A stretch of DNA of 64,000 nt from the NCBI GenBank assembly GCA_034190085.1, contig JAXHTS010000072.1, forward strand, positions 3,010-67,009. Reading direction: 5' to 3'. Shown in pieces: positions 1-64,000 of this stretch. Position 1 is the stretch's first letter, and every line of letters starts with the position of its first letter. The DNA comes from Spirochaetota bacterium. Lineage in GTDB: Bacteria > Spirochaetota > UBA4802 > JAFGDQ01. The notes below the pieces were generated by a model. That model was not told the DNA's origin, searched no databases, and saw only the letters and a list, made by a program, of their open reading frames with translations. Both the position numbers and the translations under genes were made by a program.

Positions 1-2904
1 GGGACGAATACTGCCAACATCAGGCAGGGCATCACGATCGATCTTGCCGTTGGGTGTCAAGGGTAGGTTCTCAATATGGACAAACCTCGAGGGGACCATA
101 AACTCAGGCAAACTCTCCATAATATGCAACCTGAGTTCAGACGTTGACAATTCATCCTCAGACACATAGTAGGCAACTAGACACTTGCCATCCGACCTAT
201 CATCACGATCCACAACAACACAATCTGATATAGCATTATAATTTGATAGTACAGCCTCCACCTCTCCAAGCTCAACCCGATTACCCCTGATCTTTATCTG
301 ATGATCTATTCTACCCAAAAATTCAACATTTCCATCAGGCAACCATCTACCAATATCACCTGTACGATAGATCCTTTCACCCTTGATAAAGGGGTTATTA
401 ACAAAGCATGTTGATGTGATATCAGGCTTATTCAAATACCCTCTGGCTACACCCGGACTGGATATATAGATTTCACCGGCCATGCCTATTGGCATCAAAC
501 GCATCTGTCTATCCAAAATATATATCCTTGTGTTTGCAATAGGCTTGCCAATGGGAACATTGGCGCAATTAGGATCAAGTTTATTGAAACTGTATACAAT
601 ACACCCGACAACGGTCTCAGCTGGTCCATACTCATTATATATTGTTAAATCTGGATTTTTCTTCAGCATTGATTTAGAGATTGCTGCTGAAAGAGCGTCA
701 CCTCCGATTATTAATCGATTTAATCTCGTGAAATTCGTTGGATTGCTATCTGTTAGACGATCTGCAATCTCCAAATGGGATGGAGTCAACTTCGCAATAT
801 CACACCTATCACTGCAGATCACTCGCTCTACTAACGCAACAGGATCAATCTCTCCAGGTTGAATATCTATACTCCCACCAGAAGCAAGAGGCACAAAGAT
901 AGAGGTCACTGTAAGGTCAAAGGAGATAGATGTGAAAAGAGGAAAATTCCCATGGCCTTCAATATCATAATACCGCACTGCCCAGGTGATATAGTTAACC
1001 AGACCTTTATGCTCTATCTCTATCCCCTTTGGCTCTCCCGTGGAACCGGATGTATATACTATATAAGCGAGATTATCGCTTGAATTAACCATATCAGGTG
1101 TGCTCTCTGGCATTCTGGCTATATCATTCCAATCCCTATTCAAACAAAGAATCTCGGCATTACCAAAGGGAATCCTATCCAACAAATCAAAATGCGATAA
1201 TATTATTCCAGCAGAACAATCACTCAGCATATATGAAAGCCTTGACTTGGGATACTCAGGATCCAATGGCACATAAGCGCCCCCTGCCTTTAAAATTCCT
1301 AGTATTCCCACAATCATATCAATAGACCTAAACATCATTAGGCCCACCCTAGCCTCCTCCCTTATGCCCCTTTCCCTCAGATAGTGTGCAAGCCTGTTGG
1401 CCCTCTCATTCAACTCACTATAGGTGACAGCTTCATCTTCGAATATCACCGCAATGGCATCCGGCGTCTTCCCTGCCTGTTCCTCAATTAGCTGGTGTGC
1501 GCATATATCCTCTGGATAGGGACTAGCAGTATCATTAAAGGATACCAGCATCCCTTCCCTCTCCCCCGGGGTGAGTATCGTCAAATCAGAGAGCCTCACT
1601 CCAGGATTATCCAATATTGAAGAGAGAACCTGATGCAGATGTCCTATCATGCGTTGTATTGTATCCCTGTTAAATAAAGCCTTATAGTAGCGCATGCTGA
1701 TTCTAATGCGCGAGCCGGGTATTATGATCAAGACCAGCGGAAAGTTCGTCATCTCAAAGGTATTGATATCCGATATGCTAAATCCAAAATCCTGACTGAC
1801 GTCCAGGGACTCAAGGGGATAATTTTCAAAGACAACTATGCTTTCAAAGAGATTCTGTGATCGCGGAAGGGCGCTACATGCCCTTACATCTGGCAAGAAT
1901 GAGTGCTCAAACTCCCGAATGGAAAGGGAGAGTCTCTGGATGTAGTGAAGTAGATCATGTATGGTCATATCCTGGTTTAGCCGAATCCTGAGAGGAAGGG
2001 TGTTTATGAAAAGGCCCAACATTTCATCAGAGCCATTGAGTTCCGCAGGCCTTCCAGAAGAGGTTGCGCCAAAGACGACCTCATCCCGATTACTATAATA
2101 TGATAGAAGAATCGCCCAAACAGCCTGTAGGAGGGTATTCTGCGTAACATGCTCAACCCTTGTCAGCCCCAGCGCCTTGGCTGTCATCTCTTCGGATAAT
2201 TCCAGTTCCTCTTCAGCAATATCTGTTATTAGTGATTGATTCAATCTCCTATCAACCGGCAGGGGTGTTACTGTATCAAGGTCGCCCAAATGATTCTTCC
2301 AGAAAGAAAAAACAGCATCCCTCCCCTGATTTTGCAGCCATTCGATATAATCCTTATATGGTCGTCGCATGGGTCTTGGCAGTGGTTTCCCAGATTTCTG
2401 TGATATATAGGCATCAAAGAGATCCCTCAACACAATGGGCAGACACCAACCATCAATAATGATGTGATTATGACTCCATACAAAGTGATGTCTTTCATTT
2501 CCCAGCATGAATAGATTCAATCTGATGAGAGGGCCATTCTCCATATCAAAGGGCATTACCCTGTCCTTTTGAAGAAAATCCTCTATCCTCTGCCCCTGCT
2601 CAAGTGAGTCACAATCAACTATGTCATGCACATCAATCCCTATTGGAAAAGATTTTAGTACAATCTGTAGGGGTTCTTTTAGATTCGCCCACTTGAACAC
2701 TGTTCTGAATACAGGCGTAATCGATATTATATGATTCCAAGCCCTTTTGAATGCCTCGATATCCAGAGGGCCATTGATTGTAAAGGCTAGTTGCTGAAAA
2801 TATACAGGAGTACTATCATCATAGAGAGAATGAAAGAGTATCCCCTTCTGCGTCGGTGATAATGGATAAATATCCTGTGTATTTTCCTTAGTAACAAAAG
2901 GCAT
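1..2904 (-). CDS. Non-ribosomal peptide synthetase, third module (C-A...). The 3' part is cut by the left window edge; predicted Asn-activating.
   Basis: The minus-strand frame is open from ATG (2904-2902) to base 1; the ORF track omits it because no stop lies in the window. My translation starts MPFVTKENTQDIYPLSPTQKGILFHS. It contains HNHIIIDGW (C-domain His motif, 2449-2472), AYIVYTSGSTGEPKG (A3, ~1024-1070), NEYGPAE, YRTGD, GRIDHQIKIRG and NGKIDR (A10, ~34-51). GGAGGG lies 6 nt upstream of the ATG, 18 nt after the stop of the preceding NRPS gene. The manually extracted specificity code DLTKIGEVGK is one residue from the classical Asn code DLTKLGEVGK. Confidence 0.9.
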   Translation of the reverse strand, partial: MPFVTKENTQDIYPLSPTQKGILFHSLYDDSTPVYFQQLAFTINGPLDIEAFKRAWNHIISITPVFRTVFKWANLKEPLQIVLKSFPIGIDVHDIVDCDSLEQGQRIEDFLQKDRVMPFDMENGPLIRLNLFMLGNERHHFVWSHNHIIIDGWCLPIVLRDLFDAYISQKSGKPLPRPMRRPYKDYIEWLQNQGRDAVFSFWKNHLGDLDTVTPLPVDRRLNQSLITDIAEEELELSEEMTAKALGLTRVEHVTQNTLLQAVWAILLSYYSNRDEVVFGATSSGRPAELNGSDEMLGLFINTLPLRIRLNQDMTIHDLLHYIQRLSLSIREFEHSFLPDVRACSALPRSQNLFESIVVFENYPLESLDVSQDFGFSISDINTFEMTNFPLVLIIIPGSRIRISMRYYKALFNRDTIQRMIGHLHQVLSSILDNPGVRLSDLTILTPGEREGMLVSFNDTASPYPEDICAHQLIEEQAGKTPDAIAVIFEDEAVTYSELNERANRLAHYLRERGIREEARVGLMMFRSIDMIVGILGILKAGGAYVPLDPEYPKSRLSYMLSDCSAGIILSHFDLLDRIPFGNAEILCLNRDWNDIARMPESTPDMVNSSDNLAYIVYTSGSTGEPKGIEIEHKGLVNYITWAVRYYDIEGHGNFPLFTSISFDLTVTSIFVPLASGGSIDIQPGEIDPVALVERVICSDRCDIAKLTPSHLEIADRLTDSNPTNFTRLNRLIIGGDALSAAISKSMLKKNPDLTIYNEYGPAETVVGCIVYSFNKLDPNCANVPIGKPIANTRIYILDRQMRLMPIGMAGEIYISSPGVARGYLNKPDITSTCFVNNPFIKGERIYRTGDIGRWLPDGNVEFLGRIDHQIKIRGNRVELGEVEAVLSNYNAISDCVVVDRDDRSDGKCLVAYYVSEDELSTSELRLHIMESLPEFMVPSRFVHIENLPLTPNGKIDRDALPDVGSIRP

Positions 2905-2922
2905 CAATTCCCTCCACTGACT

Positions 2923-5900
2923 CTACTCATAGAGACTATCCAGTTCCTCCTGATTAAGATTTGCTAAACTAAAATCCGAAGGGGTTATATCGAAACTCTC
3001 AGGAGAAAGGCAATGAGCAATAACAGCTGACAACTCATCTCTGAAAGCTACTGCAATATTCTCTATTGTTTCTCTCTTATGCTTATTGGCGCTATACAAT
3101 ATGTTTATACTGAGAAGGGAATCCTTCACTATGCATATCACATCTATGAGATTAGGCCTCATATTCTCTGAATCGATAATCCCCGGCACATCCGTTCTTG
3201 CCAACTCAAAGGATCCATCAATCCCCTCAATCGTCACCTGACCAAGGTAATTAAAGCTGATACCGGTATTTAAGGGAAGGTCAAAATCCTTTATGTACTT
3301 TAGAATACAATAGTTGAATCCCCTATGAGGAATAGAACGAAGCTTCTCCTTAACATACTTGATCCGCTCTGCAATATCTGTATTCATTTCCGCATGCAGG
3401 GCAACAGGAAATATTGTGGTGAACCACCCCACTGTCCGAGATAAATCAATCCCATCCATCACATCCTCGCGCCCATGACCCTCAAGATCGATCACTATAT
3501 CATCCCTGCCCATCCATTCCGACAGAGCCTTCATCAATGCTGCCAGTAAAAGATCATTCACTTCAGTATTATAGGCCCTGTGAGCATCCCTCAGGAGATT
3601 CGATGTATTCTCCACTCCGATTTCGATCATCACAACATCTGCTGATTCCATATCATTCTTTCCCAAATCATGATCAATGGGTATATCGGTTATCACATCC
3701 GCTAATTCATCCCTCCAGAAGGATATCTCATCCGTAGCATCAAGCTGAAGAACATGCTCCTTTAAACGAATCGCCCATTCCCTATAGGAAGTAGTCTTCT
3801 TAGGCAATATGGGTGCTCCTCCATTAATAGCCCCATCGTAAAGGGCGAAAAGATCCTCCAGCAATATCCTCCAAGAAACGCCATCCACCACAAGATGATG
3901 AACGGCTAATAATAGATAATTATCTCCGTCCCTTCTATATAATCCAATCCCGAAAATCGGGCCATCTGATATATCAAAGGAGGTTTGAAGAGTGCTCACC
4001 TCTTTCAGTAGTTCATCTTCATCTGCCACGTCTTTCACTACGAAATATATCACCTCTCCCAGGGGCATGTTATCCTGCATTCCATTGGGGAAACGCATCC
4101 TCAAGGCATCATGATGATTTAGCAAGGCCTGGGCGCTATTCCTGAATGCAACCTCATCTATATTAATAGTAGTCTTGAACAATAAGGCTTGATTGAAATG
4201 ATCCACATTCTTAAGTTCCAAGCCAAATAACCACCTCTGAATCGGAGTAAGGGGAGCCTCTCCCACAACAACCCCCTGTTCATCATCAACTGCAACAGAT
4301 CGCTTTGCTACAGAGGCAAGCTGATTGATGTTCTGATGCTCAAATATATCCCTTGGGCGTATTTCATATCCTCGCTTCCTAAGCCTACCCGCTACCTGCA
4401 GGCTGATAATCGAATCTGCTCCAATATCAAAAAAATTCTCATATATACCAATCCTCTCCATATTCAGGACTTCCATCCACACCTCAGCCAGCAGACTCTC
4501 CAACTCATTCTGAGGCTCAACATAGTCGGCACACTTCCCCTGCACCGCCATATCAATCTCAGGTAAAGTGCTCCTATCCACCTTGCCGCTACGATTTAAC
4601 GGCAATGCCTCTAACCGAATAAATCTCAAGGGTATCATGTAATCCGGAAGGGAATTACCCAAAAATCTCCTTAAATCAGCTATAGGAATATCCTTATCCG
4701 AAACATAATAGGCAATCAAATATCTGCTGGCAGATTTGTCCTCCCTATCCACCACCACACAATCATTCACTCCAGAATGAGAACGGAGTATATGCTCCAC
4801 CTCGCCCAACTCTACCCTATAACCCCGCACCTTTACCTGATAATCAATACGCCCCAAAAACTCGATCCCTCCATTAGGAAGCCACTGTCCCATGTCCCCA
4901 GTCTTGAATAGCTTGCCTGTATCACAGAAGGGATTGGCTATAAACCGTTCATTGGTCAAATCCGGATTCTCTAAATAACCCATTGCCAAACCATCGCCGC
5001 CTATATACAATTCCCCAGGCACCCCAATGGGAAGCGGCATCATGTTTCTATCAAGGATATAAACTTGAGTATTCGCAATAGGAGAGCCTATGGGTATATT
5101 ACTACAGCCGCGACAAGCATCAATATCTACTAAAAATGAGGTTGAATCTACACTGCACTCAGTTACCCCATAAACATTGGTCCAAAGAACTGAATCGCCA
5201 TATGTCCCAGCTTGAAACCTTTCAACCATATCCACAGATAAAGGCTCTCCGCCAATGATTATATGCTTTAACCGAAGTTCCTTCCTATTCATAATATCAG
5301 CGGATATCATCAACTCCCATAAGGAGGGAGTTCCATCAATAATCTCTATTTCATATTCCAATATATAGGGGATCAATGTTTCCATATCCCTCTTCATGTA
5401 TCCGGGAATGGGATATAGGGCATGTCCCAGGAGTAGACTCGCGAATATCTGCTGAACTGATGCATCAAAGCTGAATGATGCCAACTGCGCTATACGCAAG
5501 GATGAATAGTAGCTCGAATATATCCTGTCATTAAGCGCATGGACAAGATTAACTACACCTCGATTAGGTATAGGAATACCCTTAGGTTTTCCTGTAGAAC
5601 CTGAAGTGTATATGATATATGCAATATCATCAGCGTTGGCAATATGACGCGGATTTTCGATACTGAATTCGCTGATAGCATCCCAATCCCTATTTAAGGA
5701 CACAATCTTTATCCCATCAGGGATGATATTGGGAAACTCATCCATACAGATCACAGCATCTGCCCCGCTCTCCTCAATCATATATTTGATCCTAGCCTCC
5801 GGCAAATCAGGATCAATCGGCAGGTATGGGCTTCCAGCCTTTAGAATACCAACTATAGCTACAATGCTATCAATGGGTGTTGTAACCATCATGCCAACCG

Positions 5901-7443
5901 GTGATTTAGTCTCTTCCCCTCGGGATATCAGATAATGTGCTAACATGTTTGCGCGAGTATTTAACTCATCAAAGGTTAAAACATCATCCTCAAACACTAC
6001 CGCATTTTGAGATCCAAATTTCTCAAGATTAGATTCAAACTCTTCGATCAATGTCCTCTCCCGAGGATATTCCAGTGAAGTGGCATTAAAATCCCTGAGT
6101 ATCATTTTCTTCTCTTCAGGACTGAGAATCTCAAGATGTGATACCAGAAGCGAATCATCCCTAATCATTCCCAAAAGGATATTATTCAAATGATTCAGCA
6201 TCCCCTCTAGGTTCTCTTCATCAAAGAATTCCTCCACATATGCTAAAGATACCTCCATCTCAGTCTTGGGTAATACAAGCAGCACAATATCAAAATTTGT
6301 TCTATTTAGGGCCTTAATATCAGATAAACTAAAATCATCATCTGTGGTAAGTGAAAAAGTATCTATTGGATAATTTTCAAAGACGACTATGCTGTCAAAG
6401 ATGTCGCACTGCTGAGGTAATGAGCTAGAAGCCTTTATATCTGGAAGGAAAGAGTAGGCATACTCCTGCATCTTCAAGGATTGTTTCTGAATAGCTTGAA
6501 GAAAATGGGATACTGTTGAGGATAGATCTGCCCTAACAGGCAGAGTATTGATAAATAGACCGATCATCTCCTCAGAACCAGGAAGATCAGTTGGTCTGCC
6601 ATAAATTGTTGATCCGAAGACCACATCCTCGGTGTTGCTATAACGCCCCAGTAAGATTGCCCAGGCAGACTGAAATAATGTGCTCATCGTAATTCTCTCC
6701 CTACGAGCAAAGGACTCGAGTCGCTGAGTGACATCCTCAGAGAATATGAACACCTTTTCACCTACAGTACGCTTTTTTATTGTCGATTTGTTCTTCCAGG
6801 GAAGGGGTGTGGGCGTATCAAATCCTAGTAAATACTCTCTCCAGAAACGATTGGCCTTCTCCTTATCCTGTGTGGCAAGCCAGGATATATAATTCTTATA
6901 TAAAGGTCTGGATAATCTCGGTGGTTGATCCCCCTTCTTCAAAGCGCGGTATGAGCTTAAAAAGTCCTTCATTACAAGGGTAAGACACCCCCCATCTAGC
7001 AGGATATGATGATAACTCCAAATAAAATAATATTGCCCTAATCCTATCTCAAGCACATTCAGCCGCATGAGCGGCCCCCTTGCCAGATCAAAGGGAATAG
7101 ATCTATCTGATATGATAAATTGGCTTATTCTCTCCTGCTGTGATTCACTATCGAAACCCTTAAGATCATGCACCACAATCTTGATTGGACGCTCCCTCAA
7201 TACGATCTGTACAGGTTTGACCGCGTCCTTCCAGTTAAAGACGGTTCTGAATACAGGGTGCTGATCTATAAGATGATTCCAAGCATCCTCAAGGGTATTC
7301 AGATCAATTGAGCCCTTGATGATACAACAGAACTGCTCAAAGTATGTTGACTCCTCCGGATCGAACAAGGCATGAAACATCATTCCCTGCTGCATAGGCG
7401 ACATGGGATATATATCAGCAATATTCTTCTTTGTTAAATACAA
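2923..7443 (-). CDS. Non-ribosomal peptide synthetase, module 2: C-A-T-E, predicted D-Gln-incorporating, with a COM-type C-terminal docking tail
   Basis: 1506-aa ORF with TTG start and GGGGA 9 nt upstream. C domain: YHHILLDGGC (~6985-7020). A domain: AYIIYTSGSTGKPKG (~5581-5625), YGVTE, FKTGD, GRIDYQVKVRG, SGKVDR. T domain: FFDIGADSI (~4401-4435). E domain: HHLVVDGVSW (~3870-3905), LEGHGRED, FNYLGQ. The manual specificity code DAQDIGVVDK is one residue from the classical Gln code DAQDLGVVDK. The C-terminal ITPSDFSLANLNQEELDSLYE resembles COM donor helices. Confidence 0.93.
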   Translation of the reverse strand: MYLTKKNIADIYPMSPMQQGMMFHALFDPEESTYFEQFCCIIKGSIDLNTLEDAWNHLIDQHPVFRTVFNWKDAVKPVQIVLRERPIKIVVHDLKGFDSESQQERISQFIISDRSIPFDLARGPLMRLNVLEIGLGQYYFIWSYHHILLDGGCLTLVMKDFLSSYRALKKGDQPPRLSRPLYKNYISWLATQDKEKANRFWREYLLGFDTPTPLPWKNKSTIKKRTVGEKVFIFSEDVTQRLESFARRERITMSTLFQSAWAILLGRYSNTEDVVFGSTIYGRPTDLPGSEEMIGLFINTLPVRADLSSTVSHFLQAIQKQSLKMQEYAYSFLPDIKASSSLPQQCDIFDSIVVFENYPIDTFSLTTDDDFSLSDIKALNRTNFDIVLLVLPKTEMEVSLAYVEEFFDEENLEGMLNHLNNILLGMIRDDSLLVSHLEILSPEEKKMILRDFNATSLEYPRERTLIEEFESNLEKFGSQNAVVFEDDVLTFDELNTRANMLAHYLISRGEETKSPVGMMVTTPIDSIVAIVGILKAGSPYLPIDPDLPEARIKYMIEESGADAVICMDEFPNIIPDGIKIVSLNRDWDAISEFSIENPRHIANADDIAYIIYTSGSTGKPKGIPIPNRGVVNLVHALNDRIYSSYYSSLRIAQLASFSFDASVQQIFASLLLGHALYPIPGYMKRDMETLIPYILEYEIEIIDGTPSLWELMISADIMNRKELRLKHIIIGGEPLSVDMVERFQAGTYGDSVLWTNVYGVTECSVDSTSFLVDIDACRGCSNIPIGSPIANTQVYILDRNMMPLPIGVPGELYIGGDGLAMGYLENPDLTNERFIANPFCDTGKLFKTGDMGQWLPNGGIEFLGRIDYQVKVRGYRVELGEVEHILRSHSGVNDCVVVDREDKSASRYLIAYYVSDKDIPIADLRRFLGNSLPDYMIPLRFIRLEALPLNRSGKVDRSTLPEIDMAVQGKCADYVEPQNELESLLAEVWMEVLNMERIGIYENFFDIGADSIISLQVAGRLRKRGYEIRPRDIFEHQNINQLASVAKRSVAVDDEQGVVVGEAPLTPIQRWLFGLELKNVDHFNQALLFKTTINIDEVAFRNSAQALLNHHDALRMRFPNGMQDNMPLGEVIYFVVKDVADEDELLKEVSTLQTSFDISDGPIFGIGLYRRDGDNYLLLAVHHLVVDGVSWRILLEDLFALYDGAINGGAPILPKKTTSYREWAIRLKEHVLQLDATDEISFWRDELADVITDIPIDHDLGKNDMESADVVMIEIGVENTSNLLRDAHRAYNTEVNDLLLAALMKALSEWMGRDDIVIDLEGHGREDVMDGIDLSRTVGWFTTIFPVALHAEMNTDIAERIKYVKEKLRSIPHRGFNYCILKYIKDFDLPLNTGISFNYLGQVTIEGIDGSFELARTDVPGIIDSENMRPNLIDVICIVKDSLLSINILYSANKHKRETIENIAVAFRDELSAVIAHCLSPESFDITPSDFSLANLNQEELDSLYE

Positions 7444-7471
7444 TATTTAATCCCCATTGATCATCATAGAT

Positions 7472-10400
7472 TTATTCAAATGCAGCCAAATCATCCAACT
7501 CCCCCTGATCCAGCTTTACCAGATCAAAATCCGATGGTGTAATATCGAAACTCTCTGGATCAAGGCAGTGAAGGATCACTGCAGAGAGTTCCCTCTTGTA
7601 CAAATCCGCAAGTTCTTCAATTGTCCTTTTATTATATCTGTTGCGGCTATAGGAAAAATTAATCCTAAGCTGATCCTCCACTACTATGCAATTCACATCA
7701 ATTAGATTGGGTCTTATGTTTTCATCCGCAATAGTGCCTGGTACTTCATGTTCAATAAGAGAAATCGCATCATAGGACTCTGGCAGCAGGGCCTGGCCAA
7801 GATAATTAAAGCTTAAACCAGTATTTAAGGGCCACCCTTTACCTAACATGTACTTAAATACACAATAATTAAATCCCCTGTAGGGAATATTGTGAAGCAC
7901 CTCCTTTACATACTTGATCCGCGATGACAAGTCTAAATCCCGATCTGACTGGAAGAGGACAGGATACATTGAAGTAAACCACCCAACGGTCCGGGAGATA
8001 TCCACACCCTCTATCACCTCCTCCCTGCCATGAGCCTCAAGATCAAAGGCTACATCATCACGGCCAAGCCACCCCTGAAGGGTTTTCATCAATGCTGTAA
8101 GCAGAAGATCATTCATGTTCGTATTATAGGCCCTGTGCGCATCCTTCAACAGGCTTCCTGTATTCTCTCTGCTAAGCTCAACGCTCACACACTCAGATGA
8201 GCCAACATCATCAGGCCCCAGATCATGATCAATTCTAAACCTCTGTCGTATCTTCGAAAGGATAACCTCCCAATAGTCAGCCTCCTCCTGAGATAGAATG
8301 CTTACAGCATACTCCTGAAGTTTATTTGACCATTCCATAAAGGAAGTAGTCTTAGCCGGCAACATAATATTGCCATCCTTCGATGCTGTCATATAACATG
8401 AAAGCAAATCCTCTAATATAATCCTCCAAGAGACGCCATCTGTCACAAGATGATGCGCTGCCAACAGCAGATAATCCTCATCACCCTTTCTATACAGACC
8501 TGCACCAAAGAGAGGGCCATCAGCTAAATTATAGGAACCCTGAAGCGACCACGCCTCAACCCCCAAATCTGCCTCATCCTCAATCTCCCTTACAACAAGA
8601 AAAGCGTCCTCACCCAATGGCCTATATTCCAGCATTCCATCCACAAACCGCGCCCTTAAAACATCATGGTGATCAACAATAGCCTGCAAACTCACCCTTA
8701 ATGCATTCTCATCTATTGGGAAAGAGGATTTAAAGGTCAAAGCCTGATTATAATGATTCTCATTTGCTAATCCTTGGTCAAAAAACCATCTCTGTATCGG
8801 TGTAGGGGGGGCAGTGCCAACTACCGGTCCCTGTTCAGCCTCCACGCCCTTGGCGATCTCTACAATTGTGGAGAGTTCCGCTATTGTCTGATAAAGAAGT
8901 ATATCCTTGGGCTGCAGAAGGAATCCTCTCTGATTTAGCCTGCTTACAACCTGAAGGCTGATGATGGAGTCACCCCCAAGATCAAAAAAATTATCGCAAA
9001 CGCCTATCCCCTCTATACCGAGTACATCTTCCCATGTTTTGACAATGATAGACTGTATCTCATCGGATGGCGCAACAAAATCCGTTGACATCTCCGGACG
9101 CATGCCATGGGGCTCTGGAAGGGCTGATCTGTCAACCTTGCCGTTCTGGTTTAAAGGCAATTCATCGAGCCTCATAAATAGGTTGGGAAGCATATAATCC
9201 GGCAGGCTATCCCTCATGAAAGAGCGCAATTCATCAATGGGCACATCATCTTCAGACACATGATAGGCCACAATCGCCTTATTCCCGCCCTCTAGCTCAT
9301 TAACCACAACCACACAGTCCTTTATATTTCCATGCTCTCTCATTACAGATTCTATCTCACCCAGTTCAATACGATGCCCCCGAACCTTTACCTGATGGTC
9401 AATACGACCCATAAAATCCACACTCCCATCAGGCAACCATCTGCCTATATCCCCTGTTCTATAAAGTATAGGATCATCAACATCCATAATGGGATTTTTG
9501 ATAAAACTATTGGCAGTCTTTTCAGAATCATTAAGATAACCCTTGGCAAGGCCGTAACCGCCAAGGAATACCTCACCGCGCACCCCGATAGGAACCGGTT
9601 TCAGGTATTTATCCAATATGTATACCCTAGAGTTGGCAATGGGATATCCAATGGGTATGCTGTTAGCCCCCTCTGGAACTGATTTTACAGGATAATGGCA
9701 AGAGAATGTTGTGTTCTCAGTGGGGCCATAGCCATTGGATATAACTCCAGGAAGGACAAATCCCAATCCCTTCCTGATATGAGATACAGATAAAGCCTCG
9801 CCTCCCACAAGAAGTCTTCTAAGTTTCGATATTGCATCAGGTCGTAAATCAATAAGCTGATTGTACAGCACAACTGTAAGAAAAATTATGCTGATATCGT
9901 TAGAAAGAAGGAGGTCAGCCAACCCATCAGGTGATGTAACATCACTGCCCCTAGCCAAGAATAGGGTGCCGCCATTTAAGAGCGGGCCCCAGAATTCCAG
10001 CGTAGCTGCATCAAAGGCAAAGGTGGCTATCTGTAGAAATCTGTCTTCAGGTGTGATATCCGCAAAATTCGTATTTTTCACAAGCCTTGATATTCCCACA
10101 TGGGGCACCATAACCCCCTTGGGCTTGCCAGTGGAGCCTGAGGTATAGATCACATAGGCAACATCATCGGGTTTATTGATGTTATTAAGATCAGCGCTCT
10201 CAATTGTCTCGCCCTCCTTCCAAAAACTCTCCAAGCACATCACATAACCATCATATTCAGGCAAGGTGTCTAAGAATTGCTCATGGATAATCACTACCGG
10301 CGCTTGGATTTCATCCAACATGTACTTTGTCCGTGAAAGTGGATATTCCGATTCTATGGGAACATATGCGCCGCCTGCCTTCAGAATGCCCAACACCCCA

Positions 10401-13400
10401 GCTATCATGTCAAAGGAGCGCTCCACAATAATAGCCACGTATTCTCCCCTGCCAACCCCATGCTCCCTTAGGCGACAGGCTATCCTGTTGGACATCTTGT
10501 TTAGTTGAGAATAGCTAATGCTGTCATCGCCAAATACTAAGGCATCCTTATCTGGAAAGATGTTAACCTGCTCCTCAAAGAGTTCATGCACGCACTTATC
10601 CTTGGGAAAATCTCTTGCTGTATTATTGAATTTAAATAGGATATCCGCCCTCTCCTTAGGGCAAAGCATGTCAATCTCAGATATGGGCCTATTGTGGGAT
10701 TTTGGAATCTCCCTGATTAGATTGAGGAAAAAGCCCATTATACGCTCAATGGTCGGTCTATTAAAGAGATCAGCATTGTACTCAAACTGCATGATCATTT
10801 CTTCAGAGATATCATTGATCGTGACGAAGATATCGAATTTTGCCATGGGATCATCTCCCGTGATATTCTTAACGGATATCTCGTCCGAGTCAAGGCCAGC
10901 AAAAAAGACATCAAGCCCCTCCCTATACTCATAGACCACATCAAAGACCGGGGAACGGCTCATATCCCTCACCGGATTGAGTATCTCCACAAGTTTGTCA
11001 AAGGGATAATCCTGGTTGGCATAGGCTCCAAGGGCTGTCCGCTTTATCTGTAAGAGCAGATCGGAAAATATTGGGTTATCGGAAAAATCAGAACGCATTG
11101 GCAACACATTAACAAAAAATCCGATGAGAGGCTCAATATTGGCATTATTTCTGTTGGCAATGGGCGAGCCAATGATGATATCATCCTGACCTGAAAGTTT
11201 ATGTAGCAGAACCTTGAAGATGGCCAGGGTAAGCATAAAGGGGGTAACATCCTGATCCCTAGCAAATTCCTTTATTTTATTAGCGCTATCAATGTCAATA
11301 ACCATCCTATGGGTTTCCCCCCGCTGTGTCTGTATTGCGGGCCTTGGCCTATCTGTGGGAAGATCCAAAAGGGGGAGTTCGCCTTGCAGATTCTGCAGCC
11401 AATACTCCTCTTGATCCCCTATCCCTTCTCCTTCAATGAGTCTATTCTGCCAATGCGCAAATTCCTTATACTGAATCCTAAGTTCTGGGAATGGAGAGGG
11501 ATTGTTGTTGAGAAGGGTAAAATAATTGCCCAGAACCTCCTGTAGCAGAAGCCCCATAGACCAGAAGTCTGATATGATGTGATGCATAATAATAATAATT
11601 GCGTGAGAGTAATCGGAAATCTTGACAATCCTCACCCTGAACAAGGGGCCAGCCTGGATGTTAAAAGGCTTGAGTTTCTCATCATCAACGATATGTTGAA
11701 GCCTCTTCTCCTGGCTCTTTTCATTAGAAATATCAATCTCTTTGATATCAGCTTCAATTGTATCTGCAATTATCTGTACAGGTTTGCCATCAATGGTGTC
11801 AAATCTAGTCCGCAGGCTCTCGTGCCTATCAACCACCGCATGTATGGACCTCTTGAGGATATCAATATCTACCTGACTCTTCTCTATGAGAACAGCCGCA
11901 GGAATGTTGTAAAATGGGCTATTTGGAATAACCTTATCAAGATACCACAACCTCTTCTGAGCATGAGACACCTCGTAGTAATCCATTGACTCCAATGCTA
12001 CAATAGGTGGAAACCTACGGGCAGCGCCTACTGCTATCATTGAATCTATTATGCTGGCAAGGGACTCGATGTTCTGATGCTCGAAAAGGCTCCTTATGGG
12101 AATATCAACAGCAAATTCTTCCTGTATTCTGGAAGCGACCTTAGTAGCCTTAAGTGAATTTCCCCCAAGATCAAAAAAATTATCAAACCTGCCTATAACC
12201 TCTACACCAGTAACATCCTTCCAGATATTGATAAGACCCTCCTCCACCTCAGAGAGTTCACCCTCATCACCCTCAATTGATTCATGAACTAAAGCAGTTA
12301 CATCATCCAATGATATGACATTAGTGAATTCATCATTCTCAAACTCTTCTCTGAGTTTGAATCTCTTCACCTTTGCGCTAGGTGTCCTCGGTATCTCATC
12401 TACTGTTACTATAAAATCAATAGTTATACCCATGTTAGCCACTAAGTCATTATTCACACGTGAAAGCAAACCAGCAATAGCATCCCTAGATTCTGTTGTT
12501 CTAATAAAGAGGATAATCTTCTCAGAATCTGACTCATAATGCCTCAGGCCTGCAATTGCAAACTCCCTGTAGGCCATACCAGGCACTCTCTTGATATACT
12601 CTTCAATATCATGGGCATATAGATTCTGTCCATGTACAAAGATAATATCCTTCTGCCTCCCAGTAATCGCCACCCTTCCATTCATCATAAAGCCCATATC
12701 CCCGGTTCTGATCCAACCATCACAGAAAAGATTTTCATTTGCATCAGGATAATTATAGTAGCCCTTGGATACGGTTGGCCCCTTCACCTGAATATGCCCG
12801 ACCATATTCTCATGAAGAAGTCTATCATCATCATCCACTATCCTGACCATCATGCATTGAATAGGCGCGCCCACATCTGCAATCTCTATGCTATCTTCTT
12901 CTATAGTGGTTGGGGAAATAAGCTTATCCTTAAAAAAAAGATTCTTATCTACCCTATAAAATATAGCCTCCTCATAGAGATGAGGGAAGGTGATCTCCAC
13001 TGTGGCCTCAGACATCCCATAACTCATACACATGGCTTTAGGATCGAGTCCGTATTTGCTGAATTTATCAATAAAGCTTCTTGTTACACTTGGAGATATT
13101 GGCTCCGATCCGTTGCCCAACATCTTTATGCATGAGAGATCAAGACCCTCAATATCCTCATCGCTTACCTGTGTAGTAAGCCACTGGCATGCAAAATTCG
13201 GGCATGGCACATATGTGACCCTGTATTTTTCAATTAATTTAAGAAATAGGGCTGGATTTTGAACAAAGGTTTTGGTTGAAATAGTAATCTGTGGAAGCCC
13301 ATTCCCTGTTGGACCCAAATGAAATCCAATTAAACCCAATACATGTGAATAGGGCATCCAGTTTGCTAAACAGATATCATCAAAGGAGAGGGCCACTAGG

Positions 13401-14353
13401 GGAGCGACCTTACATCCGCTTAATATTAGGAGTGTATCGAGAATTGTTCTGCCAGGTTTTGTCCTTGTAATAAAATTTCCAACCGATGATTCAGAAAGAG
13501 ATGATATAGCTCTTCTCAAGAATCCCGCCTTCTTATCCTTCCAAATCATGCGCTTAATGACATGAAATATAAATCCAATAATAGGCCTATAATCGCCTGA
13601 TCCAACATCAATGAAACTAAATGAACCTGCTTCCAGGGCAGAAAGGATATTACGGTGACTGAGCATCACTCCCTTGGGGTCACCGGTTGATCCGGATGAG
13701 AATACTAAAATCGCTGTATCTTCAGGTTTTGCCCTATGATAACCCCTTGCTGGAGCATGCTCAAGCAGTTCATCTACCTGCTTGATTTCTATATCCCCTA
13801 AGACCTTATAATTCTCCATTTCTTGATCTGTGACGATGAAAGGTCTTTCAAGTATGGAACATACCCTTGTAATTCGATCCATACCCTCACTTATGGGAAA
13901 TCCTCCTGGGATTGGCAATGGGACTGGCACAAATCCCCCTAGCAGTGATCCCCAAAATGCAGAGAGGAAGGAGGGTGAATCATCAACCTGAAGCACCACT
14001 TGATCACCTGGCCTCAAACCACTATCTCGAAGTCCCCCAAGAACAGCCTTTGCGCTCTGTAATAGCTCAGCATAGGTCTGTCTCCTTTCAGCACCATCTT
14101 CACCAACATGCAACACTCCCTTATCAGGGGCTATAATAGAAGCTACCCTTAAAACATTAACTAATGTTTTAATAATCAAGGGGATAATTTGCCAATGTCC
14201 ACCTACCGCACCCTTGGCAATTGCATAGGGCAAGGAATTGATATACTCAACAATATCCGATCGCCTTAAACCATCCCCATTAGCGTCTATAGCTCCATAC
14301 TCCTCTTCTGGCGAGTCTACATATTTCAATTCAAGTGATCTTTTGTTTATCAT
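7472..14353 (-). CDS. Lipopeptide initiation NRPS: FAAL-ACP-C(starter)-A-T-E, predicted D-Val-like module, with a COM-type docking tail
   Basis: 2293-aa ORF. The N-terminal fatty-acyl-AMP-ligase-like domain has FSSGSTGDPKGVMLSHRN (~13675-13705), YGMSEAT, GWIRTGDMGF and GRQKDIIFVHGQNLYAHDIE. ACP: FFDLGGNSL (~12150-12180). C domain: MHHIISDFWS (11564-11584). A domain: AYVIYTSGSTGKPKG (~10100-10150), YGPTE, YRTGD, NGKVDR (~9125-9160). T domain: FFDLGGDSI (~8950-8990). E domain: HHLVTDGVSW (~8423-8460), LEAHGREE, FNYLGQ. The manual code DALFLGGTFK is closest to Val-type codes (DAFWIGGTFK, DALWLGGTFK). Confidence 0.93.
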   Translation of the reverse strand: MINKRSLELKYVDSPEEEYGAIDANGDGLRRSDIVEYINSLPYAIAKGAVGGHWQIIPLIIKTLVNVLRVASIIAPDKGVLHVGEDGAERRQTYAELLQSAKAVLGGLRDSGLRPGDQVVLQVDDSPSFLSAFWGSLLGGFVPVPLPIPGGFPISEGMDRITRVCSILERPFIVTDQEMENYKVLGDIEIKQVDELLEHAPARGYHRAKPEDTAILVFSSGSTGDPKGVMLSHRNILSALEAGSFSFIDVGSGDYRPIIGFIFHVIKRMIWKDKKAGFLRRAISSLSESSVGNFITRTKPGRTILDTLLILSGCKVAPLVALSFDDICLANWMPYSHVLGLIGFHLGPTGNGLPQITISTKTFVQNPALFLKLIEKYRVTYVPCPNFACQWLTTQVSDEDIEGLDLSCIKMLGNGSEPISPSVTRSFIDKFSKYGLDPKAMCMSYGMSEATVEITFPHLYEEAIFYRVDKNLFFKDKLISPTTIEEDSIEIADVGAPIQCMMVRIVDDDDRLLHENMVGHIQVKGPTVSKGYYNYPDANENLFCDGWIRTGDMGFMMNGRVAITGRQKDIIFVHGQNLYAHDIEEYIKRVPGMAYREFAIAGLRHYESDSEKIILFIRTTESRDAIAGLLSRVNNDLVANMGITIDFIVTVDEIPRTPSAKVKRFKLREEFENDEFTNVISLDDVTALVHESIEGDEGELSEVEEGLINIWKDVTGVEVIGRFDNFFDLGGNSLKATKVASRIQEEFAVDIPIRSLFEHQNIESLASIIDSMIAVGAARRFPPIVALESMDYYEVSHAQKRLWYLDKVIPNSPFYNIPAAVLIEKSQVDIDILKRSIHAVVDRHESLRTRFDTIDGKPVQIIADTIEADIKEIDISNEKSQEKRLQHIVDDEKLKPFNIQAGPLFRVRIVKISDYSHAIIIIMHHIISDFWSMGLLLQEVLGNYFTLLNNNPSPFPELRIQYKEFAHWQNRLIEGEGIGDQEEYWLQNLQGELPLLDLPTDRPRPAIQTQRGETHRMVIDIDSANKIKEFARDQDVTPFMLTLAIFKVLLHKLSGQDDIIIGSPIANRNNANIEPLIGFFVNVLPMRSDFSDNPIFSDLLLQIKRTALGAYANQDYPFDKLVEILNPVRDMSRSPVFDVVYEYREGLDVFFAGLDSDEISVKNITGDDPMAKFDIFVTINDISEEMIMQFEYNADLFNRPTIERIMGFFLNLIREIPKSHNRPISEIDMLCPKERADILFKFNNTARDFPKDKCVHELFEEQVNIFPDKDALVFGDDSISYSQLNKMSNRIACRLREHGVGRGEYVAIIVERSFDMIAGVLGILKAGGAYVPIESEYPLSRTKYMLDEIQAPVVIIHEQFLDTLPEYDGYVMCLESFWKEGETIESADLNNINKPDDVAYVIYTSGSTGKPKGVMVPHVGISRLVKNTNFADITPEDRFLQIATFAFDAATLEFWGPLLNGGTLFLARGSDVTSPDGLADLLLSNDISIIFLTVVLYNQLIDLRPDAISKLRRLLVGGEALSVSHIRKGLGFVLPGVISNGYGPTENTTFSCHYPVKSVPEGANSIPIGYPIANSRVYILDKYLKPVPIGVRGEVFLGGYGLAKGYLNDSEKTANSFIKNPIMDVDDPILYRTGDIGRWLPDGSVDFMGRIDHQVKVRGHRIELGEIESVMREHGNIKDCVVVVNELEGGNKAIVAYHVSEDDVPIDELRSFMRDSLPDYMLPNLFMRLDELPLNQNGKVDRSALPEPHGMRPEMSTDFVAPSDEIQSIIVKTWEDVLGIEGIGVCDNFFDLGGDSIISLQVVSRLNQRGFLLQPKDILLYQTIAELSTIVEIAKGVEAEQGPVVGTAPPTPIQRWFFDQGLANENHYNQALTFKSSFPIDENALRVSLQAIVDHHDVLRARFVDGMLEYRPLGEDAFLVVREIEDEADLGVEAWSLQGSYNLADGPLFGAGLYRKGDEDYLLLAAHHLVTDGVSWRIILEDLLSCYMTASKDGNIMLPAKTTSFMEWSNKLQEYAVSILSQEEADYWEVILSKIRQRFRIDHDLGPDDVGSSECVSVELSRENTGSLLKDAHRAYNTNMNDLLLTALMKTLQGWLGRDDVAFDLEAHGREEVIEGVDISRTVGWFTSMYPVLFQSDRDLDLSSRIKYVKEVLHNIPYRGFNYCVFKYMLGKGWPLNTGLSFNYLGQALLPESYDAISLIEHEVPGTIADENIRPNLIDVNCIVVEDQLRINFSYSRNRYNKRTIEELADLYKRELSAVILHCLDPESFDITPSDFDLVKLDQGELDDLAAFE
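12340..14120 (-). other. FAAL-like (fatty acyl-AMP ligase) loading domain of the initiation NRPS (approximate bounds)
   Basis: Adenylate-forming motifs are listed under the parent CDS. The domain is followed directly by a carrier domain and a condensation domain, which is the canonical lipoinitiation arrangement. It contains an unusually long segment between the SSGSTGDPKG and NWMPYSHVLGLIG motifs. Confidence 0.75.
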
Positions 14354-14504
14354 ATACTTTCATCCTCCCATTGAATAGGCATAAACCAAGTATTGTCTAA
14401 AACCACTATTTATTTTTGGGGAAATGGCATGTAAAAATACCAATAATAATTTATCAAGCTGACTTTTTTCATTTAATAATATTATATTATTACACTAATA
14501 AAAA

Positions 14505-14533
14505 TTGACTAAGCTTTATCAAGATAGTATATT
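14505..14533 (+). promoter_or_regulatory. Candidate sigma70-like promoter (TTGACT-17 nt-TATATT) in the divergent NRPS/exporter spacer
   Basis: TTGACT lies at 14505-14510 and TATATT at 14528-14533, with exactly 17 nt between them. It sits about 630 nt upstream of the exporter start. Chance matches are expected in DNA this AT-rich. Confidence 0.2.
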
Positions 14534-15163
14534 ATTAAAATAATAAAAAAAAAAACTATCGGCAACAAATAATGTAATTCAATATCTACAATTACTACTT
14601 TGAAACTCTTTCCTGCTTTAATTGAATAATGAAGTATCATGGATCGAACCACAACAATATTAGAAGGGTAAGATAAAGAGACTATTTCAAATAATAATTA
14701 CGGGGAAGTTACATATTAGAAGCCCAGAAAAGTCAAGAAGTATGTTAGGATATATAAATTACCATGAAGATAAAAAATTGATGGGCGGAAGGATCGTTCA
14801 GATGAAGAAAATATGAGAATAATATATTATTATACTTGACTCAAGATAACTGATATATCCTTTCCCTATAGATATGAGGTAGGCAATAATGATCAATTAT
14901 GACTACTGATGATCATCCATAAAAAAACTCGGATATTCTGCTTAGAACATCATACTCATTGACTTTGTTAATTCTATTTCAATCTTTTCTAGTGGCAAAT
15001 TTCACCTTACCTCCTCCATAAATGAAATTGAATTATATCTGTTCACATAAACACTTATCAAATGATGCATTTCTACCTTTTCAACAGAATGCTGGATTAA
15101 ATTTATAATTAAAGAAATAACTCAACAACTACAAAATTCAACTGTTAAGGATAATAATATTAT

Positions 15164-17497
15164 ATGAATAGGTTAATAGATCTCATTATCAAACAATCCA
15201 AATATGTATTGATCTCTGTTATACTTATATCTATTCCCTTCGGTTATTTTTATACAAAGCAAAGATTTAGTAACCATGTAGATATTTACTTCAATCAGGA
15301 TGATCCGGATCTAATCGCTTATAGGAAATTCCAGGAAATATATGGAAACGAAGAACAGGTTGTAATAGTGTTCAAGGATAGGGATATCTTCACAAAAAAG
15401 AATATTGAGATAATCAGAATGATATCCAATGAGATTAAGGATATCAAGGGTATTCAAAGGCTATTCAGTATCACCGAAGCCGAGGAGTCAATTGGCATTG
15501 AGGACACCATATCATTCACAAAGATTATACCAGAGGATGGCCTGGACAAGCAAAAGCTTAACTCCGCAAGGCAGAGGGTATTGGATAATAAATTACTGGT
15601 TCATAATCTAATCTCAATAGACGGCACAACAACGGCAATTATTATTGAAATTGAATCCACAGAGGACAGCAAGAGCAAAAGGGAGTTATTAAAAAATATT
15701 AAAAATTGCGCTAATAATATCGCTGGGGATAGCTTTGATCTGCGCTTCTCAGGCCCGCCCTATGTTGAGGATAGTATTAATGCCCTTTCAGAGAGGGATT
15801 ATATCATTTTCACCCCTATCATCCTGCTTATTATATTTAGCATCATAGCTCTAATGCTAAAGAAAATATCACTCTCAATACTCTGTCAGTTAAATTTAGG
15901 ATTAATAGGTATCTGGGCAATTGGTTTTTTCACCTTGTGCAATGAATCGATGAATATGGTTACCACAATCATTGCCCCAGTACTCCTCGCTATTTCAGTA
16001 GCTGACGCAATTCATCTCTTATCTCATTATAGGGAGATGCACGTAATAAAGGGTAATGACTATACTACATCTGTAACCAATGCAGCAAAATCAATTTGGC
16101 TTCCATGTCTATTTACGAGTCTTACAACTGGTATCGGGTTCTTATCATTTATCACTGCAACTGTTAGACCTGTAAAAATTGTCGGCATTTTCACCTCTAT
16201 AGGCATCATGATGGCCTTCTTCATGACATTTACCTTTCTACCATCGACACTTATACTATTCAAAAGAAGATTTGAAAAGAATAATTCAAATGAAACTAAT
16301 CACAGAATGATGTCAACCTCATCGAAGCAATTGATGGACCCACCAAGTAGGGAGAGTTTATTTACAAATATATTGCTCAAATTTGGCGGTTTTACAATAA
16401 CTAACTATAAGGCTATAATAGTATTCTTTGTTTTAATTCTAATAATTGCTGTAATAGGTATAACGAGGTTAAGATTTGAGACCAATATTGATACATACCT
16501 ACCGGATGGCAATAAGATAAAATCTGATATAAAATTCATTGAGGAAAACCTTGGTGGCAATATTCCGCATGTGATTCTAGTTAAAGCCAAATCTGAAGAA
16601 TTTGACTTTACTCATCCCCATAGCCTAAAGTTAATTGAGGAGATACAGAATGATCTTATGAGAGACATAAAACATTTTTCCATTTCTTTTTCTATAGCTG
16701 ATTATTTTAAGGAAATTCATAGGGCCTTTAATAATAATAAAGAAGAATACTATAGAATTCCAGAAAAGCAGATTGATATAATCGATTATTATGAATTGGC
16801 AGATATAGAAGTTTTGGATAGGATAATATCTCCTGACTATAGAGAGGCAAGGATATCCTTTCAATCCAAGGGAAGCTCAAATATAATAGCTAAGAGAAAC
16901 TATAAGTTTGTTAATAATTATATGAAGAGGAAGACCGGTGAAAACTACTCCTATAACTTTACAGGACTCTCTCCCCTATCCTTGAATATTGCAGATAATC
17001 TACAGACAAGTCAGATAAAGAGTTTTCTTTACGCTTTTGTATTCATCTTCTTTATGATGTTTTTCGTCTGTAGAAACGCTAAGCTTACTATTATAAGTAT
17101 GATTCCTAACCTGTTCCCGATAATCCTAACACTTGGCATAATGGGCTGGCTAAACATCCCTCTTGATGTAACAACAATAATGATTGCTAGCGTTACAATC
17201 GGCATTGCTGTTGATGATACTATCCATTATCTTATATGGTTCATAAGAAACGGATCCTCTGGTATGGATAACCGATCCTCTATATTAAAAACCTATAAAG
17301 ACGTTGGCAAGCCAATAGTCATTACAACCCTTGTGTTAATCTTGGGTTTTTTTGTTTTAGTTTTAGGATCAATTAAGCCGACACAAGCATTTGGCACACT
17401 AACTGCGCTATCGATGTGCTTTGCGCTTATAGGGGATTTATTCTTTTTACCAGCTCTTATTATTATCTTCAAGCCAAGGTTTAAGAAGAAGGATTAA
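15164..17497 (+). CDS. RND-superfamily exporter of the MMPL/HpnN-like (COG1033-type) class, probably a lipid or lipopeptide exporter
   Basis: 777 aa. The topology reads as an N-terminal TM helix, a ~185-aa soluble loop, a 5-helix hydrophobic block (aa ~215-375), a second large loop, and a second hydrophobic block (aa ~625-770). This duplicated 1+5 TM layout with two periplasmic loops is typical of MMPL/HpnN/SecDF-like RND proteins. The family call is by architecture, not by search. Confidence 0.75.
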   Translation: MNRLIDLIIKQSKYVLISVILISIPFGYFYTKQRFSNHVDIYFNQDDPDLIAYRKFQEIYGNEEQVVIVFKDRDIFTKKNIEIIRMISNEIKDIKGIQRLFSITEAEESIGIEDTISFTKIIPEDGLDKQKLNSARQRVLDNKLLVHNLISIDGTTTAIIIEIESTEDSKSKRELLKNIKNCANNIAGDSFDLRFSGPPYVEDSINALSERDYIIFTPIILLIIFSIIALMLKKISLSILCQLNLGLIGIWAIGFFTLCNESMNMVTTIIAPVLLAISVADAIHLLSHYREMHVIKGNDYTTSVTNAAKSIWLPCLFTSLTTGIGFLSFITATVRPVKIVGIFTSIGIMMAFFMTFTFLPSTLILFKRRFEKNNSNETNHRMMSTSSKQLMDPPSRESLFTNILLKFGGFTITNYKAIIVFFVLILIIAVIGITRLRFETNIDTYLPDGNKIKSDIKFIEENLGGNIPHVILVKAKSEEFDFTHPHSLKLIEEIQNDLMRDIKHFSISFSIADYFKEIHRAFNNNKEEYYRIPEKQIDIIDYYELADIEVLDRIISPDYREARISFQSKGSSNIIAKRNYKFVNNYMKRKTGENYSYNFTGLSPLSLNIADNLQTSQIKSFLYAFVFIFFMMFFVCRNAKLTIISMIPNLFPIILTLGIMGWLNIPLDVTTIMIASVTIGIAVDDTIHYLIWFIRNGSSGMDNRSSILKTYKDVGKPIVITTLVLILGFFVLVLGSIKPTQAFGTLTALSMCFALIGDLFFLPALIIIFKPRFKKKD

Positions 17498-17587
17498 GCA
17501 CAATTTTATTAAAACCGAACTCATTTGCTCAATGATGAATACTATTATTTCTTAGCCTAGTAGAATCACCATCTGGGGGATAGTAAA

Positions 17588-18346
17588 TTGAAGATATTCG
17601 CTCTATCAGACATTCACATTGATTATGAAGAAAATCATAAATGGCTCTACAGCCTCTCTGAATATGATTATAAAGATGATATCCTAATTTTAGCCGGTGA
17701 CATTACAGATATTATTCCATCCCTATCAAAAGCCTTTGAGGCGTTGAAACTCAAATTTCACGAAGTAATGTATCTTCCCGGAAATCATGACCTATGGACT
17801 TATAGAAATAATATTAAAAACTCTATAGATAAATTTAACATAATAAAAAAAATTGCCAATGATTACGGCATTAATATGAAACCAGCTAAATTTGATTCAG
17901 TGTCCATTATTCCTCTATACGGCTGGTTTGATTTTTCATTCGGTCAACCATCGAAGGAGTTATTACATATTTGGTTGGATTTCACAGCGTGTAAATGGCC
18001 ATATGATTTTGATGAGACCAAGATTACCCATTATTTTATTTCAATCAATGAAGAATTTTTACAAACTAAAAACGATTTTATTATTACCTATTCCCACTTC
18101 TTGCCTCGAATAGATCTCATGCCCATATACATTCCACCCTCAAAAAGGCTACTCTATCCAGTGCTTGGAACTACACTGCTTGAAGAACAGATAAATGTGT
18201 TGGATTCGCAAATCCATATATATGGACATAGTCATGTTAATATGCATGTCAATAAAGACAACAGGATTTATATCAATAACGCCTTTGGATATCCATCAGA
18301 GACCAGGATAACAGCTAAGGAATTGCTCTGTGTTTTTGAACTATAA
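17588..18346 (+). CDS. Calcineurin-like metallophosphoesterase
   Basis: 252 aa with TTG start and GGGGGA upstream. The ordered signature motifs are LSDIHID (DxH), LAGDIT (GD), PGNHDLW (GNHD/E), SHFLP and YGHSHV (GHxH). Confidence 0.85.
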   Translation: MKIFALSDIHIDYEENHKWLYSLSEYDYKDDILILAGDITDIIPSLSKAFEALKLKFHEVMYLPGNHDLWTYRNNIKNSIDKFNIIKKIANDYGINMKPAKFDSVSIIPLYGWFDFSFGQPSKELLHIWLDFTACKWPYDFDETKITHYFISINEEFLQTKNDFIITYSHFLPRIDLMPIYIPPSKRLLYPVLGTTLLEEQINVLDSQIHIYGHSHVNMHVNKDNRIYINNAFGYPSETRITAKELLCVFEL

Positions 18347-18387
18347 TGGAAATAAATGCTGCTTGATTTTGACTAGTCATAGTTTAG

Positions 18388-19125
18388 TTAGGGGAAAAGA
18401 GAGCGTATATCCATCTTCATCTCTGAATTTTTGGGCAGTACAATTGATAATGCATATCCTTTTATTATCCAGGAGTGGCATTTGTATTGACCAAAATTTT
18501 TAAATAGACATGTTGCTACTCCATTGGATTGAAAATGAGGTTTATCTATCTCCAAAACTGTAAAAGGGGTGGTTAATCCGCATTTTAAAACCTTTGATAG
18601 GGCCTCCTTCATGGTCCAGGTTTGGAAATATGTGATTTCCTCCTTTATCCCACTCTCATGTATAAGACGTATCTCATCTTCAGTAAGTTGGCCTTTAATA
18701 ATATCTAGTTCCTCTAAATCAACCTTTTCAATATCAATTCCCATAGGATGTCCATATGGAAATGAAAGCGCTACTGACCAATCATAACTGTGACTTAAGC
18801 TCACCCCCGGAATATCCGGCCCATTATACTTCACAAAGGGTTGATTGAATACACCGTTTGCAATTTCTATTGCAGCTAAATTGGTTTCATGTAGATATTC
18901 TGCCACAACAGATTTTGCCATATACCTGCCTGTAAGATAATCCTTTTTACGTTTTTCAAATCTTAAAGATGAAAAATATCGCAATTTATTGCTTTCTAAG
19001 ATTGATTCGATATTATTCTCAAGCATGGAATATGCATTTTGGGAAACACATCCCAAATAGGCAGATACAGGCTCTTCGTTTCTTTTAACATTTAATGAAA
19101 TTACTCTCTTCTTAATTTCACTCAT
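18388..19125 (-). CDS. Sfp-type 4'-phosphopantetheinyl transferase (PfaE-like)
   Basis: 245 aa, matching the size of two-lobed Sfp-type PPTases. Motifs GIDIEKV and WTMKEALSKVLKCG (the W/F-x-x-KE-A/S-x-x-K signature) are present. It lies between the NRPS and pfa-like operons, which together encode at least 6 carrier domains in this window. Confidence 0.85.
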   Translation of the reverse strand: MSEIKKRVISLNVKRNEEPVSAYLGCVSQNAYSMLENNIESILESNKLRYFSSLRFEKRKKDYLTGRYMAKSVVAEYLHETNLAAIEIANGVFNQPFVKYNGPDIPGVSLSHSYDWSVALSFPYGHPMGIDIEKVDLEELDIIKGQLTEDEIRLIHESGIKEEITYFQTWTMKEALSKVLKCGLTTPFTVLEIDKPHFQSNGVATCLFKNFGQYKCHSWIIKGYALSIVLPKNSEMKMDIRSLFP

Positions 19126-20146
19126 TTTACTATTTAGGATTTTTTAGATTTGATCAATGGTTTGTAATATTTTTCATTTAAATTAAACTGGGAATCCTGT
19201 ATACGCATTGAATCTGAAATTTACACAGGCTTACTCCCTCATTCCAACCAGTTTTGATAGCTTATCTTACAGATTTGTTACTAGGATTAACATCACTCAA
19301 GCAGATCGACCAGTCGGTTGAAAATGTTTGATTAACTATAAGATAACCAAACTCAATGAAATAGTCAAATTTTCTAACTTGAATTAATTATAAAAAATTA
19401 TATCTTTAACAAAAATATAGTATTCATTCCAATTACCTCATGATTATTGTCGTCAAATTAAATCCTAACATTTACTTTATATATTCTATCAATATTAATA
19501 TCTATCTCACTCCAACTCCCCTTAAAATATTAATAAGAGTGTCGAAATCTAATTACAAATAATCAATAGTTCAACAACACAAATATTCTCATACTCATCA
19601 TTCCTCTCCACTCTACATTATCTTAATTATATGCAAAATTATGAAAAGATACTGCCTTGAAAGCAAATTATAGAATACTAATAACAATAATCTTAAAAAC
19701 AAAAAAAAGGATTTGACCTGATTCATTATAATCAAATACTTTATTTTAATATAATACAATAATACTCATTTGACAATTATGAATCTTTAATATGCTTGAT
19801 AGGGTTATATATAATTTAAGGAATAATCTTTCTCCCACATCTCTTATAAAAGAAAGGCCCTTTTTCTTAACCTCATATATTATGAAGTAACCTTCTTTCT
19901 TTATTGTTTTATTCTGCTTTTAAGAATATTTAACTACGAGTTTACTCTTAATGGGAAAGGGAAGTATTAATTTATTCATTATATATGTATGTCTTTACTA
20001 CAAAAGAGCATAATAGGATAAGCTAATTATCAGTTGAAATGAAGAATTACTCGAAGCGCCATATACTTCTATTAACAATGTATTCCTTTGGATATTTAAA
20101 AAAAAAATAAATAATTATCTTATCGCGTTTAAGTTAATACAAAGAC

Positions 20147-20175
20147 TTGACGTCATTGAAAATTTTGATTAATCT
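20147..20175 (+). promoter_or_regulatory. Candidate sigma70-like promoter (TTGACG-17 nt-TAATCT) upstream of the pfa-like operon
   Basis: TTGACG lies at 20147-20152 and TAATCT at 20170-20175, with a 17-nt spacer. It sits about 135 nt upstream of the GTG start at 20309. The -10 element is weak and the background is AT-rich. Confidence 0.2.
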
Positions 20176-20308
20176 AAATATATATCATAAAAATAAATAT
20201 ATATAACATTAAAGTTGGGATTCTCTGGATTATTGAAGCTATAAAAAAATCACTTAAATTCAAATTAGTCACAATTATCAATTTTTTATACAAAAGGAAT
20301 GAGGAATA

Positions 20309-21934
20309 GTGCAAACTAAGGAACTTCTCCCAATAGGCGCATGGATGCCAGACACAGCACCCCCTGCATTTACAGCCAATGACTTGCTTACAGTCATACC
20401 AAAAATTCGAGAACCCATTCATATTATATATGATAATTATAGCAGACGTTTAGGATTGGGGAGACGTGGACAGATATTATCAATAAACCAACACAACAAT
20501 TCTACCTACCCCCTAATGTCTACCCTCCCAGCACTATATCCTGAATGGTTAGGAGATCGATCCTTCTTAGAGGTACATCATCTCCGCTTCCCTTACATCG
20601 CAGGAGCGATGTTCCGTGGCATCACTTCATCAAAAATGGTGATACAAATGGCTCGCGCTGGAATGATAGGTTTTTTTGGGGCTGCAGGCATGTCTCTCCC
20701 TGAACTTGAGAAGTCTCTGAATGATATCCAGTCAGCACTTAGAGATTCTGGACTATCCTGGGGTAGCAATTTAATCTATTCGCCAACGGAACCGGAATTG
20801 GAAGAGGCACTAGTGGATCTTTATCTGAATCGTGGCGTTCAAAGGGTTTCTGCCTCTGCATTCATGGCCTTATCACCAAGCATTGTTCGCTATGCTTGCG
20901 CTGGTCTACAAACCGACCAAAATGGTCGAATACTTCGAAAAAATTATATCTTTGCAAAACTTTCGCGTCCCGAAATTGCCAAAATGTTTATGTCACCAGC
21001 GCCCAAGGATATACTCGATCACCTTGCTTCAAAGGGAAAAATAACATCAATGGAGGCCTCGCTGGCCAGCCATATCCCTATAGCTGAAGATATTACCGTT
21101 GAAGCGGATTCAGGTGGTCATACGGATAACCGACCCCTCACTGCTATTTTCCCAACAATTCTTGGTATAAGAGATGACGTAATGATCCATAATGAATATA
21201 CTCGTTCCATTAGAGTAGGGGCTGCTGGTGGTATTGGCACTCCATCTGCAATAGCGGCTGCATTTTCTATGGGTGCGGCATATGTATTAACTGGTTCTAT
21301 CAATCAGTCAGCAATCGAGTCTGGCCTATCACATGAAGGAAGGAAGATGCTGGCCCTGGCGGATGTAGCGGATGTGGCAATGGCGCCAGCCGCTGATATG
21401 TTTGAACTGGGGGTAAAGGTTCAGGTACTCAAGCGTGGAACCATGTTTTGCAATCGGGCTGCACAGCTTTATGAAATATATAGTACCTATGATTCCATTG
21501 AGGCTATTCCTTCATCTATAAAGTTACGCCTTGAGAAGGAGATTTTCAAAACATCTTTAGAGGATATTTGGTCAGAGACACATCGATTCTTTATGAGCAG
21601 GAATACCAAGGAGATCGAAAAAGCGGAACTGGACCCCAAATATCGCATGGCCCTTGTGTTTCGCTGGTACCTTGGCAATACAGGTCAATGGGCCATTGAT
21701 GGTGATCCTGCACACCGTGTTGATTATCAGATATGTTGCGGCCCATCTATGGGGGCATTCAATGCATGGGTTAATGGCTCCTTTCTGAGTGAGACAGAAA
21801 ATAGAACGGTTGTCGATATCGCCTTAAATCTTCTGGAAGGGGCTGCGGTTGTTACAAGGGCCCAACAACTCCGCACCTATGGAGTTCCTGTTCCAGGATT
21901 ATCATTTAACTATCAACCCAGACCTCTCTATTGA
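20309..21934 (+). CDS. pfaD: PfaD-family trans-acting enoyl reductase (2-nitropropane-dioxygenase-like) of a PUFA/secondary-lipid synthase
   Basis: 541 aa with GTG start and GAGGAA 5 nt upstream. It has the length and N-terminal extension typical of PfaD. The TIM-barrel FMN-type segments FPYIAGAM, GMIGFFGAAG, VEADSGGHTD and GAAGGIGTP are present. It is the first gene of the operon, followed by PfaA- and PfaC-like genes. Confidence 0.88.
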   Translation: MQTKELLPIGAWMPDTAPPAFTANDLLTVIPKIREPIHIIYDNYSRRLGLGRRGQILSINQHNNSTYPLMSTLPALYPEWLGDRSFLEVHHLRFPYIAGAMFRGITSSKMVIQMARAGMIGFFGAAGMSLPELEKSLNDIQSALRDSGLSWGSNLIYSPTEPELEEALVDLYLNRGVQRVSASAFMALSPSIVRYACAGLQTDQNGRILRKNYIFAKLSRPEIAKMFMSPAPKDILDHLASKGKITSMEASLASHIPIAEDITVEADSGGHTDNRPLTAIFPTILGIRDDVMIHNEYTRSIRVGAAGGIGTPSAIAAAFSMGAAYVLTGSINQSAIESGLSHEGRKMLALADVADVAMAPAADMFELGVKVQVLKRGTMFCNRAAQLYEIYSTYDSIEAIPSSIKLRLEKEIFKTSLEDIWSETHRFFMSRNTKEIEKAELDPKYRMALVFRWYLGNTGQWAIDGDPAHRVDYQICCGPSMGAFNAWVNGSFLSETENRTVVDIALNLLEGAAVVTRAQQLRTYGVPVPGLSFNYQPRPLY

Positions 21935-21961
21935 AAATTGAATTACTAGGAGATTATATTA

Positions 21962-24900
21962 ATGTCTAAACGAAAAGAGACTACTGGCAGATTGAATAAA
22001 AAAAATAAAACAGCAAAACCAAAAATATCCCCAATTGCAATAGTAGGTATAGGCGCGTTCTTCCCAGGCTCCAAAGATGCTTGTGGTTATTGGAGAGATA
22101 TATTAACTGGGAGGGATATGATAACAGAAATACCACCGACACACTGGCTCATAGATGACTGCTATGACCCAGATCCACTTGCGCCAGATAAGACATACTG
22201 TAAAACTGGGGCATTCCTATCCCCAATAGATTTTGATCCTATTGAGTTTGGCATTCCACCCACAAATCTTGCCAGCACTGACACCTCCCAATTGTTGGCT
22301 CTCATTGTGGCAAAACAGGTTTTAGAAGACGCAGCACAGGGGCAATTCAGCAAAATGGACCGCGATCGCATCAGTGTTATAATAGGAGTAGCCGCTGGAC
22401 TGGAGCTACTCGGAGAGATGGCAAGCAGGTTAGGCAGACCAATCTGGATAAAAGCACTAAGGGAGGAGGGTATCGCAGAGGATCAGGCTCAAATTATTTG
22501 TAATAAAATTACAGACAATTATCAGGAATGGAAAGAGAGCACCTTCCCTGGATTACTGGGGAATGTTGTTGCAGGACGCATCGCCAATCACTTCGATATT
22601 GGAGGCACTAACTGCACATCCGACTCTGCTTGTGCAAGTTCATTTTCAGCACTCTCTATGGCGCTTAATGAACTCTGGATGAGACAATCTGACCTTGTTA
22701 TTACCGGAGGCGTTGATACAACGAATGATCCCTTCCTGTATGTCAGCTTCAGCAAAACGCCAGCGCTCTCCCGCACCGGTGATTGTCGCCCCTTTTCGGA
22801 AGATTCCGATGGTATGGTACTTGGTGAAGGTCTTGGGATGATAGCGCTAAAACGACTAGAGGACGCTGAACGCGATGGGGATAGGATATATGCGATAATT
22901 AGAGGGATTGGAACATCATCCGATGGGAGTGGCACAAGCATATACTCCCCCTTACCAAAGGGACAAGCAAAGGCATTACGGAGATGCTATGATGCAGCAG
23001 GATATAGTCCATCAACAGTGGAATTGATAGAGGCACATGGGACAGGGACTTTGGCAGGTGATGTGGTTGAAGTTGAGGCGCTTAGCATGATCTTTGATGA
23101 AACTGCTCGAGAAGACCGGCAATGGTGCGCTCTTGGATCGGTCAAGTCTCAGATCGGACATACGAAGAGCGCGGCAGCGGCTGCAGGCATAATAAAAGCG
23201 ATCATGGCTCTACACAACAAGATCCTTCCACCAACCATAAAGGTAAAGAAACCTGATCCCAAATTAAATATAGAGAATTCGCCATTTTATCTCAATACTG
23301 AGACTCGCCCATGGATAAGGGATGATTCATATCCCAGAAGGGCATCCGTTAGCTCATTCGGTTTTGGAGGAACCAATTTTCATGTAACAATGGAAGAATA
23401 CAGAGGATCAGGTAAACGCGCATGGCGTCATCGCACATTCCCAAACGAGTTATTTCTTTTAAGCGCAAAAGACGTGAGCAGCCTAATAAAACAATGTCAA
23501 GACACTATTACGAATCTTGATGAAGAGGGCATCTTTCTATACATTGTCAAAAATAGTCAGATAGAATTCAAACATGAACTACCAGCGAAACTGGCTATCA
23601 TATCGACCGATGAAAATGATCTTAAAGCAAAGATTAACCAATCTATAGATGCCATCCCAACAAATGGAAGCAATCCCTTATATTTACCCAATGGAATATA
23701 CTATAATATGCAGGATACCAAACCAGGCCCCATTGCTTTTCTCTTCCCAGGTCAGGGAAGCCAATACCTTGGCATGGGAGCAGAGCTGGCTATGTATATA
23801 GATGATGTTAGGGAGATATGGGATCTATCCGCATCAATCCCAATGGATGGCGAAAACTCTCTTCATGAGATCGTCTTCCCGCGTCCAGTATTCTCTGAAG
23901 ATAAGAAAAGGGAGAATATAAAAAGACTAACCAGTACTGAATGGGCACAGCCAGCTATCAGCACCATGAGTCTTGCAATGCTGGCGTTAATAAAATCTCT
24001 CGGCCTACAACCTGTCTGCGTTGGAGGTCACAGTTTAGGCGAGGTGACCGCGCTATTCGAGGCTGGTGTGCTTGATGAGATGAATGTCATTACCTTAGCC
24101 AGAAAAAGAGGAGAACTAATGGCATCCGCTTCAAGTGTACCAGGGAGCATGACCGCTGTCCCTGAATCTTTGGAAAAAATTCAGCCCCTGCTTGATAATC
24201 TTGAGAGCGATGTTATAATCGCTAATCACAACAGCCCTAAACAGGTTGTTCTCTCCGGTTCTACATCATCCATCGAAGTAGCAGAAGAAGCCTTAGCAAA
24301 AGAGAAAATTAAATCGAAACGGCTTCAGGTTTCGACCGCTTTTCACTCATCAATCATGAATAATTCCTGCGCACCCTTTCTGGAATTCCTTAAGGATATT
24401 CCCTTTAACAAACCGAAAATAAAAATCTACTCCAACGCTGAAGCATCACTATATCCTGACAATGAGGATAATATACGCGAAGTTTTGACGAAACAAATAA
24501 ATCATCCGGTACGATTTTTAGAACAGATTGAAGCCATGTACGCCGCAGGAGCTCGAACCTTTATTGAGGTGGGACCGGGCTCAGTTCTTACCAAACTCGT
24601 TAAACAATGCCTTGAGGGACGACCTCACCTGGCAGTAAATATGGATAATGCAACTGAGCATGGAATCACAAGCCTATGGAAGGCATTGGGACAGCTTGCA
24701 GTAAACGGAATTGAGATTGATTATTCATATTTATGGAAGGACTATGCTCCTAAAATTGATCCAAGGGAGAAGGAAAAACCGAAGCTTACAATCCCTATTA
24801 TGGGCTGCAATTATAATAGACCCTACCCTCCTGAAGGAGGATCAGATGCGCTCCCCAAACCAAATATTTCACCAATCCAAAAAAACAATATGCCGTCCAC

Positions 24901-27900
24901 TTCATTGAAGACTAATCCCGATGCAGTTAGGGACGCTAATATTGATATCCCAAATAGCTCTGACAACTTACAGCTATCATCAGGGAATATTGAAAATTCA
25001 TCTGCGAACCTCACAACTTCGCTATATTCACAACCAGAGGGCTCTATGAATAATACTGTCAAATCAACTCCAACAACCAATCAGTTGGATCATACGCAAG
25101 GCAATCCGCAACCATCTATTATGAATACAGACATATCTAATCGATCAGGGAAAAACAATTATGGCTCATGGATTACAGCCTTTCAAGAGATCCAGCGACA
25201 GACGGCTGAAACGCATTCTGCTTTCCAAAAAACGATGGCAGAAAGCCATATGGCCTTTCTAAAGGCTGCTGAAGCCTCAACTATCACCCTAAACGCAATG
25301 ATTACTGGTAATCCTATCCCTGCAAGGGAGGAAAGGCTAGGGAATAAATATCCGGAAATCCCAGATCAACATGAAATCAAACCGCATCCCTCTATTAGTA
25401 ATACTTTACCACAGAAGCCATTATCTGAATCCATTACTCAGGATATGGCAATCCCAACATCTGAGGTCAAAAAGCCTGTACCTGTTGATATCGATTTCAA
25501 GGAGATGTTACTGGACGTTGTGGCTGAAAAGACCGGATACCCAAAGGAAATATTAACAATAGACATGGGGCTTGAGGCGGATCTGGGTATAGACTCCATA
25601 AAACGAGTAGAAATTCTATCAGCTATAAAGGATCAATCCCCATGGCTGCCGGAGGTAGATCCAAGCGAGATGGCAAATATCAAGACATTGGGTGATGTCC
25701 TGTCATTCATAGAGGAATATGCTTCCGCAGCACCAAATTCAGTACCTTCGCCTAGCGTCTCAGTTAATGATAATGTTGATTTCAAGGAGATGCTTCTGGA
25801 CGTTGTGGCTGAAAAGACCGGATACCCAAAGGAAATATTAACAATAGACATGGGGCTCGAGGCGGATCTAGGTATAGACTCCATAAAACGAGTAGAAATT
25901 CTATCAGCTATAAAGGATCAATCCCCATGGCTGCCGGAGGTAGATCCAAGCGAGATGGCAAATATCAAGACATTGGGTGATGTCCTGTCATTTATAGAGG
26001 AATATGCATCAGCAGCACCAAGCGTAATACCCCCACCCGACGTGGCGGTCAACGATAATATTGATTTCAAAGAGATGTTACTGGACGTTGTGGCTGAAAA
26101 GACCGGATACCCAAAGGAAATATTAACAATAGACATGGGGCTTGAGGCGGATCTAGGTATAGACTCCATAAAACGAGTAGAAATTCTATCAGCTGTAAAG
26201 GATCAATCCCCATGGCTGCCGGAAATAGATCCAAGCGAGATGGCAAATATCAAGACATTGGGAGATGTCCTATCTTATATAGAAGAATTTTCAAGCAATA
26301 ATGACAATACTAAAGACAAAGATGTCTCTCCAACAGAGTTTATACTAAAGGATGAATCCTCGGAGACATCCTCAGCCAGAACAAGAATTAACAATACTCA
26401 ACAATCTGAAATCGGCAGATATGCCCTACGAGAGGTACCTGCTCCTTATTCCGGATTTTCAATGAAGGGATTATCCTTTGATTGCAGCGTGGCAGTCACT
26501 GATGATGGTAATGGCGTGGCTCAATCCATGATACACAAGCTCAACGAACGGGGGCTAAAGGCCAATATAACAGATGATATCCCTGACAATGTCGATATTC
26601 TAATTTTTCTTGGAGGTCTTAAAAAAATTGATGATGATGACTCCATTATTGCAGTGAATAAAGAGGCATTCCTTGCATCCCAAAGAGTCGCTGAACGATT
26701 TGCATCCTCAGGAGGTATCTTTATCACAGTCCAGGATACTGGAGGGGATTTTGGTCTCTCTGGTAAGTCTGGGAAGAATGTCTACCTTGGGGGACTACCA
26801 GGTCTTGTGAAAACAGCAGCCTTAGAGTGGGATAACGCCGCAGTGAAGGCCATTGATATTGAACGCGGTAGCCATTCGGATGAAGAAATAGCTGAAAGTC
26901 TAATACAAGAATTATTTGACGGAGGCCCGGAAATCGAGGTAGGACTTCATGCAGATGGGAAGCGAACACGTCTCGACAGCTATGCTGTTAAGCCCAATAT
27001 AGGAGATTCATCACTCACTGATCAATCTGTAATTGTGGCCTCGGGTGGTGCAAGGGGTGTTACAGCTAGGACACTCATTGAATTGGCTTGCCAGTTTCAT
27101 CCTCGTATTGTGCTCTTGGGAAGGACACCCTTAATTGATGAGCCATCATGCTGCAGAGACGCCATGAAGGATAGTGAGATTAAAAGATCGCTATTGGATG
27201 AGGCAAAATCAGAAGGACGCACAATCAGTCCTAGTGAGTTGGGCGCACTCACACGTCAAATCCTGGCAAACAGGGAGATCAGCTATACCCTAAAACGCTT
27301 AGAAGAGGCAGGAAGCAATGCCAAATATATGGCTCTCGATGTCCAGGACGCTTCAGCTTTAGGAAAAGAGTTAGAATCGATCCGACAAGAATGGGGGCCA
27401 ATAACTGGCATTATCCATGGCGCAGGGGTTCTTAACGATAAGCTTATTGCCCAGAAGACCTCAGAGCAATTCGACACTGTTTTTAACACAAAGGTTAATG
27501 GACTTCGTTCCCTGCTTAAAGCAACAGAAAATGATCCCCTGGAATTGATCTGCTTATTCTCTTCTGTTGCGGCCCGCTTTGGGAACATGGGTCAATGCGA
27601 TTATGCCATGGCTAATGAAATTCTCAACAAGATTGCCAATCAAGAAGCCCTCCGACGCAAAAATACCTGTATAGTAAAGTCGATAAACTGGGGACCCTGG
27701 GATGGAGGCATGGTGTCACCCCAACTCAAGTCTCATTTTACTAAATTGGGAATCCCACTTATCCCGATGGATGTGGGCGCTCATAAGCTTGTGGATGAAA
27801 TCCGAGAGAGAGATCCTCAAAGAGCAGAGATCGTTATTGGGCCTCCACCACCAAAGGGTGGTCTTTCCGTTAAGACTTCAAATAGGATGGAACTGAGATT

Positions 27901-28681
27901 AACTGTGAGCAATTATAATTACCCCTTTATCAACAGTCACAAGATTGAGGATATTCCCGTGATTCCAGTAGTGATGGTACTTGAATGGTTTTCACGCGCT
28001 GCTCATCTCTTTTATCCTGATATGAATATAGTATTATGCAAGGATCTTCGTGTCATGAAAGGCATCAAATTGGACTCCTTTCCAAAGGATGCTCATAATT
28101 TTATCCTATCCTGTAATATTAACGCCAATGGAGGGAAATCAGTCCTATCAATGGAGCTTCATGGCATGGAGGGCCCCCCACATTATACTGCAACAATTGA
28201 GATGACTGATTCAGCCAAGGGAAATGGAAGAACCTCAACCAGAATCATGACTAGCAATTTAAGGCCTTGGTCCTTAAATTGCTCTGAGATATACAATGAC
28301 CAACTCTTCCATGGACCTGACTTTCAAGTTATCCAATCCCTGGAAGGAGTGTCCGACCAAGCTGCTACAGCAATTATAGTTGGGACGAGAGAGAAGGGTT
28401 GGCCAGGTGAATTATGGAAGACCGATGCTGCCGCACTAGATGGCGGATTACAGCTCGCCCTTTTATGGGGGGCTCATAAGCTGGGGAAAAAATCTTTACC
28501 CACAAAAATTGGCACCTATATAAGTTATCACGATGGTCTTGTTAAGGGTTCCTTACGTTGCGAGCTAAAGGGTGAAGTGATTGGGAAGGACCATACCTTA
28601 TCAGATATTTTATTCTTCAATGAAGAGGAAAAGCTTGTAGCAGAGATGTGCGATGTAGAGATGCACATGCTGCCCAATTAG
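21962..28681 (+). CDS. pfaA: PfaA-like iterative PKS/FAS: KS-AT-(ACP)3-KR-DH
   Basis: 2239 aa with AGGAG upstream. KS: TSDSACASS (~22620-22640), EAHGTGT, GHTKSAAA. AT: FLFPGQGSQY, GGHSLGE (~24026-24045), AFHS. Three carrier domains each carry LGIDSIKRVEI (25493-26290). KR: VIVASGGARGVTA (~27030-27070). The C-terminal PKS-type DH region has LFHGPDFQ. A conserved H-rich helix (THSAFQKTMAESHMAFLK) precedes the ACPs, as in PfaA proteins. Confidence 0.93.
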   Translation: MSKRKETTGRLNKKNKTAKPKISPIAIVGIGAFFPGSKDACGYWRDILTGRDMITEIPPTHWLIDDCYDPDPLAPDKTYCKTGAFLSPIDFDPIEFGIPPTNLASTDTSQLLALIVAKQVLEDAAQGQFSKMDRDRISVIIGVAAGLELLGEMASRLGRPIWIKALREEGIAEDQAQIICNKITDNYQEWKESTFPGLLGNVVAGRIANHFDIGGTNCTSDSACASSFSALSMALNELWMRQSDLVITGGVDTTNDPFLYVSFSKTPALSRTGDCRPFSEDSDGMVLGEGLGMIALKRLEDAERDGDRIYAIIRGIGTSSDGSGTSIYSPLPKGQAKALRRCYDAAGYSPSTVELIEAHGTGTLAGDVVEVEALSMIFDETAREDRQWCALGSVKSQIGHTKSAAAAAGIIKAIMALHNKILPPTIKVKKPDPKLNIENSPFYLNTETRPWIRDDSYPRRASVSSFGFGGTNFHVTMEEYRGSGKRAWRHRTFPNELFLLSAKDVSSLIKQCQDTITNLDEEGIFLYIVKNSQIEFKHELPAKLAIISTDENDLKAKINQSIDAIPTNGSNPLYLPNGIYYNMQDTKPGPIAFLFPGQGSQYLGMGAELAMYIDDVREIWDLSASIPMDGENSLHEIVFPRPVFSEDKKRENIKRLTSTEWAQPAISTMSLAMLALIKSLGLQPVCVGGHSLGEVTALFEAGVLDEMNVITLARKRGELMASASSVPGSMTAVPESLEKIQPLLDNLESDVIIANHNSPKQVVLSGSTSSIEVAEEALAKEKIKSKRLQVSTAFHSSIMNNSCAPFLEFLKDIPFNKPKIKIYSNAEASLYPDNEDNIREVLTKQINHPVRFLEQIEAMYAAGARTFIEVGPGSVLTKLVKQCLEGRPHLAVNMDNATEHGITSLWKALGQLAVNGIEIDYSYLWKDYAPKIDPREKEKPKLTIPIMGCNYNRPYPPEGGSDALPKPNISPIQKNNMPSTSLKTNPDAVRDANIDIPNSSDNLQLSSGNIENSSANLTTSLYSQPEGSMNNTVKSTPTTNQLDHTQGNPQPSIMNTDISNRSGKNNYGSWITAFQEIQRQTAETHSAFQKTMAESHMAFLKAAEASTITLNAMITGNPIPAREERLGNKYPEIPDQHEIKPHPSISNTLPQKPLSESITQDMAIPTSEVKKPVPVDIDFKEMLLDVVAEKTGYPKEILTIDMGLEADLGIDSIKRVEILSAIKDQSPWLPEVDPSEMANIKTLGDVLSFIEEYASAAPNSVPSPSVSVNDNVDFKEMLLDVVAEKTGYPKEILTIDMGLEADLGIDSIKRVEILSAIKDQSPWLPEVDPSEMANIKTLGDVLSFIEEYASAAPSVIPPPDVAVNDNIDFKEMLLDVVAEKTGYPKEILTIDMGLEADLGIDSIKRVEILSAVKDQSPWLPEIDPSEMANIKTLGDVLSYIEEFSSNNDNTKDKDVSPTEFILKDESSETSSARTRINNTQQSEIGRYALREVPAPYSGFSMKGLSFDCSVAVTDDGNGVAQSMIHKLNERGLKANITDDIPDNVDILIFLGGLKKIDDDDSIIAVNKEAFLASQRVAERFASSGGIFITVQDTGGDFGLSGKSGKNVYLGGLPGLVKTAALEWDNAAVKAIDIERGSHSDEEIAESLIQELFDGGPEIEVGLHADGKRTRLDSYAVKPNIGDSSLTDQSVIVASGGARGVTARTLIELACQFHPRIVLLGRTPLIDEPSCCRDAMKDSEIKRSLLDEAKSEGRTISPSELGALTRQILANREISYTLKRLEEAGSNAKYMALDVQDASALGKELESIRQEWGPITGIIHGAGVLNDKLIAQKTSEQFDTVFNTKVNGLRSLLKATENDPLELICLFSSVAARFGNMGQCDYAMANEILNKIANQEALRRKNTCIVKSINWGPWDGGMVSPQLKSHFTKLGIPLIPMDVGAHKLVDEIRERDPQRAEIVIGPPPPKGGLSVKTSNRMELRLTVSNYNYPFINSHKIEDIPVIPVVMVLEWFSRAAHLFYPDMNIVLCKDLRVMKGIKLDSFPKDAHNFILSCNINANGGKSVLSMELHGMEGPPHYTATIEMTDSAKGNGRTSTRIMTSNLRPWSLNCSEIYNDQLFHGPDFQVIQSLEGVSDQAATAIIVGTREKGWPGELWKTDAAALDGGLQLALLWGAHKLGKKSLPTKIGTYISYHDGLVKGSLRCELKGEVIGKDHTLSDILFFNEEEKLVAEMCDVEMHMLPN
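25493..26290 (+). repeat. In-frame tandem repeat, 3 copies with a 285-bp period, encoding three near-identical ACP domains
   Basis: Copies start at 25493, 25778 and 26063, each with GATTTCAA(G/A)GAGATG. By eye, copies 1 and 2 differ at about five positions over the first ~225 nt. They diverge only in the ~60-nt Ala/Pro/Ser linker. Copy 3 diverges after the ACP core. Confidence 0.95.
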
Positions 28682-28708
28682 AAATCATAGTGTTAGGAGC
28701 TCTTAAGG

Positions 28709-31700
28709 ATGTACTTTGAACCGATTGCAATTATTGGACAGTCATGCGTCCTCCCAGGAGCATTAAATCCTCAAGAGTTATGGGACATATTAGCAAAGGG
28801 CCAGGATGTATTAGCCAAAGTGCCAGACGGCTACTGGCGTACTGATACAGAACTGGTATTCGCACAATCTTACAAAGATTCTGAAGACCGCACATGGACT
28901 GATCGTGGAGGCTATGTGCGCGACTTTGATTCAGTATTTGATCCTGAGGGCTTTGCCATTTCAAAGGATGAGATATTACTCTTCGATCCGCTTGTTCATT
29001 GGATTTTTCATACAGGACGAGAAGCGCTTAAAGATTCTGGTTATCCTAGCGCCTCCAATATCAAGGCTGGCGCAATTTTTGGTAATCTCTCCTATCCATC
29101 TCACTCGTTGACTCAGTTTGCAGAATCAGTATGGCTTGATGCTCAAGCTAACAATTTCATTGGAGGCAAATCTCGACAGATAGCTGGAATAGACAGGCCT
29201 CACCCTCTCAACCGCTTTATGTCAGGCCTTCCCGCTCATATGTTAGCTCGCGCCCTGGAATTGAAAGCCGGCGCCTTTGCCCTTGACGCTGCCTGTGCTT
29301 CCTCCCTATACGCCATTAAATTAGCATGTGATAAACTTCACGACAGAGAGGCGGATCTGATGCTGGCAGGTGGTGTAAACAGAGCAGATGATCTTATCAT
29401 TCACATCGGTTTCTGTGCATTACAAGCGATGAGTCATAGCGGCGAGAGCCGACCCTTTCATCGAAAGGCTGATGGTTTAGTCCCGGCTGAGGGAGCTGGA
29501 TTTATTGTGCTCAAACGACTGGATGATGCGATTGCGTCAGATGATACCATACTGGGCGTTATTCGAGGAATAGGCCTCTCCAATGACGGCCGGGGTCATG
29601 GTCTGCTGGTTCCTTCTGAGGAGGGTCAATTCCGGGCCATTCGACAAGCCTATGATATATCCGGATTATCCCCTGAAGACATCTCACTCATAGAATGTCA
29701 TGCTACAGGAACTCCAATTGGCGATGGGGTTGAGATACGAAGTATAATGAGAGCCTTTGAGGGTCTTAAACAGATCCCAATCGGTTCAATTAAATCTAAT
29801 ATGGGCCATCCCATCACTGTTTCAGGAATCGCAGGTATTTTAAAAATTTTGGGAGCCCTAAAGCATGGCATCCGACCCCCAACACTACATGTGGAGGAGC
29901 CCTTGGAGATAATAAACGATTCTCCCTTTAGGCTGCTTACAGAACCCGAGCCATGGGATAGCGAAAACCCTCGTAGAGCAGTGGTAAACAATTTCGGATT
30001 TGGAGGTAATAATGCGCACATAATTATTGAGGAGTGGGATAAAACCCTTAATAATAAACCGAAAAAAAGGAAGCGGACACCCAAAACGAATAATGAAGAG
30101 ATCGCTATAGTCGGCATTGGTGTTATGGCTGCTGATCTAATAGGTGCTGAAAATTTTGCTCAGGCACTATTCACTGGAGAATCGCGTCTACGGAAACACG
30201 ATGGCGACGACCCCTCAGGATTTACCGAATCTTATCAGTTGCCCATGATGGGCTTGCGCTTTCCACCTGCTGATCTAGAGCAGACCCTACCCCAACAGCT
30301 CTTAGTATTGAAAAGCACATTCGAGGCAATTACAGATGTTGAGAGTCTCCCTGTAGAACGTACGGGCGCGCTCATTGGTATGGGATGCGATGGGGAGGTA
30401 GCACGCTCAAGCGCCTGCTGGCGTCTTCCACAATGGGTAGATAGCTGGAAAGGATCTATCCAGTTTTCAGATGTTGAGGATTGGATATCAAGAGCAAGGG
30501 ATCACATCAATCCCTTCAGAAAGGCTCCTTCAATTGTAGGGGCAATGCCGAATATAGTAGCCAACCGATTATGCAGCCAATTTGATCTAAGAGGGCCAAG
30601 CTTTACAATATCCTCAGAAGAGATTTCAGGAATGAGATGTTTAGAAATAGCTGTTCGGGCTCTTCGGGCTAATGAACTGGACGCAGCAATAGTTGGCGCT
30701 GTTGATGTATGTTGTGAACCAGTGCATAAAGGGGCAGCGAAGGATGTCCTGAATGCAGAATGTCATACACCAGGTGATGCCTCAGTTATCTTAATCCTGA
30801 AGCGACTTACAGACGCTCGTGAGAACTCTGATAAAATCTATGCCATTATTTCTGATAAAGCAGATAATCCTACATTGAGATTAGGCCTTGAAGAAGATTC
30901 AATGAGCCTAATCCCGCTTTTCGGTCATGCTCATGCTGCATCAGGATTGCTTCATGTTGCGGCATCGGCATTAGCCTGTTATTACAAAATTCTACCAACA
31001 GGGAAGGCGAAACTATCCCTCCCCTGGTTAACACCTCAGCAACCCAGATCAGCAGAGATATCCGTAAACGCTTTAGGGGGAGAACGTTCCATTATAAGAT
31101 TGAAAGAGGACATTGATTCCCCTTCAGGACACTTTGTTCTATCCCAATTTCCACGTCTACATATCTATTCAGGCAATACGAGCGAGGATGTTCTTCATAG
31201 TCTGATCAATGGAGAGGAATCAGAGGATGGACCTGCCCGCTTAGTAATCACGGCATCAGATAACGATGAACTTATTGAGCTACAAAAGAAGGCTCAAATC
31301 CTTCTTGAAAAAGGAGAGTTTTCTAGGGATCCTATTATATTAGATAAAGGCATCTACTATAGCGATAATCCTATTGGTGGGGAGATTGCCTTTGTCTTTA
31401 CCGGATCAGCTGGCGTTTATCCTGGTATGGGTAGGGAACTAATGCTGGCCTTCCCTGAATTAGTCGATGAAATCTGTACAGGATTTACCCTAGAGGAGGT
31501 TCTTGACCTAACTAGTGATATCAGTACTGATATGCAAAAATCTCCAGAGAGGATGTTATGGTCAAGCACCCTTCTATCTCAAATCCATGCAAAAATTACT
31601 CAACAGTATTTGGGTATTATTCCTGATGCTGTTATTGGATTTTCCTCAGGCGAGTCCAATTCACTTTTTGCCACTGGAGCCTGGAGAGACTTGAGCAAAA

Positions 31701-34700
31701 TGTTCCAAGAATTTCGAGATACAGGGGTTTTCACTAAAGAGGTAGGTGGTGAATTCAATTGTATCAAACGAGCATGGAAGGATTATGGTATTTCCGATGT
31801 AGATTGGATTAACTATGGATTATTGGTTCCTGAGGATGAGGCTCAATCAATTATTGATTCAGAACCCCTTGTTCATATCATTGTAATCAATGCCCCTGGT
31901 AACATTGTAATTGGTGGTCAAGCAGAGGCCTGCGAGGGTGTTGTGGAGAGGTTAGGACGAGAAAGGGCATACAAATTGGGATACGATGTAGCAGTCCACT
32001 GTTCTGAGATGAAGAAATATGCAGATAAATGGCGCAAATTGCATCATCGCACAACCTTCCCAGTGCCCGATATTCGCTTCTATTCCAGTTCTACATGCAG
32101 TCACTATCAACCAAATGCTGAATTAGCCGCTGATGCGCTTTTGGGGATGGCATCGCAAAGGCTTAATTTTCCTAAAATGGTGGAAAACGCATGGAATGAT
32201 GGGATTAGAATCTTTATTGAACATGGTCCGCGGGATAGCTGTTCAAGGTGGATATCTCAGATACTTGGCAATAGAGAACATGTAACCATACCAATGGATA
32301 GAGCTGAGGTTTCATCAATGACTCAGGTCATTCATGTAATAGCTCAACTAATATGCGCGGGAGTATCCATCAATCATATTGACTTTACTGAGATTTTGAC
32401 CTCATTAAAGGGGAAAGAGAAAACTATGAGTTTAAACACCCTTTCCACCAAGAATCCTCTTAAGACCTATAAGGTTCATCCACCAATTATACAATTCTCT
32501 GAAATCCCTATAGCCGCAGTGCAGGAAGTGAAATCAACAAAAACTCCTGATAATATTGAAACGAGGTTGATTAGAATGCCTAATGATGAGAAAAATGGAA
32601 CTGGGAAGCAAAAGATGTCCCAAGCTCCATGGTTAGCACCCGTATTAGAAGATATCCCAATTAAAACGAGAGGAGACGGTCGGGAAATCATTATTGATAA
32701 TAGCGTTATGCCTGCCAACTCAATTGATCATCAGAGCCTTCCCATTGGGTCAGATTCTCCCATGGGAAATATATTTAATAATATGGTAAAACAAAATGCA
32801 CTTATATCATCCATTCACCGGGACTTTGTGAATCAACAGGCTCTGGTTCATCAACATTTCCTCAAAATGCGCCAAGATGCTTTATCCATCTTAATGAATG
32901 CTTCAAGCCAAGGGTTTGATTTTACAGACAGTACTTTAGTTACAGCTTTGAAACCAGCATTCAATACTCCTCCGACAACCCAGGAACAATATAATGCTGA
33001 ATCTCATGTTACATCAATGGAACCGGATAAAAAAGATACCTTAATGAAATCCCATACTTCAGTAATTGACAAACCTCCAATAATCCCAGATAGGGATTTG
33101 AAGGATTCTTCACTCAATAAGAAGTCGTCCACATATCAATCAGCTATAGCTAGACAGTTCTCAAAACCGGAAGCGAAGAAACCCATAGGCCCAAGGTTCT
33201 CCAGGAAAGAGCTTGAGATACTGGCATCTGGCAAAATTTCAGAAGTTTTTGGCCCACTATTTGAGGTACAGGATCACTATCACCGCCAGGTTCGTCTACC
33301 AAAACCGCCATTGCTATTAACAGACAGGGTCACAGGATTGGATGCTGAAGCAGGATCCATGGGCAAGGGCATAATATGGACAGAAACGGATGTCAAAAAG
33401 GACGCCTGGTACATCAACGATATCTATATGCCAGCGGGGGTCACAGTAGAGGCTGGGCAGAGCGATCTGTTGCTTATCTCATGGCTTGGAGCTGACTTTA
33501 AGAACATGGGTGAGCGGGTCTACCGCCTGTTAGGCTGTGATCTGGTGTACTATGGCTCCCCTCCAAAAGTGGGAGACACACTATGTTATGAAATCTATGT
33601 GGATGGACATGCCAATGTAGGCGATGTTCGCATCTTCTTCTTTCATTATGATTGCAGAATAAACGGGGAGATCCGCCTATCAGTTCGAAACGCCCAGGCA
33701 GGTTTCTTCTCTGATGAAGAGTTGGCTAATTCCGGAGGTGTGCTATGGGAAGCAGAAACTGGGGAACATAAGGATAAAGCGGATGCTCGCGTTGATCCAC
33801 TTATAGTTGACTGCACAAGAAGCAAATTTTCAGTGGATCAGGTTAGGGCATTTTCTCAAGGACGAGTCTATGAATGCTTTGGACCTGGATTTGAGATAGC
33901 AGAGACCCATACAAAGACCCCCAAGCTTCCACCAGGGAGGCTGCTACTGCTCCACCATGTGAGTCAATTCAATCCCAAGGGCGGACCATGGGGAAGGGGA
34001 TATTTGCGATCAGAATATAACATCTCTCCTGATGAATGGTTCTTAACCTGTCATTTCAAGAATGATCCTTGTATGCCAGGGACCTTGATGAGTGATGCCT
34101 GTTTGCAGACCCTTGCCTTTTATGTCACAGCCATGGGCTTTACGCTGAATAAGGATGGCTGGCGCTTTGATCCTGTGCCTGACGAGATATATCACATCAT
34201 CTGTCGTGGGCAGGTAACACCCAAGAGTAATACTATAATCTATGAGACATTTGTTGAAGAGGTTATTGATAGCCCCTATCCTACTGTATACGCTGACATC
34301 CTTGCTACATGTGATGGCCTTAAGATATTGCATATACGCCGCTTGGGTATACGTCTTGTACCGGATTGGCCACTTAATTGTTGGCCCGAACTTATAGAAA
34401 ATCATGAGGAGACAAGACCTGTAGCCAGTGTTGGCGATTTCCGTTTTGATTATAAATCACTGCTTGCCTGCGCATGGGGCAGACCCTCTGATGCTTTTGG
34501 AGAGAATGGAAAAGCGTTCGACGGACCGCGCCACATCGCTAGACTGCCTGGACCGCCCTATCACTTTATGTCACGGATTTCCAAGCTAGAGGCTGAAATG
34601 GGAAGCATGAAATCTGGTGAATCCATTGAGGTTGAGTATGATGTACCAACTGACGCGTGGTATTTTGACATGAATGGAAATCCTACAATGCCCTTCTGTG

Positions 34701-36775
34701 TTTTGATGGAGGTGGCAATGCAGCCATGCGGATGGCTGGCTGTATTCGAGGGCTGTCCAGCCAGCACAGAAAATGACCTCTATTTTAGAAACATCGATGG
34801 TACAGGCAGAATAACCGCTGAAATACTTCCAAACACAGAGACAATACGCACCCGCACCACGCTAACCAGCATATCCCGCATGTCGAATCTAATTCTGGTT
34901 AACTTTGATGTGATATGTTTTGTTGAAGAGACGCCAGTTTATAATATGAAAACAAGATTCGGATTCTTTCCCAAGGAGGCCCTGGATCAACAGATTGGAT
35001 TGCCATCCACAGAAGATGAGAAGGGATGGCTTGAGGAATCCTGCGATTTTCTTGTTGATCTTACAGAATTGCCGGATCGCTACTTTAATGGCAAATTACG
35101 TCTACCGAGGCCGATGCTGCTTATGCTTGACCGCATTACAGGCTACTGGCCTAAGGGTGGAGGGAACGGACTCAGACGCTTGAGGGCTGAAAAGGATGTA
35201 AATGTTAGCGAATGGTTCTTCAAGGCACACTTCATGTCCGATCCGATACAGCCGGGCTCCCTTGGAGTCGAGTCAATGGTGCAATTATTGCAGTTTTACA
35301 TGTTACATGAGCACATGGAGGAAGGTATTGAACACCCACGCTTTGAGCCCCTTGCCCTTAACAGACCAACCACCTGGAAGTACAGGGGGCAGGTGACGCC
35401 AAACAAGAAACGCATCTCTGTTGAGATGAATATCCTTGAGCGTGGCAGAGATGAGGCTGGGGCCTATTCCGTGGCCGAGGCATGGTTATGGGTAGATGAG
35501 CTAAGAATATTCCATGTTAAGGATTTAGGCATGCGCATCGTCTCAGGAAATCCACCGACAAAAGCTGAAGGCGGCACAAGGCATAATAAAAAAAATAATT
35601 CCAATAATATAGAGAATATGATAAAGGAAGCCGTAGCGGATAAAGCTAATGTTAATCCATCAACTGTCAGGTTTATAGAGAATAGGAACGTAGCCCTTTG
35701 TGAAGCCATGCCACTTACTCTATATCCAGTTGAGATGAAAGACAAAAAGAACAAAGCCCCATTAGTGAAGTTAGGGGAGCCCTTCCTCGACTTTGATAGA
35801 ATGCTGTCCTATGGACGTAAAATATGGGGATTGGGGCAATGGATTGGAGAAAAAATTACCCAAGGACTCTGCGAACAGTTTACTCGGTTTTTAATCTTGG
35901 AGGATCCAGCGATATTGAAGAGCATTCATGGAAGAAGCGTTTTATACCTTGCCAATCATCAGGTTCAGGTTGAATCGATGCTATTCCCAATGATGATGCA
36001 GGTGCTGACAGAGAAACGAGTAATGCCAATCGCAAACTCTGATCATCAAAATGGCTGGATCGGCATGCTGAATGAGTTCACCTATTCCTATCCTGGTGTA
36101 ACCTATCCAAGAAATATAGTCTTCTTTGATCAGAACGATAGGAGATCAATGTTTGACATAATTGAGGGTTTTAAGGCAATGATTGATAGGGAGGGAATAT
36201 CTGTTTTTCTCCATGTGGAAGGGAAATTAGGATTAAGCTGCCGCAACCCTGTTAAGATATTAAGTTCTGTCTTTATTGACATGGCCATCAGCTCAAACCT
36301 CCCCATTGTGCCAATTCGTTTCATTGGAGGACTCCCAGTAGAGGAGATGGGAATCCCTTTGGACTTCCCAGTTGGTTACTGCAAACAGGATTATTACATT
36401 GGAAGTCCGATCTTTCCTGAAGAGCTGAATGCTATGCCCTATGCTGAACGCAGAAAATATGTTATCAAATCCATCAATAATCTGGGACATCCAAACAAGA
36501 CTGAAAAACCCAATCCACCGAATACTCGTTTCAAAAAGGAAGTAGAGGCATGGATGGCTAAAACAGGATCAACAGAGATAAAGGCAGTGCTCTTTAAGGT
36601 ACTGGAGGGTCTCACTGACACAACAGATAAGGAAACCCAGGCGTTGATTAATGCTATCCGTGAGGGCAAACTGTTGATAAAGAATAATGAGAAGGGCAAA
36701 TGGATTTCAGATCTTGCTCAATGGCTTATTGAACCCAGGAAGCTAAAAATAGCTTATAGTGATGGAGAACATTAA
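28709..36775 (+). CDS. pfaC: PfaC-like PKS/FAS: KS-CLF-AT-(FabA-type DH)2 with a C-terminal 1-acylglycerol-3-phosphate acyltransferase (AGPAT/LPLAT) domain
   Basis: 2688 aa. KS: LDAACASS (~29283-29305), CHATGT, GHPITVSG. The second KS-like domain lacks the active Cys (FTISSEEISG), so it is a CLF. AT: GFSSGESN (~31638-31655). Two FabA-like hot-dog DHs carry TCHFKNDPCMPGTL (~34048-34085) and KAHFMSDPIQPGSL (~35221-35260). The acyltransferase motifs are ANHQVQVES, LHVEGKLG and LPIVPIRF. This matches the Pfa3 architecture described for myxobacterial PUFA synthases. Confidence 0.92.
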   Translation: MYFEPIAIIGQSCVLPGALNPQELWDILAKGQDVLAKVPDGYWRTDTELVFAQSYKDSEDRTWTDRGGYVRDFDSVFDPEGFAISKDEILLFDPLVHWIFHTGREALKDSGYPSASNIKAGAIFGNLSYPSHSLTQFAESVWLDAQANNFIGGKSRQIAGIDRPHPLNRFMSGLPAHMLARALELKAGAFALDAACASSLYAIKLACDKLHDREADLMLAGGVNRADDLIIHIGFCALQAMSHSGESRPFHRKADGLVPAEGAGFIVLKRLDDAIASDDTILGVIRGIGLSNDGRGHGLLVPSEEGQFRAIRQAYDISGLSPEDISLIECHATGTPIGDGVEIRSIMRAFEGLKQIPIGSIKSNMGHPITVSGIAGILKILGALKHGIRPPTLHVEEPLEIINDSPFRLLTEPEPWDSENPRRAVVNNFGFGGNNAHIIIEEWDKTLNNKPKKRKRTPKTNNEEIAIVGIGVMAADLIGAENFAQALFTGESRLRKHDGDDPSGFTESYQLPMMGLRFPPADLEQTLPQQLLVLKSTFEAITDVESLPVERTGALIGMGCDGEVARSSACWRLPQWVDSWKGSIQFSDVEDWISRARDHINPFRKAPSIVGAMPNIVANRLCSQFDLRGPSFTISSEEISGMRCLEIAVRALRANELDAAIVGAVDVCCEPVHKGAAKDVLNAECHTPGDASVILILKRLTDARENSDKIYAIISDKADNPTLRLGLEEDSMSLIPLFGHAHAASGLLHVAASALACYYKILPTGKAKLSLPWLTPQQPRSAEISVNALGGERSIIRLKEDIDSPSGHFVLSQFPRLHIYSGNTSEDVLHSLINGEESEDGPARLVITASDNDELIELQKKAQILLEKGEFSRDPIILDKGIYYSDNPIGGEIAFVFTGSAGVYPGMGRELMLAFPELVDEICTGFTLEEVLDLTSDISTDMQKSPERMLWSSTLLSQIHAKITQQYLGIIPDAVIGFSSGESNSLFATGAWRDLSKMFQEFRDTGVFTKEVGGEFNCIKRAWKDYGISDVDWINYGLLVPEDEAQSIIDSEPLVHIIVINAPGNIVIGGQAEACEGVVERLGRERAYKLGYDVAVHCSEMKKYADKWRKLHHRTTFPVPDIRFYSSSTCSHYQPNAELAADALLGMASQRLNFPKMVENAWNDGIRIFIEHGPRDSCSRWISQILGNREHVTIPMDRAEVSSMTQVIHVIAQLICAGVSINHIDFTEILTSLKGKEKTMSLNTLSTKNPLKTYKVHPPIIQFSEIPIAAVQEVKSTKTPDNIETRLIRMPNDEKNGTGKQKMSQAPWLAPVLEDIPIKTRGDGREIIIDNSVMPANSIDHQSLPIGSDSPMGNIFNNMVKQNALISSIHRDFVNQQALVHQHFLKMRQDALSILMNASSQGFDFTDSTLVTALKPAFNTPPTTQEQYNAESHVTSMEPDKKDTLMKSHTSVIDKPPIIPDRDLKDSSLNKKSSTYQSAIARQFSKPEAKKPIGPRFSRKELEILASGKISEVFGPLFEVQDHYHRQVRLPKPPLLLTDRVTGLDAEAGSMGKGIIWTETDVKKDAWYINDIYMPAGVTVEAGQSDLLLISWLGADFKNMGERVYRLLGCDLVYYGSPPKVGDTLCYEIYVDGHANVGDVRIFFFHYDCRINGEIRLSVRNAQAGFFSDEELANSGGVLWEAETGEHKDKADARVDPLIVDCTRSKFSVDQVRAFSQGRVYECFGPGFEIAETHTKTPKLPPGRLLLLHHVSQFNPKGGPWGRGYLRSEYNISPDEWFLTCHFKNDPCMPGTLMSDACLQTLAFYVTAMGFTLNKDGWRFDPVPDEIYHIICRGQVTPKSNTIIYETFVEEVIDSPYPTVYADILATCDGLKILHIRRLGIRLVPDWPLNCWPELIENHEETRPVASVGDFRFDYKSLLACAWGRPSDAFGENGKAFDGPRHIARLPGPPYHFMSRISKLEAEMGSMKSGESIEVEYDVPTDAWYFDMNGNPTMPFCVLMEVAMQPCGWLAVFEGCPASTENDLYFRNIDGTGRITAEILPNTETIRTRTTLTSISRMSNLILVNFDVICFVEETPVYNMKTRFGFFPKEALDQQIGLPSTEDEKGWLEESCDFLVDLTELPDRYFNGKLRLPRPMLLMLDRITGYWPKGGGNGLRRLRAEKDVNVSEWFFKAHFMSDPIQPGSLGVESMVQLLQFYMLHEHMEEGIEHPRFEPLALNRPTTWKYRGQVTPNKKRISVEMNILERGRDEAGAYSVAEAWLWVDELRIFHVKDLGMRIVSGNPPTKAEGGTRHNKKNNSNNIENMIKEAVADKANVNPSTVRFIENRNVALCEAMPLTLYPVEMKDKKNKAPLVKLGEPFLDFDRMLSYGRKIWGLGQWIGEKITQGLCEQFTRFLILEDPAILKSIHGRSVLYLANHQVQVESMLFPMMMQVLTEKRVMPIANSDHQNGWIGMLNEFTYSYPGVTYPRNIVFFDQNDRRSMFDIIEGFKAMIDREGISVFLHVEGKLGLSCRNPVKILSSVFIDMAISSNLPIVPIRFIGGLPVEEMGIPLDFPVGYCKQDYYIGSPIFPEELNAMPYAERRKYVIKSINNLGHPNKTEKPNPPNTRFKKEVEAWMAKTGSTEIKAVLFKVLEGLTDTTDKETQALINAIREGKLLIKNNEKGKWISDLAQWLIEPRKLKIAYSDGEH
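35830..36480 (+). other. AGPAT/LPLAT-type acyltransferase domain fused to the PfaC-like protein (approximate bounds)
   Basis: Motif I reads NHQVQVE (His codon 35957-35959, Glu codon 35972-35974), so it is H(X)4E rather than the canonical H(X)4D. The motif III-like VEGKLG lies at ~36209-36232. The motif IV-like LPIVPIRF lies at ~36298-36321. Confidence 0.7.
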
Positions 36776-36838
36776 ATCTATCTTAATCATTAAAGATCTG
36801 TGGAATGTGAGAGGTAATTTAAATCCAAGGAGGACAAA

Positions 36839-38215
36839 ATGGAAATAAATCAATTGCTTGGCATTGGGAAAGCCGCCTTAAAGAGCTACAGATACTCGAG
36901 ACGTGCATGGAAGAGCCCTGAATCATTGAAGAGACTGCAAGACAATGCATTGCAACGAGCCGTGTCAATAGCATATCACCATACTGATTTTTATTTGGAA
37001 AAATATAATAAATATGGAATTCATCCTTCAGAGATAAAGACAATAGAGGATTTACCGAAGCTACCGATTATTACAAAACAGGAGTTAATAGATTACTTCA
37101 ATGCCGCTGTTCCAAGATCATTAAACAAGAACAAGGCCTTTCTCATGGGGACCTCCGGTTCCACGGGTCAGCCGCTACAGGTTTATAAGGATTACACATG
37201 GCTGGCACATTCCCTTGGTTTTGGTTTACGGATGTTGAAACTGCACAGAATGGGTCTTCCTAAAGCAGCGTTCATATTCGATATAAACTCTATGTCCAGC
37301 ATTGAGAATAAGACAAAAAATTTCTATAAATACTTTACCAAAAGGGCTATGCTAATTCCAGTGGAACTGGATGTAGTGGAGATCATGGAACGCCTGGAAA
37401 AGGCAAATGTGCACTACATCGCCACCTATACAGGCGTTATGAGAGAACTGGCTACCCTAAGAAAAAATGGTATGGGCAAAAAGCTAAAATTAAAAAAGGT
37501 TGGCCTCACTGGAGAGCTTCTGGATGAATACACCCGAGAATATATTGAGGATGCATTTGATTGTTATTGCTATAGCTCATATATTTCCACAGAAGGGGGA
37601 ACAATTGCAATAGAGTGTGAAAACAAAAAGATGCATATAAATTCAGACTATGTGATGGTGGAAGTCGTGGATCAAAACGGCACACCCTTACCTGCTGGTG
37701 AAGATGGCAGCATCCTCCTAACCTGTTATGACGGAGGATATGGAACACCTATCATAAGATATAGTGGATGCTCAGATGTAGGTCAACTCCTTCCGGATAA
37801 ATGCGACTGTGGCTTGAATACACCCATTATGGGGCCAATAAAGGGACGATCCGTTGACTCAATTCATCTGCCTGACGGTAGAGTATACCATGCATTTTCA
37901 ATGACCATACCAATGGAGAAGATACAACGAGAATATAGCAATGAACGTATTCGCCAATACCAGATCGTTCAACACGAACTCAATAAGATAACAATTAGCC
38001 TAATTCGCAATGAAGAAAAGAACAAGGAGGGTGATTCCCTTTCTGACCTTATGGAAATCATCCAAAGAGCCTATCAGGATCAACTCGGCTCTGAAATGGA
38101 CTTGAAGGTTCAGGAGGTTCAGGAATTAACCAAAATTGAAAATGTTGGGATGCCAACCCCTCTTGTATTATCTCAGATTGGCAAGAAAGAGAAACAGGGG
38201 ATAAAGGAATTATAA
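36839..38215 (+). CDS. PaaK / coenzyme-F390-synthetase-like adenylate-forming enzyme (acyl-CoA or acyl-AMP ligase)
   Basis: 458 aa with a strong AAGGAGGA RBS 7 nt upstream, 63 nt after the pfaC-like stop. The P-loop-like motif MGTSGSTGQPLQVY comes after an ~100-aa N-terminal region, and the short overall length fits the family. Together these are characteristic of the PaaK/CapK/F390-synthetase branch of ANL enzymes. Confidence 0.7.
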   Translation: MEINQLLGIGKAALKSYRYSRRAWKSPESLKRLQDNALQRAVSIAYHHTDFYLEKYNKYGIHPSEIKTIEDLPKLPIITKQELIDYFNAAVPRSLNKNKAFLMGTSGSTGQPLQVYKDYTWLAHSLGFGLRMLKLHRMGLPKAAFIFDINSMSSIENKTKNFYKYFTKRAMLIPVELDVVEIMERLEKANVHYIATYTGVMRELATLRKNGMGKKLKLKKVGLTGELLDEYTREYIEDAFDCYCYSSYISTEGGTIAIECENKKMHINSDYVMVEVVDQNGTPLPAGEDGSILLTCYDGGYGTPIIRYSGCSDVGQLLPDKCDCGLNTPIMGPIKGRSVDSIHLPDGRVYHAFSMTIPMEKIQREYSNERIRQYQIVQHELNKITISLIRNEEKNKEGDSLSDLMEIIQRAYQDQLGSEMDLKVQEVQELTKIENVGMPTPLVLSQIGKKEKQGIKEL

Positions 38216-38272
38216 ATCAACACCTTTGAAAGCCAATAAACGAAACAACGTGAGCATGATGATCTATTATGG

Positions 38273-39358
38273 TTAATATTTGAATATCGTCCTTTCAACA
38301 AACCTTTTATAAACAACGATTTTATCTATACCAAACCATTCTATCCATCTGCTTTTCATGAAATCATCTCTGTTAAATCGTCTTCTTGGCTCAGGTTTCA
38401 ATTGTTTTATCTCATTATTGATCTTCTCATTAAATCTATCTACTTCAGAATAATACTTTCTAGAAACCCCCTTTTTTATCTCTTCGAATTCATGTATACC
38501 ATCAAAGGGCAGATCGAGTATGCTAATATTATCATCATGCCAGCTTAATACCCTCTCCTTGATGAATTCTGATGGGACGTATCTAGCAACCCTCTTGCCT
38601 GGAATCAATTTATAACAATGACCTAACATAGAGTTATTAAAAACTTCAATCAATATTCTGTAGAGGTTTAAAACGCCAATATGGAATGCAAATAAGAATA
38701 ACCTCTCCCTTGGAATATCAAAAAAATCACACAATTGTTGAACATAATAAAACAATGTCTTATATATAAACTCGCCATATTGATCCGATATTCCCTTGGA
38801 GCCTCTCCTAATGTATTGAACTATTGCCTCATTTATTTCTCTTTTTATTATTACTGTTTGATTAATATCATGATAAAAATAAACGGATATTCCAAGATCC
38901 TTATAATCCTTACTTAACTTCCCCTTTTCAATTACTGCAATATAGGGTTCTCTAGTATTCCAGCTTCTAGTCCCCTTAATAATAAAACTTGTAGCTGGTC
39001 GCTCCTCCGATGATGATTTTTCGCCTTCAACAGATTCTAAAGAAGATAGCTTCCTCTCTCCTTTAGATATTTCATGAAGTTCATCACTATCTGCTAACTC
39101 TTTAACCGCCCTTTCATCCAAGGAAAGAGTCATATTTTCAGTATCTGTTGAAGTTGAATCCTCCTGTTGCGATGTATCATTATCCTTGTTCTCTATATCC
39201 TCACCTAAGAGTTCATCAACACTACCATCAGGTGTTAAAGCGATTTGAGAACCTGTCAATACGCTTCCGCCTTGAAGCATATCCTCTCCCTTATCCTCAA
39301 AGTCTGACTCACCTTCAATATCAGATAGAAGATCATCAATATCATCTTCAACATTCAT
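38273..39358 (-). CDS. Hypothetical protein: ~130-aa highly acidic, probably disordered N-terminus plus a ~230-aa basic/aromatic C-terminal domain
   Basis: 361-aa ORF with GAGGAAG 8 nt upstream of the ATG. It starts 23 nt after the ftsH stop on the same strand. I recognise no motif. The N-terminus is rich in D/E/S (MNVEDDIDDLLSDIEGESDFEDKGED...). Confidence 0.6.
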   Translation of the reverse strand: MNVEDDIDDLLSDIEGESDFEDKGEDMLQGGSVLTGSQIALTPDGSVDELLGEDIENKDNDTSQQEDSTSTDTENMTLSLDERAVKELADSDELHEISKGERKLSSLESVEGEKSSSEERPATSFIIKGTRSWNTREPYIAVIEKGKLSKDYKDLGISVYFYHDINQTVIIKREINEAIVQYIRRGSKGISDQYGEFIYKTLFYYVQQLCDFFDIPRERLFLFAFHIGVLNLYRILIEVFNNSMLGHCYKLIPGKRVARYVPSEFIKERVLSWHDDNISILDLPFDGIHEFEEIKKGVSRKYYSEVDRFNEKINNEIKQLKPEPRRRFNRDDFMKSRWIEWFGIDKIVVYKRFVERTIFKY

Positions 39359-39381
39359 GAAAAAACTTCCTCAATATAATA

Positions 39382-41289
39382 TTAAGATTCAACAGGTTGA
39401 AACACCTTTTTTTCACTTTCGTTCTTAGATCTATCGACCTTTTCATTCTTTTTAATCTTTGAGTTATCGATTTGAATTGGTGGGAGTTCTTCACCTCGAT
39501 TAATCATATCGATCTCTTCCCTGTTCAAACTCTCCCTCTCAATTAAATAATTTGCAATTTTATCAAACTTTTCCATATTAGTCATGATCAGATCTCTTGC
39601 TCTTTTTTTACATGTATCAATAATTATCTTGATCTCTTGATCTATTAGCTCCGCTGTGACCTCACTATAATCCCTATGCTGTGAGATCTCTCTACCTAAA
39701 AATATCTGCTCCCTTCTCTTTCCAAAGGATAATGTACCCAATTTATCACTCATACCCCATTCACAAACCATCTTTCTAGCAATATCCGTCGCCCTCTCAA
39801 TATCACTGCTTGATCCAGTTGTTATATCCTGCATCTTTATCTCTTCAGCTATGATCCCTCCATAGAGGATTGTAATTTGATTTAACCAATATTTTTGAGA
39901 TTGAAGATGCTTTTCATCTTTTGGAAGCTGCATTGTTAAACCTAAAGATCTTCCACGTGGAATAATTGTAACCTTATGAATAGGATCAGCCCCTGGCAAA
40001 ACCAACCCTAAGATCGCATGCCCTGTCTCGTGAAACGCAATTATCTTCTTTTCCTCTTCAGAAATCAGAACCGACTTTCTCTCAGGTCCCATAAGCACCT
40101 TGTCCTTTGCATCCTCTAACTCCAGCATTGACACACGCTTTTTATTCCTCCTTGCAGCGAGGAGGGCGCCCTCATTTATGAGATTCGATAGATCAGCACC
40201 TGTAAAACCGATTGTGCCCATGGCAAGTATCTTTAAATCAACATCCTTGAATAGCGGCACTTTCCTAGAATGTACAGCTAATATCTTTTCACGCCCCTTT
40301 AAGTCCGGAATATCAACAACTACTTGTCTGTCGAATCTCCCTGGGCGCATCAAAGCGGGGTCAAGTATATCAGGTCTGTTTGTGGCTGCTACAATAATAA
40401 CCCCCTCATTAGTCTCAAAACCATCCATCTCCACCAGCAACTGGTTTAGGGTCTGTTCCCTTTCGTCATGTCCACCACCCAATCCAGCGCCCCTCAGCCT
40501 TCCAACTGCATCTATTTCATCAATGAAAATTATGCATGGCGCGCTCTTTTTCCCCTGTTCAAAGAGGTCCCTCACCCGTGATGCTCCAACACCAACAAAC
40601 ATCTCAACAAAGTCCGAACCGCTTATGAAAAAGAATGGGACATCGGCCTCCCCGGCAATGGCTCTTGCAAGGAGCGTCTTCCCTGTGCCAGGTGGTCCCA
40701 TTAAAAGCACCCCTGTAGGGATCTTAGCACCAATATTGATAAATTTCTTGGGATCCTTTAAGAAATCGATAACCTCTTTCAACTCCTCCTTAGCCTCTTC
40801 AACACCTGCGACATCAGAAAAGGTTACTTTTTTCTTTGTATCAGGGTTTACCTTAGCTCTACTCTGACCAAAGGACATGGCACGATTGCCAGTAGCCTGA
40901 ATCTGTCTTACCAATAAAAACCATATTAGTCCCAAAAATAAAAGCCATGGTAAAAAATTCAGCAATCCCTTAACAAAGATATTATCATCATCCATCTCAC
41001 CCTTTATCTCAATCCGATGCTCTATTAGCGTTTTCATCAGATCTGCGTCATCATAGGGTATTATCGTCTTAAACAAATAGGCTCTATCACCTTTCAAATA
41101 AGTACCCTCAATCTTTTTGCCATCAATAATAGTAATAGATTTCACCTTTTCATCATACACCTTTTTAATGAAATCACTATATTGCAATGTATCGATACTT
41201 GTTTTAGAAATATTATTCATCCTATAAATCGCTATTGCTAGAATGACTACAACCAATATTAATGCTATCTGTTTCCCTGATTTATTCAT
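39382..41289 (-). CDS. ftsH: ATP-dependent zinc metalloprotease FtsH
   Basis: 635 aa. It has an N-terminal TM helix, a periplasmic loop and a second TM helix. AAA+ motifs are Walker A GPPGTGKT and Walker [10 protein letters not shown], with the [21 protein letters not shown]. The zinc site is HETGHA. Confidence 0.97.
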
Positions 41290-41534
41290 CCATTACTCCT
41301 ATGTATGCTATAATACTTGTATCTTTAGAATTGATTAGAAGTTAGTTATTATGACAATAGGCAAGAGGTATCCAATCACTTCTCAACCTATAGAGAATCT
41401 CCGAAACAACCCATTTCAGCTTTTTATTCGGTAGGTTTTCCAGAACTGAACCTTCATTTGCTGGACAATGATGATGTCTTATGACAAATTTGATATGATG
41501 TTCACTGAAAAGCAACGAAAATTTTACCCTATCC

Positions 41535-42968
41535 TTATTTATAGTTCCCTATCTTCTGTATAGCAAGTATTTTTTTAGAATTATGCCTAATCCAAAAATC
41601 AACAGAAACCCTGTTTGGAACATTGTCAACGATCCCAGACATATATGCGGCAATCCTTGAATTAACAACTAAAAGGGGAAGAATAGCCTTGGAATAACTG
41701 TCAAGTTTATTCTCAATCATCAAATCCTTAATCTTTTTAGTGCCCTGCTCTAATCTGATTCTATCTCCCCTGCGCCTATTCCTGATAATAACATAATCAT
41801 TAATATCATTCAATGTAATGAACATTTTGTTATTTCTATTAAAATTCTTTAGAAAATAATCATAATTTACATATTTAACAAGGATCGCTACATCTATCTC
41901 TTTAATATATAATCGTTCTTTCATATTATCATATAAATCAATTCTGTATTCCCATGGATCAACAGCAGAATCAAAATCACTATTTATAGAAATAAGAATT
42001 TCATTCCTGTGGTTACGAAAAGTTTTCTTTACTAGTATGCTTCTGTTTTCATAGAGAACCATGTTGCTTCTCTTAACGCAAGCCCTCCTGTATATTTCCT
42101 CCATCATACCCCAATGAACGTATTCATTAAGATAATCTCTAATTGCCGTTGAAATGACATATTTCAACAATCTCTTATCATCAATATATCTATCCATGTC
42201 AATATATATACAGTTCCCCCTCTCTTCGTAAAGGATGCCATATTTCTCATATATTAGATCATCAATCAATGATGTATACTCCTTTGATATCTCGCTAAGA
42301 TGGTTAATAGCCCTTGGCGCACCCCTAAACCTATCACTTATCTGTGGAAGAAGAGTATTACGGATTTGATTTCTGCAATAGGTATTATCAATGTTCGACG
42401 AATCTTCCCTCCATGCAAGACCCTCATCCCTCAGATGACGGTATATTTCTTCAGGTGTGAGGAAAAGAATAGGCCTTATAATATTGCCCCTTTTAACACT
42501 GATCCCAGCAAGTCCATGTATTCCTGTTCCCTTAAAGATTCTCATAACAATTGTTTCGATGTTATCATTTCTATTATGTGCGGTGGCTATCTTTTGGAAT
42601 CCACGCTTAGAGCATATCAAATCAGCTATCTCATACCTCTTTTCCCTGGCAATGCCTTCAAATGAAGCCCCTCCTAATATTTCACTTGAAAAGTTACACC
42701 TCTCAATAAATATCTCCAATGCCTTCTCTTCCGCTATCCTCAATAGAAATCTCTCATCCTCATCAGATTCCTCCCCTCTCATTAGATGGTTCAGATGGAA
42801 TATGGCTATCTCTAAATATAGATCATCCCTCAAATATAGCATACAGTCGAGAAGAGCCATAGAGTCCTTTCCAGCAGAGAGGGAAAGTAGAATTCGATCA
42901 CCCTTATTCAATAGGTTATTTCTATCAATAAAATCTCTTACGCTATGATATATGCTGTTGCTATCCAT
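41535..42968 (-). CDS. tilS: tRNA(Ile)-lysidine synthase TilS
   Basis: 477 aa. It has the N-type ATP-pyrophosphatase PP-loop SAGKDSMAL, followed by ATAHNRNDNIETIVMRIFKGTG. A C-terminal substrate-binding extension is present. It lies immediately upstream of ftsH, a widely conserved pairing. Confidence 0.9.
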   Translation of the reverse strand: MDSNSIYHSVRDFIDRNNLLNKGDRILLSLSAGKDSMALLDCMLYLRDDLYLEIAIFHLNHLMRGEESDEDERFLLRIAEEKALEIFIERCNFSSEILGGASFEGIAREKRYEIADLICSKRGFQKIATAHNRNDNIETIVMRIFKGTGIHGLAGISVKRGNIIRPILFLTPEEIYRHLRDEGLAWREDSSNIDNTYCRNQIRNTLLPQISDRFRGAPRAINHLSEISKEYTSLIDDLIYEKYGILYEERGNCIYIDMDRYIDDKRLLKYVISTAIRDYLNEYVHWGMMEEIYRRACVKRSNMVLYENRSILVKKTFRNHRNEILISINSDFDSAVDPWEYRIDLYDNMKERLYIKEIDVAILVKYVNYDYFLKNFNRNNKMFITLNDINDYVIIRNRRRGDRIRLEQGTKKIKDLMIENKLDSYSKAILPLLVVNSRIAAYMSGIVDNVPNRVSVDFWIRHNSKKILAIQKIGNYK

Positions 42969-43343
42969 ACTAACAACCTATCTAAACTATTAGTAATATG
43001 CAATTACAATCCACTAAATATTATTACATCTAATAAGAAAGCCCTATGATTGCAAGTACTCTTCGCGCTGTGCCATCGCGTTACGGATTACCACTCCTTG
43101 CTCAATCCCTAGGTAATAGTATTCATGAAATATCCCTCTGAGCTATTTTTCTCAATTTTTTGTTGTTTTTTACATTGCTTTTCTATACTCTTTTTCTATA
43201 ATTTCCTTAGATTATATAAATTGATCTAACCTCACAAGAGGTAATCGCCAGACACCTTTGCCTCTAATTAAGAACTCACAACATCCTTACTGGATTAGAC
43301 AAGCTGGTCGTTAAATTATTTCAATTCTCAGGAGGACCCTGCA

Positions 43344-45059
43344 ATGCCAAAGAAAAGCATTTATAAATCTAAAACATGGGCAAAACACTATTCAAAGAAT
43401 GTCGCTTTGACATATGATTATGAGAAGAAGACTCTTATAGACTATTTAGAGGAAATGACAAATAGACATCCTGATTCAACCGCCCTGATATTCCAAGGCT
43501 ATAAATTGAGCTTTAAAGAATTCAGGGATATGGTGGATAGGTTAGCAACAGCTTTTGCTGACTGGGGAATCAAAAAAGACGATAAGGTCGCAATTCTCTT
43601 GCCCAATACGATACAGTGTGTTGTGGCATATTATGCTGGCCTTAAGGCTGGGGCTGTTATTGTTATGAATAACCCATTATACAGCGATAGGGAACTTGAA
43701 CACCAGCTTAATGATTCGAAATCTCAAATACTTGTCTGTATTGATCTTCTTGCAAACAGAATGATCGATTTAAGACCCAAAACAAAGGTGAAACAGATTG
43801 TGACATGCAGCATAGGCGATTATCTACCATTTCCAAAGGACATTCTCTTCCCGCTTGTTGCAAAGAGAAAGGGTTTAAAAGCAGATGTAAAGGAAGCGCA
43901 AAGTGTTTTTCCCTTTAAAGAGATTATTAAAAAATATTCTCCAAATCCTCCAAGGATTGATTTGAGCTTCGATGATATTGCGATGCTACAGTATACAGGT
44001 GGGACAACAGGGGTATCCAAGGGTGTGATGTTGTCTCACGCTAACATCAGCATAAACGCCCAGCAATGTAGAAAATGGTTTTCTGAATTTATCGAAGGGG
44101 AAGAGAGGGGAATAGCCGCCCTACCATATTTTCATGTTTTTGGCCTTACCACAGTTATGAATCTCTCAATAATGAATGGTTGGACACAAATTCTAATTCC
44201 TAGACCAGAACCGCAGACCCTGCTTGAGTCAATTTCAAAATATAAACCTACCTTTGCTCCGCTTGTGCCGACCATGTTTATTGGAATGCTAAACCATTCT
44301 GATTTATCAAAATACGACCTAAGCTCACTCAAGGGATGTTTCTCTGGGAGCGCCCCCCTTCCATTAGAGATAAAGAAAAAATTTGAAGAGATTACCAATA
44401 TGCAAATTGTTGAGGGTTTTGGGCTGACAGAGTCCAGCCCTGTCACACATTGTAATCCCTTTGGAGAGGGTACTCTTGAGAAGGAGGAGAGTATTGGTAT
44501 CCCATTTCCGGATACAGAATCTAAAATAGTGGACATTGACAATGGCAAGGAGGAAATGCCTGTTAATGAACAGGGCGAACTTATAATCAAGGGCCCTCAA
44601 GTCATGAAGGGATACTGGAACAAACCTGAAGAAACAAAAAATACACTTCGCAAAGGCTGGCTCTATACTGGCGATATTGCAAAAATGGATGAGGATGGCT
44701 ATTTCTACATAGTTGACAGGAAAAAAGATATGATTATAGCCAGCGGATATAACATCTATCCAAGGGATATTGATGAAGTGCTTTTTAGACATCCAAAGGT
44801 ACAGGAAGCCTGCACAATAGGCATTCCAGATAAATACAGGGGAGAGACAGTAAAGGTTTTTATAGTATTAAAGGAAGGGAAAACTGCTTCTGAGGAGGAG
44901 ATTCTTAAATACTGCAAGGAGAACCTTGCTAGGTACAAAGTGCCAAAATTTGTTGAATTCAGGGATGAACTCCCCAAAAGTACGATAGGCAAAATACTAA
45001 GGAAGGAATTGAGGAAAGAGGAGTTGGAAAAATCCAAACCAAAGAAGGGAAAAAAATGA
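43344..45059 (+). CDS. fadD: Long-chain fatty acid-CoA ligase (FadD-like)
   Basis: 571 aa. Motifs are LQYTGGTTGVSKGVMLSH (AMP-binding), GFGLTESSP, YTGDIA, DRKKDMIIASGYNIYPRDIDE and a C-terminal GKILRKEL. AGGAGG lies upstream of the ATG. Confidence 0.85.
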   Translation: MPKKSIYKSKTWAKHYSKNVALTYDYEKKTLIDYLEEMTNRHPDSTALIFQGYKLSFKEFRDMVDRLATAFADWGIKKDDKVAILLPNTIQCVVAYYAGLKAGAVIVMNNPLYSDRELEHQLNDSKSQILVCIDLLANRMIDLRPKTKVKQIVTCSIGDYLPFPKDILFPLVAKRKGLKADVKEAQSVFPFKEIIKKYSPNPPRIDLSFDDIAMLQYTGGTTGVSKGVMLSHANISINAQQCRKWFSEFIEGEERGIAALPYFHVFGLTTVMNLSIMNGWTQILIPRPEPQTLLESISKYKPTFAPLVPTMFIGMLNHSDLSKYDLSSLKGCFSGSAPLPLEIKKKFEEITNMQIVEGFGLTESSPVTHCNPFGEGTLEKEESIGIPFPDTESKIVDIDNGKEEMPVNEQGELIIKGPQVMKGYWNKPEETKNTLRKGWLYTGDIAKMDEDGYFYIVDRKKDMIIASGYNIYPRDIDEVLFRHPKVQEACTIGIPDKYRGETVKVFIVLKEGKTASEEEILKYCKENLARYKVPKFVEFRDELPKSTIGKILRKELRKEELEKSKPKKGKK

Positions 45060-46810
45060 TGAATGATATAATTAACAGGCGTATAGGGGAATGGACAAAT
45101 CCACCATACGATACTAATACGATTGAGGAAATAGATGAGCTATTGAGACAGAAAGATGAGAAGGAACTGTCTGACAGGTTTTATAAAATACTTGAATTCG
45201 GCACAGGGGGGCTTCGTGGTATTATCGGCGCTGGCACAAACAGGATGAATATCTATACTGTAGGAATTGCTACCCAGGGCCTGGCAAATTACATATTACA
45301 TAAAGGAGGAAGGGATAAGGGTGTTGTAATAGCCTATGACTCAAGAAGGATGTCAGACACCTTTTCTAGAGAGACAGCTGCGATATTGGCAGCGAACGGT
45401 ATTAAGGTGTACATCTTTGATGAGATCACTCCGACACCCCTATGCTCCTTTGCCATAAGAGAGCTTAGCGCTATATCGGGCATTGTAATAACTGCCAGCC
45501 ATAATCCTCCTGAATATAATGGATATAAGGTATACTGGGAGGATGGTGGACAAGTGATTTCCCCCTTTGATAATGAAATAATCGAAGAAGTAAAGAAGAT
45601 TGACTCTATTACCATGATAAAAAAAATAGACTATAATTCAGGGATGGAATCAGGGATAATAAAAACTATTGGCGACGAGATAAGGAAGTCCTACATTGCA
45701 AAACTTGAAAAAGTAGCTCATAGGCCAAAAGCTGAATCTAATATTAAGATTGTCTATACACCTCTTCATGGATCCGGATATAAGATAATCCCTAAGGTCC
45801 TATCTCATTTCGGTTTCAACAATCTATCACTTGTTGAAGCGCAGGCAAAGCCTGATGGGGATTTCCCTACTGTGCGATACCCTAATCCAGAAGAGAAGGA
45901 GGCTCTTCAACTTTCCCTAGAACTTGCCCAAAGAATTGATGCAGACATAATATTGGCTACTGATCCGGATGCTGATAGAATGGGCATTGGATTTAAGGAT
46001 AAAGATGGGAATTACCAATTGATAAATGGCAATCAAATCGGCACGATGTTGGAGTATTATCTGCTAACCAGATTGAAGATTGAGAACAAGCTACCAACTA
46101 ACGGATCTATCGTTAAAACAATAGTTACAACAGACCTGCAGAAAGATATTGCGGAGGATTTCAACTGCTCATTAGATAACGTTCTAACAGGTTTCAAATG
46201 GATTGCTATGAAGATAAAACAATATGATGATGAGGGGAATCGCAGGTTTATTTTTGGTGGAGAGGAGAGTTATGGGTATCTTCCCGTGGATTTTGTAAGG
46301 GATAAGGATGGAATAAGCGCCTGCTACTTCTTCTCTGAGATGACGGATTGGCTCTTAGAGAGGAAGAGCAATCTGAATGATTTTCTAAACGAAATATACA
46401 CGACATATAGATTATACCTCGAAGACCTTCACTCCCTCACCCTTAAGGGGATGGAAGGGACTGAACGAATTAAAATCATCATGAAGACCTTTCGAGGCTC
46501 TCCCCCATCAGCCTTTGGAGGGGTTGAGGTGGCAAGAATAGCTGATATACAGAATCTCCAGATCAAAAATCTGAAATCAGGAAAGATGGAACCGATAGAA
46601 GGACTTCCAAAATCAAATGTGCTTCAGTTCTTTCTAAAAGATGGATCAAAGATCACGATGCGGCCATCAGGCACAGAACCAAAAATCAAATTCTATTTCA
46701 GCGTTAGTGAAAAGGTGGACAAGGAAAACATTGAGCTGATGAAAGAGGAGCTCAGGAAGAGGATTGAACTTGTCAAGAAGAGCCTCATTGAAGAAGTGAA
46801 GCAGGTATGA
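45056..46810 (+). CDS. Phosphoglucomutase/phosphomannomutase family protein (PgcA-like)
   Basis: 584 aa. It carries the active-site phosphoserine loop TASHNPPEYNGYK, the metal loop ATDPDADR, the sugar loop GGEESYG and the phosphate-binding RPSGTEP. The ATGA start overlaps the fadD-like stop by 4 nt. Confidence 0.9.
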   Translation: MMNDIINRRIGEWTNPPYDTNTIEEIDELLRQKDEKELSDRFYKILEFGTGGLRGIIGAGTNRMNIYTVGIATQGLANYILHKGGRDKGVVIAYDSRRMSDTFSRETAAILAANGIKVYIFDEITPTPLCSFAIRELSAISGIVITASHNPPEYNGYKVYWEDGGQVISPFDNEIIEEVKKIDSITMIKKIDYNSGMESGIIKTIGDEIRKSYIAKLEKVAHRPKAESNIKIVYTPLHGSGYKIIPKVLSHFGFNNLSLVEAQAKPDGDFPTVRYPNPEEKEALQLSLELAQRIDADIILATDPDADRMGIGFKDKDGNYQLINGNQIGTMLEYYLLTRLKIENKLPTNGSIVKTIVTTDLQKDIAEDFNCSLDNVLTGFKWIAMKIKQYDDEGNRRFIFGGEESYGYLPVDFVRDKDGISACYFFSEMTDWLLERKSNLNDFLNEIYTTYRLYLEDLHSLTLKGMEGTERIKIIMKTFRGSPPSAFGGVEVARIADIQNLQIKNLKSGKMEPIEGLPKSNVLQFFLKDGSKITMRPSGTEPKIKFYFSVSEKVDKENIELMKEELRKRIELVKKSLIEEVKQV

Positions 46811-46837
46811 TACTATTTAAAAATTGAACCTGAAATC

Positions 46838-47287
46838 TCAAATAATATCCAAAATTGCCTCTTCCCTTTCCCTCATCTTTCTTTCATCTTCCTTGGATGT
46901 TTCATGATCATATCCAACTAAGTGCAAAATCCCGTGTACAAGCAATCTCTTTAATTCATCCTCAAGGTTGACATTATACTCCTCTGCTTGCTGTTCTGCC
47001 ATCTCAAGGGATAAGAATATATCTCCAATATATCTATCCTTCAAACCAATCTCAGGGAAGGGAGGGTCATTATAAACGAATGTTATTACATCGGTTGGTT
47101 TATCTTCATTTCTATATTCACTATTGATACCCTGGATATAATTATTATCAGTAATAATCAATGTTAGATCTATATTTGAAATATTCAATTCTTTGCATAT
47201 TCTCTTTAAAATATACTTAACATCCCTCTCTTTTAATTTATTTGCTAAAAGAGATACCTTCCCCTCTTGAAAAATCTCAACCCTCAT
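46838..47287 (-). CDS. ybeY: rRNA maturation endoribonuclease YbeY
   Basis: 149 aa with the diagnostic zinc motif HGILHLVGYDHE. It overlaps the preceding pgpH-like gene by 11 nt. Confidence 0.93.
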   Translation of the reverse strand: MRVEIFQEGKVSLLANKLKERDVKYILKRICKELNISNIDLTLIITDNNYIQGINSEYRNEDKPTDVITFVYNDPPFPEIGLKDRYIGDIFLSLEMAEQQAEEYNVNLEDELKRLLVHGILHLVGYDHETSKEDERKMREREEAILDII

Positions 47288-49544
47288 TTATCCTTTTCAA
47301 TACCCTCTTCTCAATCCTCTTAATCTCCCTCACCTCAGGGTATCCAATTCTTGTATGAAATATTCCATGCAATACCTTTATTATTGCCATCTGTATCTTA
47401 TTAAGCTCAGACATGGTAAGATCAGAATATTCTAGTTCTCCTTCATTTAGCCTATTATAGATTATCTTTTTAACAAGCCCCTCAAGTTTTATTTCTGTTG
47501 GATCTTTGAGTGATCTTGATGCTGCTTCTACAGAGTCCGCAAGCATTAAAACAGCGGCTTCTCTGGAATGTGGTTTTGGACCATAATACTGGAACTCTGC
47601 TTTATCAATCTCAGGCAAATTGCTGGAATTTTGCGCCTCTTCTAATGCTTGATGATAGAAGAAAGTCATTGTTGATTCTCCATGATGTTCTCCAATAAAT
47701 TGAATAATGGAGTCAGGGAGTCCCTCCTTTTCTGCGAGTGCAATCCCCTTCTGTACATGAGAAATAATAAGCTTCGAATACTTGGAGGGTGTAAGATCCT
47801 TAGGTGGTCCATTGCCCACCATATTTTCAATATAAATCTCAGCATCCTCAATCTTACCAATATCATGATAGTATCCGCCAACCTTTGCTAAAAGTGAATT
47901 CGCTCCAATAGCATCGCATGCTGCTTCAGCCATATTTGCGACCAATAAGGAATGATTATAAGTACCTGGGGCTCGAATAAGCATATCCTTAAAAATTGGC
48001 GCATTGAGATCAGATAGTTCAAGAAGCTTAAATTTTGTTGTAACCCCAAAAAGATTCTCATAAATAGGAAATATTCCCAATACAATGATAGAATTAATAA
48101 TGCCATTAGCAAAGGAGAGTCCCACATTATTCACAATATTAGGATAAAAACTGGATTCTTCGATTAAACCAAGGGCTACAATTACTAATGAGTTTATAAA
48201 ACCCAAAAGGAGACCCCCTTTGAGAAAATCTGTTCGCCTTTTGAAATCACCAATTATAAACACTCCTAGGACTGCTGAACTAAAGGCTAAAGCTACAATT
48301 GGGAATGAAGCGCCTCCAATAATAAAGATAAAAAAGACCATATATACTCCCGCTATCATAGAAACATATATGTTGCATAATATAGAAACGATCATCGTTA
48401 CAAAGGGAATGGGCAAATAAAGTGTAAAGATCATATTAGAATCGTGAATATTTTCAATTCTGGAAATAAAAAAGGTATAGAGAATAAAAAAAAGAACAAG
48501 AGAGAATATAATTATAGGAGACTTTGCATTTTGAATCAACCTATGATAAAACCCCATAAGAAAATATCCAAAAATAAGAACTATAATCAGTTGTAACAAT
48601 AATGTTCCTGCAATATAACTGATATTAGTTGATGCTGTATGTTTGTTAAGCACCTCAATCTTGGTTAATATCTCTGTAGTAACCACATCTCCATCCCTAA
48701 CCAGAGTTTGTCCCTTTTTTAGGATGCCATAAATGGGCTTAATAGATCTAATCTTCTCATCGATTCTCCTTCTACTCTCTTCAGTATTAAACTTAAGATT
48801 CGGTTTAAGATTTTTCCTTACGATCCTATATACAACCCTTAGCTGTTCTCTTGTAAGATTCGGAGCAATGGAATAGCATATCTTGTAGAGCTTGCTTTTG
48901 ATCTCCTGTATTGTCTTCAAATCATCAATAGTCATTGAGATCTCATTTGTATCTTCAGATGTATTTATAGTCCGGATTGAAATATTCTTATTATTTATCT
49001 TCAAGGGATTATCATAAGGCTCCCTCAAAATACCCCCATCAAAAATGTATATCATTATTCTATTTATTATTCTTCTCAATCCCTTGGGATTTTCATGTTT
49101 TAATAATTCCCATAATACCCTGTCACTATACATCATATGTTTAGGTAGCTTTGATTTGAGGGCTATTAGCTGGTATGTTCTGTCATCTCTTCCTATTGGT
49201 GGGCTTTCATATAATGTTGTTGAGACATAATTAAAAAGAGTTTCTACTATTTTTATCCTCTCAATGAAGACGGACTGATCTCTATCAAAGACTAGTGGCA
49301 CTATCTGTGATACTCTCTGCTTCTCCATTTCAGTCTCAGAATCAATCCTGTATTTTATATCCCCCGGCACTCTTATATCATCCTCTGCAATATCTCCGAT
49401 ACTGAATTCATATGTAGTGCCAATTATATTTATTGATAATAATGCGGTAGAAATCAAAATAATGATTAATGTCAGAATAAAGATGAGTCTGATTTCAGAT
49501 TTCATTACCATTGGTTTCAAGTATTTCCTTAGAACTCTTCTCAT
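47277..49544 (-). CDS. pgpH: 7TM-receptor/HD-domain phosphohydrolase (PgpH/YqfF-like)
   Basis: 755 aa. It has an N-terminal signal-anchor, an extracellular domain, seven hydrophobic helices (aa ~300-480) and a C-terminal HD domain (NHSLLVANMAE...GGYYHDIGK). Its position between phoH and ybeY is the conserved operon context. Confidence 0.8.
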   Translation of the reverse strand: MRRVLRKYLKPMVMKSEIRLIFILTLIIILISTALLSINIIGTTYEFSIGDIAEDDIRVPGDIKYRIDSETEMEKQRVSQIVPLVFDRDQSVFIERIKIVETLFNYVSTTLYESPPIGRDDRTYQLIALKSKLPKHMMYSDRVLWELLKHENPKGLRRIINRIMIYIFDGGILREPYDNPLKINNKNISIRTINTSEDTNEISMTIDDLKTIQEIKSKLYKICYSIAPNLTREQLRVVYRIVRKNLKPNLKFNTEESRRRIDEKIRSIKPIYGILKKGQTLVRDGDVVTTEILTKIEVLNKHTASTNISYIAGTLLLQLIIVLIFGYFLMGFYHRLIQNAKSPIIIFSLVLFFILYTFFISRIENIHDSNMIFTLYLPIPFVTMIVSILCNIYVSMIAGVYMVFFIFIIGGASFPIVALAFSSAVLGVFIIGDFKRRTDFLKGGLLLGFINSLVIVALGLIEESSFYPNIVNNVGLSFANGIINSIIVLGIFPIYENLFGVTTKFKLLELSDLNAPIFKDMLIRAPGTYNHSLLVANMAEAACDAIGANSLLAKVGGYYHDIGKIEDAEIYIENMVGNGPPKDLTPSKYSKLIISHVQKGIALAEKEGLPDSIIQFIGEHHGESTMTFFYHQALEEAQNSSNLPEIDKAEFQYYGPKPHSREAAVLMLADSVEAASRSLKDPTEIKLEGLVKKIIYNRLNEGELEYSDLTMSELNKIQMAIIKVLHGIFHTRIGYPEVREIKRIEKRVLKRINEG

Positions 49545-49586
49545 TTAACCAACAATATAAAATTGGTTTCTGGGTTTCTCCAATAA

Positions 49587-50549
49587 TTATCCCATCTTAG
49601 CATAATTATTATATGCCTCCACAATCTTTTCTACAACGGGATGTCTACAGATATCCTCTTTGGTTAATTCTATAAAAGATATTTCATCAATATTTTTTAA
49701 TATTTTCATTGATTGTAGAAGGCCGGAGTTTTTTGGTTTTTCAAGATCAATCTGAGTAATATCCCCTGATATTACGATCTTCGAATTATTACCGAGTCTA
49801 GTTAAAAACATTTTCATTTGAGATGTGGATGTATTCTGAGCTTCATCCAATATAACAAAGGCATCGTTTAACGTTCGACCACGCATATATGCTAAAGGCG
49901 CGATCTCAATGCTATTTGATTCTATGAGCTTAGAAATCCTCTCAAAGGGTAAAAGATCAAAAAGCGCATCGTAAAGGGGCCGCAGGTAAGGATTAATCTT
50001 TTGTATCAAATCTCCTGGCAAAAAACCAAGACTCTCTCCAGCCTCAACAGCAGGCCTAGTTAGAATTATCCTCTTCATTCGTCCAGAAATAAAATATAAA
50101 AGAGCGACCGCAACAGCCAAATAGGTTTTACCTGTACCAGCCGGTCCATAAGCGATGGTTATTGGTGTTTTATGAATTGATGAAATATAATGAGCCTGAT
50201 TAATTGTTCTTGGAACAATCGTCTTGCTGGCTTCAGGTATTGTTATTTTTAATCTTTTAATCTCATTGATGTCTACACTTTTCCCAGAAGCGACTAGGGT
50301 CGCTAAATACTTAATGTCAAACTCATCAAATTCATATTTATCGTCATTTAAATGTAAATAGTCTCCCATCAAATGGAGAAGCCTTAATGCCTTATCAGCA
50401 TTTCCGTTTTGATCGCTTATAATCAGTATGTTCCCTCTTGGTATTATACCAACCTTTAATATATCCTCAATTATTTTAATATTGATATCCTTGACACCAC
50501 AAATCCTCTTATAAAGAGAGGTATCATCTATCTCAAACTTGTTCTCCAT
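49587..50549 (-). CDS. phoH: PhoH-like ATPase
   Basis: 320 aa with Walker A GPAGTGKTYLAVA and Walker B FVILDEAQN. The family-typical GDITQIDL motif is present. Confidence 0.9.
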   Translation of the reverse strand: MENKFEIDDTSLYKRICGVKDINIKIIEDILKVGIIPRGNILIISDQNGNADKALRLLHLMGDYLHLNDDKYEFDEFDIKYLATLVASGKSVDINEIKRLKITIPEASKTIVPRTINQAHYISSIHKTPITIAYGPAGTGKTYLAVAVALLYFISGRMKRIILTRPAVEAGESLGFLPGDLIQKINPYLRPLYDALFDLLPFERISKLIESNSIEIAPLAYMRGRTLNDAFVILDEAQNTSTSQMKMFLTRLGNNSKIVISGDITQIDLEKPKNSGLLQSMKILKNIDEISFIELTKEDICRHPVVEKIVEAYNNYAKMG

Positions 50550-50553
50550 AATT

Positions 50554-52329
50554 TTATCTTTCCACCACCCTTATGCCTAATTCTTTTAGTTGCTCTAAAG
50601 ATACATGTGCCGGGGCCTCACTCATAAGGCATTGTCCCCTATGAGTCTTCGGAAAAGGAATAACATCCCTAATTGAGTCTCTATTAATTAGTAGCATCAA
50701 TATCCTGTCTAATCCAAGGGCTATACCTCCATGCGGAGGAGCTCCATAACCAAGCGCCTCGATTAGAAATGAAAACTTTTGTTTATACTCCTCTTCAGGT
50801 ATTCCAAGAATAGAGAACATCTTCTTTTGTAATTCGATGTTACTTATCCTAATCGAACCTCCTCCTATCTCAACACCATTCAATACAATATCATATGCCT
50901 GAGACTTTACTCTCTCTACATTATCAGGATTAATACTATCCAGTAAATCTATATGCGCTGGCATTGGAGAGGTAAAGGGGTGATGTTTAGCAAAAAATCT
51001 CTTTTCATCATTATTATATTCCAAAAGTGGAAAATCAGTTACCCATAAAAAATTTAACTCATCCTTATTAATTAAATCAAGATCATCTGCTATTCTTTTT
51101 CGTAGGTTAGCGAGGGTATCATTGACAATAATTTGAGAATCGGAAGAGAAGAACACTATTGTATTCCCTTGAATATTAAACCTTTCAATTAAGATAACCC
51201 GTTGCTCTTCGTTAATAAACTTCGAAATTCCACCAACAAAAGAACCATCCTTACATCTTATCCATGGAAGGCCCTTTGCCTTAAAAGCCCTAACATACTC
51301 TGTATATTCTTCGATAGTTTTTCTGGATATCTTCCCCTGATCTGAGATTGCAATACCCTTGACAATTCCTCCTCCTGACAAGGCGGATTCAAAAACCTTA
51401 AACTCAGTATTCTGAAAAATATCACTGCAATCAATAAGCTCAATATCAAATCTCATATCAGGGGCATCAGTGCCGAATCTTGCTATTGCGTTATCATAGC
51501 TTATCCTCTGAAATGGAATCTTTATCTCCTTGCCTATAACATCCTTGACCATATCCCTCAATAATTCCTCAATTATCTCAATAATATCATCAGGTACAAT
51601 AAAGGACATCTCAATATCTATCTGGGTAAACTCCGGTTGCCTGTCATAACGAAGATCCTCATCCCTAAAACATTTGGTAATCTGAAAATATCTGTCAAAG
51701 CCGGAAACCATTAAAATCTGTTTAAAGAGTTGGGGAGACTGAGGAAGGGCATAAAACATCCCCTTATTTATTCTACTGGGAACAAGAAAATCTCTTGCCC
51801 CCTCTGGGGTTGATTTGTTAAGTATCGGTGTCTCAATCTCAAGAAACCTGTTCTGAGATAAATATTTTCTGACGCTCTGCATCAATATATGCCTTTTTAT
51901 TATAGCCTCCCTCATATCTTCCCTGCGTAAATCCAGGTACCTATACCTCAACCTCATATCTTCGCTAACTGACACCTTAAATTCTAGAGGAATTGGGGGG
52001 GTATTGGATGTATTTAAAATCTCAATGTGATCAACCACAATCTCTAATTCCCCTGTGACTAAATCTGGATTGATGTTATCCTCGAATCTTCTTCGAACTA
52101 GCCCCCTTGCAAGTATACAGTATTCACTTTTAATCTCTTCAGCTATGCTAAACATGTCTGATGAATTGGAAGAATCAATCAAAACCTGAATAATGCCTGT
52201 CACATCTCGAAGTTGAATAAATATAATCCCTCCCAGATCTCTCTTCATCGCCACCCATCCACAAAGAAGCACTCTCTTGCCAATATCTAAGATTGACAAC
52301 TCTCCACAATAGGATCTCTCTTTCAACAT
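50554..52329 (-). CDS. aspS: Aspartate-tRNA ligase
   Basis: Class IIb aaRS. The N-terminal OB-fold begins SYCGEL...LCGWV. Motifs FRDEDLRYDRQPEFTQID, an inserted GAD-like domain, and GGGSIRI...PPHGGIALGLDR are present. The ORF track begins at TTG 52344. I prefer ATG 52329 (MLKERSYCGEL), which matches the usual AspRS N-terminus. Confidence 0.92.
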   Translation of the reverse strand: MLKERSYCGELSILDIGKRVLLCGWVAMKRDLGGIIFIQLRDVTGIIQVLIDSSNSSDMFSIAEEIKSEYCILARGLVRRRFEDNINPDLVTGELEIVVDHIEILNTSNTPPIPLEFKVSVSEDMRLRYRYLDLRREDMREAIIKRHILMQSVRKYLSQNRFLEIETPILNKSTPEGARDFLVPSRINKGMFYALPQSPQLFKQILMVSGFDRYFQITKCFRDEDLRYDRQPEFTQIDIEMSFIVPDDIIEIIEELLRDMVKDVIGKEIKIPFQRISYDNAIARFGTDAPDMRFDIELIDCSDIFQNTEFKVFESALSGGGIVKGIAISDQGKISRKTIEEYTEYVRAFKAKGLPWIRCKDGSFVGGISKFINEEQRVILIERFNIQGNTIVFFSSDSQIIVNDTLANLRKRIADDLDLINKDELNFLWVTDFPLLEYNNDEKRFFAKHHPFTSPMPAHIDLLDSINPDNVERVKSQAYDIVLNGVEIGGGSIRISNIELQKKMFSILGIPEEEYKQKFSFLIEALGYGAPPHGGIALGLDRILMLLINRDSIRDVIPFPKTHRGQCLMSEAPAHVSLEQLKELGIRVVER

Positions 52330-52387
52330 TCTTTTGCTTCCCAACCTTTGATATTAATATAATTAAATTAAATAGTTCAATGAGAAG

Positions 52388-52432
52388 GAATGGCTCCACT
52401 ATCACCCCATAAGAGTGAAGATGGAGCCATTC
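52388..52432 (-). promoter_or_regulatory. Imperfect 45-nt hairpin in the aspS 5' leader
   Basis: GAATGGCTCCA (52388-52398) pairs with TGGAGCCATTC (52422-52432). An inner 4-bp TCAC/GTGA helix closes a 9-nt loop. No U-tract follows on the minus strand, so it is not a canonical terminator. Confidence 0.25.
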
Positions 52433-52854
52433 AACTTAACATCTATATTCGATATACCTTTTAACCTACTCAATTACAATTGTACTTAAAAGTACGATTC
52501 CATTTTTGTGATAAGGCACAACTTCTATTGATATATTAGCTAAATCCTTAAATTAAAAACAATTAAGCATAATATTGCCTAATTTCGGTGTATCTAAAAA
52601 AAGGCTTAAGGATAAGTAATTGATAATGGATGAATTATATCTCAAATCTAATAAATCTTCAAATAATATTTGCGATGAAGAATGCGCCATTTCATTGAAG
52701 GTTTAAATATTGATGTTGAATAATCTTGTCAAGCGCAAAAACGGGTTGGGAATATTCGGATTAGAATAATATTCTATCATATTATACTTATTTATATTTT
52801 AATGAACATTATACAACAGGAGAGAATTTTTATACTTATTATGATGTGTATTGT

Positions 52855-52928
52855 TAGCGGAGGAGGGACTCGAACCCCCCACACCACGGATATGAGCCGT
52901 GTGCTCTAACCAACTGAGCTACTCCGCC
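52855..52928 (-). tRNA. tRNA with CAU anticodon, elongator type (tRNA-Met; tRNA-Ile2 not excluded)
   Basis: The reverse complement is GGCGGAGTAGCTCAGTTGGTTAGAGCACACGGCTCATATCCGTGGTGTGGGGGGTTCGAGTCCCTCCTCCGCTA, which folds as a cloverleaf. It has a 7-bp acceptor stem with G1-U72, a GTAGCTCAGTTGGTTAGAGCAC D-arm like elongator tRNA-Met, the anticodon loop CTCATAT and the T-loop TTCGAGT. No CCA is encoded. Confidence 0.9.
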
Positions 52929-52939
52929 AAATTTCAAAT

Positions 52940-53014
<75 letters not shown>

Positions 53015-53280
53015 CATTAAGAGCACTATTATAATGAAAATAAACTGTCAACTAATTTTCCAGCATATCAATACAATTTTTTGTCTCATAAAATGCTATT
53101 CATACATGAGTTTCTCATTTTAAAGAATAAATGATTCATCATGAGAATAATATAAATCAAGTTCTAAAGTTAAGTAGTAAACAGATAGCATCTACCTTTG
53201 AGTAAATTCAATATCACCCCAAACACGCATGAGAAATATAATAATAGTAAATCGTAATTCTCAAAAGACAAATAGAGTAT

Positions 53281-54588
53281 TTAAGCTTTTAAAACGATAT
53301 GAGGAGCCTTCTCTAAATCAGATTTATGAGGAGGTGATGCTAGAGAAGCGCATACAGCCCCAAACAGTAACATTATAAGCACCCCTATAAACGCAAGATC
53401 GTAATTCCCGTATTTATCAGCAATGTAACCGGCTAGCACAGGCACAGGCGCCCCCAGACCGATTAGAAAGGGTTGAATAAATCCATTGATGCTGGCAAAG
53501 GATGAGGGACCAAAGTAGTTGCCGATCATGGCCGGAAGCATAACAACAGTTGTGCCAAAGGCAAATCCATAAATCGAACCAATCACAAGCATGGCAGAGA
53601 TGTTTAAAGGGGCTTTCCAAATACCGAATAATGATAATGCCATTATCCCCATAGCCGCTGATAAAATCCAGTGAGGCTCAATTCTGTCCCCTGCAATCCC
53701 CATGGGGAAACGAGCCACACCACTGCTTAAAATAATGATGCTGATGATAGAGGATGCTTGCAATGCAGAAAACCCTACATCCGTTAGGTGCAATACTCCA
53801 TGAACGGTTACTATATACAGGGACCAAAGTTGAGCAAGCATGACCAACATTGTCAAGTACAAAGCCCATGTATGTAAAGTCTCTTTTAAAGTCCAGGAAA
53901 CTGACGTTCGAAAAGTTTTAGCAGATTTTAACACACCAGATCCAGTTACTGTTCTGTTATCATCCGAGTTAATGCCATCAATGTGTTGACCAATGTCGGA
54001 GGGTTTCCCTATAATCCAATATGAGGCTATTAGAGCAATAAGCGAGAAAATACCAATAATCAACCACCCCAATTCCCATGATCCAGCCATCTGCATTATC
54101 CATGTTAGTAATGGAGTGATGATAAATCCTGCAACTGCTGCACCGGTTAGAACTATACCCAAAACAGTAGCCCTCTTGACATTAAACCAAAACATAATTG
54201 TGGTCTGTATCGGTATTATTCCAGAAAAGGCAAAGGCAAATGGCATTATAATGCCCCAAAGAAAAATCCAATGCCAAAGTTGACTGGCAAACAGACCCAG
54301 CAACAACATCGACACTGTCATAATACCAAGGCCAATTGACATTGTGAGTCTAGTTCCATATCGGTTGATCGTTAATGCAACCATTGGAGCCAGTAAACCA
54401 ACAATAATACCTCGAATGGTATGGGCGAGTGAAGCATCTCCACGACCCCATCCCTGAGTCTTTATCATTACCGGGAATATTACAGTAAAACCGTAAAAGA
54501 CTATGCCCATGGCTGTCCCATAGATAACAAAAAGAAGAGACACATTTATCCAGCCATAAAAGTTAGCCTTTATTATTTTCTTCAACAT
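53281..54588 (-). CDS. Major facilitator superfamily transporter
   Basis: 435 aa with about 12 hydrophobic helices in a 6+6 arrangement. A central hydrophilic loop spans aa ~195-225. The substrate is not inferable. Confidence 0.75.
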   Translation of the reverse strand: MLKKIIKANFYGWINVSLLFVIYGTAMGIVFYGFTVIFPVMIKTQGWGRGDASLAHTIRGIIVGLLAPMVALTINRYGTRLTMSIGLGIMTVSMLLLGLFASQLWHWIFLWGIIMPFAFAFSGIIPIQTTIMFWFNVKRATVLGIVLTGAAVAGFIITPLLTWIMQMAGSWELGWLIIGIFSLIALIASYWIIGKPSDIGQHIDGINSDDNRTVTGSGVLKSAKTFRTSVSWTLKETLHTWALYLTMLVMLAQLWSLYIVTVHGVLHLTDVGFSALQASSIISIIILSSGVARFPMGIAGDRIEPHWILSAAMGIMALSLFGIWKAPLNISAMLVIGSIYGFAFGTTVVMLPAMIGNYFGPSSFASINGFIQPFLIGLGAPVPVLAGYIADKYGNYDLAFIGVLIMLLFGAVCASLASPPHKSDLEKAPHIVLKA

Positions 54589-54961
54589 TAATCAACCCTC
54601 CAAATCTAAATCCACATTACTATCTCATACATTCCTTGCAAAATAGGGATCATCAATGCAAAAAACAGCTAAAAATATGCAAATATTTATATTATCAATA
54701 GCCAACCTAGTATGAAATAATCTCAATACTGCTTGAAAATATAAAAAAATACTTGCTTATTTACGTTTGAGTAATAATTATATAAAATTTGTTCAAGAAT
54801 CCGCATCATCCATTCGATGTAAATACTGAAAACTAAAGAAATGAGGTGCAATTTGTTTCAAAAATATTTTAATAATGAGACTATCAGAATAATATTCCTA
54901 TTCATTATGGTAATTTCCTTACTAATAATATCAGGTATAACTCTCTAAAGTAATAATTATG

Positions 54962-54985
54962 CCAACAACATTCATTTGTTGTTGG
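54962..54985. terminator. 9-bp perfect hairpin (CCAACAACA-TTCATT-TGTTGTTGG), candidate intrinsic terminator
   Basis: The stem halves lie at 54962-54970 and 54977-54985. The plus strand continues TTTAGTAGTT. On the minus strand it lies ~120 nt downstream of the SSS transporter stop and is followed by CATAATTATTACTTT. Confidence 0.3.
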
Positions 54986-55107
54986 TTTAGTAGTTAAGAT
55001 TAATATTCTATGCTAATATCCTGCATTTACTCTCCCCCCAACCATTATTGGTAAAGCGTCTTAAAATCATTATACTTCAATAAAGGATGCTTGTGTTGAT
55101 ATGTTTA

Positions 55108-56694
55108 CTAATAAATTATATCTTCAAGATGGCTAGAGAGTATAATTATCATCACCCCATAAGCGATCAATAAACCATAGACGATTAGCCAAGGTTTACA
55201 ATGCTTATCTGATATTCTTAACGCTTCGTCAAACCTATAACAACTCCTATTGAACAATGCTAATACCAAACCCGTTCCAAAGGTTATAATAAATCCGATC
55301 GCATTCCACCATAACCATGATATCTTTATAATGCCAGTTGATAAAAAGACATTTATACATACGCCCATAATCCCACCGAGTATTACATCTCGTGAAGAGG
55401 CCCTTTGTATAAACATTCCCAGAATAAAAACAGCAGCAATAGGTCCATAAAATATGGAACCTATCATGTTAATTGACTCAATAACTGTTTTGGAAATACC
55501 TTCAGTGATAAATGCAAATCCAGTGCAGAAAAATCCCCAGAAAAGGGTTGTAAGTTTTGATGCCCTAAACATTTCATGCTCACTCAATTTTTTTAGGATG
55601 GTCGGTTTTAGGATATCCTCGATTGTTGATGCGCTGAGAGAATTTAATGCGGAATCAAGTGATGACATGCTTGCTGCAAGAATTGCCACAATAATAATTC
55701 CGGACACGCCAGCAGGTAGATAATGTACAACAAATACTGGAACCATATAATCCACCTTGCCTTTTGGAATGAGGCTCATGAATTCATTATTGGATAAAGC
55801 GAAGGCACCTATTATCAATCCGACAATGCAATAACTGAGCACCACCGGATATCGTCCGATTGAGTTGAATATTAGAGATATTCTAGAATCAAGCAACGAA
55901 CGTGCAGAAATTTCCCTCTGCACCTGGCTCTGATCGAATCCATAATATGATGTATAGAGGAAGAATCCACCAATGAAGAGTGGAAGAAATCCGAAAGTGC
56001 CGTCTTCATGAAAACCAAACTCATTAAAATCAATGGCAATAAGCCTATCTGTGGAAATGTATTGGAAGATTGCTTTCCAACCTCCAATATAATTTAAACC
56101 AAAAATCACGCATATTATTATTCCTACAAAGATGAGAAGCATCTGTATCACATCTGAGATTACAACCGCCTTAATGCCGCCCATATAATCATAGATTATC
56201 GAAACCGCTCCTATTATGAATATTGTATATGTAATCGGAATCTTTAACATCACTGATATTACTATTGCAGTTGCATAAATAGTCACACCAGTTGCAAGTC
56301 CCCTGCTTATGAGGAAAACAATGCTTACAAATGAACGTACTATCCTGTCATCGAATCTAATCTCAAGATACTCATAGATACTTATTAATCCAAATTTATG
56401 GAATAGAGGTATCACCTTCCATATAAGGATAATCATAGCAAAGGGTACCGCGAATTCATAACCAAGCCAAATAAGGCCTCCCCCGGGCCTTAATCCTACA
56501 AATGCGGGAGCAGATATAAAGCTAATTGCGCCAAGTTGAGTTGCCATGGTGGAAAAGCCGACAGACCACCAAGAAAGATTCTTTGAACCCAAAAAATAAT
56601 CCTTCAATCCAGTCTGTGACCTGCCTAAATACCATCCAAGGAAGATCAATCCTAAAATATAAATGATAATAATCCCCCAATCAATAAGGGTCAT
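55108..56694 (-). CDS. Sodium:solute symporter family (SSF) transporter
   Basis: 528 aa with ~13 predicted helices. The N-terminal segment (GRSQTGLKDYFLG...WWSVGFSTMATQLGAISFISAPAF) is typical of PutP/PanF/SglT-type SSF proteins. Confidence 0.8.
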   Translation of the reverse strand: MTLIDWGIIIIYILGLIFLGWYLGRSQTGLKDYFLGSKNLSWWSVGFSTMATQLGAISFISAPAFVGLRPGGGLIWLGYEFAVPFAMIILIWKVIPLFHKFGLISIYEYLEIRFDDRIVRSFVSIVFLISRGLATGVTIYATAIVISVMLKIPITYTIFIIGAVSIIYDYMGGIKAVVISDVIQMLLIFVGIIICVIFGLNYIGGWKAIFQYISTDRLIAIDFNEFGFHEDGTFGFLPLFIGGFFLYTSYYGFDQSQVQREISARSLLDSRISLIFNSIGRYPVVLSYCIVGLIIGAFALSNNEFMSLIPKGKVDYMVPVFVVHYLPAGVSGIIIVAILAASMSSLDSALNSLSASTIEDILKPTILKKLSEHEMFRASKLTTLFWGFFCTGFAFITEGISKTVIESINMIGSIFYGPIAAVFILGMFIQRASSRDVILGGIMGVCINVFLSTGIIKISWLWWNAIGFIITFGTGLVLALFNRSCYRFDEALRISDKHCKPWLIVYGLLIAYGVMIIILSSHLEDIIY

Positions 56695-56756
56695 AATTTA
56701 GCTGTTCCCCTTTGTTATTATGTATATATCTGTTCATGTAGTAAGGATTGCATCTA

Positions 56757-58679
56757 CTATATTATGCAACCCAAATTAAATCCGTCAGCAATAACCTGAG
56801 CTATTTGCCCAGGCTCTCGACAAGAGCCGACAGAATAAGATTCTACACCTTTCGTGCTGATAATTTTACCCAATTCATCACGGCTTTCCAGACCTGATGC
56901 GATGAGAATGGCATCTGTCATTATCTTCTCCTTTTTATTGTTCCGCACCAGAGCTATTACGCCATCCCCCTCTATTTCTACAACCTCAGTATGGGTAAGG
57001 ATTCTGACCTTCCTACGCAATCTCGATATCATCACCCCCCTATTGGTTGGTCCAACATCTCTGGCAAGAGTAGAAATTTCGATAATTGTCACCTCCTTGC
57101 CATTTTCAGCTAAAAATTCAGCAGTCTCCAAACCAATCATACCACCCCCAATAACTAGTACCCTTTTACCTTCAATGCTATTCCCTCTCAACGCATCAAG
57201 CGCAGTCAATACCTTATGATCCCTAATACCTGGAATATCTGGAATTATTGACCTAGCCCCAGTAGCAAGGATAACAACATCAGGATTAGCTTGGTTTAAT
57301 TCTTTAATGGTAAAGGGCGTTCCGAGCTTTATTCTTACCTGTAACCGATCCATTTGCAGGGTATAATAATCTATTATACTCCTCAACTCACCTTTATGTG
57401 GTGGTATAAATGACAGATTCAACATCCCCCCCAATTTTGTATCCTTTTCGTATATTGTCACAAAATGTCCACGCGTAGCAGCTATGCGAGCAGTCTCCAT
57501 GCCAGCAGGACCTCCCCCAACAATAATCAATCGCTTTGGCCTTTTAGTTGATCTAATCAAACCCTCCCCCTCCCTACCAGATTCAGGATTCAACCCACAC
57601 ATAACCTCTGTTCTTTCACCGCGAAGGGATTGAACAAGTTGATCAAAGCAATAACAGCATGCCGTGCAACGCCTTATCTCATCGTCACGACCATCCCAGG
57701 TCTTCTGGACAAAATCCGGATCACACAAAAGGGCTCTTCCCAGCCCTATCAAGTCAGCCTCGCCCCTTACAAGAATTTCAGCAGCGACAAAGGGATCATT
57801 TATTCTTCCAACCGTGGATATTGGAATATCCACCACTCCCTTAATTGCAGCCGCCATATAGGAGAAGGCGGCGGGTGAAACAGACATTGGAAGCATTGGC
57901 CTAGATGATTCATGCCATCCAGCCCAAACGTGCAATCTATCAGCTCCGGATGCAACAATATGTGGAACTATTTGTAATGAATCCTCAATATTCCGTCCAC
58001 CCTGCATCCCGTCATCCGCATCGAATTTGACACATATATTGAAATCATCCCCAACCCTAGCCCTTGATTCTCTAAGGATAGAGAGTAGAAAGCTCGCCCT
58101 TGCCAGCGTATCTCCCCCATACTTATCCTTCCTCTTATTAGTCAAAGGGGATAGAAATTGACTTATAAGATAGCCTGAACTACCCATAAGTTCTATCCCA
58201 TCAAATCCAGCCCTTCGTGCGCGAAGGGCGGCTTCTGCAAAGATTATGATCAAATCATCCACTTCCTCAGTAGCAAGCTCTCTGGGTGTTTCTCCAGTAT
58301 ATCCGGACATAATGGGAGATGGAGCTACAGACTGTCTGCCAAGCAATACACCTGGAGAATAACGGCCAGCATGATTTAGCTGCAGAACGATCTTTGCACC
58401 GCAACGATGAACAGATTCGACTAACATGGATAACGGTTTAATATCATCATCGGTCTCAATCAACAATTCATCCCTCACACCAGCCCTGCCGCTGGGATGG
58501 ATAGAAGCCTCCCCTGTAGTAATTAGACCCACACCACCCTTTGCACGGGCAACCAGAAAATCCGTCATGCGATCCAAATTATATCCTGTCCCCATAGGTG
58601 CCATATATAACCTATTCTTCAACAGTAGGTTTGGCATCTTAAGAGGCTCAAAAAGGGGATCTAATCTTCTATCTCTCAT
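56757..58679 (-). CDS. Old-yellow-enzyme-family NADH:flavin oxidoreductase fused to an FAD/NAD(P)-binding domain (2,4-dienoyl-CoA reductase FadH-like)
   Basis: 640 aa. The N-terminal TIM-barrel OYE part has LKNRLYMAPM and LQLNHAGR. A Cys cluster (RCTACCYCFDQL...C) fits a 4Fe-4S site. Two Rossmann GxGxxG motifs follow (VGGGPAGME, VIGGGMIGLE). Confidence 0.82.
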   Translation of the reverse strand: MRDRRLDPLFEPLKMPNLLLKNRLYMAPMGTGYNLDRMTDFLVARAKGGVGLITTGEASIHPSGRAGVRDELLIETDDDIKPLSMLVESVHRCGAKIVLQLNHAGRYSPGVLLGRQSVAPSPIMSGYTGETPRELATEEVDDLIIIFAEAALRARRAGFDGIELMGSSGYLISQFLSPLTNKRKDKYGGDTLARASFLLSILRESRARVGDDFNICVKFDADDGMQGGRNIEDSLQIVPHIVASGADRLHVWAGWHESSRPMLPMSVSPAAFSYMAAAIKGVVDIPISTVGRINDPFVAAEILVRGEADLIGLGRALLCDPDFVQKTWDGRDDEIRRCTACCYCFDQLVQSLRGERTEVMCGLNPESGREGEGLIRSTKRPKRLIIVGGGPAGMETARIAATRGHFVTIYEKDTKLGGMLNLSFIPPHKGELRSIIDYYTLQMDRLQVRIKLGTPFTIKELNQANPDVVILATGARSIIPDIPGIRDHKVLTALDALRGNSIEGKRVLVIGGGMIGLETAEFLAENGKEVTIIEISTLARDVGPTNRGVMISRLRRKVRILTHTEVVEIEGDGVIALVRNNKKEKIMTDAILIASGLESRDELGKIISTKGVESYSVGSCREPGQIAQVIADGFNLGCII

Positions 58680-58960
58680 AATGACACTTTAATTCCTCGA
58701 TAAAAATATTACTATTACAAAAAATGGCACCTCATGGGATCTAAAACATAAACGATATAGAGATAATTGCTAATGTCAACTAGAAATGGAGATATTTGAC
58801 AATGGGATACCTATTAATCCTAAAGGCATATGTCACATCATAACATGATCATTAATAAAAAGGTCTGCCGGTAATTGAAGGTGTGGATTTTTTCATTTAG
58901 CGGTGTGATTTCCCTTACGAAAATAATTAATAATTCTGTGGTGTTATAGGCGGTTATATT

Positions 58961-60052
58961 CTATGCAACTGCCAATTCACTTATATGCCTTGTTATCCCA
59001 TCAACATTCATAACCATATCAGCAGCGCCAAGTCTAATGGCCTCGGCTGGCATACCGAAGACTACGCATGATGCCTCATCCTGGGCGATTGTTTTTATTC
59101 CTGCATCCCGTATCTCCAAAAGGCCCTGTGCCCCATCAGCCCCCATACCGGTAAGAAGGATTCCGAGCGAGTAACGTGAAGCTATATTCGCAACTGAACG
59201 AAAAAGCACATCCACTGAAGGCTTATGCCTGTTTACAGGAAGACCATCGTTTATCTCGACCCAATAGCCCTGAACATCACTCTTGAGTATCATATGACGG
59301 TTGCCAGGGGCAATTAGCGCTACTCCCTTATATACCCTATCTCCATGTTCTGCTTCCTTAACATACAGTTTTGATACACCATTTATCCTATTTGCAAAGG
59401 CCAATGTAAACTTTTCAGGCATATGCTGGGCGATAACAATCCCTGGTACATCATCCTGAAGATTGGTTATAATCTCTGCAATAACCTCAGTTCCGCCTGT
59501 GGAAGCGCCAATAGCGATTATACTATCACTTCTTTGCATTCTTTCAATTGATCTCTTTTTGGATATTACCGCATCAGCAGAATACTTCTCTTCTATCTTG
59601 ATCCCATCTACATCACCATCAAGGGTTTTTCCGATCCTTCTCTTTATTTTAGCGCCACTGGCAGCAATAACCTTTTCAATAAGCTCATCTGAAAAGCTAT
59701 TCCAACACTCTTCGTCATCAAGCTTTGGTTTTAATACAAAATCAACCGCTCCCAGCTCCAAAGCCTTAATCGTCTCTTTCGCCCCATTTTCGGTTAGCGA
59801 ACTTACCATTATCACTGGCATTGGGCGAGAAACCATAAGCTTGGATAAAAAAGTAAGGCCATCCATTCGAGGCATCTCAATATCCAATGTTAGTATATCA
59901 GGGTTTAACCGCTTTATCTTATTTACAGCTATTATTGGATCTATAGCCGATCCGACCACTTCAATATCCCTTGATTTTGAGAGTGTATTCTTGAGTAAAT
60001 TCCTCGTTACAGCAGAATCATCAATTACCAATACTTTTATTTTATTCATCAT
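58961..60052 (-). CDS. cheB: Chemotaxis response regulator protein-glutamate methylesterase CheB
   Basis: 363 aa. The N-terminal receiver domain has VLVIDDS...LDIEMPRMDG. The C-terminal esterase carries the GASTGG, QHMP and GMGADG motifs. Its ATGA start overlaps the cheD stop by 4 nt. Confidence 0.93.
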   Translation of the reverse strand: MMNKIKVLVIDDSAVTRNLLKNTLSKSRDIEVVGSAIDPIIAVNKIKRLNPDILTLDIEMPRMDGLTFLSKLMVSRPMPVIMVSSLTENGAKETIKALELGAVDFVLKPKLDDEECWNSFSDELIEKVIAASGAKIKRRIGKTLDGDVDGIKIEEKYSADAVISKKRSIERMQRSDSIIAIGASTGGTEVIAEIITNLQDDVPGIVIAQHMPEKFTLAFANRINGVSKLYVKEAEHGDRVYKGVALIAPGNRHMILKSDVQGYWVEINDGLPVNRHKPSVDVLFRSVANIASRYSLGILLTGMGADGAQGLLEIRDAGIKTIAQDEASCVVFGMPAEAIRLGAADMVMNVDGITRHISELAVA

Positions 60053-60606
60053 TTTCCGTATCTGCTCCTTATGTAATTTCTCTCATCTTGAACTACCCTT
60101 TCAAAAATATCTCTCTTAGTGGTTTTTTTAAGATATACCTTTCCGCTCCGAACATCCATCAACAACTTTCTGGTATAGTTATCCCCAACCTCTATCTCAA
60201 CAATTGGGACGTCCTCTATTTCAACCATAATCTTAGCTAGTCTTATATTATCCAAGGGTATACTCATTATCGAATTCTCAACATCAAGGACATGCCCACC
60301 CCCAAATATTTTTCCTATTAGATCTCGCTTTGAGGACCCGGCCTTCTCCATTTGAGAAAAGAGTTCATTTATTGCGGTTATCCCATATCTTGCTGATTTA
60401 TCCTCAAAAATATCCGTGCTTGAGATTCTACCAGGAAGCATAAAGTGATTCATTCCAGAAATTTCTCTTTTTGCATCATAAAGACACACAGAGACACATG
60501 ATCCTAAAAGGGTTCCAATTAACTCATCCTCCGAAGAGACATACAGCTCGCCAGGATGAATTATTTTAATATTCTTCCCATATTTTTTAGCTTTTCTTAT
60601 ATACAT
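60049..60606 (-). CDS. cheD: Chemoreceptor glutamine deamidase CheD (copy 1)
   Basis: 185 aa. The catalytic-region motifs LLGSCVSVCLYD and GMNHFMLPG align with the Thermotoga/Bacillus CheD Cys and His. It shares 1 nt (TAATG) with the cheR stop. Confidence 0.88.
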   Translation of the reverse strand: MYIRKAKKYGKNIKIIHPGELYVSSEDELIGTLLGSCVSVCLYDAKREISGMNHFMLPGRISSTDIFEDKSARYGITAINELFSQMEKAGSSKRDLIGKIFGGGHVLDVENSIMSIPLDNIRLAKIMVEIEDVPIVEIEVGDNYTRKLLMDVRSGKVYLKKTTKRDIFERVVQDERNYIRSRYGK

Positions 60607-61445
60607 TAATCTGCTTTCCCATAGATTGTATGACCTATCAAGTGTAATTGATCCGTTACACCTGTTAATGTCTCTGAATGACCTGCAAAAAAATAACCAT
60701 CACCATTCAAATATCTGATAAATCTTGAAATTAAATCTTTACGAGTTTCCTGATCAAAATAAATTACCACATTTCTGCAAAATATAATATCGAACTTTCC
60801 TCTCATAGGAAAAACCTTATCGAGCAGATTCAGTCTTCTAAAGTAGACTATATCTTTTAATTTATCCATTACCCTATAATGCCCCTCATTTTCATTCCTG
60901 CCCTTTAGAAAATATTTCTTAAGAATAGTACTATCAACATCGTTCAAGACATCAGACTTATAGATTCCTAGTTCCCCCTTCTTTAACACCTCTGTATCTA
61001 TATCAGTGGCCAGAATTTTAACATCCGGCATTTTTCGCCCCTTAAAGTATTCATATACTGTTATAGCGATGGTATATGGTTCCTCCCCTGTTGAGCAACC
61101 TGCACTCCAAATCCTTATCCTTCCCTTGTTATTTTTCTCGAATTTTGGAAGAGCCACATCTCTTATAAAATCAAAATGCTTTGGTTCTCTATAAAAATTT
61201 GTCTTGTTTGTTGTGATGCAGTTAATGAGATTGATCTTCTCTTCTTCATAATTGTTTAGCAAAAAATTAAAATACTCTTGATAATCATTAAGCTTTAATA
61301 ATCTCAATCTCTTCATCAACCTGGACTGAACCAGAGCCTTTTTGACCTCTGTCAGATTTATCCCGGCTTCTCTGTATATCAAATCCCTGAATAACTCAAA
61401 CTCTTCATCCTTGAGATTCCATGTGCCCAATATAGTATTATTCAT
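60606..61445 (-). CDS. cheR: Chemotaxis protein methyltransferase CheR
   Basis: 279 aa with an N-terminal helical domain. The SAM-binding motif is IWSAGCSTGEEPYTIA, and the downstream FCRNVVIYF follows. Confidence 0.92.
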   Translation of the reverse strand: MNNTILGTWNLKDEEFELFRDLIYREAGINLTEVKKALVQSRLMKRLRLLKLNDYQEYFNFLLNNYEEEKINLINCITTNKTNFYREPKHFDFIRDVALPKFEKNNKGRIRIWSAGCSTGEEPYTIAITVYEYFKGRKMPDVKILATDIDTEVLKKGELGIYKSDVLNDVDSTILKKYFLKGRNENEGHYRVMDKLKDIVYFRRLNLLDKVFPMRGKFDIIFCRNVVIYFDQETRKDLISRFIRYLNGDGYFFAGHSETLTGVTDQLHLIGHTIYGKAD

Positions 61446-61451
61446 ATTCTC

Positions 61452-62042
61452 TCACTCAAAGAGGATTAGCTTTCCGTACCGTTCCTTATTATTAAACTTG
61501 TTGTCTATATATTCCTTCTCCAATTTCATAAACTCTGAGGCTTCATTATTATTTGTTAATAGTTTTCGATATGCCTGTCCCTTTAATGGCAGATACATTA
61601 TCTTTCTCCTATAATTTCCTCCAAGATCCTCAGTCTCAACCTCGATCCTTTCCATGCTAAAATATTCATGCATAAACCTTATATTACTGTCCACTATGCC
61701 ACCCATCTCCGGAATACTTGAGGTTATGTATCCTGCGCCAAAAAGCTTTGCCCTGACATAACGCCTATCACCCCCTAACTTAACAATCTCAGCCATTAGA
61801 AATTCCATGCTGAGTATTCCCTGTTTCGCGATCTCATCCGCTATTATCCCCTCAGTGCCGATTGTGCCTGGCACGATGAAGTGACCCATACCTCCAATAC
61901 TATGAATATAATCGAACAAGCAGACAACGACACAGGCGCCTGTTATTGTCTCAATAATGCAACTCTCTTCACTTGCATAATAATCTCCAGGATAAAGAAT
62001 GTAAAGCGGGAGTCCATATATATTTGTCTCACTCTTTATCAT
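61452..62042 (-). CDS. cheD: Chemoreceptor glutamine deamidase CheD (copy 2, divergent paralogue)
   Basis: 196 aa. ITGACVVVCLFD and GMGHFIVPG retain the catalytic Cys and His. It is clearly divergent from copy 1. It overlaps the cheW 3' end by 14 nt. Confidence 0.85.
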   Translation of the reverse strand: MIKSETNIYGLPLYILYPGDYYASEESCIIETITGACVVVCLFDYIHSIGGMGHFIVPGTIGTEGIIADEIAKQGILSMEFLMAEIVKLGGDRRYVRAKLFGAGYITSSIPEMGGIVDSNIRFMHEYFSMERIEVETEDLGGNYRRKIMYLPLKGQAYRKLLTNNNEASEFMKLEKEYIDNKFNNKERYGKLILFE

Positions 62043-62553
62043 TGGACAACTTGTTTTCCTTATTTTCTAAAACCTCGAAATCCTCTTCGCTTAATATCCT
62101 ATCTACATCCAAAATTATTACTAACTTCTCCCCAATCTGTCCAATACCGCTAATAAAATCAGTCTCAATTCTGGAGCTGAAATGAGGTGTGTCCTGAATA
62201 CTAGAAAGGGGAATGCTGATCACATCAGATACTGAATCAACGATCATCCCAATCAGCCTCTCCTTCACTTCAACAATTATTATGACAGTAAAACTGTCAT
62301 ACTCGCGTCCTTCCATCTTAAACTTGGCTCTCATATCCACTACAGGAACCACAGATCCTCTTAGATTAATAACCCCCCTCATGAATTCTAAAGTGTTTGG
62401 GACATGAGTGATATCAGTCATTCCGATTATCTCCTGCACCTTCAACACCTCAACTCCATATGTCTCCCCTCCAATGGTAAATGTAACATGCTGTTCGCCT
62501 TCCTCTACGACCTCAGTTTCTTTCCTTGTCAAAGTTTGTGTTAAATTATCCAT
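62029..62553 (-). CDS. cheW: Chemotaxis coupling protein CheW
   Basis: 174 aa. It has the typical CheW core FTIGGETYGVEVLKVQEI...INLRGSVVPVVDMR...GMIVDSVSDV. Confidence 0.9.
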   Translation of the reverse strand: MDNLTQTLTRKETEVVEEGEQHVTFTIGGETYGVEVLKVQEIIGMTDITHVPNTLEFMRGVINLRGSVVPVVDMRAKFKMEGREYDSFTVIIIVEVKERLIGMIVDSVSDVISIPLSSIQDTPHFSSRIETDFISGIGQIGEKLVIILDVDRILSEEDFEVLENKENKLSNDKE

Positions 62554-62566
62554 AATGTCACACTCC

Positions 62567-62950
62567 TTATCTAATTAATTTCTGAACGACGCCTATAAGT
62601 TCATCTGACTTAAAGGGTTTGACAAGCCAACCCGATGCGCCTGCCTGCTTTCCCTCCTGGATCTTACTCCCTTCTGACTCTGTCGTTAATACAAGAACTG
62701 GTGTGAACTTGTCTAATTTTCTAAACTCCTTAACAAAAGTGATCCCATCCATTATAGGCATATTAACATCCACTATGCACAAAGAGACATCATCGCCATT
62801 ACTCTTTAACTCATTGATCTTTTCAAGGGCATCAGCACCATTCTCTGCCTGCTTAACAGCATGGCCAAGACCCTTCAATGCAAAATCAACACTTGTTCGA
62901 ATAGTTAAGGAATCATCTATTGTCATTATATATTTCATATGCGCCTCCAA
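62567..62950 (-). CDS. cheY: Single-domain response regulator CheY
   Basis: 127 aa. The receiver-domain signature is an acidic pocket (IDDS), the phospho-acceptor in VDVNMPIMDG, T in LVLTTE and K in LVKPF. Confidence 0.9.
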   Translation of the reverse strand: MEAHMKYIMTIDDSLTIRTSVDFALKGLGHAVKQAENGADALEKINELKSNGDDVSLCIVDVNMPIMDGITFVKEFRKLDKFTPVLVLTTESEGSKIQEGKQAGASGWLVKPFKSDELIGVVQKLIR

Positions 62951-62953
62951 TAA

Positions 62954-63214
62954 TTACTTCATCATTCCTGATAATTGAAACTGCTTCTTGACATCCCTTG
63001 AAAGGGATTTTAGCATTATCTTTTTCTCGGACTTTCGTGACTCTCTAAGAGCCGCCATGATCACCTGCACTACGGAAAGATCAACTCTTACGACTCTTGA
63101 AAAATCCAATGTAATCTCTGATTCCTTACTCAATACATCCGATAATTGTGAATAGAATTCCCTGATTCTCTTTATACCAATCTCTTCTGATAATTCAATC
63201 ACTCTCATAATCAA
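62954..63214 (-). CDS. Small STAS-domain (anti-sigma-factor-antagonist-like) protein
   Basis: 86 aa. The pattern of alternating beta/alpha segments fits a minimal SpoIIAA/RsbV/MlaB-like STAS fold (ITLDFSRVVRVDLSVVQVIMAALRE...KIMLKSLSRDVKKQFQLSG). The assignment is by eye only. Confidence 0.55.
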   Translation of the reverse strand: MIMRVIELSEEIGIKRIREFYSQLSDVLSKESEITLDFSRVVRVDLSVVQVIMAALRESRKSEKKIMLKSLSRDVKKQFQLSGMMK

Positions 63215-63335
63215 CCACCTGACAAATGAATAATTGTATTTTTGATCGTTAAATATATCTCATAAGCATCAATATATATTATCCATGATATATTCTGTTA
63301 ATATTATTATTCCGACATAAATCCACACGCTGAAG

Positions 63336-64000
63336 TCACCTAGCGATCTCCCCAATCAATCCATGAATATCCAATATCAATGAAACTGTACCATCCCCAA
63401 GAATAGAAGCGCCTGACACTGCGCGACTCTTTGTAATATAGTTGTCCAGACTCTTTATCACTATCTGCTGTTGACCAATAAGATCGTCGATCATGAGACC
63501 AAGCAGCACACCACCTGATTCAACAATGACAACCAGGGATTCCCATGGATTCCTGTATTCAGGTTCAATACCAAAGAGATCATATAATCTCAAAAGCATA
63601 ACATACTCACCCCTTACATAAATCACCTCCCCCTTGCCCTCTACCGTCTCAACCGCCTCTCTGCTTGGTTGTAAAGATTCCACAATCGATAGCAGAGGGA
63701 TGATATATATACTCCTTCCAACCCTTACAAGCATTCCTTCAATTATAGCTAAAGTCAGTGGAAGTTTAATTCTAAATATTGTGCCCATACCCTTTTCGGT
63801 CTCAATCTCTACAGTACCCCTCAATTCCTCAATATTTGTCTTCACCACATCCATGCCAACGCCTCTTCCGGATAGTTCGCCCACCCTTTCAGCGGTAGAG
63901 AAACCGGGCATAAAGAGACAGGATAGAATCCTTTCATCACTTACATCCTCCCCCCTTTTTATAATACCTTTCATCTCTGCCTTTTCTCTCACCCTCTCCT
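63336..64000 (-). CDS. cheA: Chemotaxis histidine kinase CheA, C-terminal part (5' end beyond the window)
   Basis: The minus-strand frame is open to the window edge. The visible part contains the end of the HATPase domain (FMPGFSTAE...SGRGVGMDVV G2 box, GTIFRIKLPLTLAI). The P5 CheW-like domain follows (GMLVRVG...IIPL...GLMIDDLIGQQQIVIK). Confidence 0.9.
   Translation of the reverse strand, partial: ERVREKAEMKGIIKRGEDVSDERILSCLFMPGFSTAERVGELSGRGVGMDVVKTNIEELRGTVEIETEKGMGTIFRIKLPLTLAIIEGMLVRVGRSIYIIPLLSIVESLQPSREAVETVEGKGEVIYVRGEYVMLLRLYDLFGIEPEYRNPWESLVVIVESGGVLLGLMIDDLIGQQQIVIKSLDNYITKSRAVSGASILGDGTVSLILDIHGLIGEIAR

Follow-up and report, generated by a model that had tools for sequence, protein, structure and literature searches.

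Positions 1-38215 of the window (the 64,000-nucleotide stretch of Spirochaetota contig JAXHTS010000072.1 that was analysed), together with at least about 6 kb to its left, probably make up a single biosynthetic gene cluster that belongs to a conserved, undescribed family, in which the acyl chain made by a Pfa synthase would be handed to a FAAL-headed NRPS and end up in a lipid-peptide. We put the probability of this reading at roughly 0.6. No cultured or characterised member of this pfa-FAAL-NRPS family is known. The features are listed in the Table.

Table. Features of the cluster, with positions in the window.
Feature	Position	Strand	Remarks
nrpsC, N-terminal 974 aa	1..2922	-	C-A in window; Stachelhaus code DLTKIGEVGK (Asn-like)
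nrpsB	2923..7443	-	C-A-T-E (Pfam, E-domain motifs); Stachelhaus code DAQDIGVVDK (Gln-like)
nrpsA, 2293 aa	7472..14353	-	FAAL-like ligase-ACP-C-A-T-E; Stachelhaus code DALFLGGTFK (Val-like)
Insertion in FAAL-like domain, ~85 aa (aa 241-325), N-terminal subdomain	13379..13633	-	gap vs 6ULX
AT-rich intergenic region between divergent nrpsA and MMPL genes	14354..15163	.	27% GC
MMPL/HAE3-type RND transporter	15164..17497	+	
Calcineurin-like metallophosphoesterase	17588..18346	+	
Sfp-type PPTase	18388..19125	-	
AT-rich intergenic region upstream of pfaD, 1.18 kb	19126..20308	.	25% GC
pfaD / Pfa1 enoyl reductase	20309..21934	+	TIGR02814, 628 bits
pfaA / Pfa2	21962..28681	+	KS-AT-3xACP-KR-DH
pfaC / Pfa3	28709..36775	+	KS (Cys196)-CLF-AT-FabA DH (His1782)-FabA DH (His2174)-AGPAT
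AGPAT/PlsC-fold acyltransferase domain of pfaC	35711..36775	+	NHQVQVES (HX4E), HVEG, PIVPIRF motifs
PaaK-like / DVU_1553-like adenylate-forming ligase	36839..38215	+	cluster membership uncertain

The gene content described in the initial annotation was confirmed, every gene being present at its stated position and with strong domain scores: a minus-strand NRPS line, a plus-strand pfaD-pfaA-pfaC-like operon ending in a PaaK-like ligase and, between them, an MMPL exporter, a metallophosphoesterase and a PPTase, of which no second copy was found in the window. The two lines had been called physically fused, which they are not, being divergent and 5.9 kb apart. The junction running from the NRPS through the MMPL, phosphoesterase and PPTase genes to pfaD and pfaA was reproduced by an independent assembly (Logan contig SRR24907504_2036), so the adjacency of the two blocks is not an assembly chimera. 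As had been noted, the NRPS continues past the left edge: in the same Logan contig nrpsC has a full length of 1514 aa with the organisation C-A-T-E, and is followed by a fourth NRPS gene. The terminal 'Condensation' matches of the NRPS proteins are true epimerisation domains with canonical E motifs, their best PDB matches being the E domains of PvdL, BacC, GrsA and TycA. The nrps and pfa megasynthase genes of the window have a GC content of about 44%.

The initial annotation had proposed to examine whether the pfa and NRPS blocks occur together in relatives, and this comparison favours a functional link. The sample of co-occurrences comprises two complete cases (the window and metagenome contig L176) and one partial case (L136). 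L176, which stems from a different, unrelated organism (50.6% GC versus about 44% in the same genes of the window), carries on one strand a single co-directional operon of the order pfaA-pfaC-[FAAL-ACP-C-A-T-E]-[C-A-T-E]-[C-A-T-E]-[C-A-T-R]. In this operon, the end of pfaC and the beginning of the NRPS overlap by 8 nt, a sign that the genes are co-transcribed and translationally coupled. Identities to the corresponding proteins of the window are 68.5% for pfaA, 64% for pfaC over its full length, AGPAT domain included, and 65%, 62%, 61% and 60% for the four NRPS genes, and the Stachelhaus codes are identical in all three comparable A domains. The pfa-NRPS linkage is thus conserved across two organisms, as six orthologues are adjacent in L176 and the A-domain codes are the same. 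Since the two blocks are collinear in the L176 operon but divergent in the window, with three genes inserted between them, this linkage has outlasted rearrangement. On one strand, the partial case L136 encodes a counterpart of the pfaC tail (a FabA-DH-AGPAT protein, 54-58% identity), an MMPL protein (41% identity to that of the window) whose gene lies between those for AGPAT and FAAL, and a FAAL-ACP of the insertion type that continues into an alpha-oxoamine synthase (AONS; 52%). It thereby pairs the AGPAT type and FAAL subtype of the window around a different downstream chemistry.

These loci bear directly on the possibility that the two blocks are independent neighbours, the second of the readings offered in the initial annotation. 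According to this reading, which we regard as rather unlikely, a Type L Pfa synthase with its AGPAT domain would place PUFA in membrane phospholipid, as proposed for myxobacteria, while the FAAL-NRPS line would make a lipopeptide from ordinary fatty acids, the linkage being due to co-regulation or to a common genomic island rather than to common chemistry. In other organisms, pfa clusters of Type L are indeed self-contained (PMC4882568, PMC6731297), and FAALs usually use the general fatty-acid pool (PMC11837247). In the Type L cluster on a plasmid of Azospirillum lipoferum 4B neither FAAL nor NRPS was found within 20 kb, no NRPS lies upstream of pfaD in three relatives, and in Spirochaetae HGW-1 (L177), where an NRPS also starts with this FAAL subtype, the 10 kb upstream of that NRPS contain no pfa genes. 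The divergent orientation and the spacing of the blocks in the window also fit independence. Such a reading does not, however, account well for six orthologous genes that stay adjacent at a different GC content with the pfaC stop overlapping the NRPS start, nor for the second pairing, in L136, of this AGPAT type with this FAAL subtype. Both loci favour a single pathway to a D-amino-acid-rich lipopeptide, the other reading of the initial annotation, over mere neighbourhood; its further element, capture of the Pfa product by the FAAL, is one that we infer.

The ligase at the head of nrpsA is a putative fatty-acid activator, judged from its sequence. In NCBIfam it is matched best by fatty acyl-AMP ligases (among them FadD28, FadD21, FadD32 and MbtM), all with scores below the curated cut-offs, and its best PDB matches are StsA, a keto-acid A domain, and McyG, ranked above true FAALs. 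For these two reasons its substrate class is assigned only tentatively. The insertion of about 85 aa is absent from StsA (6ULX) in the alignment, and the ranges of the matches to solved FAALs suggest that it is absent there as well; it is retained in the proteins P0293-P0298, P0300 and P0325 and marks a small subfamily. FadD32, which serves Pks13, and other mycobacterial FAALs re-activate the product of one fatty-acid synthase and load it onto a carrier domain of the next megasynthase. The matches of the window FAAL include FadD32, FadD28 and FadD23, the acceptor being an NRPS rather than a PKS as in the FadD32-Pks13 pair.

The pfa block follows the order of the Type L Pfa1/Pfa2/Pfa3 synthases of Aetherobacter, Minicystis and Sorangium, namely ER, then KS-AT-ACPn-KR-DH, then KS-CLF-AT-DH-DH-AGPAT (PMC4882568, PMC6731297). 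The AGPAT ending, which had been considered unusual, is therefore standard for this architecture. With Pfa1/PfaD proteins of myxobacteria, PfaD shares 59-61% identity, the value for a Pfa1 construct of myxobacterial origin being 59%. Differences from the myxobacterial systems are the three tandem ACPs of pfaA (ACP-coding DNA repeat at 25488-26288), the low-GC, non-myxobacterial, uncultured host, and the linkage to a FAAL-primed NRPS, an MMPL transporter and a PaaK-like ligase. Although the AGPAT domain reaches 18.8 bits in Pfam (PF01553), below the cut-off of 23, its identity was confirmed by AGPAT-annotated homologues, conserved motifs and the predicted fold (best PDB match PlsC, 5KYM). The AGPAT domain already offers an exit route to phospholipid, a point that, like the lack of a thioesterase, counts against the favoured reading.

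A further alternative, which appears quite unlikely to us, also assumes one pathway but makes the AGPAT-like domain (HX4E) its coupling enzyme: the Pfa-built chain on the PfaA ACPs would be transferred not to lysophosphatidate but to the reduced lipopeptide, at one of its hydroxyls or amines. A second acyl chain, of the ordinary kind, would come from the FAAL, giving a two-tailed peptidolipid able to serve as a membrane lipid. For L136, the amino alcohol from the FAAL-ACP-AONS protein would act as acceptor. In the L136 ORFs scanned, no carrier domain other than the FAAL-fused ACP was found; there the DH-AGPAT gene lies two genes upstream of FAAL-ACP, with a lipid-kinase-like gene downstream, which suggests that the AGPAT acts on products of the FAAL line. 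Reductive release would yield a free hydroxyl acceptor, and in glycopeptidolipid synthesis the acyltransferase PapA3 has been proposed to move a Pks-bound acyl chain to the peptide (PMC1885439). No thioesterase to free the Pfa product for the FAAL is present, which is in line with this alternative and with that of independent systems alike. The motif NHQxxxES does replace the canonical HX4D throughout the clade, but HX4E is common to homologues annotated as ordinary AGPAT and, by extension, presumably to stand-alone Type L synthases lacking an NRPS, and so is not specific to the hybrids. The PlsC fold match would fit a normal lysophosphatidate acceptor equally well, and the acceptor proposed in this alternative is hypothetical.

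Of the genes between the two lines, the PPTase belongs to the pfa unit: its orthologue in a relative (L089/L090; 59% identity) is the immediate upstream neighbour of pfaD, and no NRPS lies within 10 kb upstream of pfaD there. The MMPL gene recurs in L136, but its closest relatives (53-58% identity) are found in TetR-DUF1302-MMPL operons without a nearby megasynthase; neither a periplasmic adaptor nor an outer-membrane partner is encoded nearby. Homologues of the metallophosphoesterase and of the PaaK-like ligase were not found in the retrieved parts of related loci, and no such ligase follows pfaC in L176 or in L095, where a CoA-transferase gene lies downstream of pfaC. A promoter scan of the region between nrpsA and the MMPL gene gave sites no commoner than in shuffled sequence.

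In the favoured single pathway, the Type L synthase, activated by the adjacent PPTase, would produce a long, probably unsaturated acyl chain. The FAAL-like ligase would adenylate this product as the free fatty acid and load it onto its own fused ACP, whereupon the first C domain would join the acyl group to residue 1. The three C-A-T-E modules are predicted to incorporate D-configured Val-like, Gln and Asn residues, and the fourth module, seen complete only in L176 (C-A-T-R), would add the last residue and release the product reductively; we infer that the window organism also has this terminal reductase. The product would most likely be an N-acyl tripeptidyl (D-D-D) amino alcohol or aldehyde, a peptidolipid. 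Moving such an amphiphilic product into the envelope, or across it, is most likely the task of the MMPL/HAE3 transporter.

A comparable logic is found in the mycobacterial glycopeptidolipid core (mps1/mps2, pks, fadD23, papA3, mmpL4a/4b), where a lipid megasynthase, a FAAL and a four-module NRPS yield an acyl-D-aa-D-aa-D-aa-amino alcohol, with MMPL transporters (PMC1885439). The likeness is functional only: the window has a Pfa complex in place of the Mas-like Pks, its FAAL is fused to the NRPS, it lacks PapA3, glycosyltransferase, methyltransferase and Gap genes, and the predicted residues are Val-like/Gln/Asn instead of Phe/allo-Thr/Ala. Known NRPS/PUFA-synthase hybrids, systematically charted in 2026 (PMC13291983), likewise co-encode a pfa-like synthase and an NRPS in conserved co-localisation and are presumed to make one lipid-peptide conjugate. 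The window cluster, in contrast, has neither a modular PKS nor aminotransferase/thioester-reductase lipid tailoring, its pfaC keeps the AGPAT domain, and its NRPS is headed by a FAAL-ACP fusion and, in L176, closes with a reductase; FAAL and AGPAT are nowhere mentioned in the main text of that survey (PMC13291983). While the concept of NRPS/PUFA-synthase hybrids is itself already known, the cluster is set apart from those described earlier by the combination of a FAAL-primed NRPS with an AGPAT-bearing pfaC.

Every gene that the initial annotation had listed for the cluster (positions 1-38215) was found when an ORF map was combined with Pfam and NCBIfam scans. Moreover, the arrangement from the NRPS genes through the MMPL, phosphoesterase and PPTase genes and pfaD into pfaA is the same in an independent assembly, Logan contig SRR24907504_2036 (28.4 kb). 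In nrpsA, a PP-binding domain (aa 706-767) is followed by a condensation domain (aa 791-1239), so that a FAAL-like domain leads to an ACP and then to a C domain, whose closest relatives are LCL-type C domains and not the starter C domain of surfactin. The C-terminal matches to the Condensation family are epimerisation (E) domains, as the E motifs PIQxWF, HHxxxDG, EGHGRE-like, RTVGWFT and FNYLGQ are present and, in the PDB, they come closest to the E domains found in PvdL, bacitracin synthase 3, GrsA and TycA. The Logan contig runs 2.9 kb past the window edge and completes the third NRPS gene as C-A-T-E (1514 aa), followed by a fourth gene, covered for its first 420 aa, which opens with a C domain. 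The NRPS of the window organism contains three E domains. Of the two loci, only L176, a metagenome contig of a different organism (JGI 3300027852, Ga0209345_10000708), shows a terminal reductase, in its orthologue of the fourth gene. The ten-residue specificity codes of the three A domains are DALFLGGTFK, DAQDIGVVDK and DLTKIGEVGK, which we take, going by published codes, to be Val-like, Gln and Asn; these amino-acid assignments are putative.

Features of the cluster, its surroundings and the related locus L136
Locus	Feature	Position	Strand	Remarks
Window	Third NRPS gene (nrpsC)	1-2922	-	C-A; open frame past left edge
Window	nrpsB	2923-7443	-	C-A-PP-C (Pfam)
Window	nrpsA	7472-14353	-	2293 aa; AMP-binding-PP-Condensation-AMP-binding-PP-Condensation (Pfam)
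Window	Insertion in FAAL-like domain	13379-13633	-	~85 aa; aa 241-325 of nrpsA
Window	MMPL/HAE3-type RND protein	15164-17497		
Window	Calcineurin-like phosphoesterase	17588-18346		
Window	Sfp-type PPTase	18388-19125	-	
Window	pfaD (ER)	20309-21934	+	TIGR02814, 628 bits
Window	pfaA	21962-28681	+	KS-AT-ACP x3-KR-DH
Window	Tandem DNA repeat	25488-26288		285 bp, 2.8 copies, 92% matches; codes for three near-identical pfaA ACPs
Window	pfaC	28709-36775	+	KS (Cys196), CLF, AT, two FabA-type DH (His1782, His2174), C-terminal AGPAT
Window	AGPAT domain, pfaC tail	35711-36775	+	
Window	PaaK-like ligase		+	After pfaC
Window	ORF, 361 aa	38273-39358	-	Right border of cluster; no Pfam/NCBIfam match
Window	Long-chain acyl-CoA synthetase	43344-45059	+	
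Window	FadH-like 2,4-dienoyl-CoA reductase	56757-58679	-	Oxidored_FMN + Pyr_redox_2
Window	Chemotaxis operon	58961-63992	-	CheB, CheR between two CheD paralogues, CheW, C-terminal part of CheA
L136	Operon-like region	3714-17169	+	Contains the genes below
L136	Gene 1, FabA-DH-AGPAT protein		+	54-58% identity to pfaC tail
L136	Gene 2, MMPL		+	41% identity
L136	Gene 3, small ORF		+	194 aa
L136	Gene 4, insertion-type FAAL-ACP fused to serine-palmitoyltransferase-like oxoamine synthase		+	52% identity
L136	Genes 5 on		+	UbiA-type prenyltransferase, DAG-kinase-like, AIR-synthase-like, methyltransferase

For the loading domain of nrpsA, NCBIfam ranks FAAL models first, all with scores below the curated cut-offs, and in the PDB ranking the FAALs come after StsA, an A domain for keto acids, and McyG; the substrate is probably of the fatty-acid class. 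In the N-terminal subdomain, some 85 aa are inserted after the P-loop region and before the NWMPYSH motif. The alignment with StsA 6ULX shows no such insertion there, and match ranges alone suggest that the other solved relatives lack it as well. As an exhaustive HMMER search with FAAL-ACP as the query showed, the insertion is common to a small subfamily; these few homologues come from Spirochaetota, Thermodesulfobacteriota and unclassified MAGs and conserve D-x-R-P, ILDT and SG-x-K within the insertion, which may serve in docking or as a membrane element. Three of the homologues (P0293, P0294 and P0297) and the NRPS of L177, a locus of Spirochaetae HGW-1, have two tandem FAAL-like domains before a single ACP, with the insertion in the second only.

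The pfa block belongs to a described type, which is also defined by its products, long-chain PUFA that end up in phospholipid. In Type L synthases, pfaD (ER) lies 5' of pfaA, which is followed by a fused pfaBC-type gene (PMC3098273, PMC4882568), and the series ER / KS-AT-ACPn-KR-DH / KS-CLF-AT-DH-DH-AGPAT is that of the myxobacterial Pfa1/Pfa2/Pfa3 system (PMC3098273, PMC4882568, PMC6731297). The window block has the same gene order, all on the + strand, and the same Pfa2 and Pfa3 domain architectures, and its PfaD shares 59% identity with a myxobacterial Pfa1 construct and 60-61% with the PfaD of Pendulispora. The AGPAT-terminated synthase, which the initial annotation had regarded as unusual, is therefore of a known kind, since its gene and domain order is exactly that of Type L. 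The AGPAT identity itself required additional evidence: against Pfam Acyltransferase (PF01553) the pfaC tail reaches 18.8 bits with a cut-off of 23, and because this score alone was insufficient, homologues and a fold search were added. Homologues of the tail (31-43% identity) have a PF01553 match and go by the name 1-acyl-sn-glycerol-3-phosphate acyltransferase, an alignment of 18 tail sequences conserves the blocks N-H-Q-x-x-x-E-S, H-x-E-G and P-(I/V)-(V/I)-P-(V/I), and the AlphaFold model of the tail (pLDDT 86) has Thermotoga PlsC (5KYM, E = 2e-6) as its sole strong PDB match, followed by GPAT1. Homologues, motifs and fold together settle the assignment. Motif I reads NHQxxxES (HX4E) rather than the canonical NHxxxxD (HX4D) in 18 of the 18 aligned clade members, including database-annotated AGPATs.

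The linkage of the pfa and NRPS blocks was followed in related loci, where the early synteny anchors, MMPL and pfaD, spoke against it. No NRPS was found upstream of pfaD in three pfaD relatives (67-72% identity); the 10-kb flanks end before the far side of pfaC, so that an NRPS placed downstream as in L176 is compatible with these loci. On an Azospirillum plasmid, a Type L cluster stands alone, with no NRPS downstream, and the same holds for a metagenomic pfaC tail; in the plasmid searches this cluster was the only pfa yield and no close FAAL relative was found. By contrast, the NRPS side gave the decisive evidence, since the exhaustive HMMER search led to P0296, a protein of L176 with the same FAAL-ACP-C-A-T-E architecture as nrpsA and 67% identity across FAAL-ACP. 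On one strand of L176 follow pfaA (2181 aa), pfaC (2714 aa), P0296, two C-A-T-E genes (1513 and 1518 aa) and a C-A-T-reductase gene (1451 aa), the pfaC stop overlapping the NRPS start as ATGTCTGA. The identities to the window are 68.5% for pfaA, 64% for pfaC (over the full length, NHQVQVES included) and 65%, 62%, 61% and 60% for the four NRPS genes. The GC content is 50.6% in L176 as compared to 43-45% in the same genes of the window, which shows that two different organisms are involved. Nonetheless, the A-domain codes are identical in all three comparable domains, and their identity in two diverged organisms indicates that the product is under selection.

Accordingly, of the blocks whose co-occurrence the initial annotation had proposed to check by synteny, the pfa and NRPS blocks do recur together, as six orthologues in one operon of L176, whereas neither the phosphoesterase nor the PaaK-like ligase turned up in what was retrieved of the related loci and the MMPL recurs only in L136. 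This third metagenome locus sits on a 237-kb contig, and its MMPL is identical to an NCBI protein from a 'Proteobacteria bacterium' MAG. A scan of metagenome contigs with a single FAAL-ACP protein gave no matches, and the alignment from the exhaustive HMMER search was needed to recover it. Its operon-like region looks like a sphingolipid-like pathway with the same AGPAT and FAAL subtypes. Taken over the window, L176 and L136, the same AGPAT type and FAAL subtype are thus linked three times, with two downstream chemistries. L177 (HGW-Spirochaetae-1) is a counter-example: within 10 kb upstream of its tandem FAAL-FAAL-ACP NRPS (10001-18670), no pfa genes were found. Its upstream side has, on the other strand, five hypothetical genes that are all of similar length (362-417 aa) and lack a Pfam match.

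In the middle block, the closest relatives of the MMPL (53-58% identity; loci L083 and L087) end a conserved TetR-DUF1302-hypothetical (~560-610 aa)-MMPL operon, and no megasynthases were found in these operons. The window MMPL has lost the TetR, DUF1302 and hypothetical partners and is preceded by an 810-bp stretch of 27% GC. Within 10 kb of 80 genome MMPL loci (identity up to 46%), the pfaA KS-AT query gave two weak matches (35% identity) and the FAAL and NRPS queries gave three (25-29% identity); no other pfa or NRPS genes were found there. Given the neighbourhoods of its relatives, the MMPL was rejected as a conserved partner at that identity level, although L136 does carry one. The PPTase is part of the pfa unit: in a relative whose pfaD shares 67% identity, the gene just before pfaD codes for a PPTase of 59% identity, and no NRPS was found in the 10 kb upstream. 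A promoter and terminator scan of positions 14300-20400 did not exceed the shuffled expectation, and neither block is clearly of foreign origin by per-gene GC and GC3.

To the right of 38.2 kb lie housekeeping and chemotaxis genes (FtsH, TilS, acyl-CoA synthetase, PGM, PhoH, AspRS and a che operon). The FadH-like reductase and the acyl-CoA synthetase, 5-19 kb off the cluster, could act on unsaturated fatty acids; no evidence was found that links them to it. All window proteins that were looked up, FtsH and PhoH included, are singletons at 90% identity in a collection of 15 billion proteins, which implies that no close relative of the source organism has been sequenced. Named relatives of single window genes come from Spirochaetota, Thermodesulfobacteriota/Desulfobacterales and 'Proteobacteria' MAGs.

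Hybrids between NRPSs and PUFA-synthase-like enzymes are known, with zeamine, fabclavine, megapolipeptin and chitinimine as examples, and a 2026 survey that required a PKS for inclusion lists over 60 such clusters (PMC13291983). Hybrids of this kind are defined by pfa-like, NRPS and PKS genes within 20 kb of one another, whereas the window has pfa and NRPS genes and, like L176, no modular PKS. FAAL and AGPAT are never mentioned in the main text of that survey (PMC13291983), and PUFA synthases go unmentioned in FAAL reviews. The cluster lacks the tailoring of the zeamine-type hybrids but matches them in its conserved synteny. The mycobacterial glycopeptidolipid core follows the same logic, with a Pks where the PUFA-type synthase stands here, and its NRPS has four modules with three E domains and a terminal reductase; the window organism likewise has three E domains, and a reductase is seen in L176 only. 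None of the glycopeptidolipid genes for the Mas-like type I Pks, PapA3, glycosyltransferases or Gap is present in the window. The cluster can be placed in no characterised family, apart from its pfa block, a Type L Pfa synthase.

The best-supported reading is that of one cluster and one pathway. The initial annotation had weighed a single pathway against a co-regulated pair; the linkage in L176 and L136 favours the former, while the AGPAT feature proved ordinary and for the phosphoesterase and PaaK-like ligase no counterpart was found in those parts of the other loci that were retrieved. In such a pathway the Pfa complex would make a long acyl chain, the FAAL-like domain would load a fatty acid, probably this Pfa product, onto the NRPS ACP, and three E-bearing modules plus a terminal reductase module, presumably present in the window organism as well, would yield an N-acyl D-D-D tripeptidyl amino alcohol or aldehyde, which the MMPL would most likely export. 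No thioesterase is present for the hand-over from Pfa to FAAL, and the AGPAT domain is a competing exit. It is improbable, in our estimation, that the AGPAT-like (HX4E) domain instead uses the polyunsaturated Pfa chain to esterify the N-acyl D-peptide alcohol after its reductive release and that the MMPL inserts the resulting two-tailed peptidolipid, a new class of envelope lipid, into the outer leaflet; a two-tailed lipid formed by passing the Pfa chain to what the FAAL line makes does fit L136 well. If it were true, the product would be a non-mycobacterial counterpart of the glycopeptidolipids made with a PUFA synthase, and L136 would lead to a sphingolipid-like relative via the same AGPAT/FAAL pair.

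PUFA-type synthases have long been seen as makers of membrane fatty acids, and their supply of lipid tails to specialised metabolites was recognised only recently. The charted hybrids all contain PKS modules, whereas the window locus and L176 represent a simpler, conserved pairing of a Type L synthase that retains its AGPAT exit domain with a D-rich tetrapeptide line that is headed by a FAAL-like domain and presumably ends in reductive release. The cluster represents a conserved, uncharacterised lipid-peptide family of uncultured lineages that is conceptually close to recently published work. If the single-pathway reading holds, the hybrid landscape would reach uncultured anaerobe-type lineages (the named relatives are Spirochaetota and Thermodesulfobacteriota MAGs), the acceptor of the Pfa3 AGPAT domain would become testable, and the FAAL would be a natural bridge from a PUFA synthase to an NRPS that could be used for engineering.
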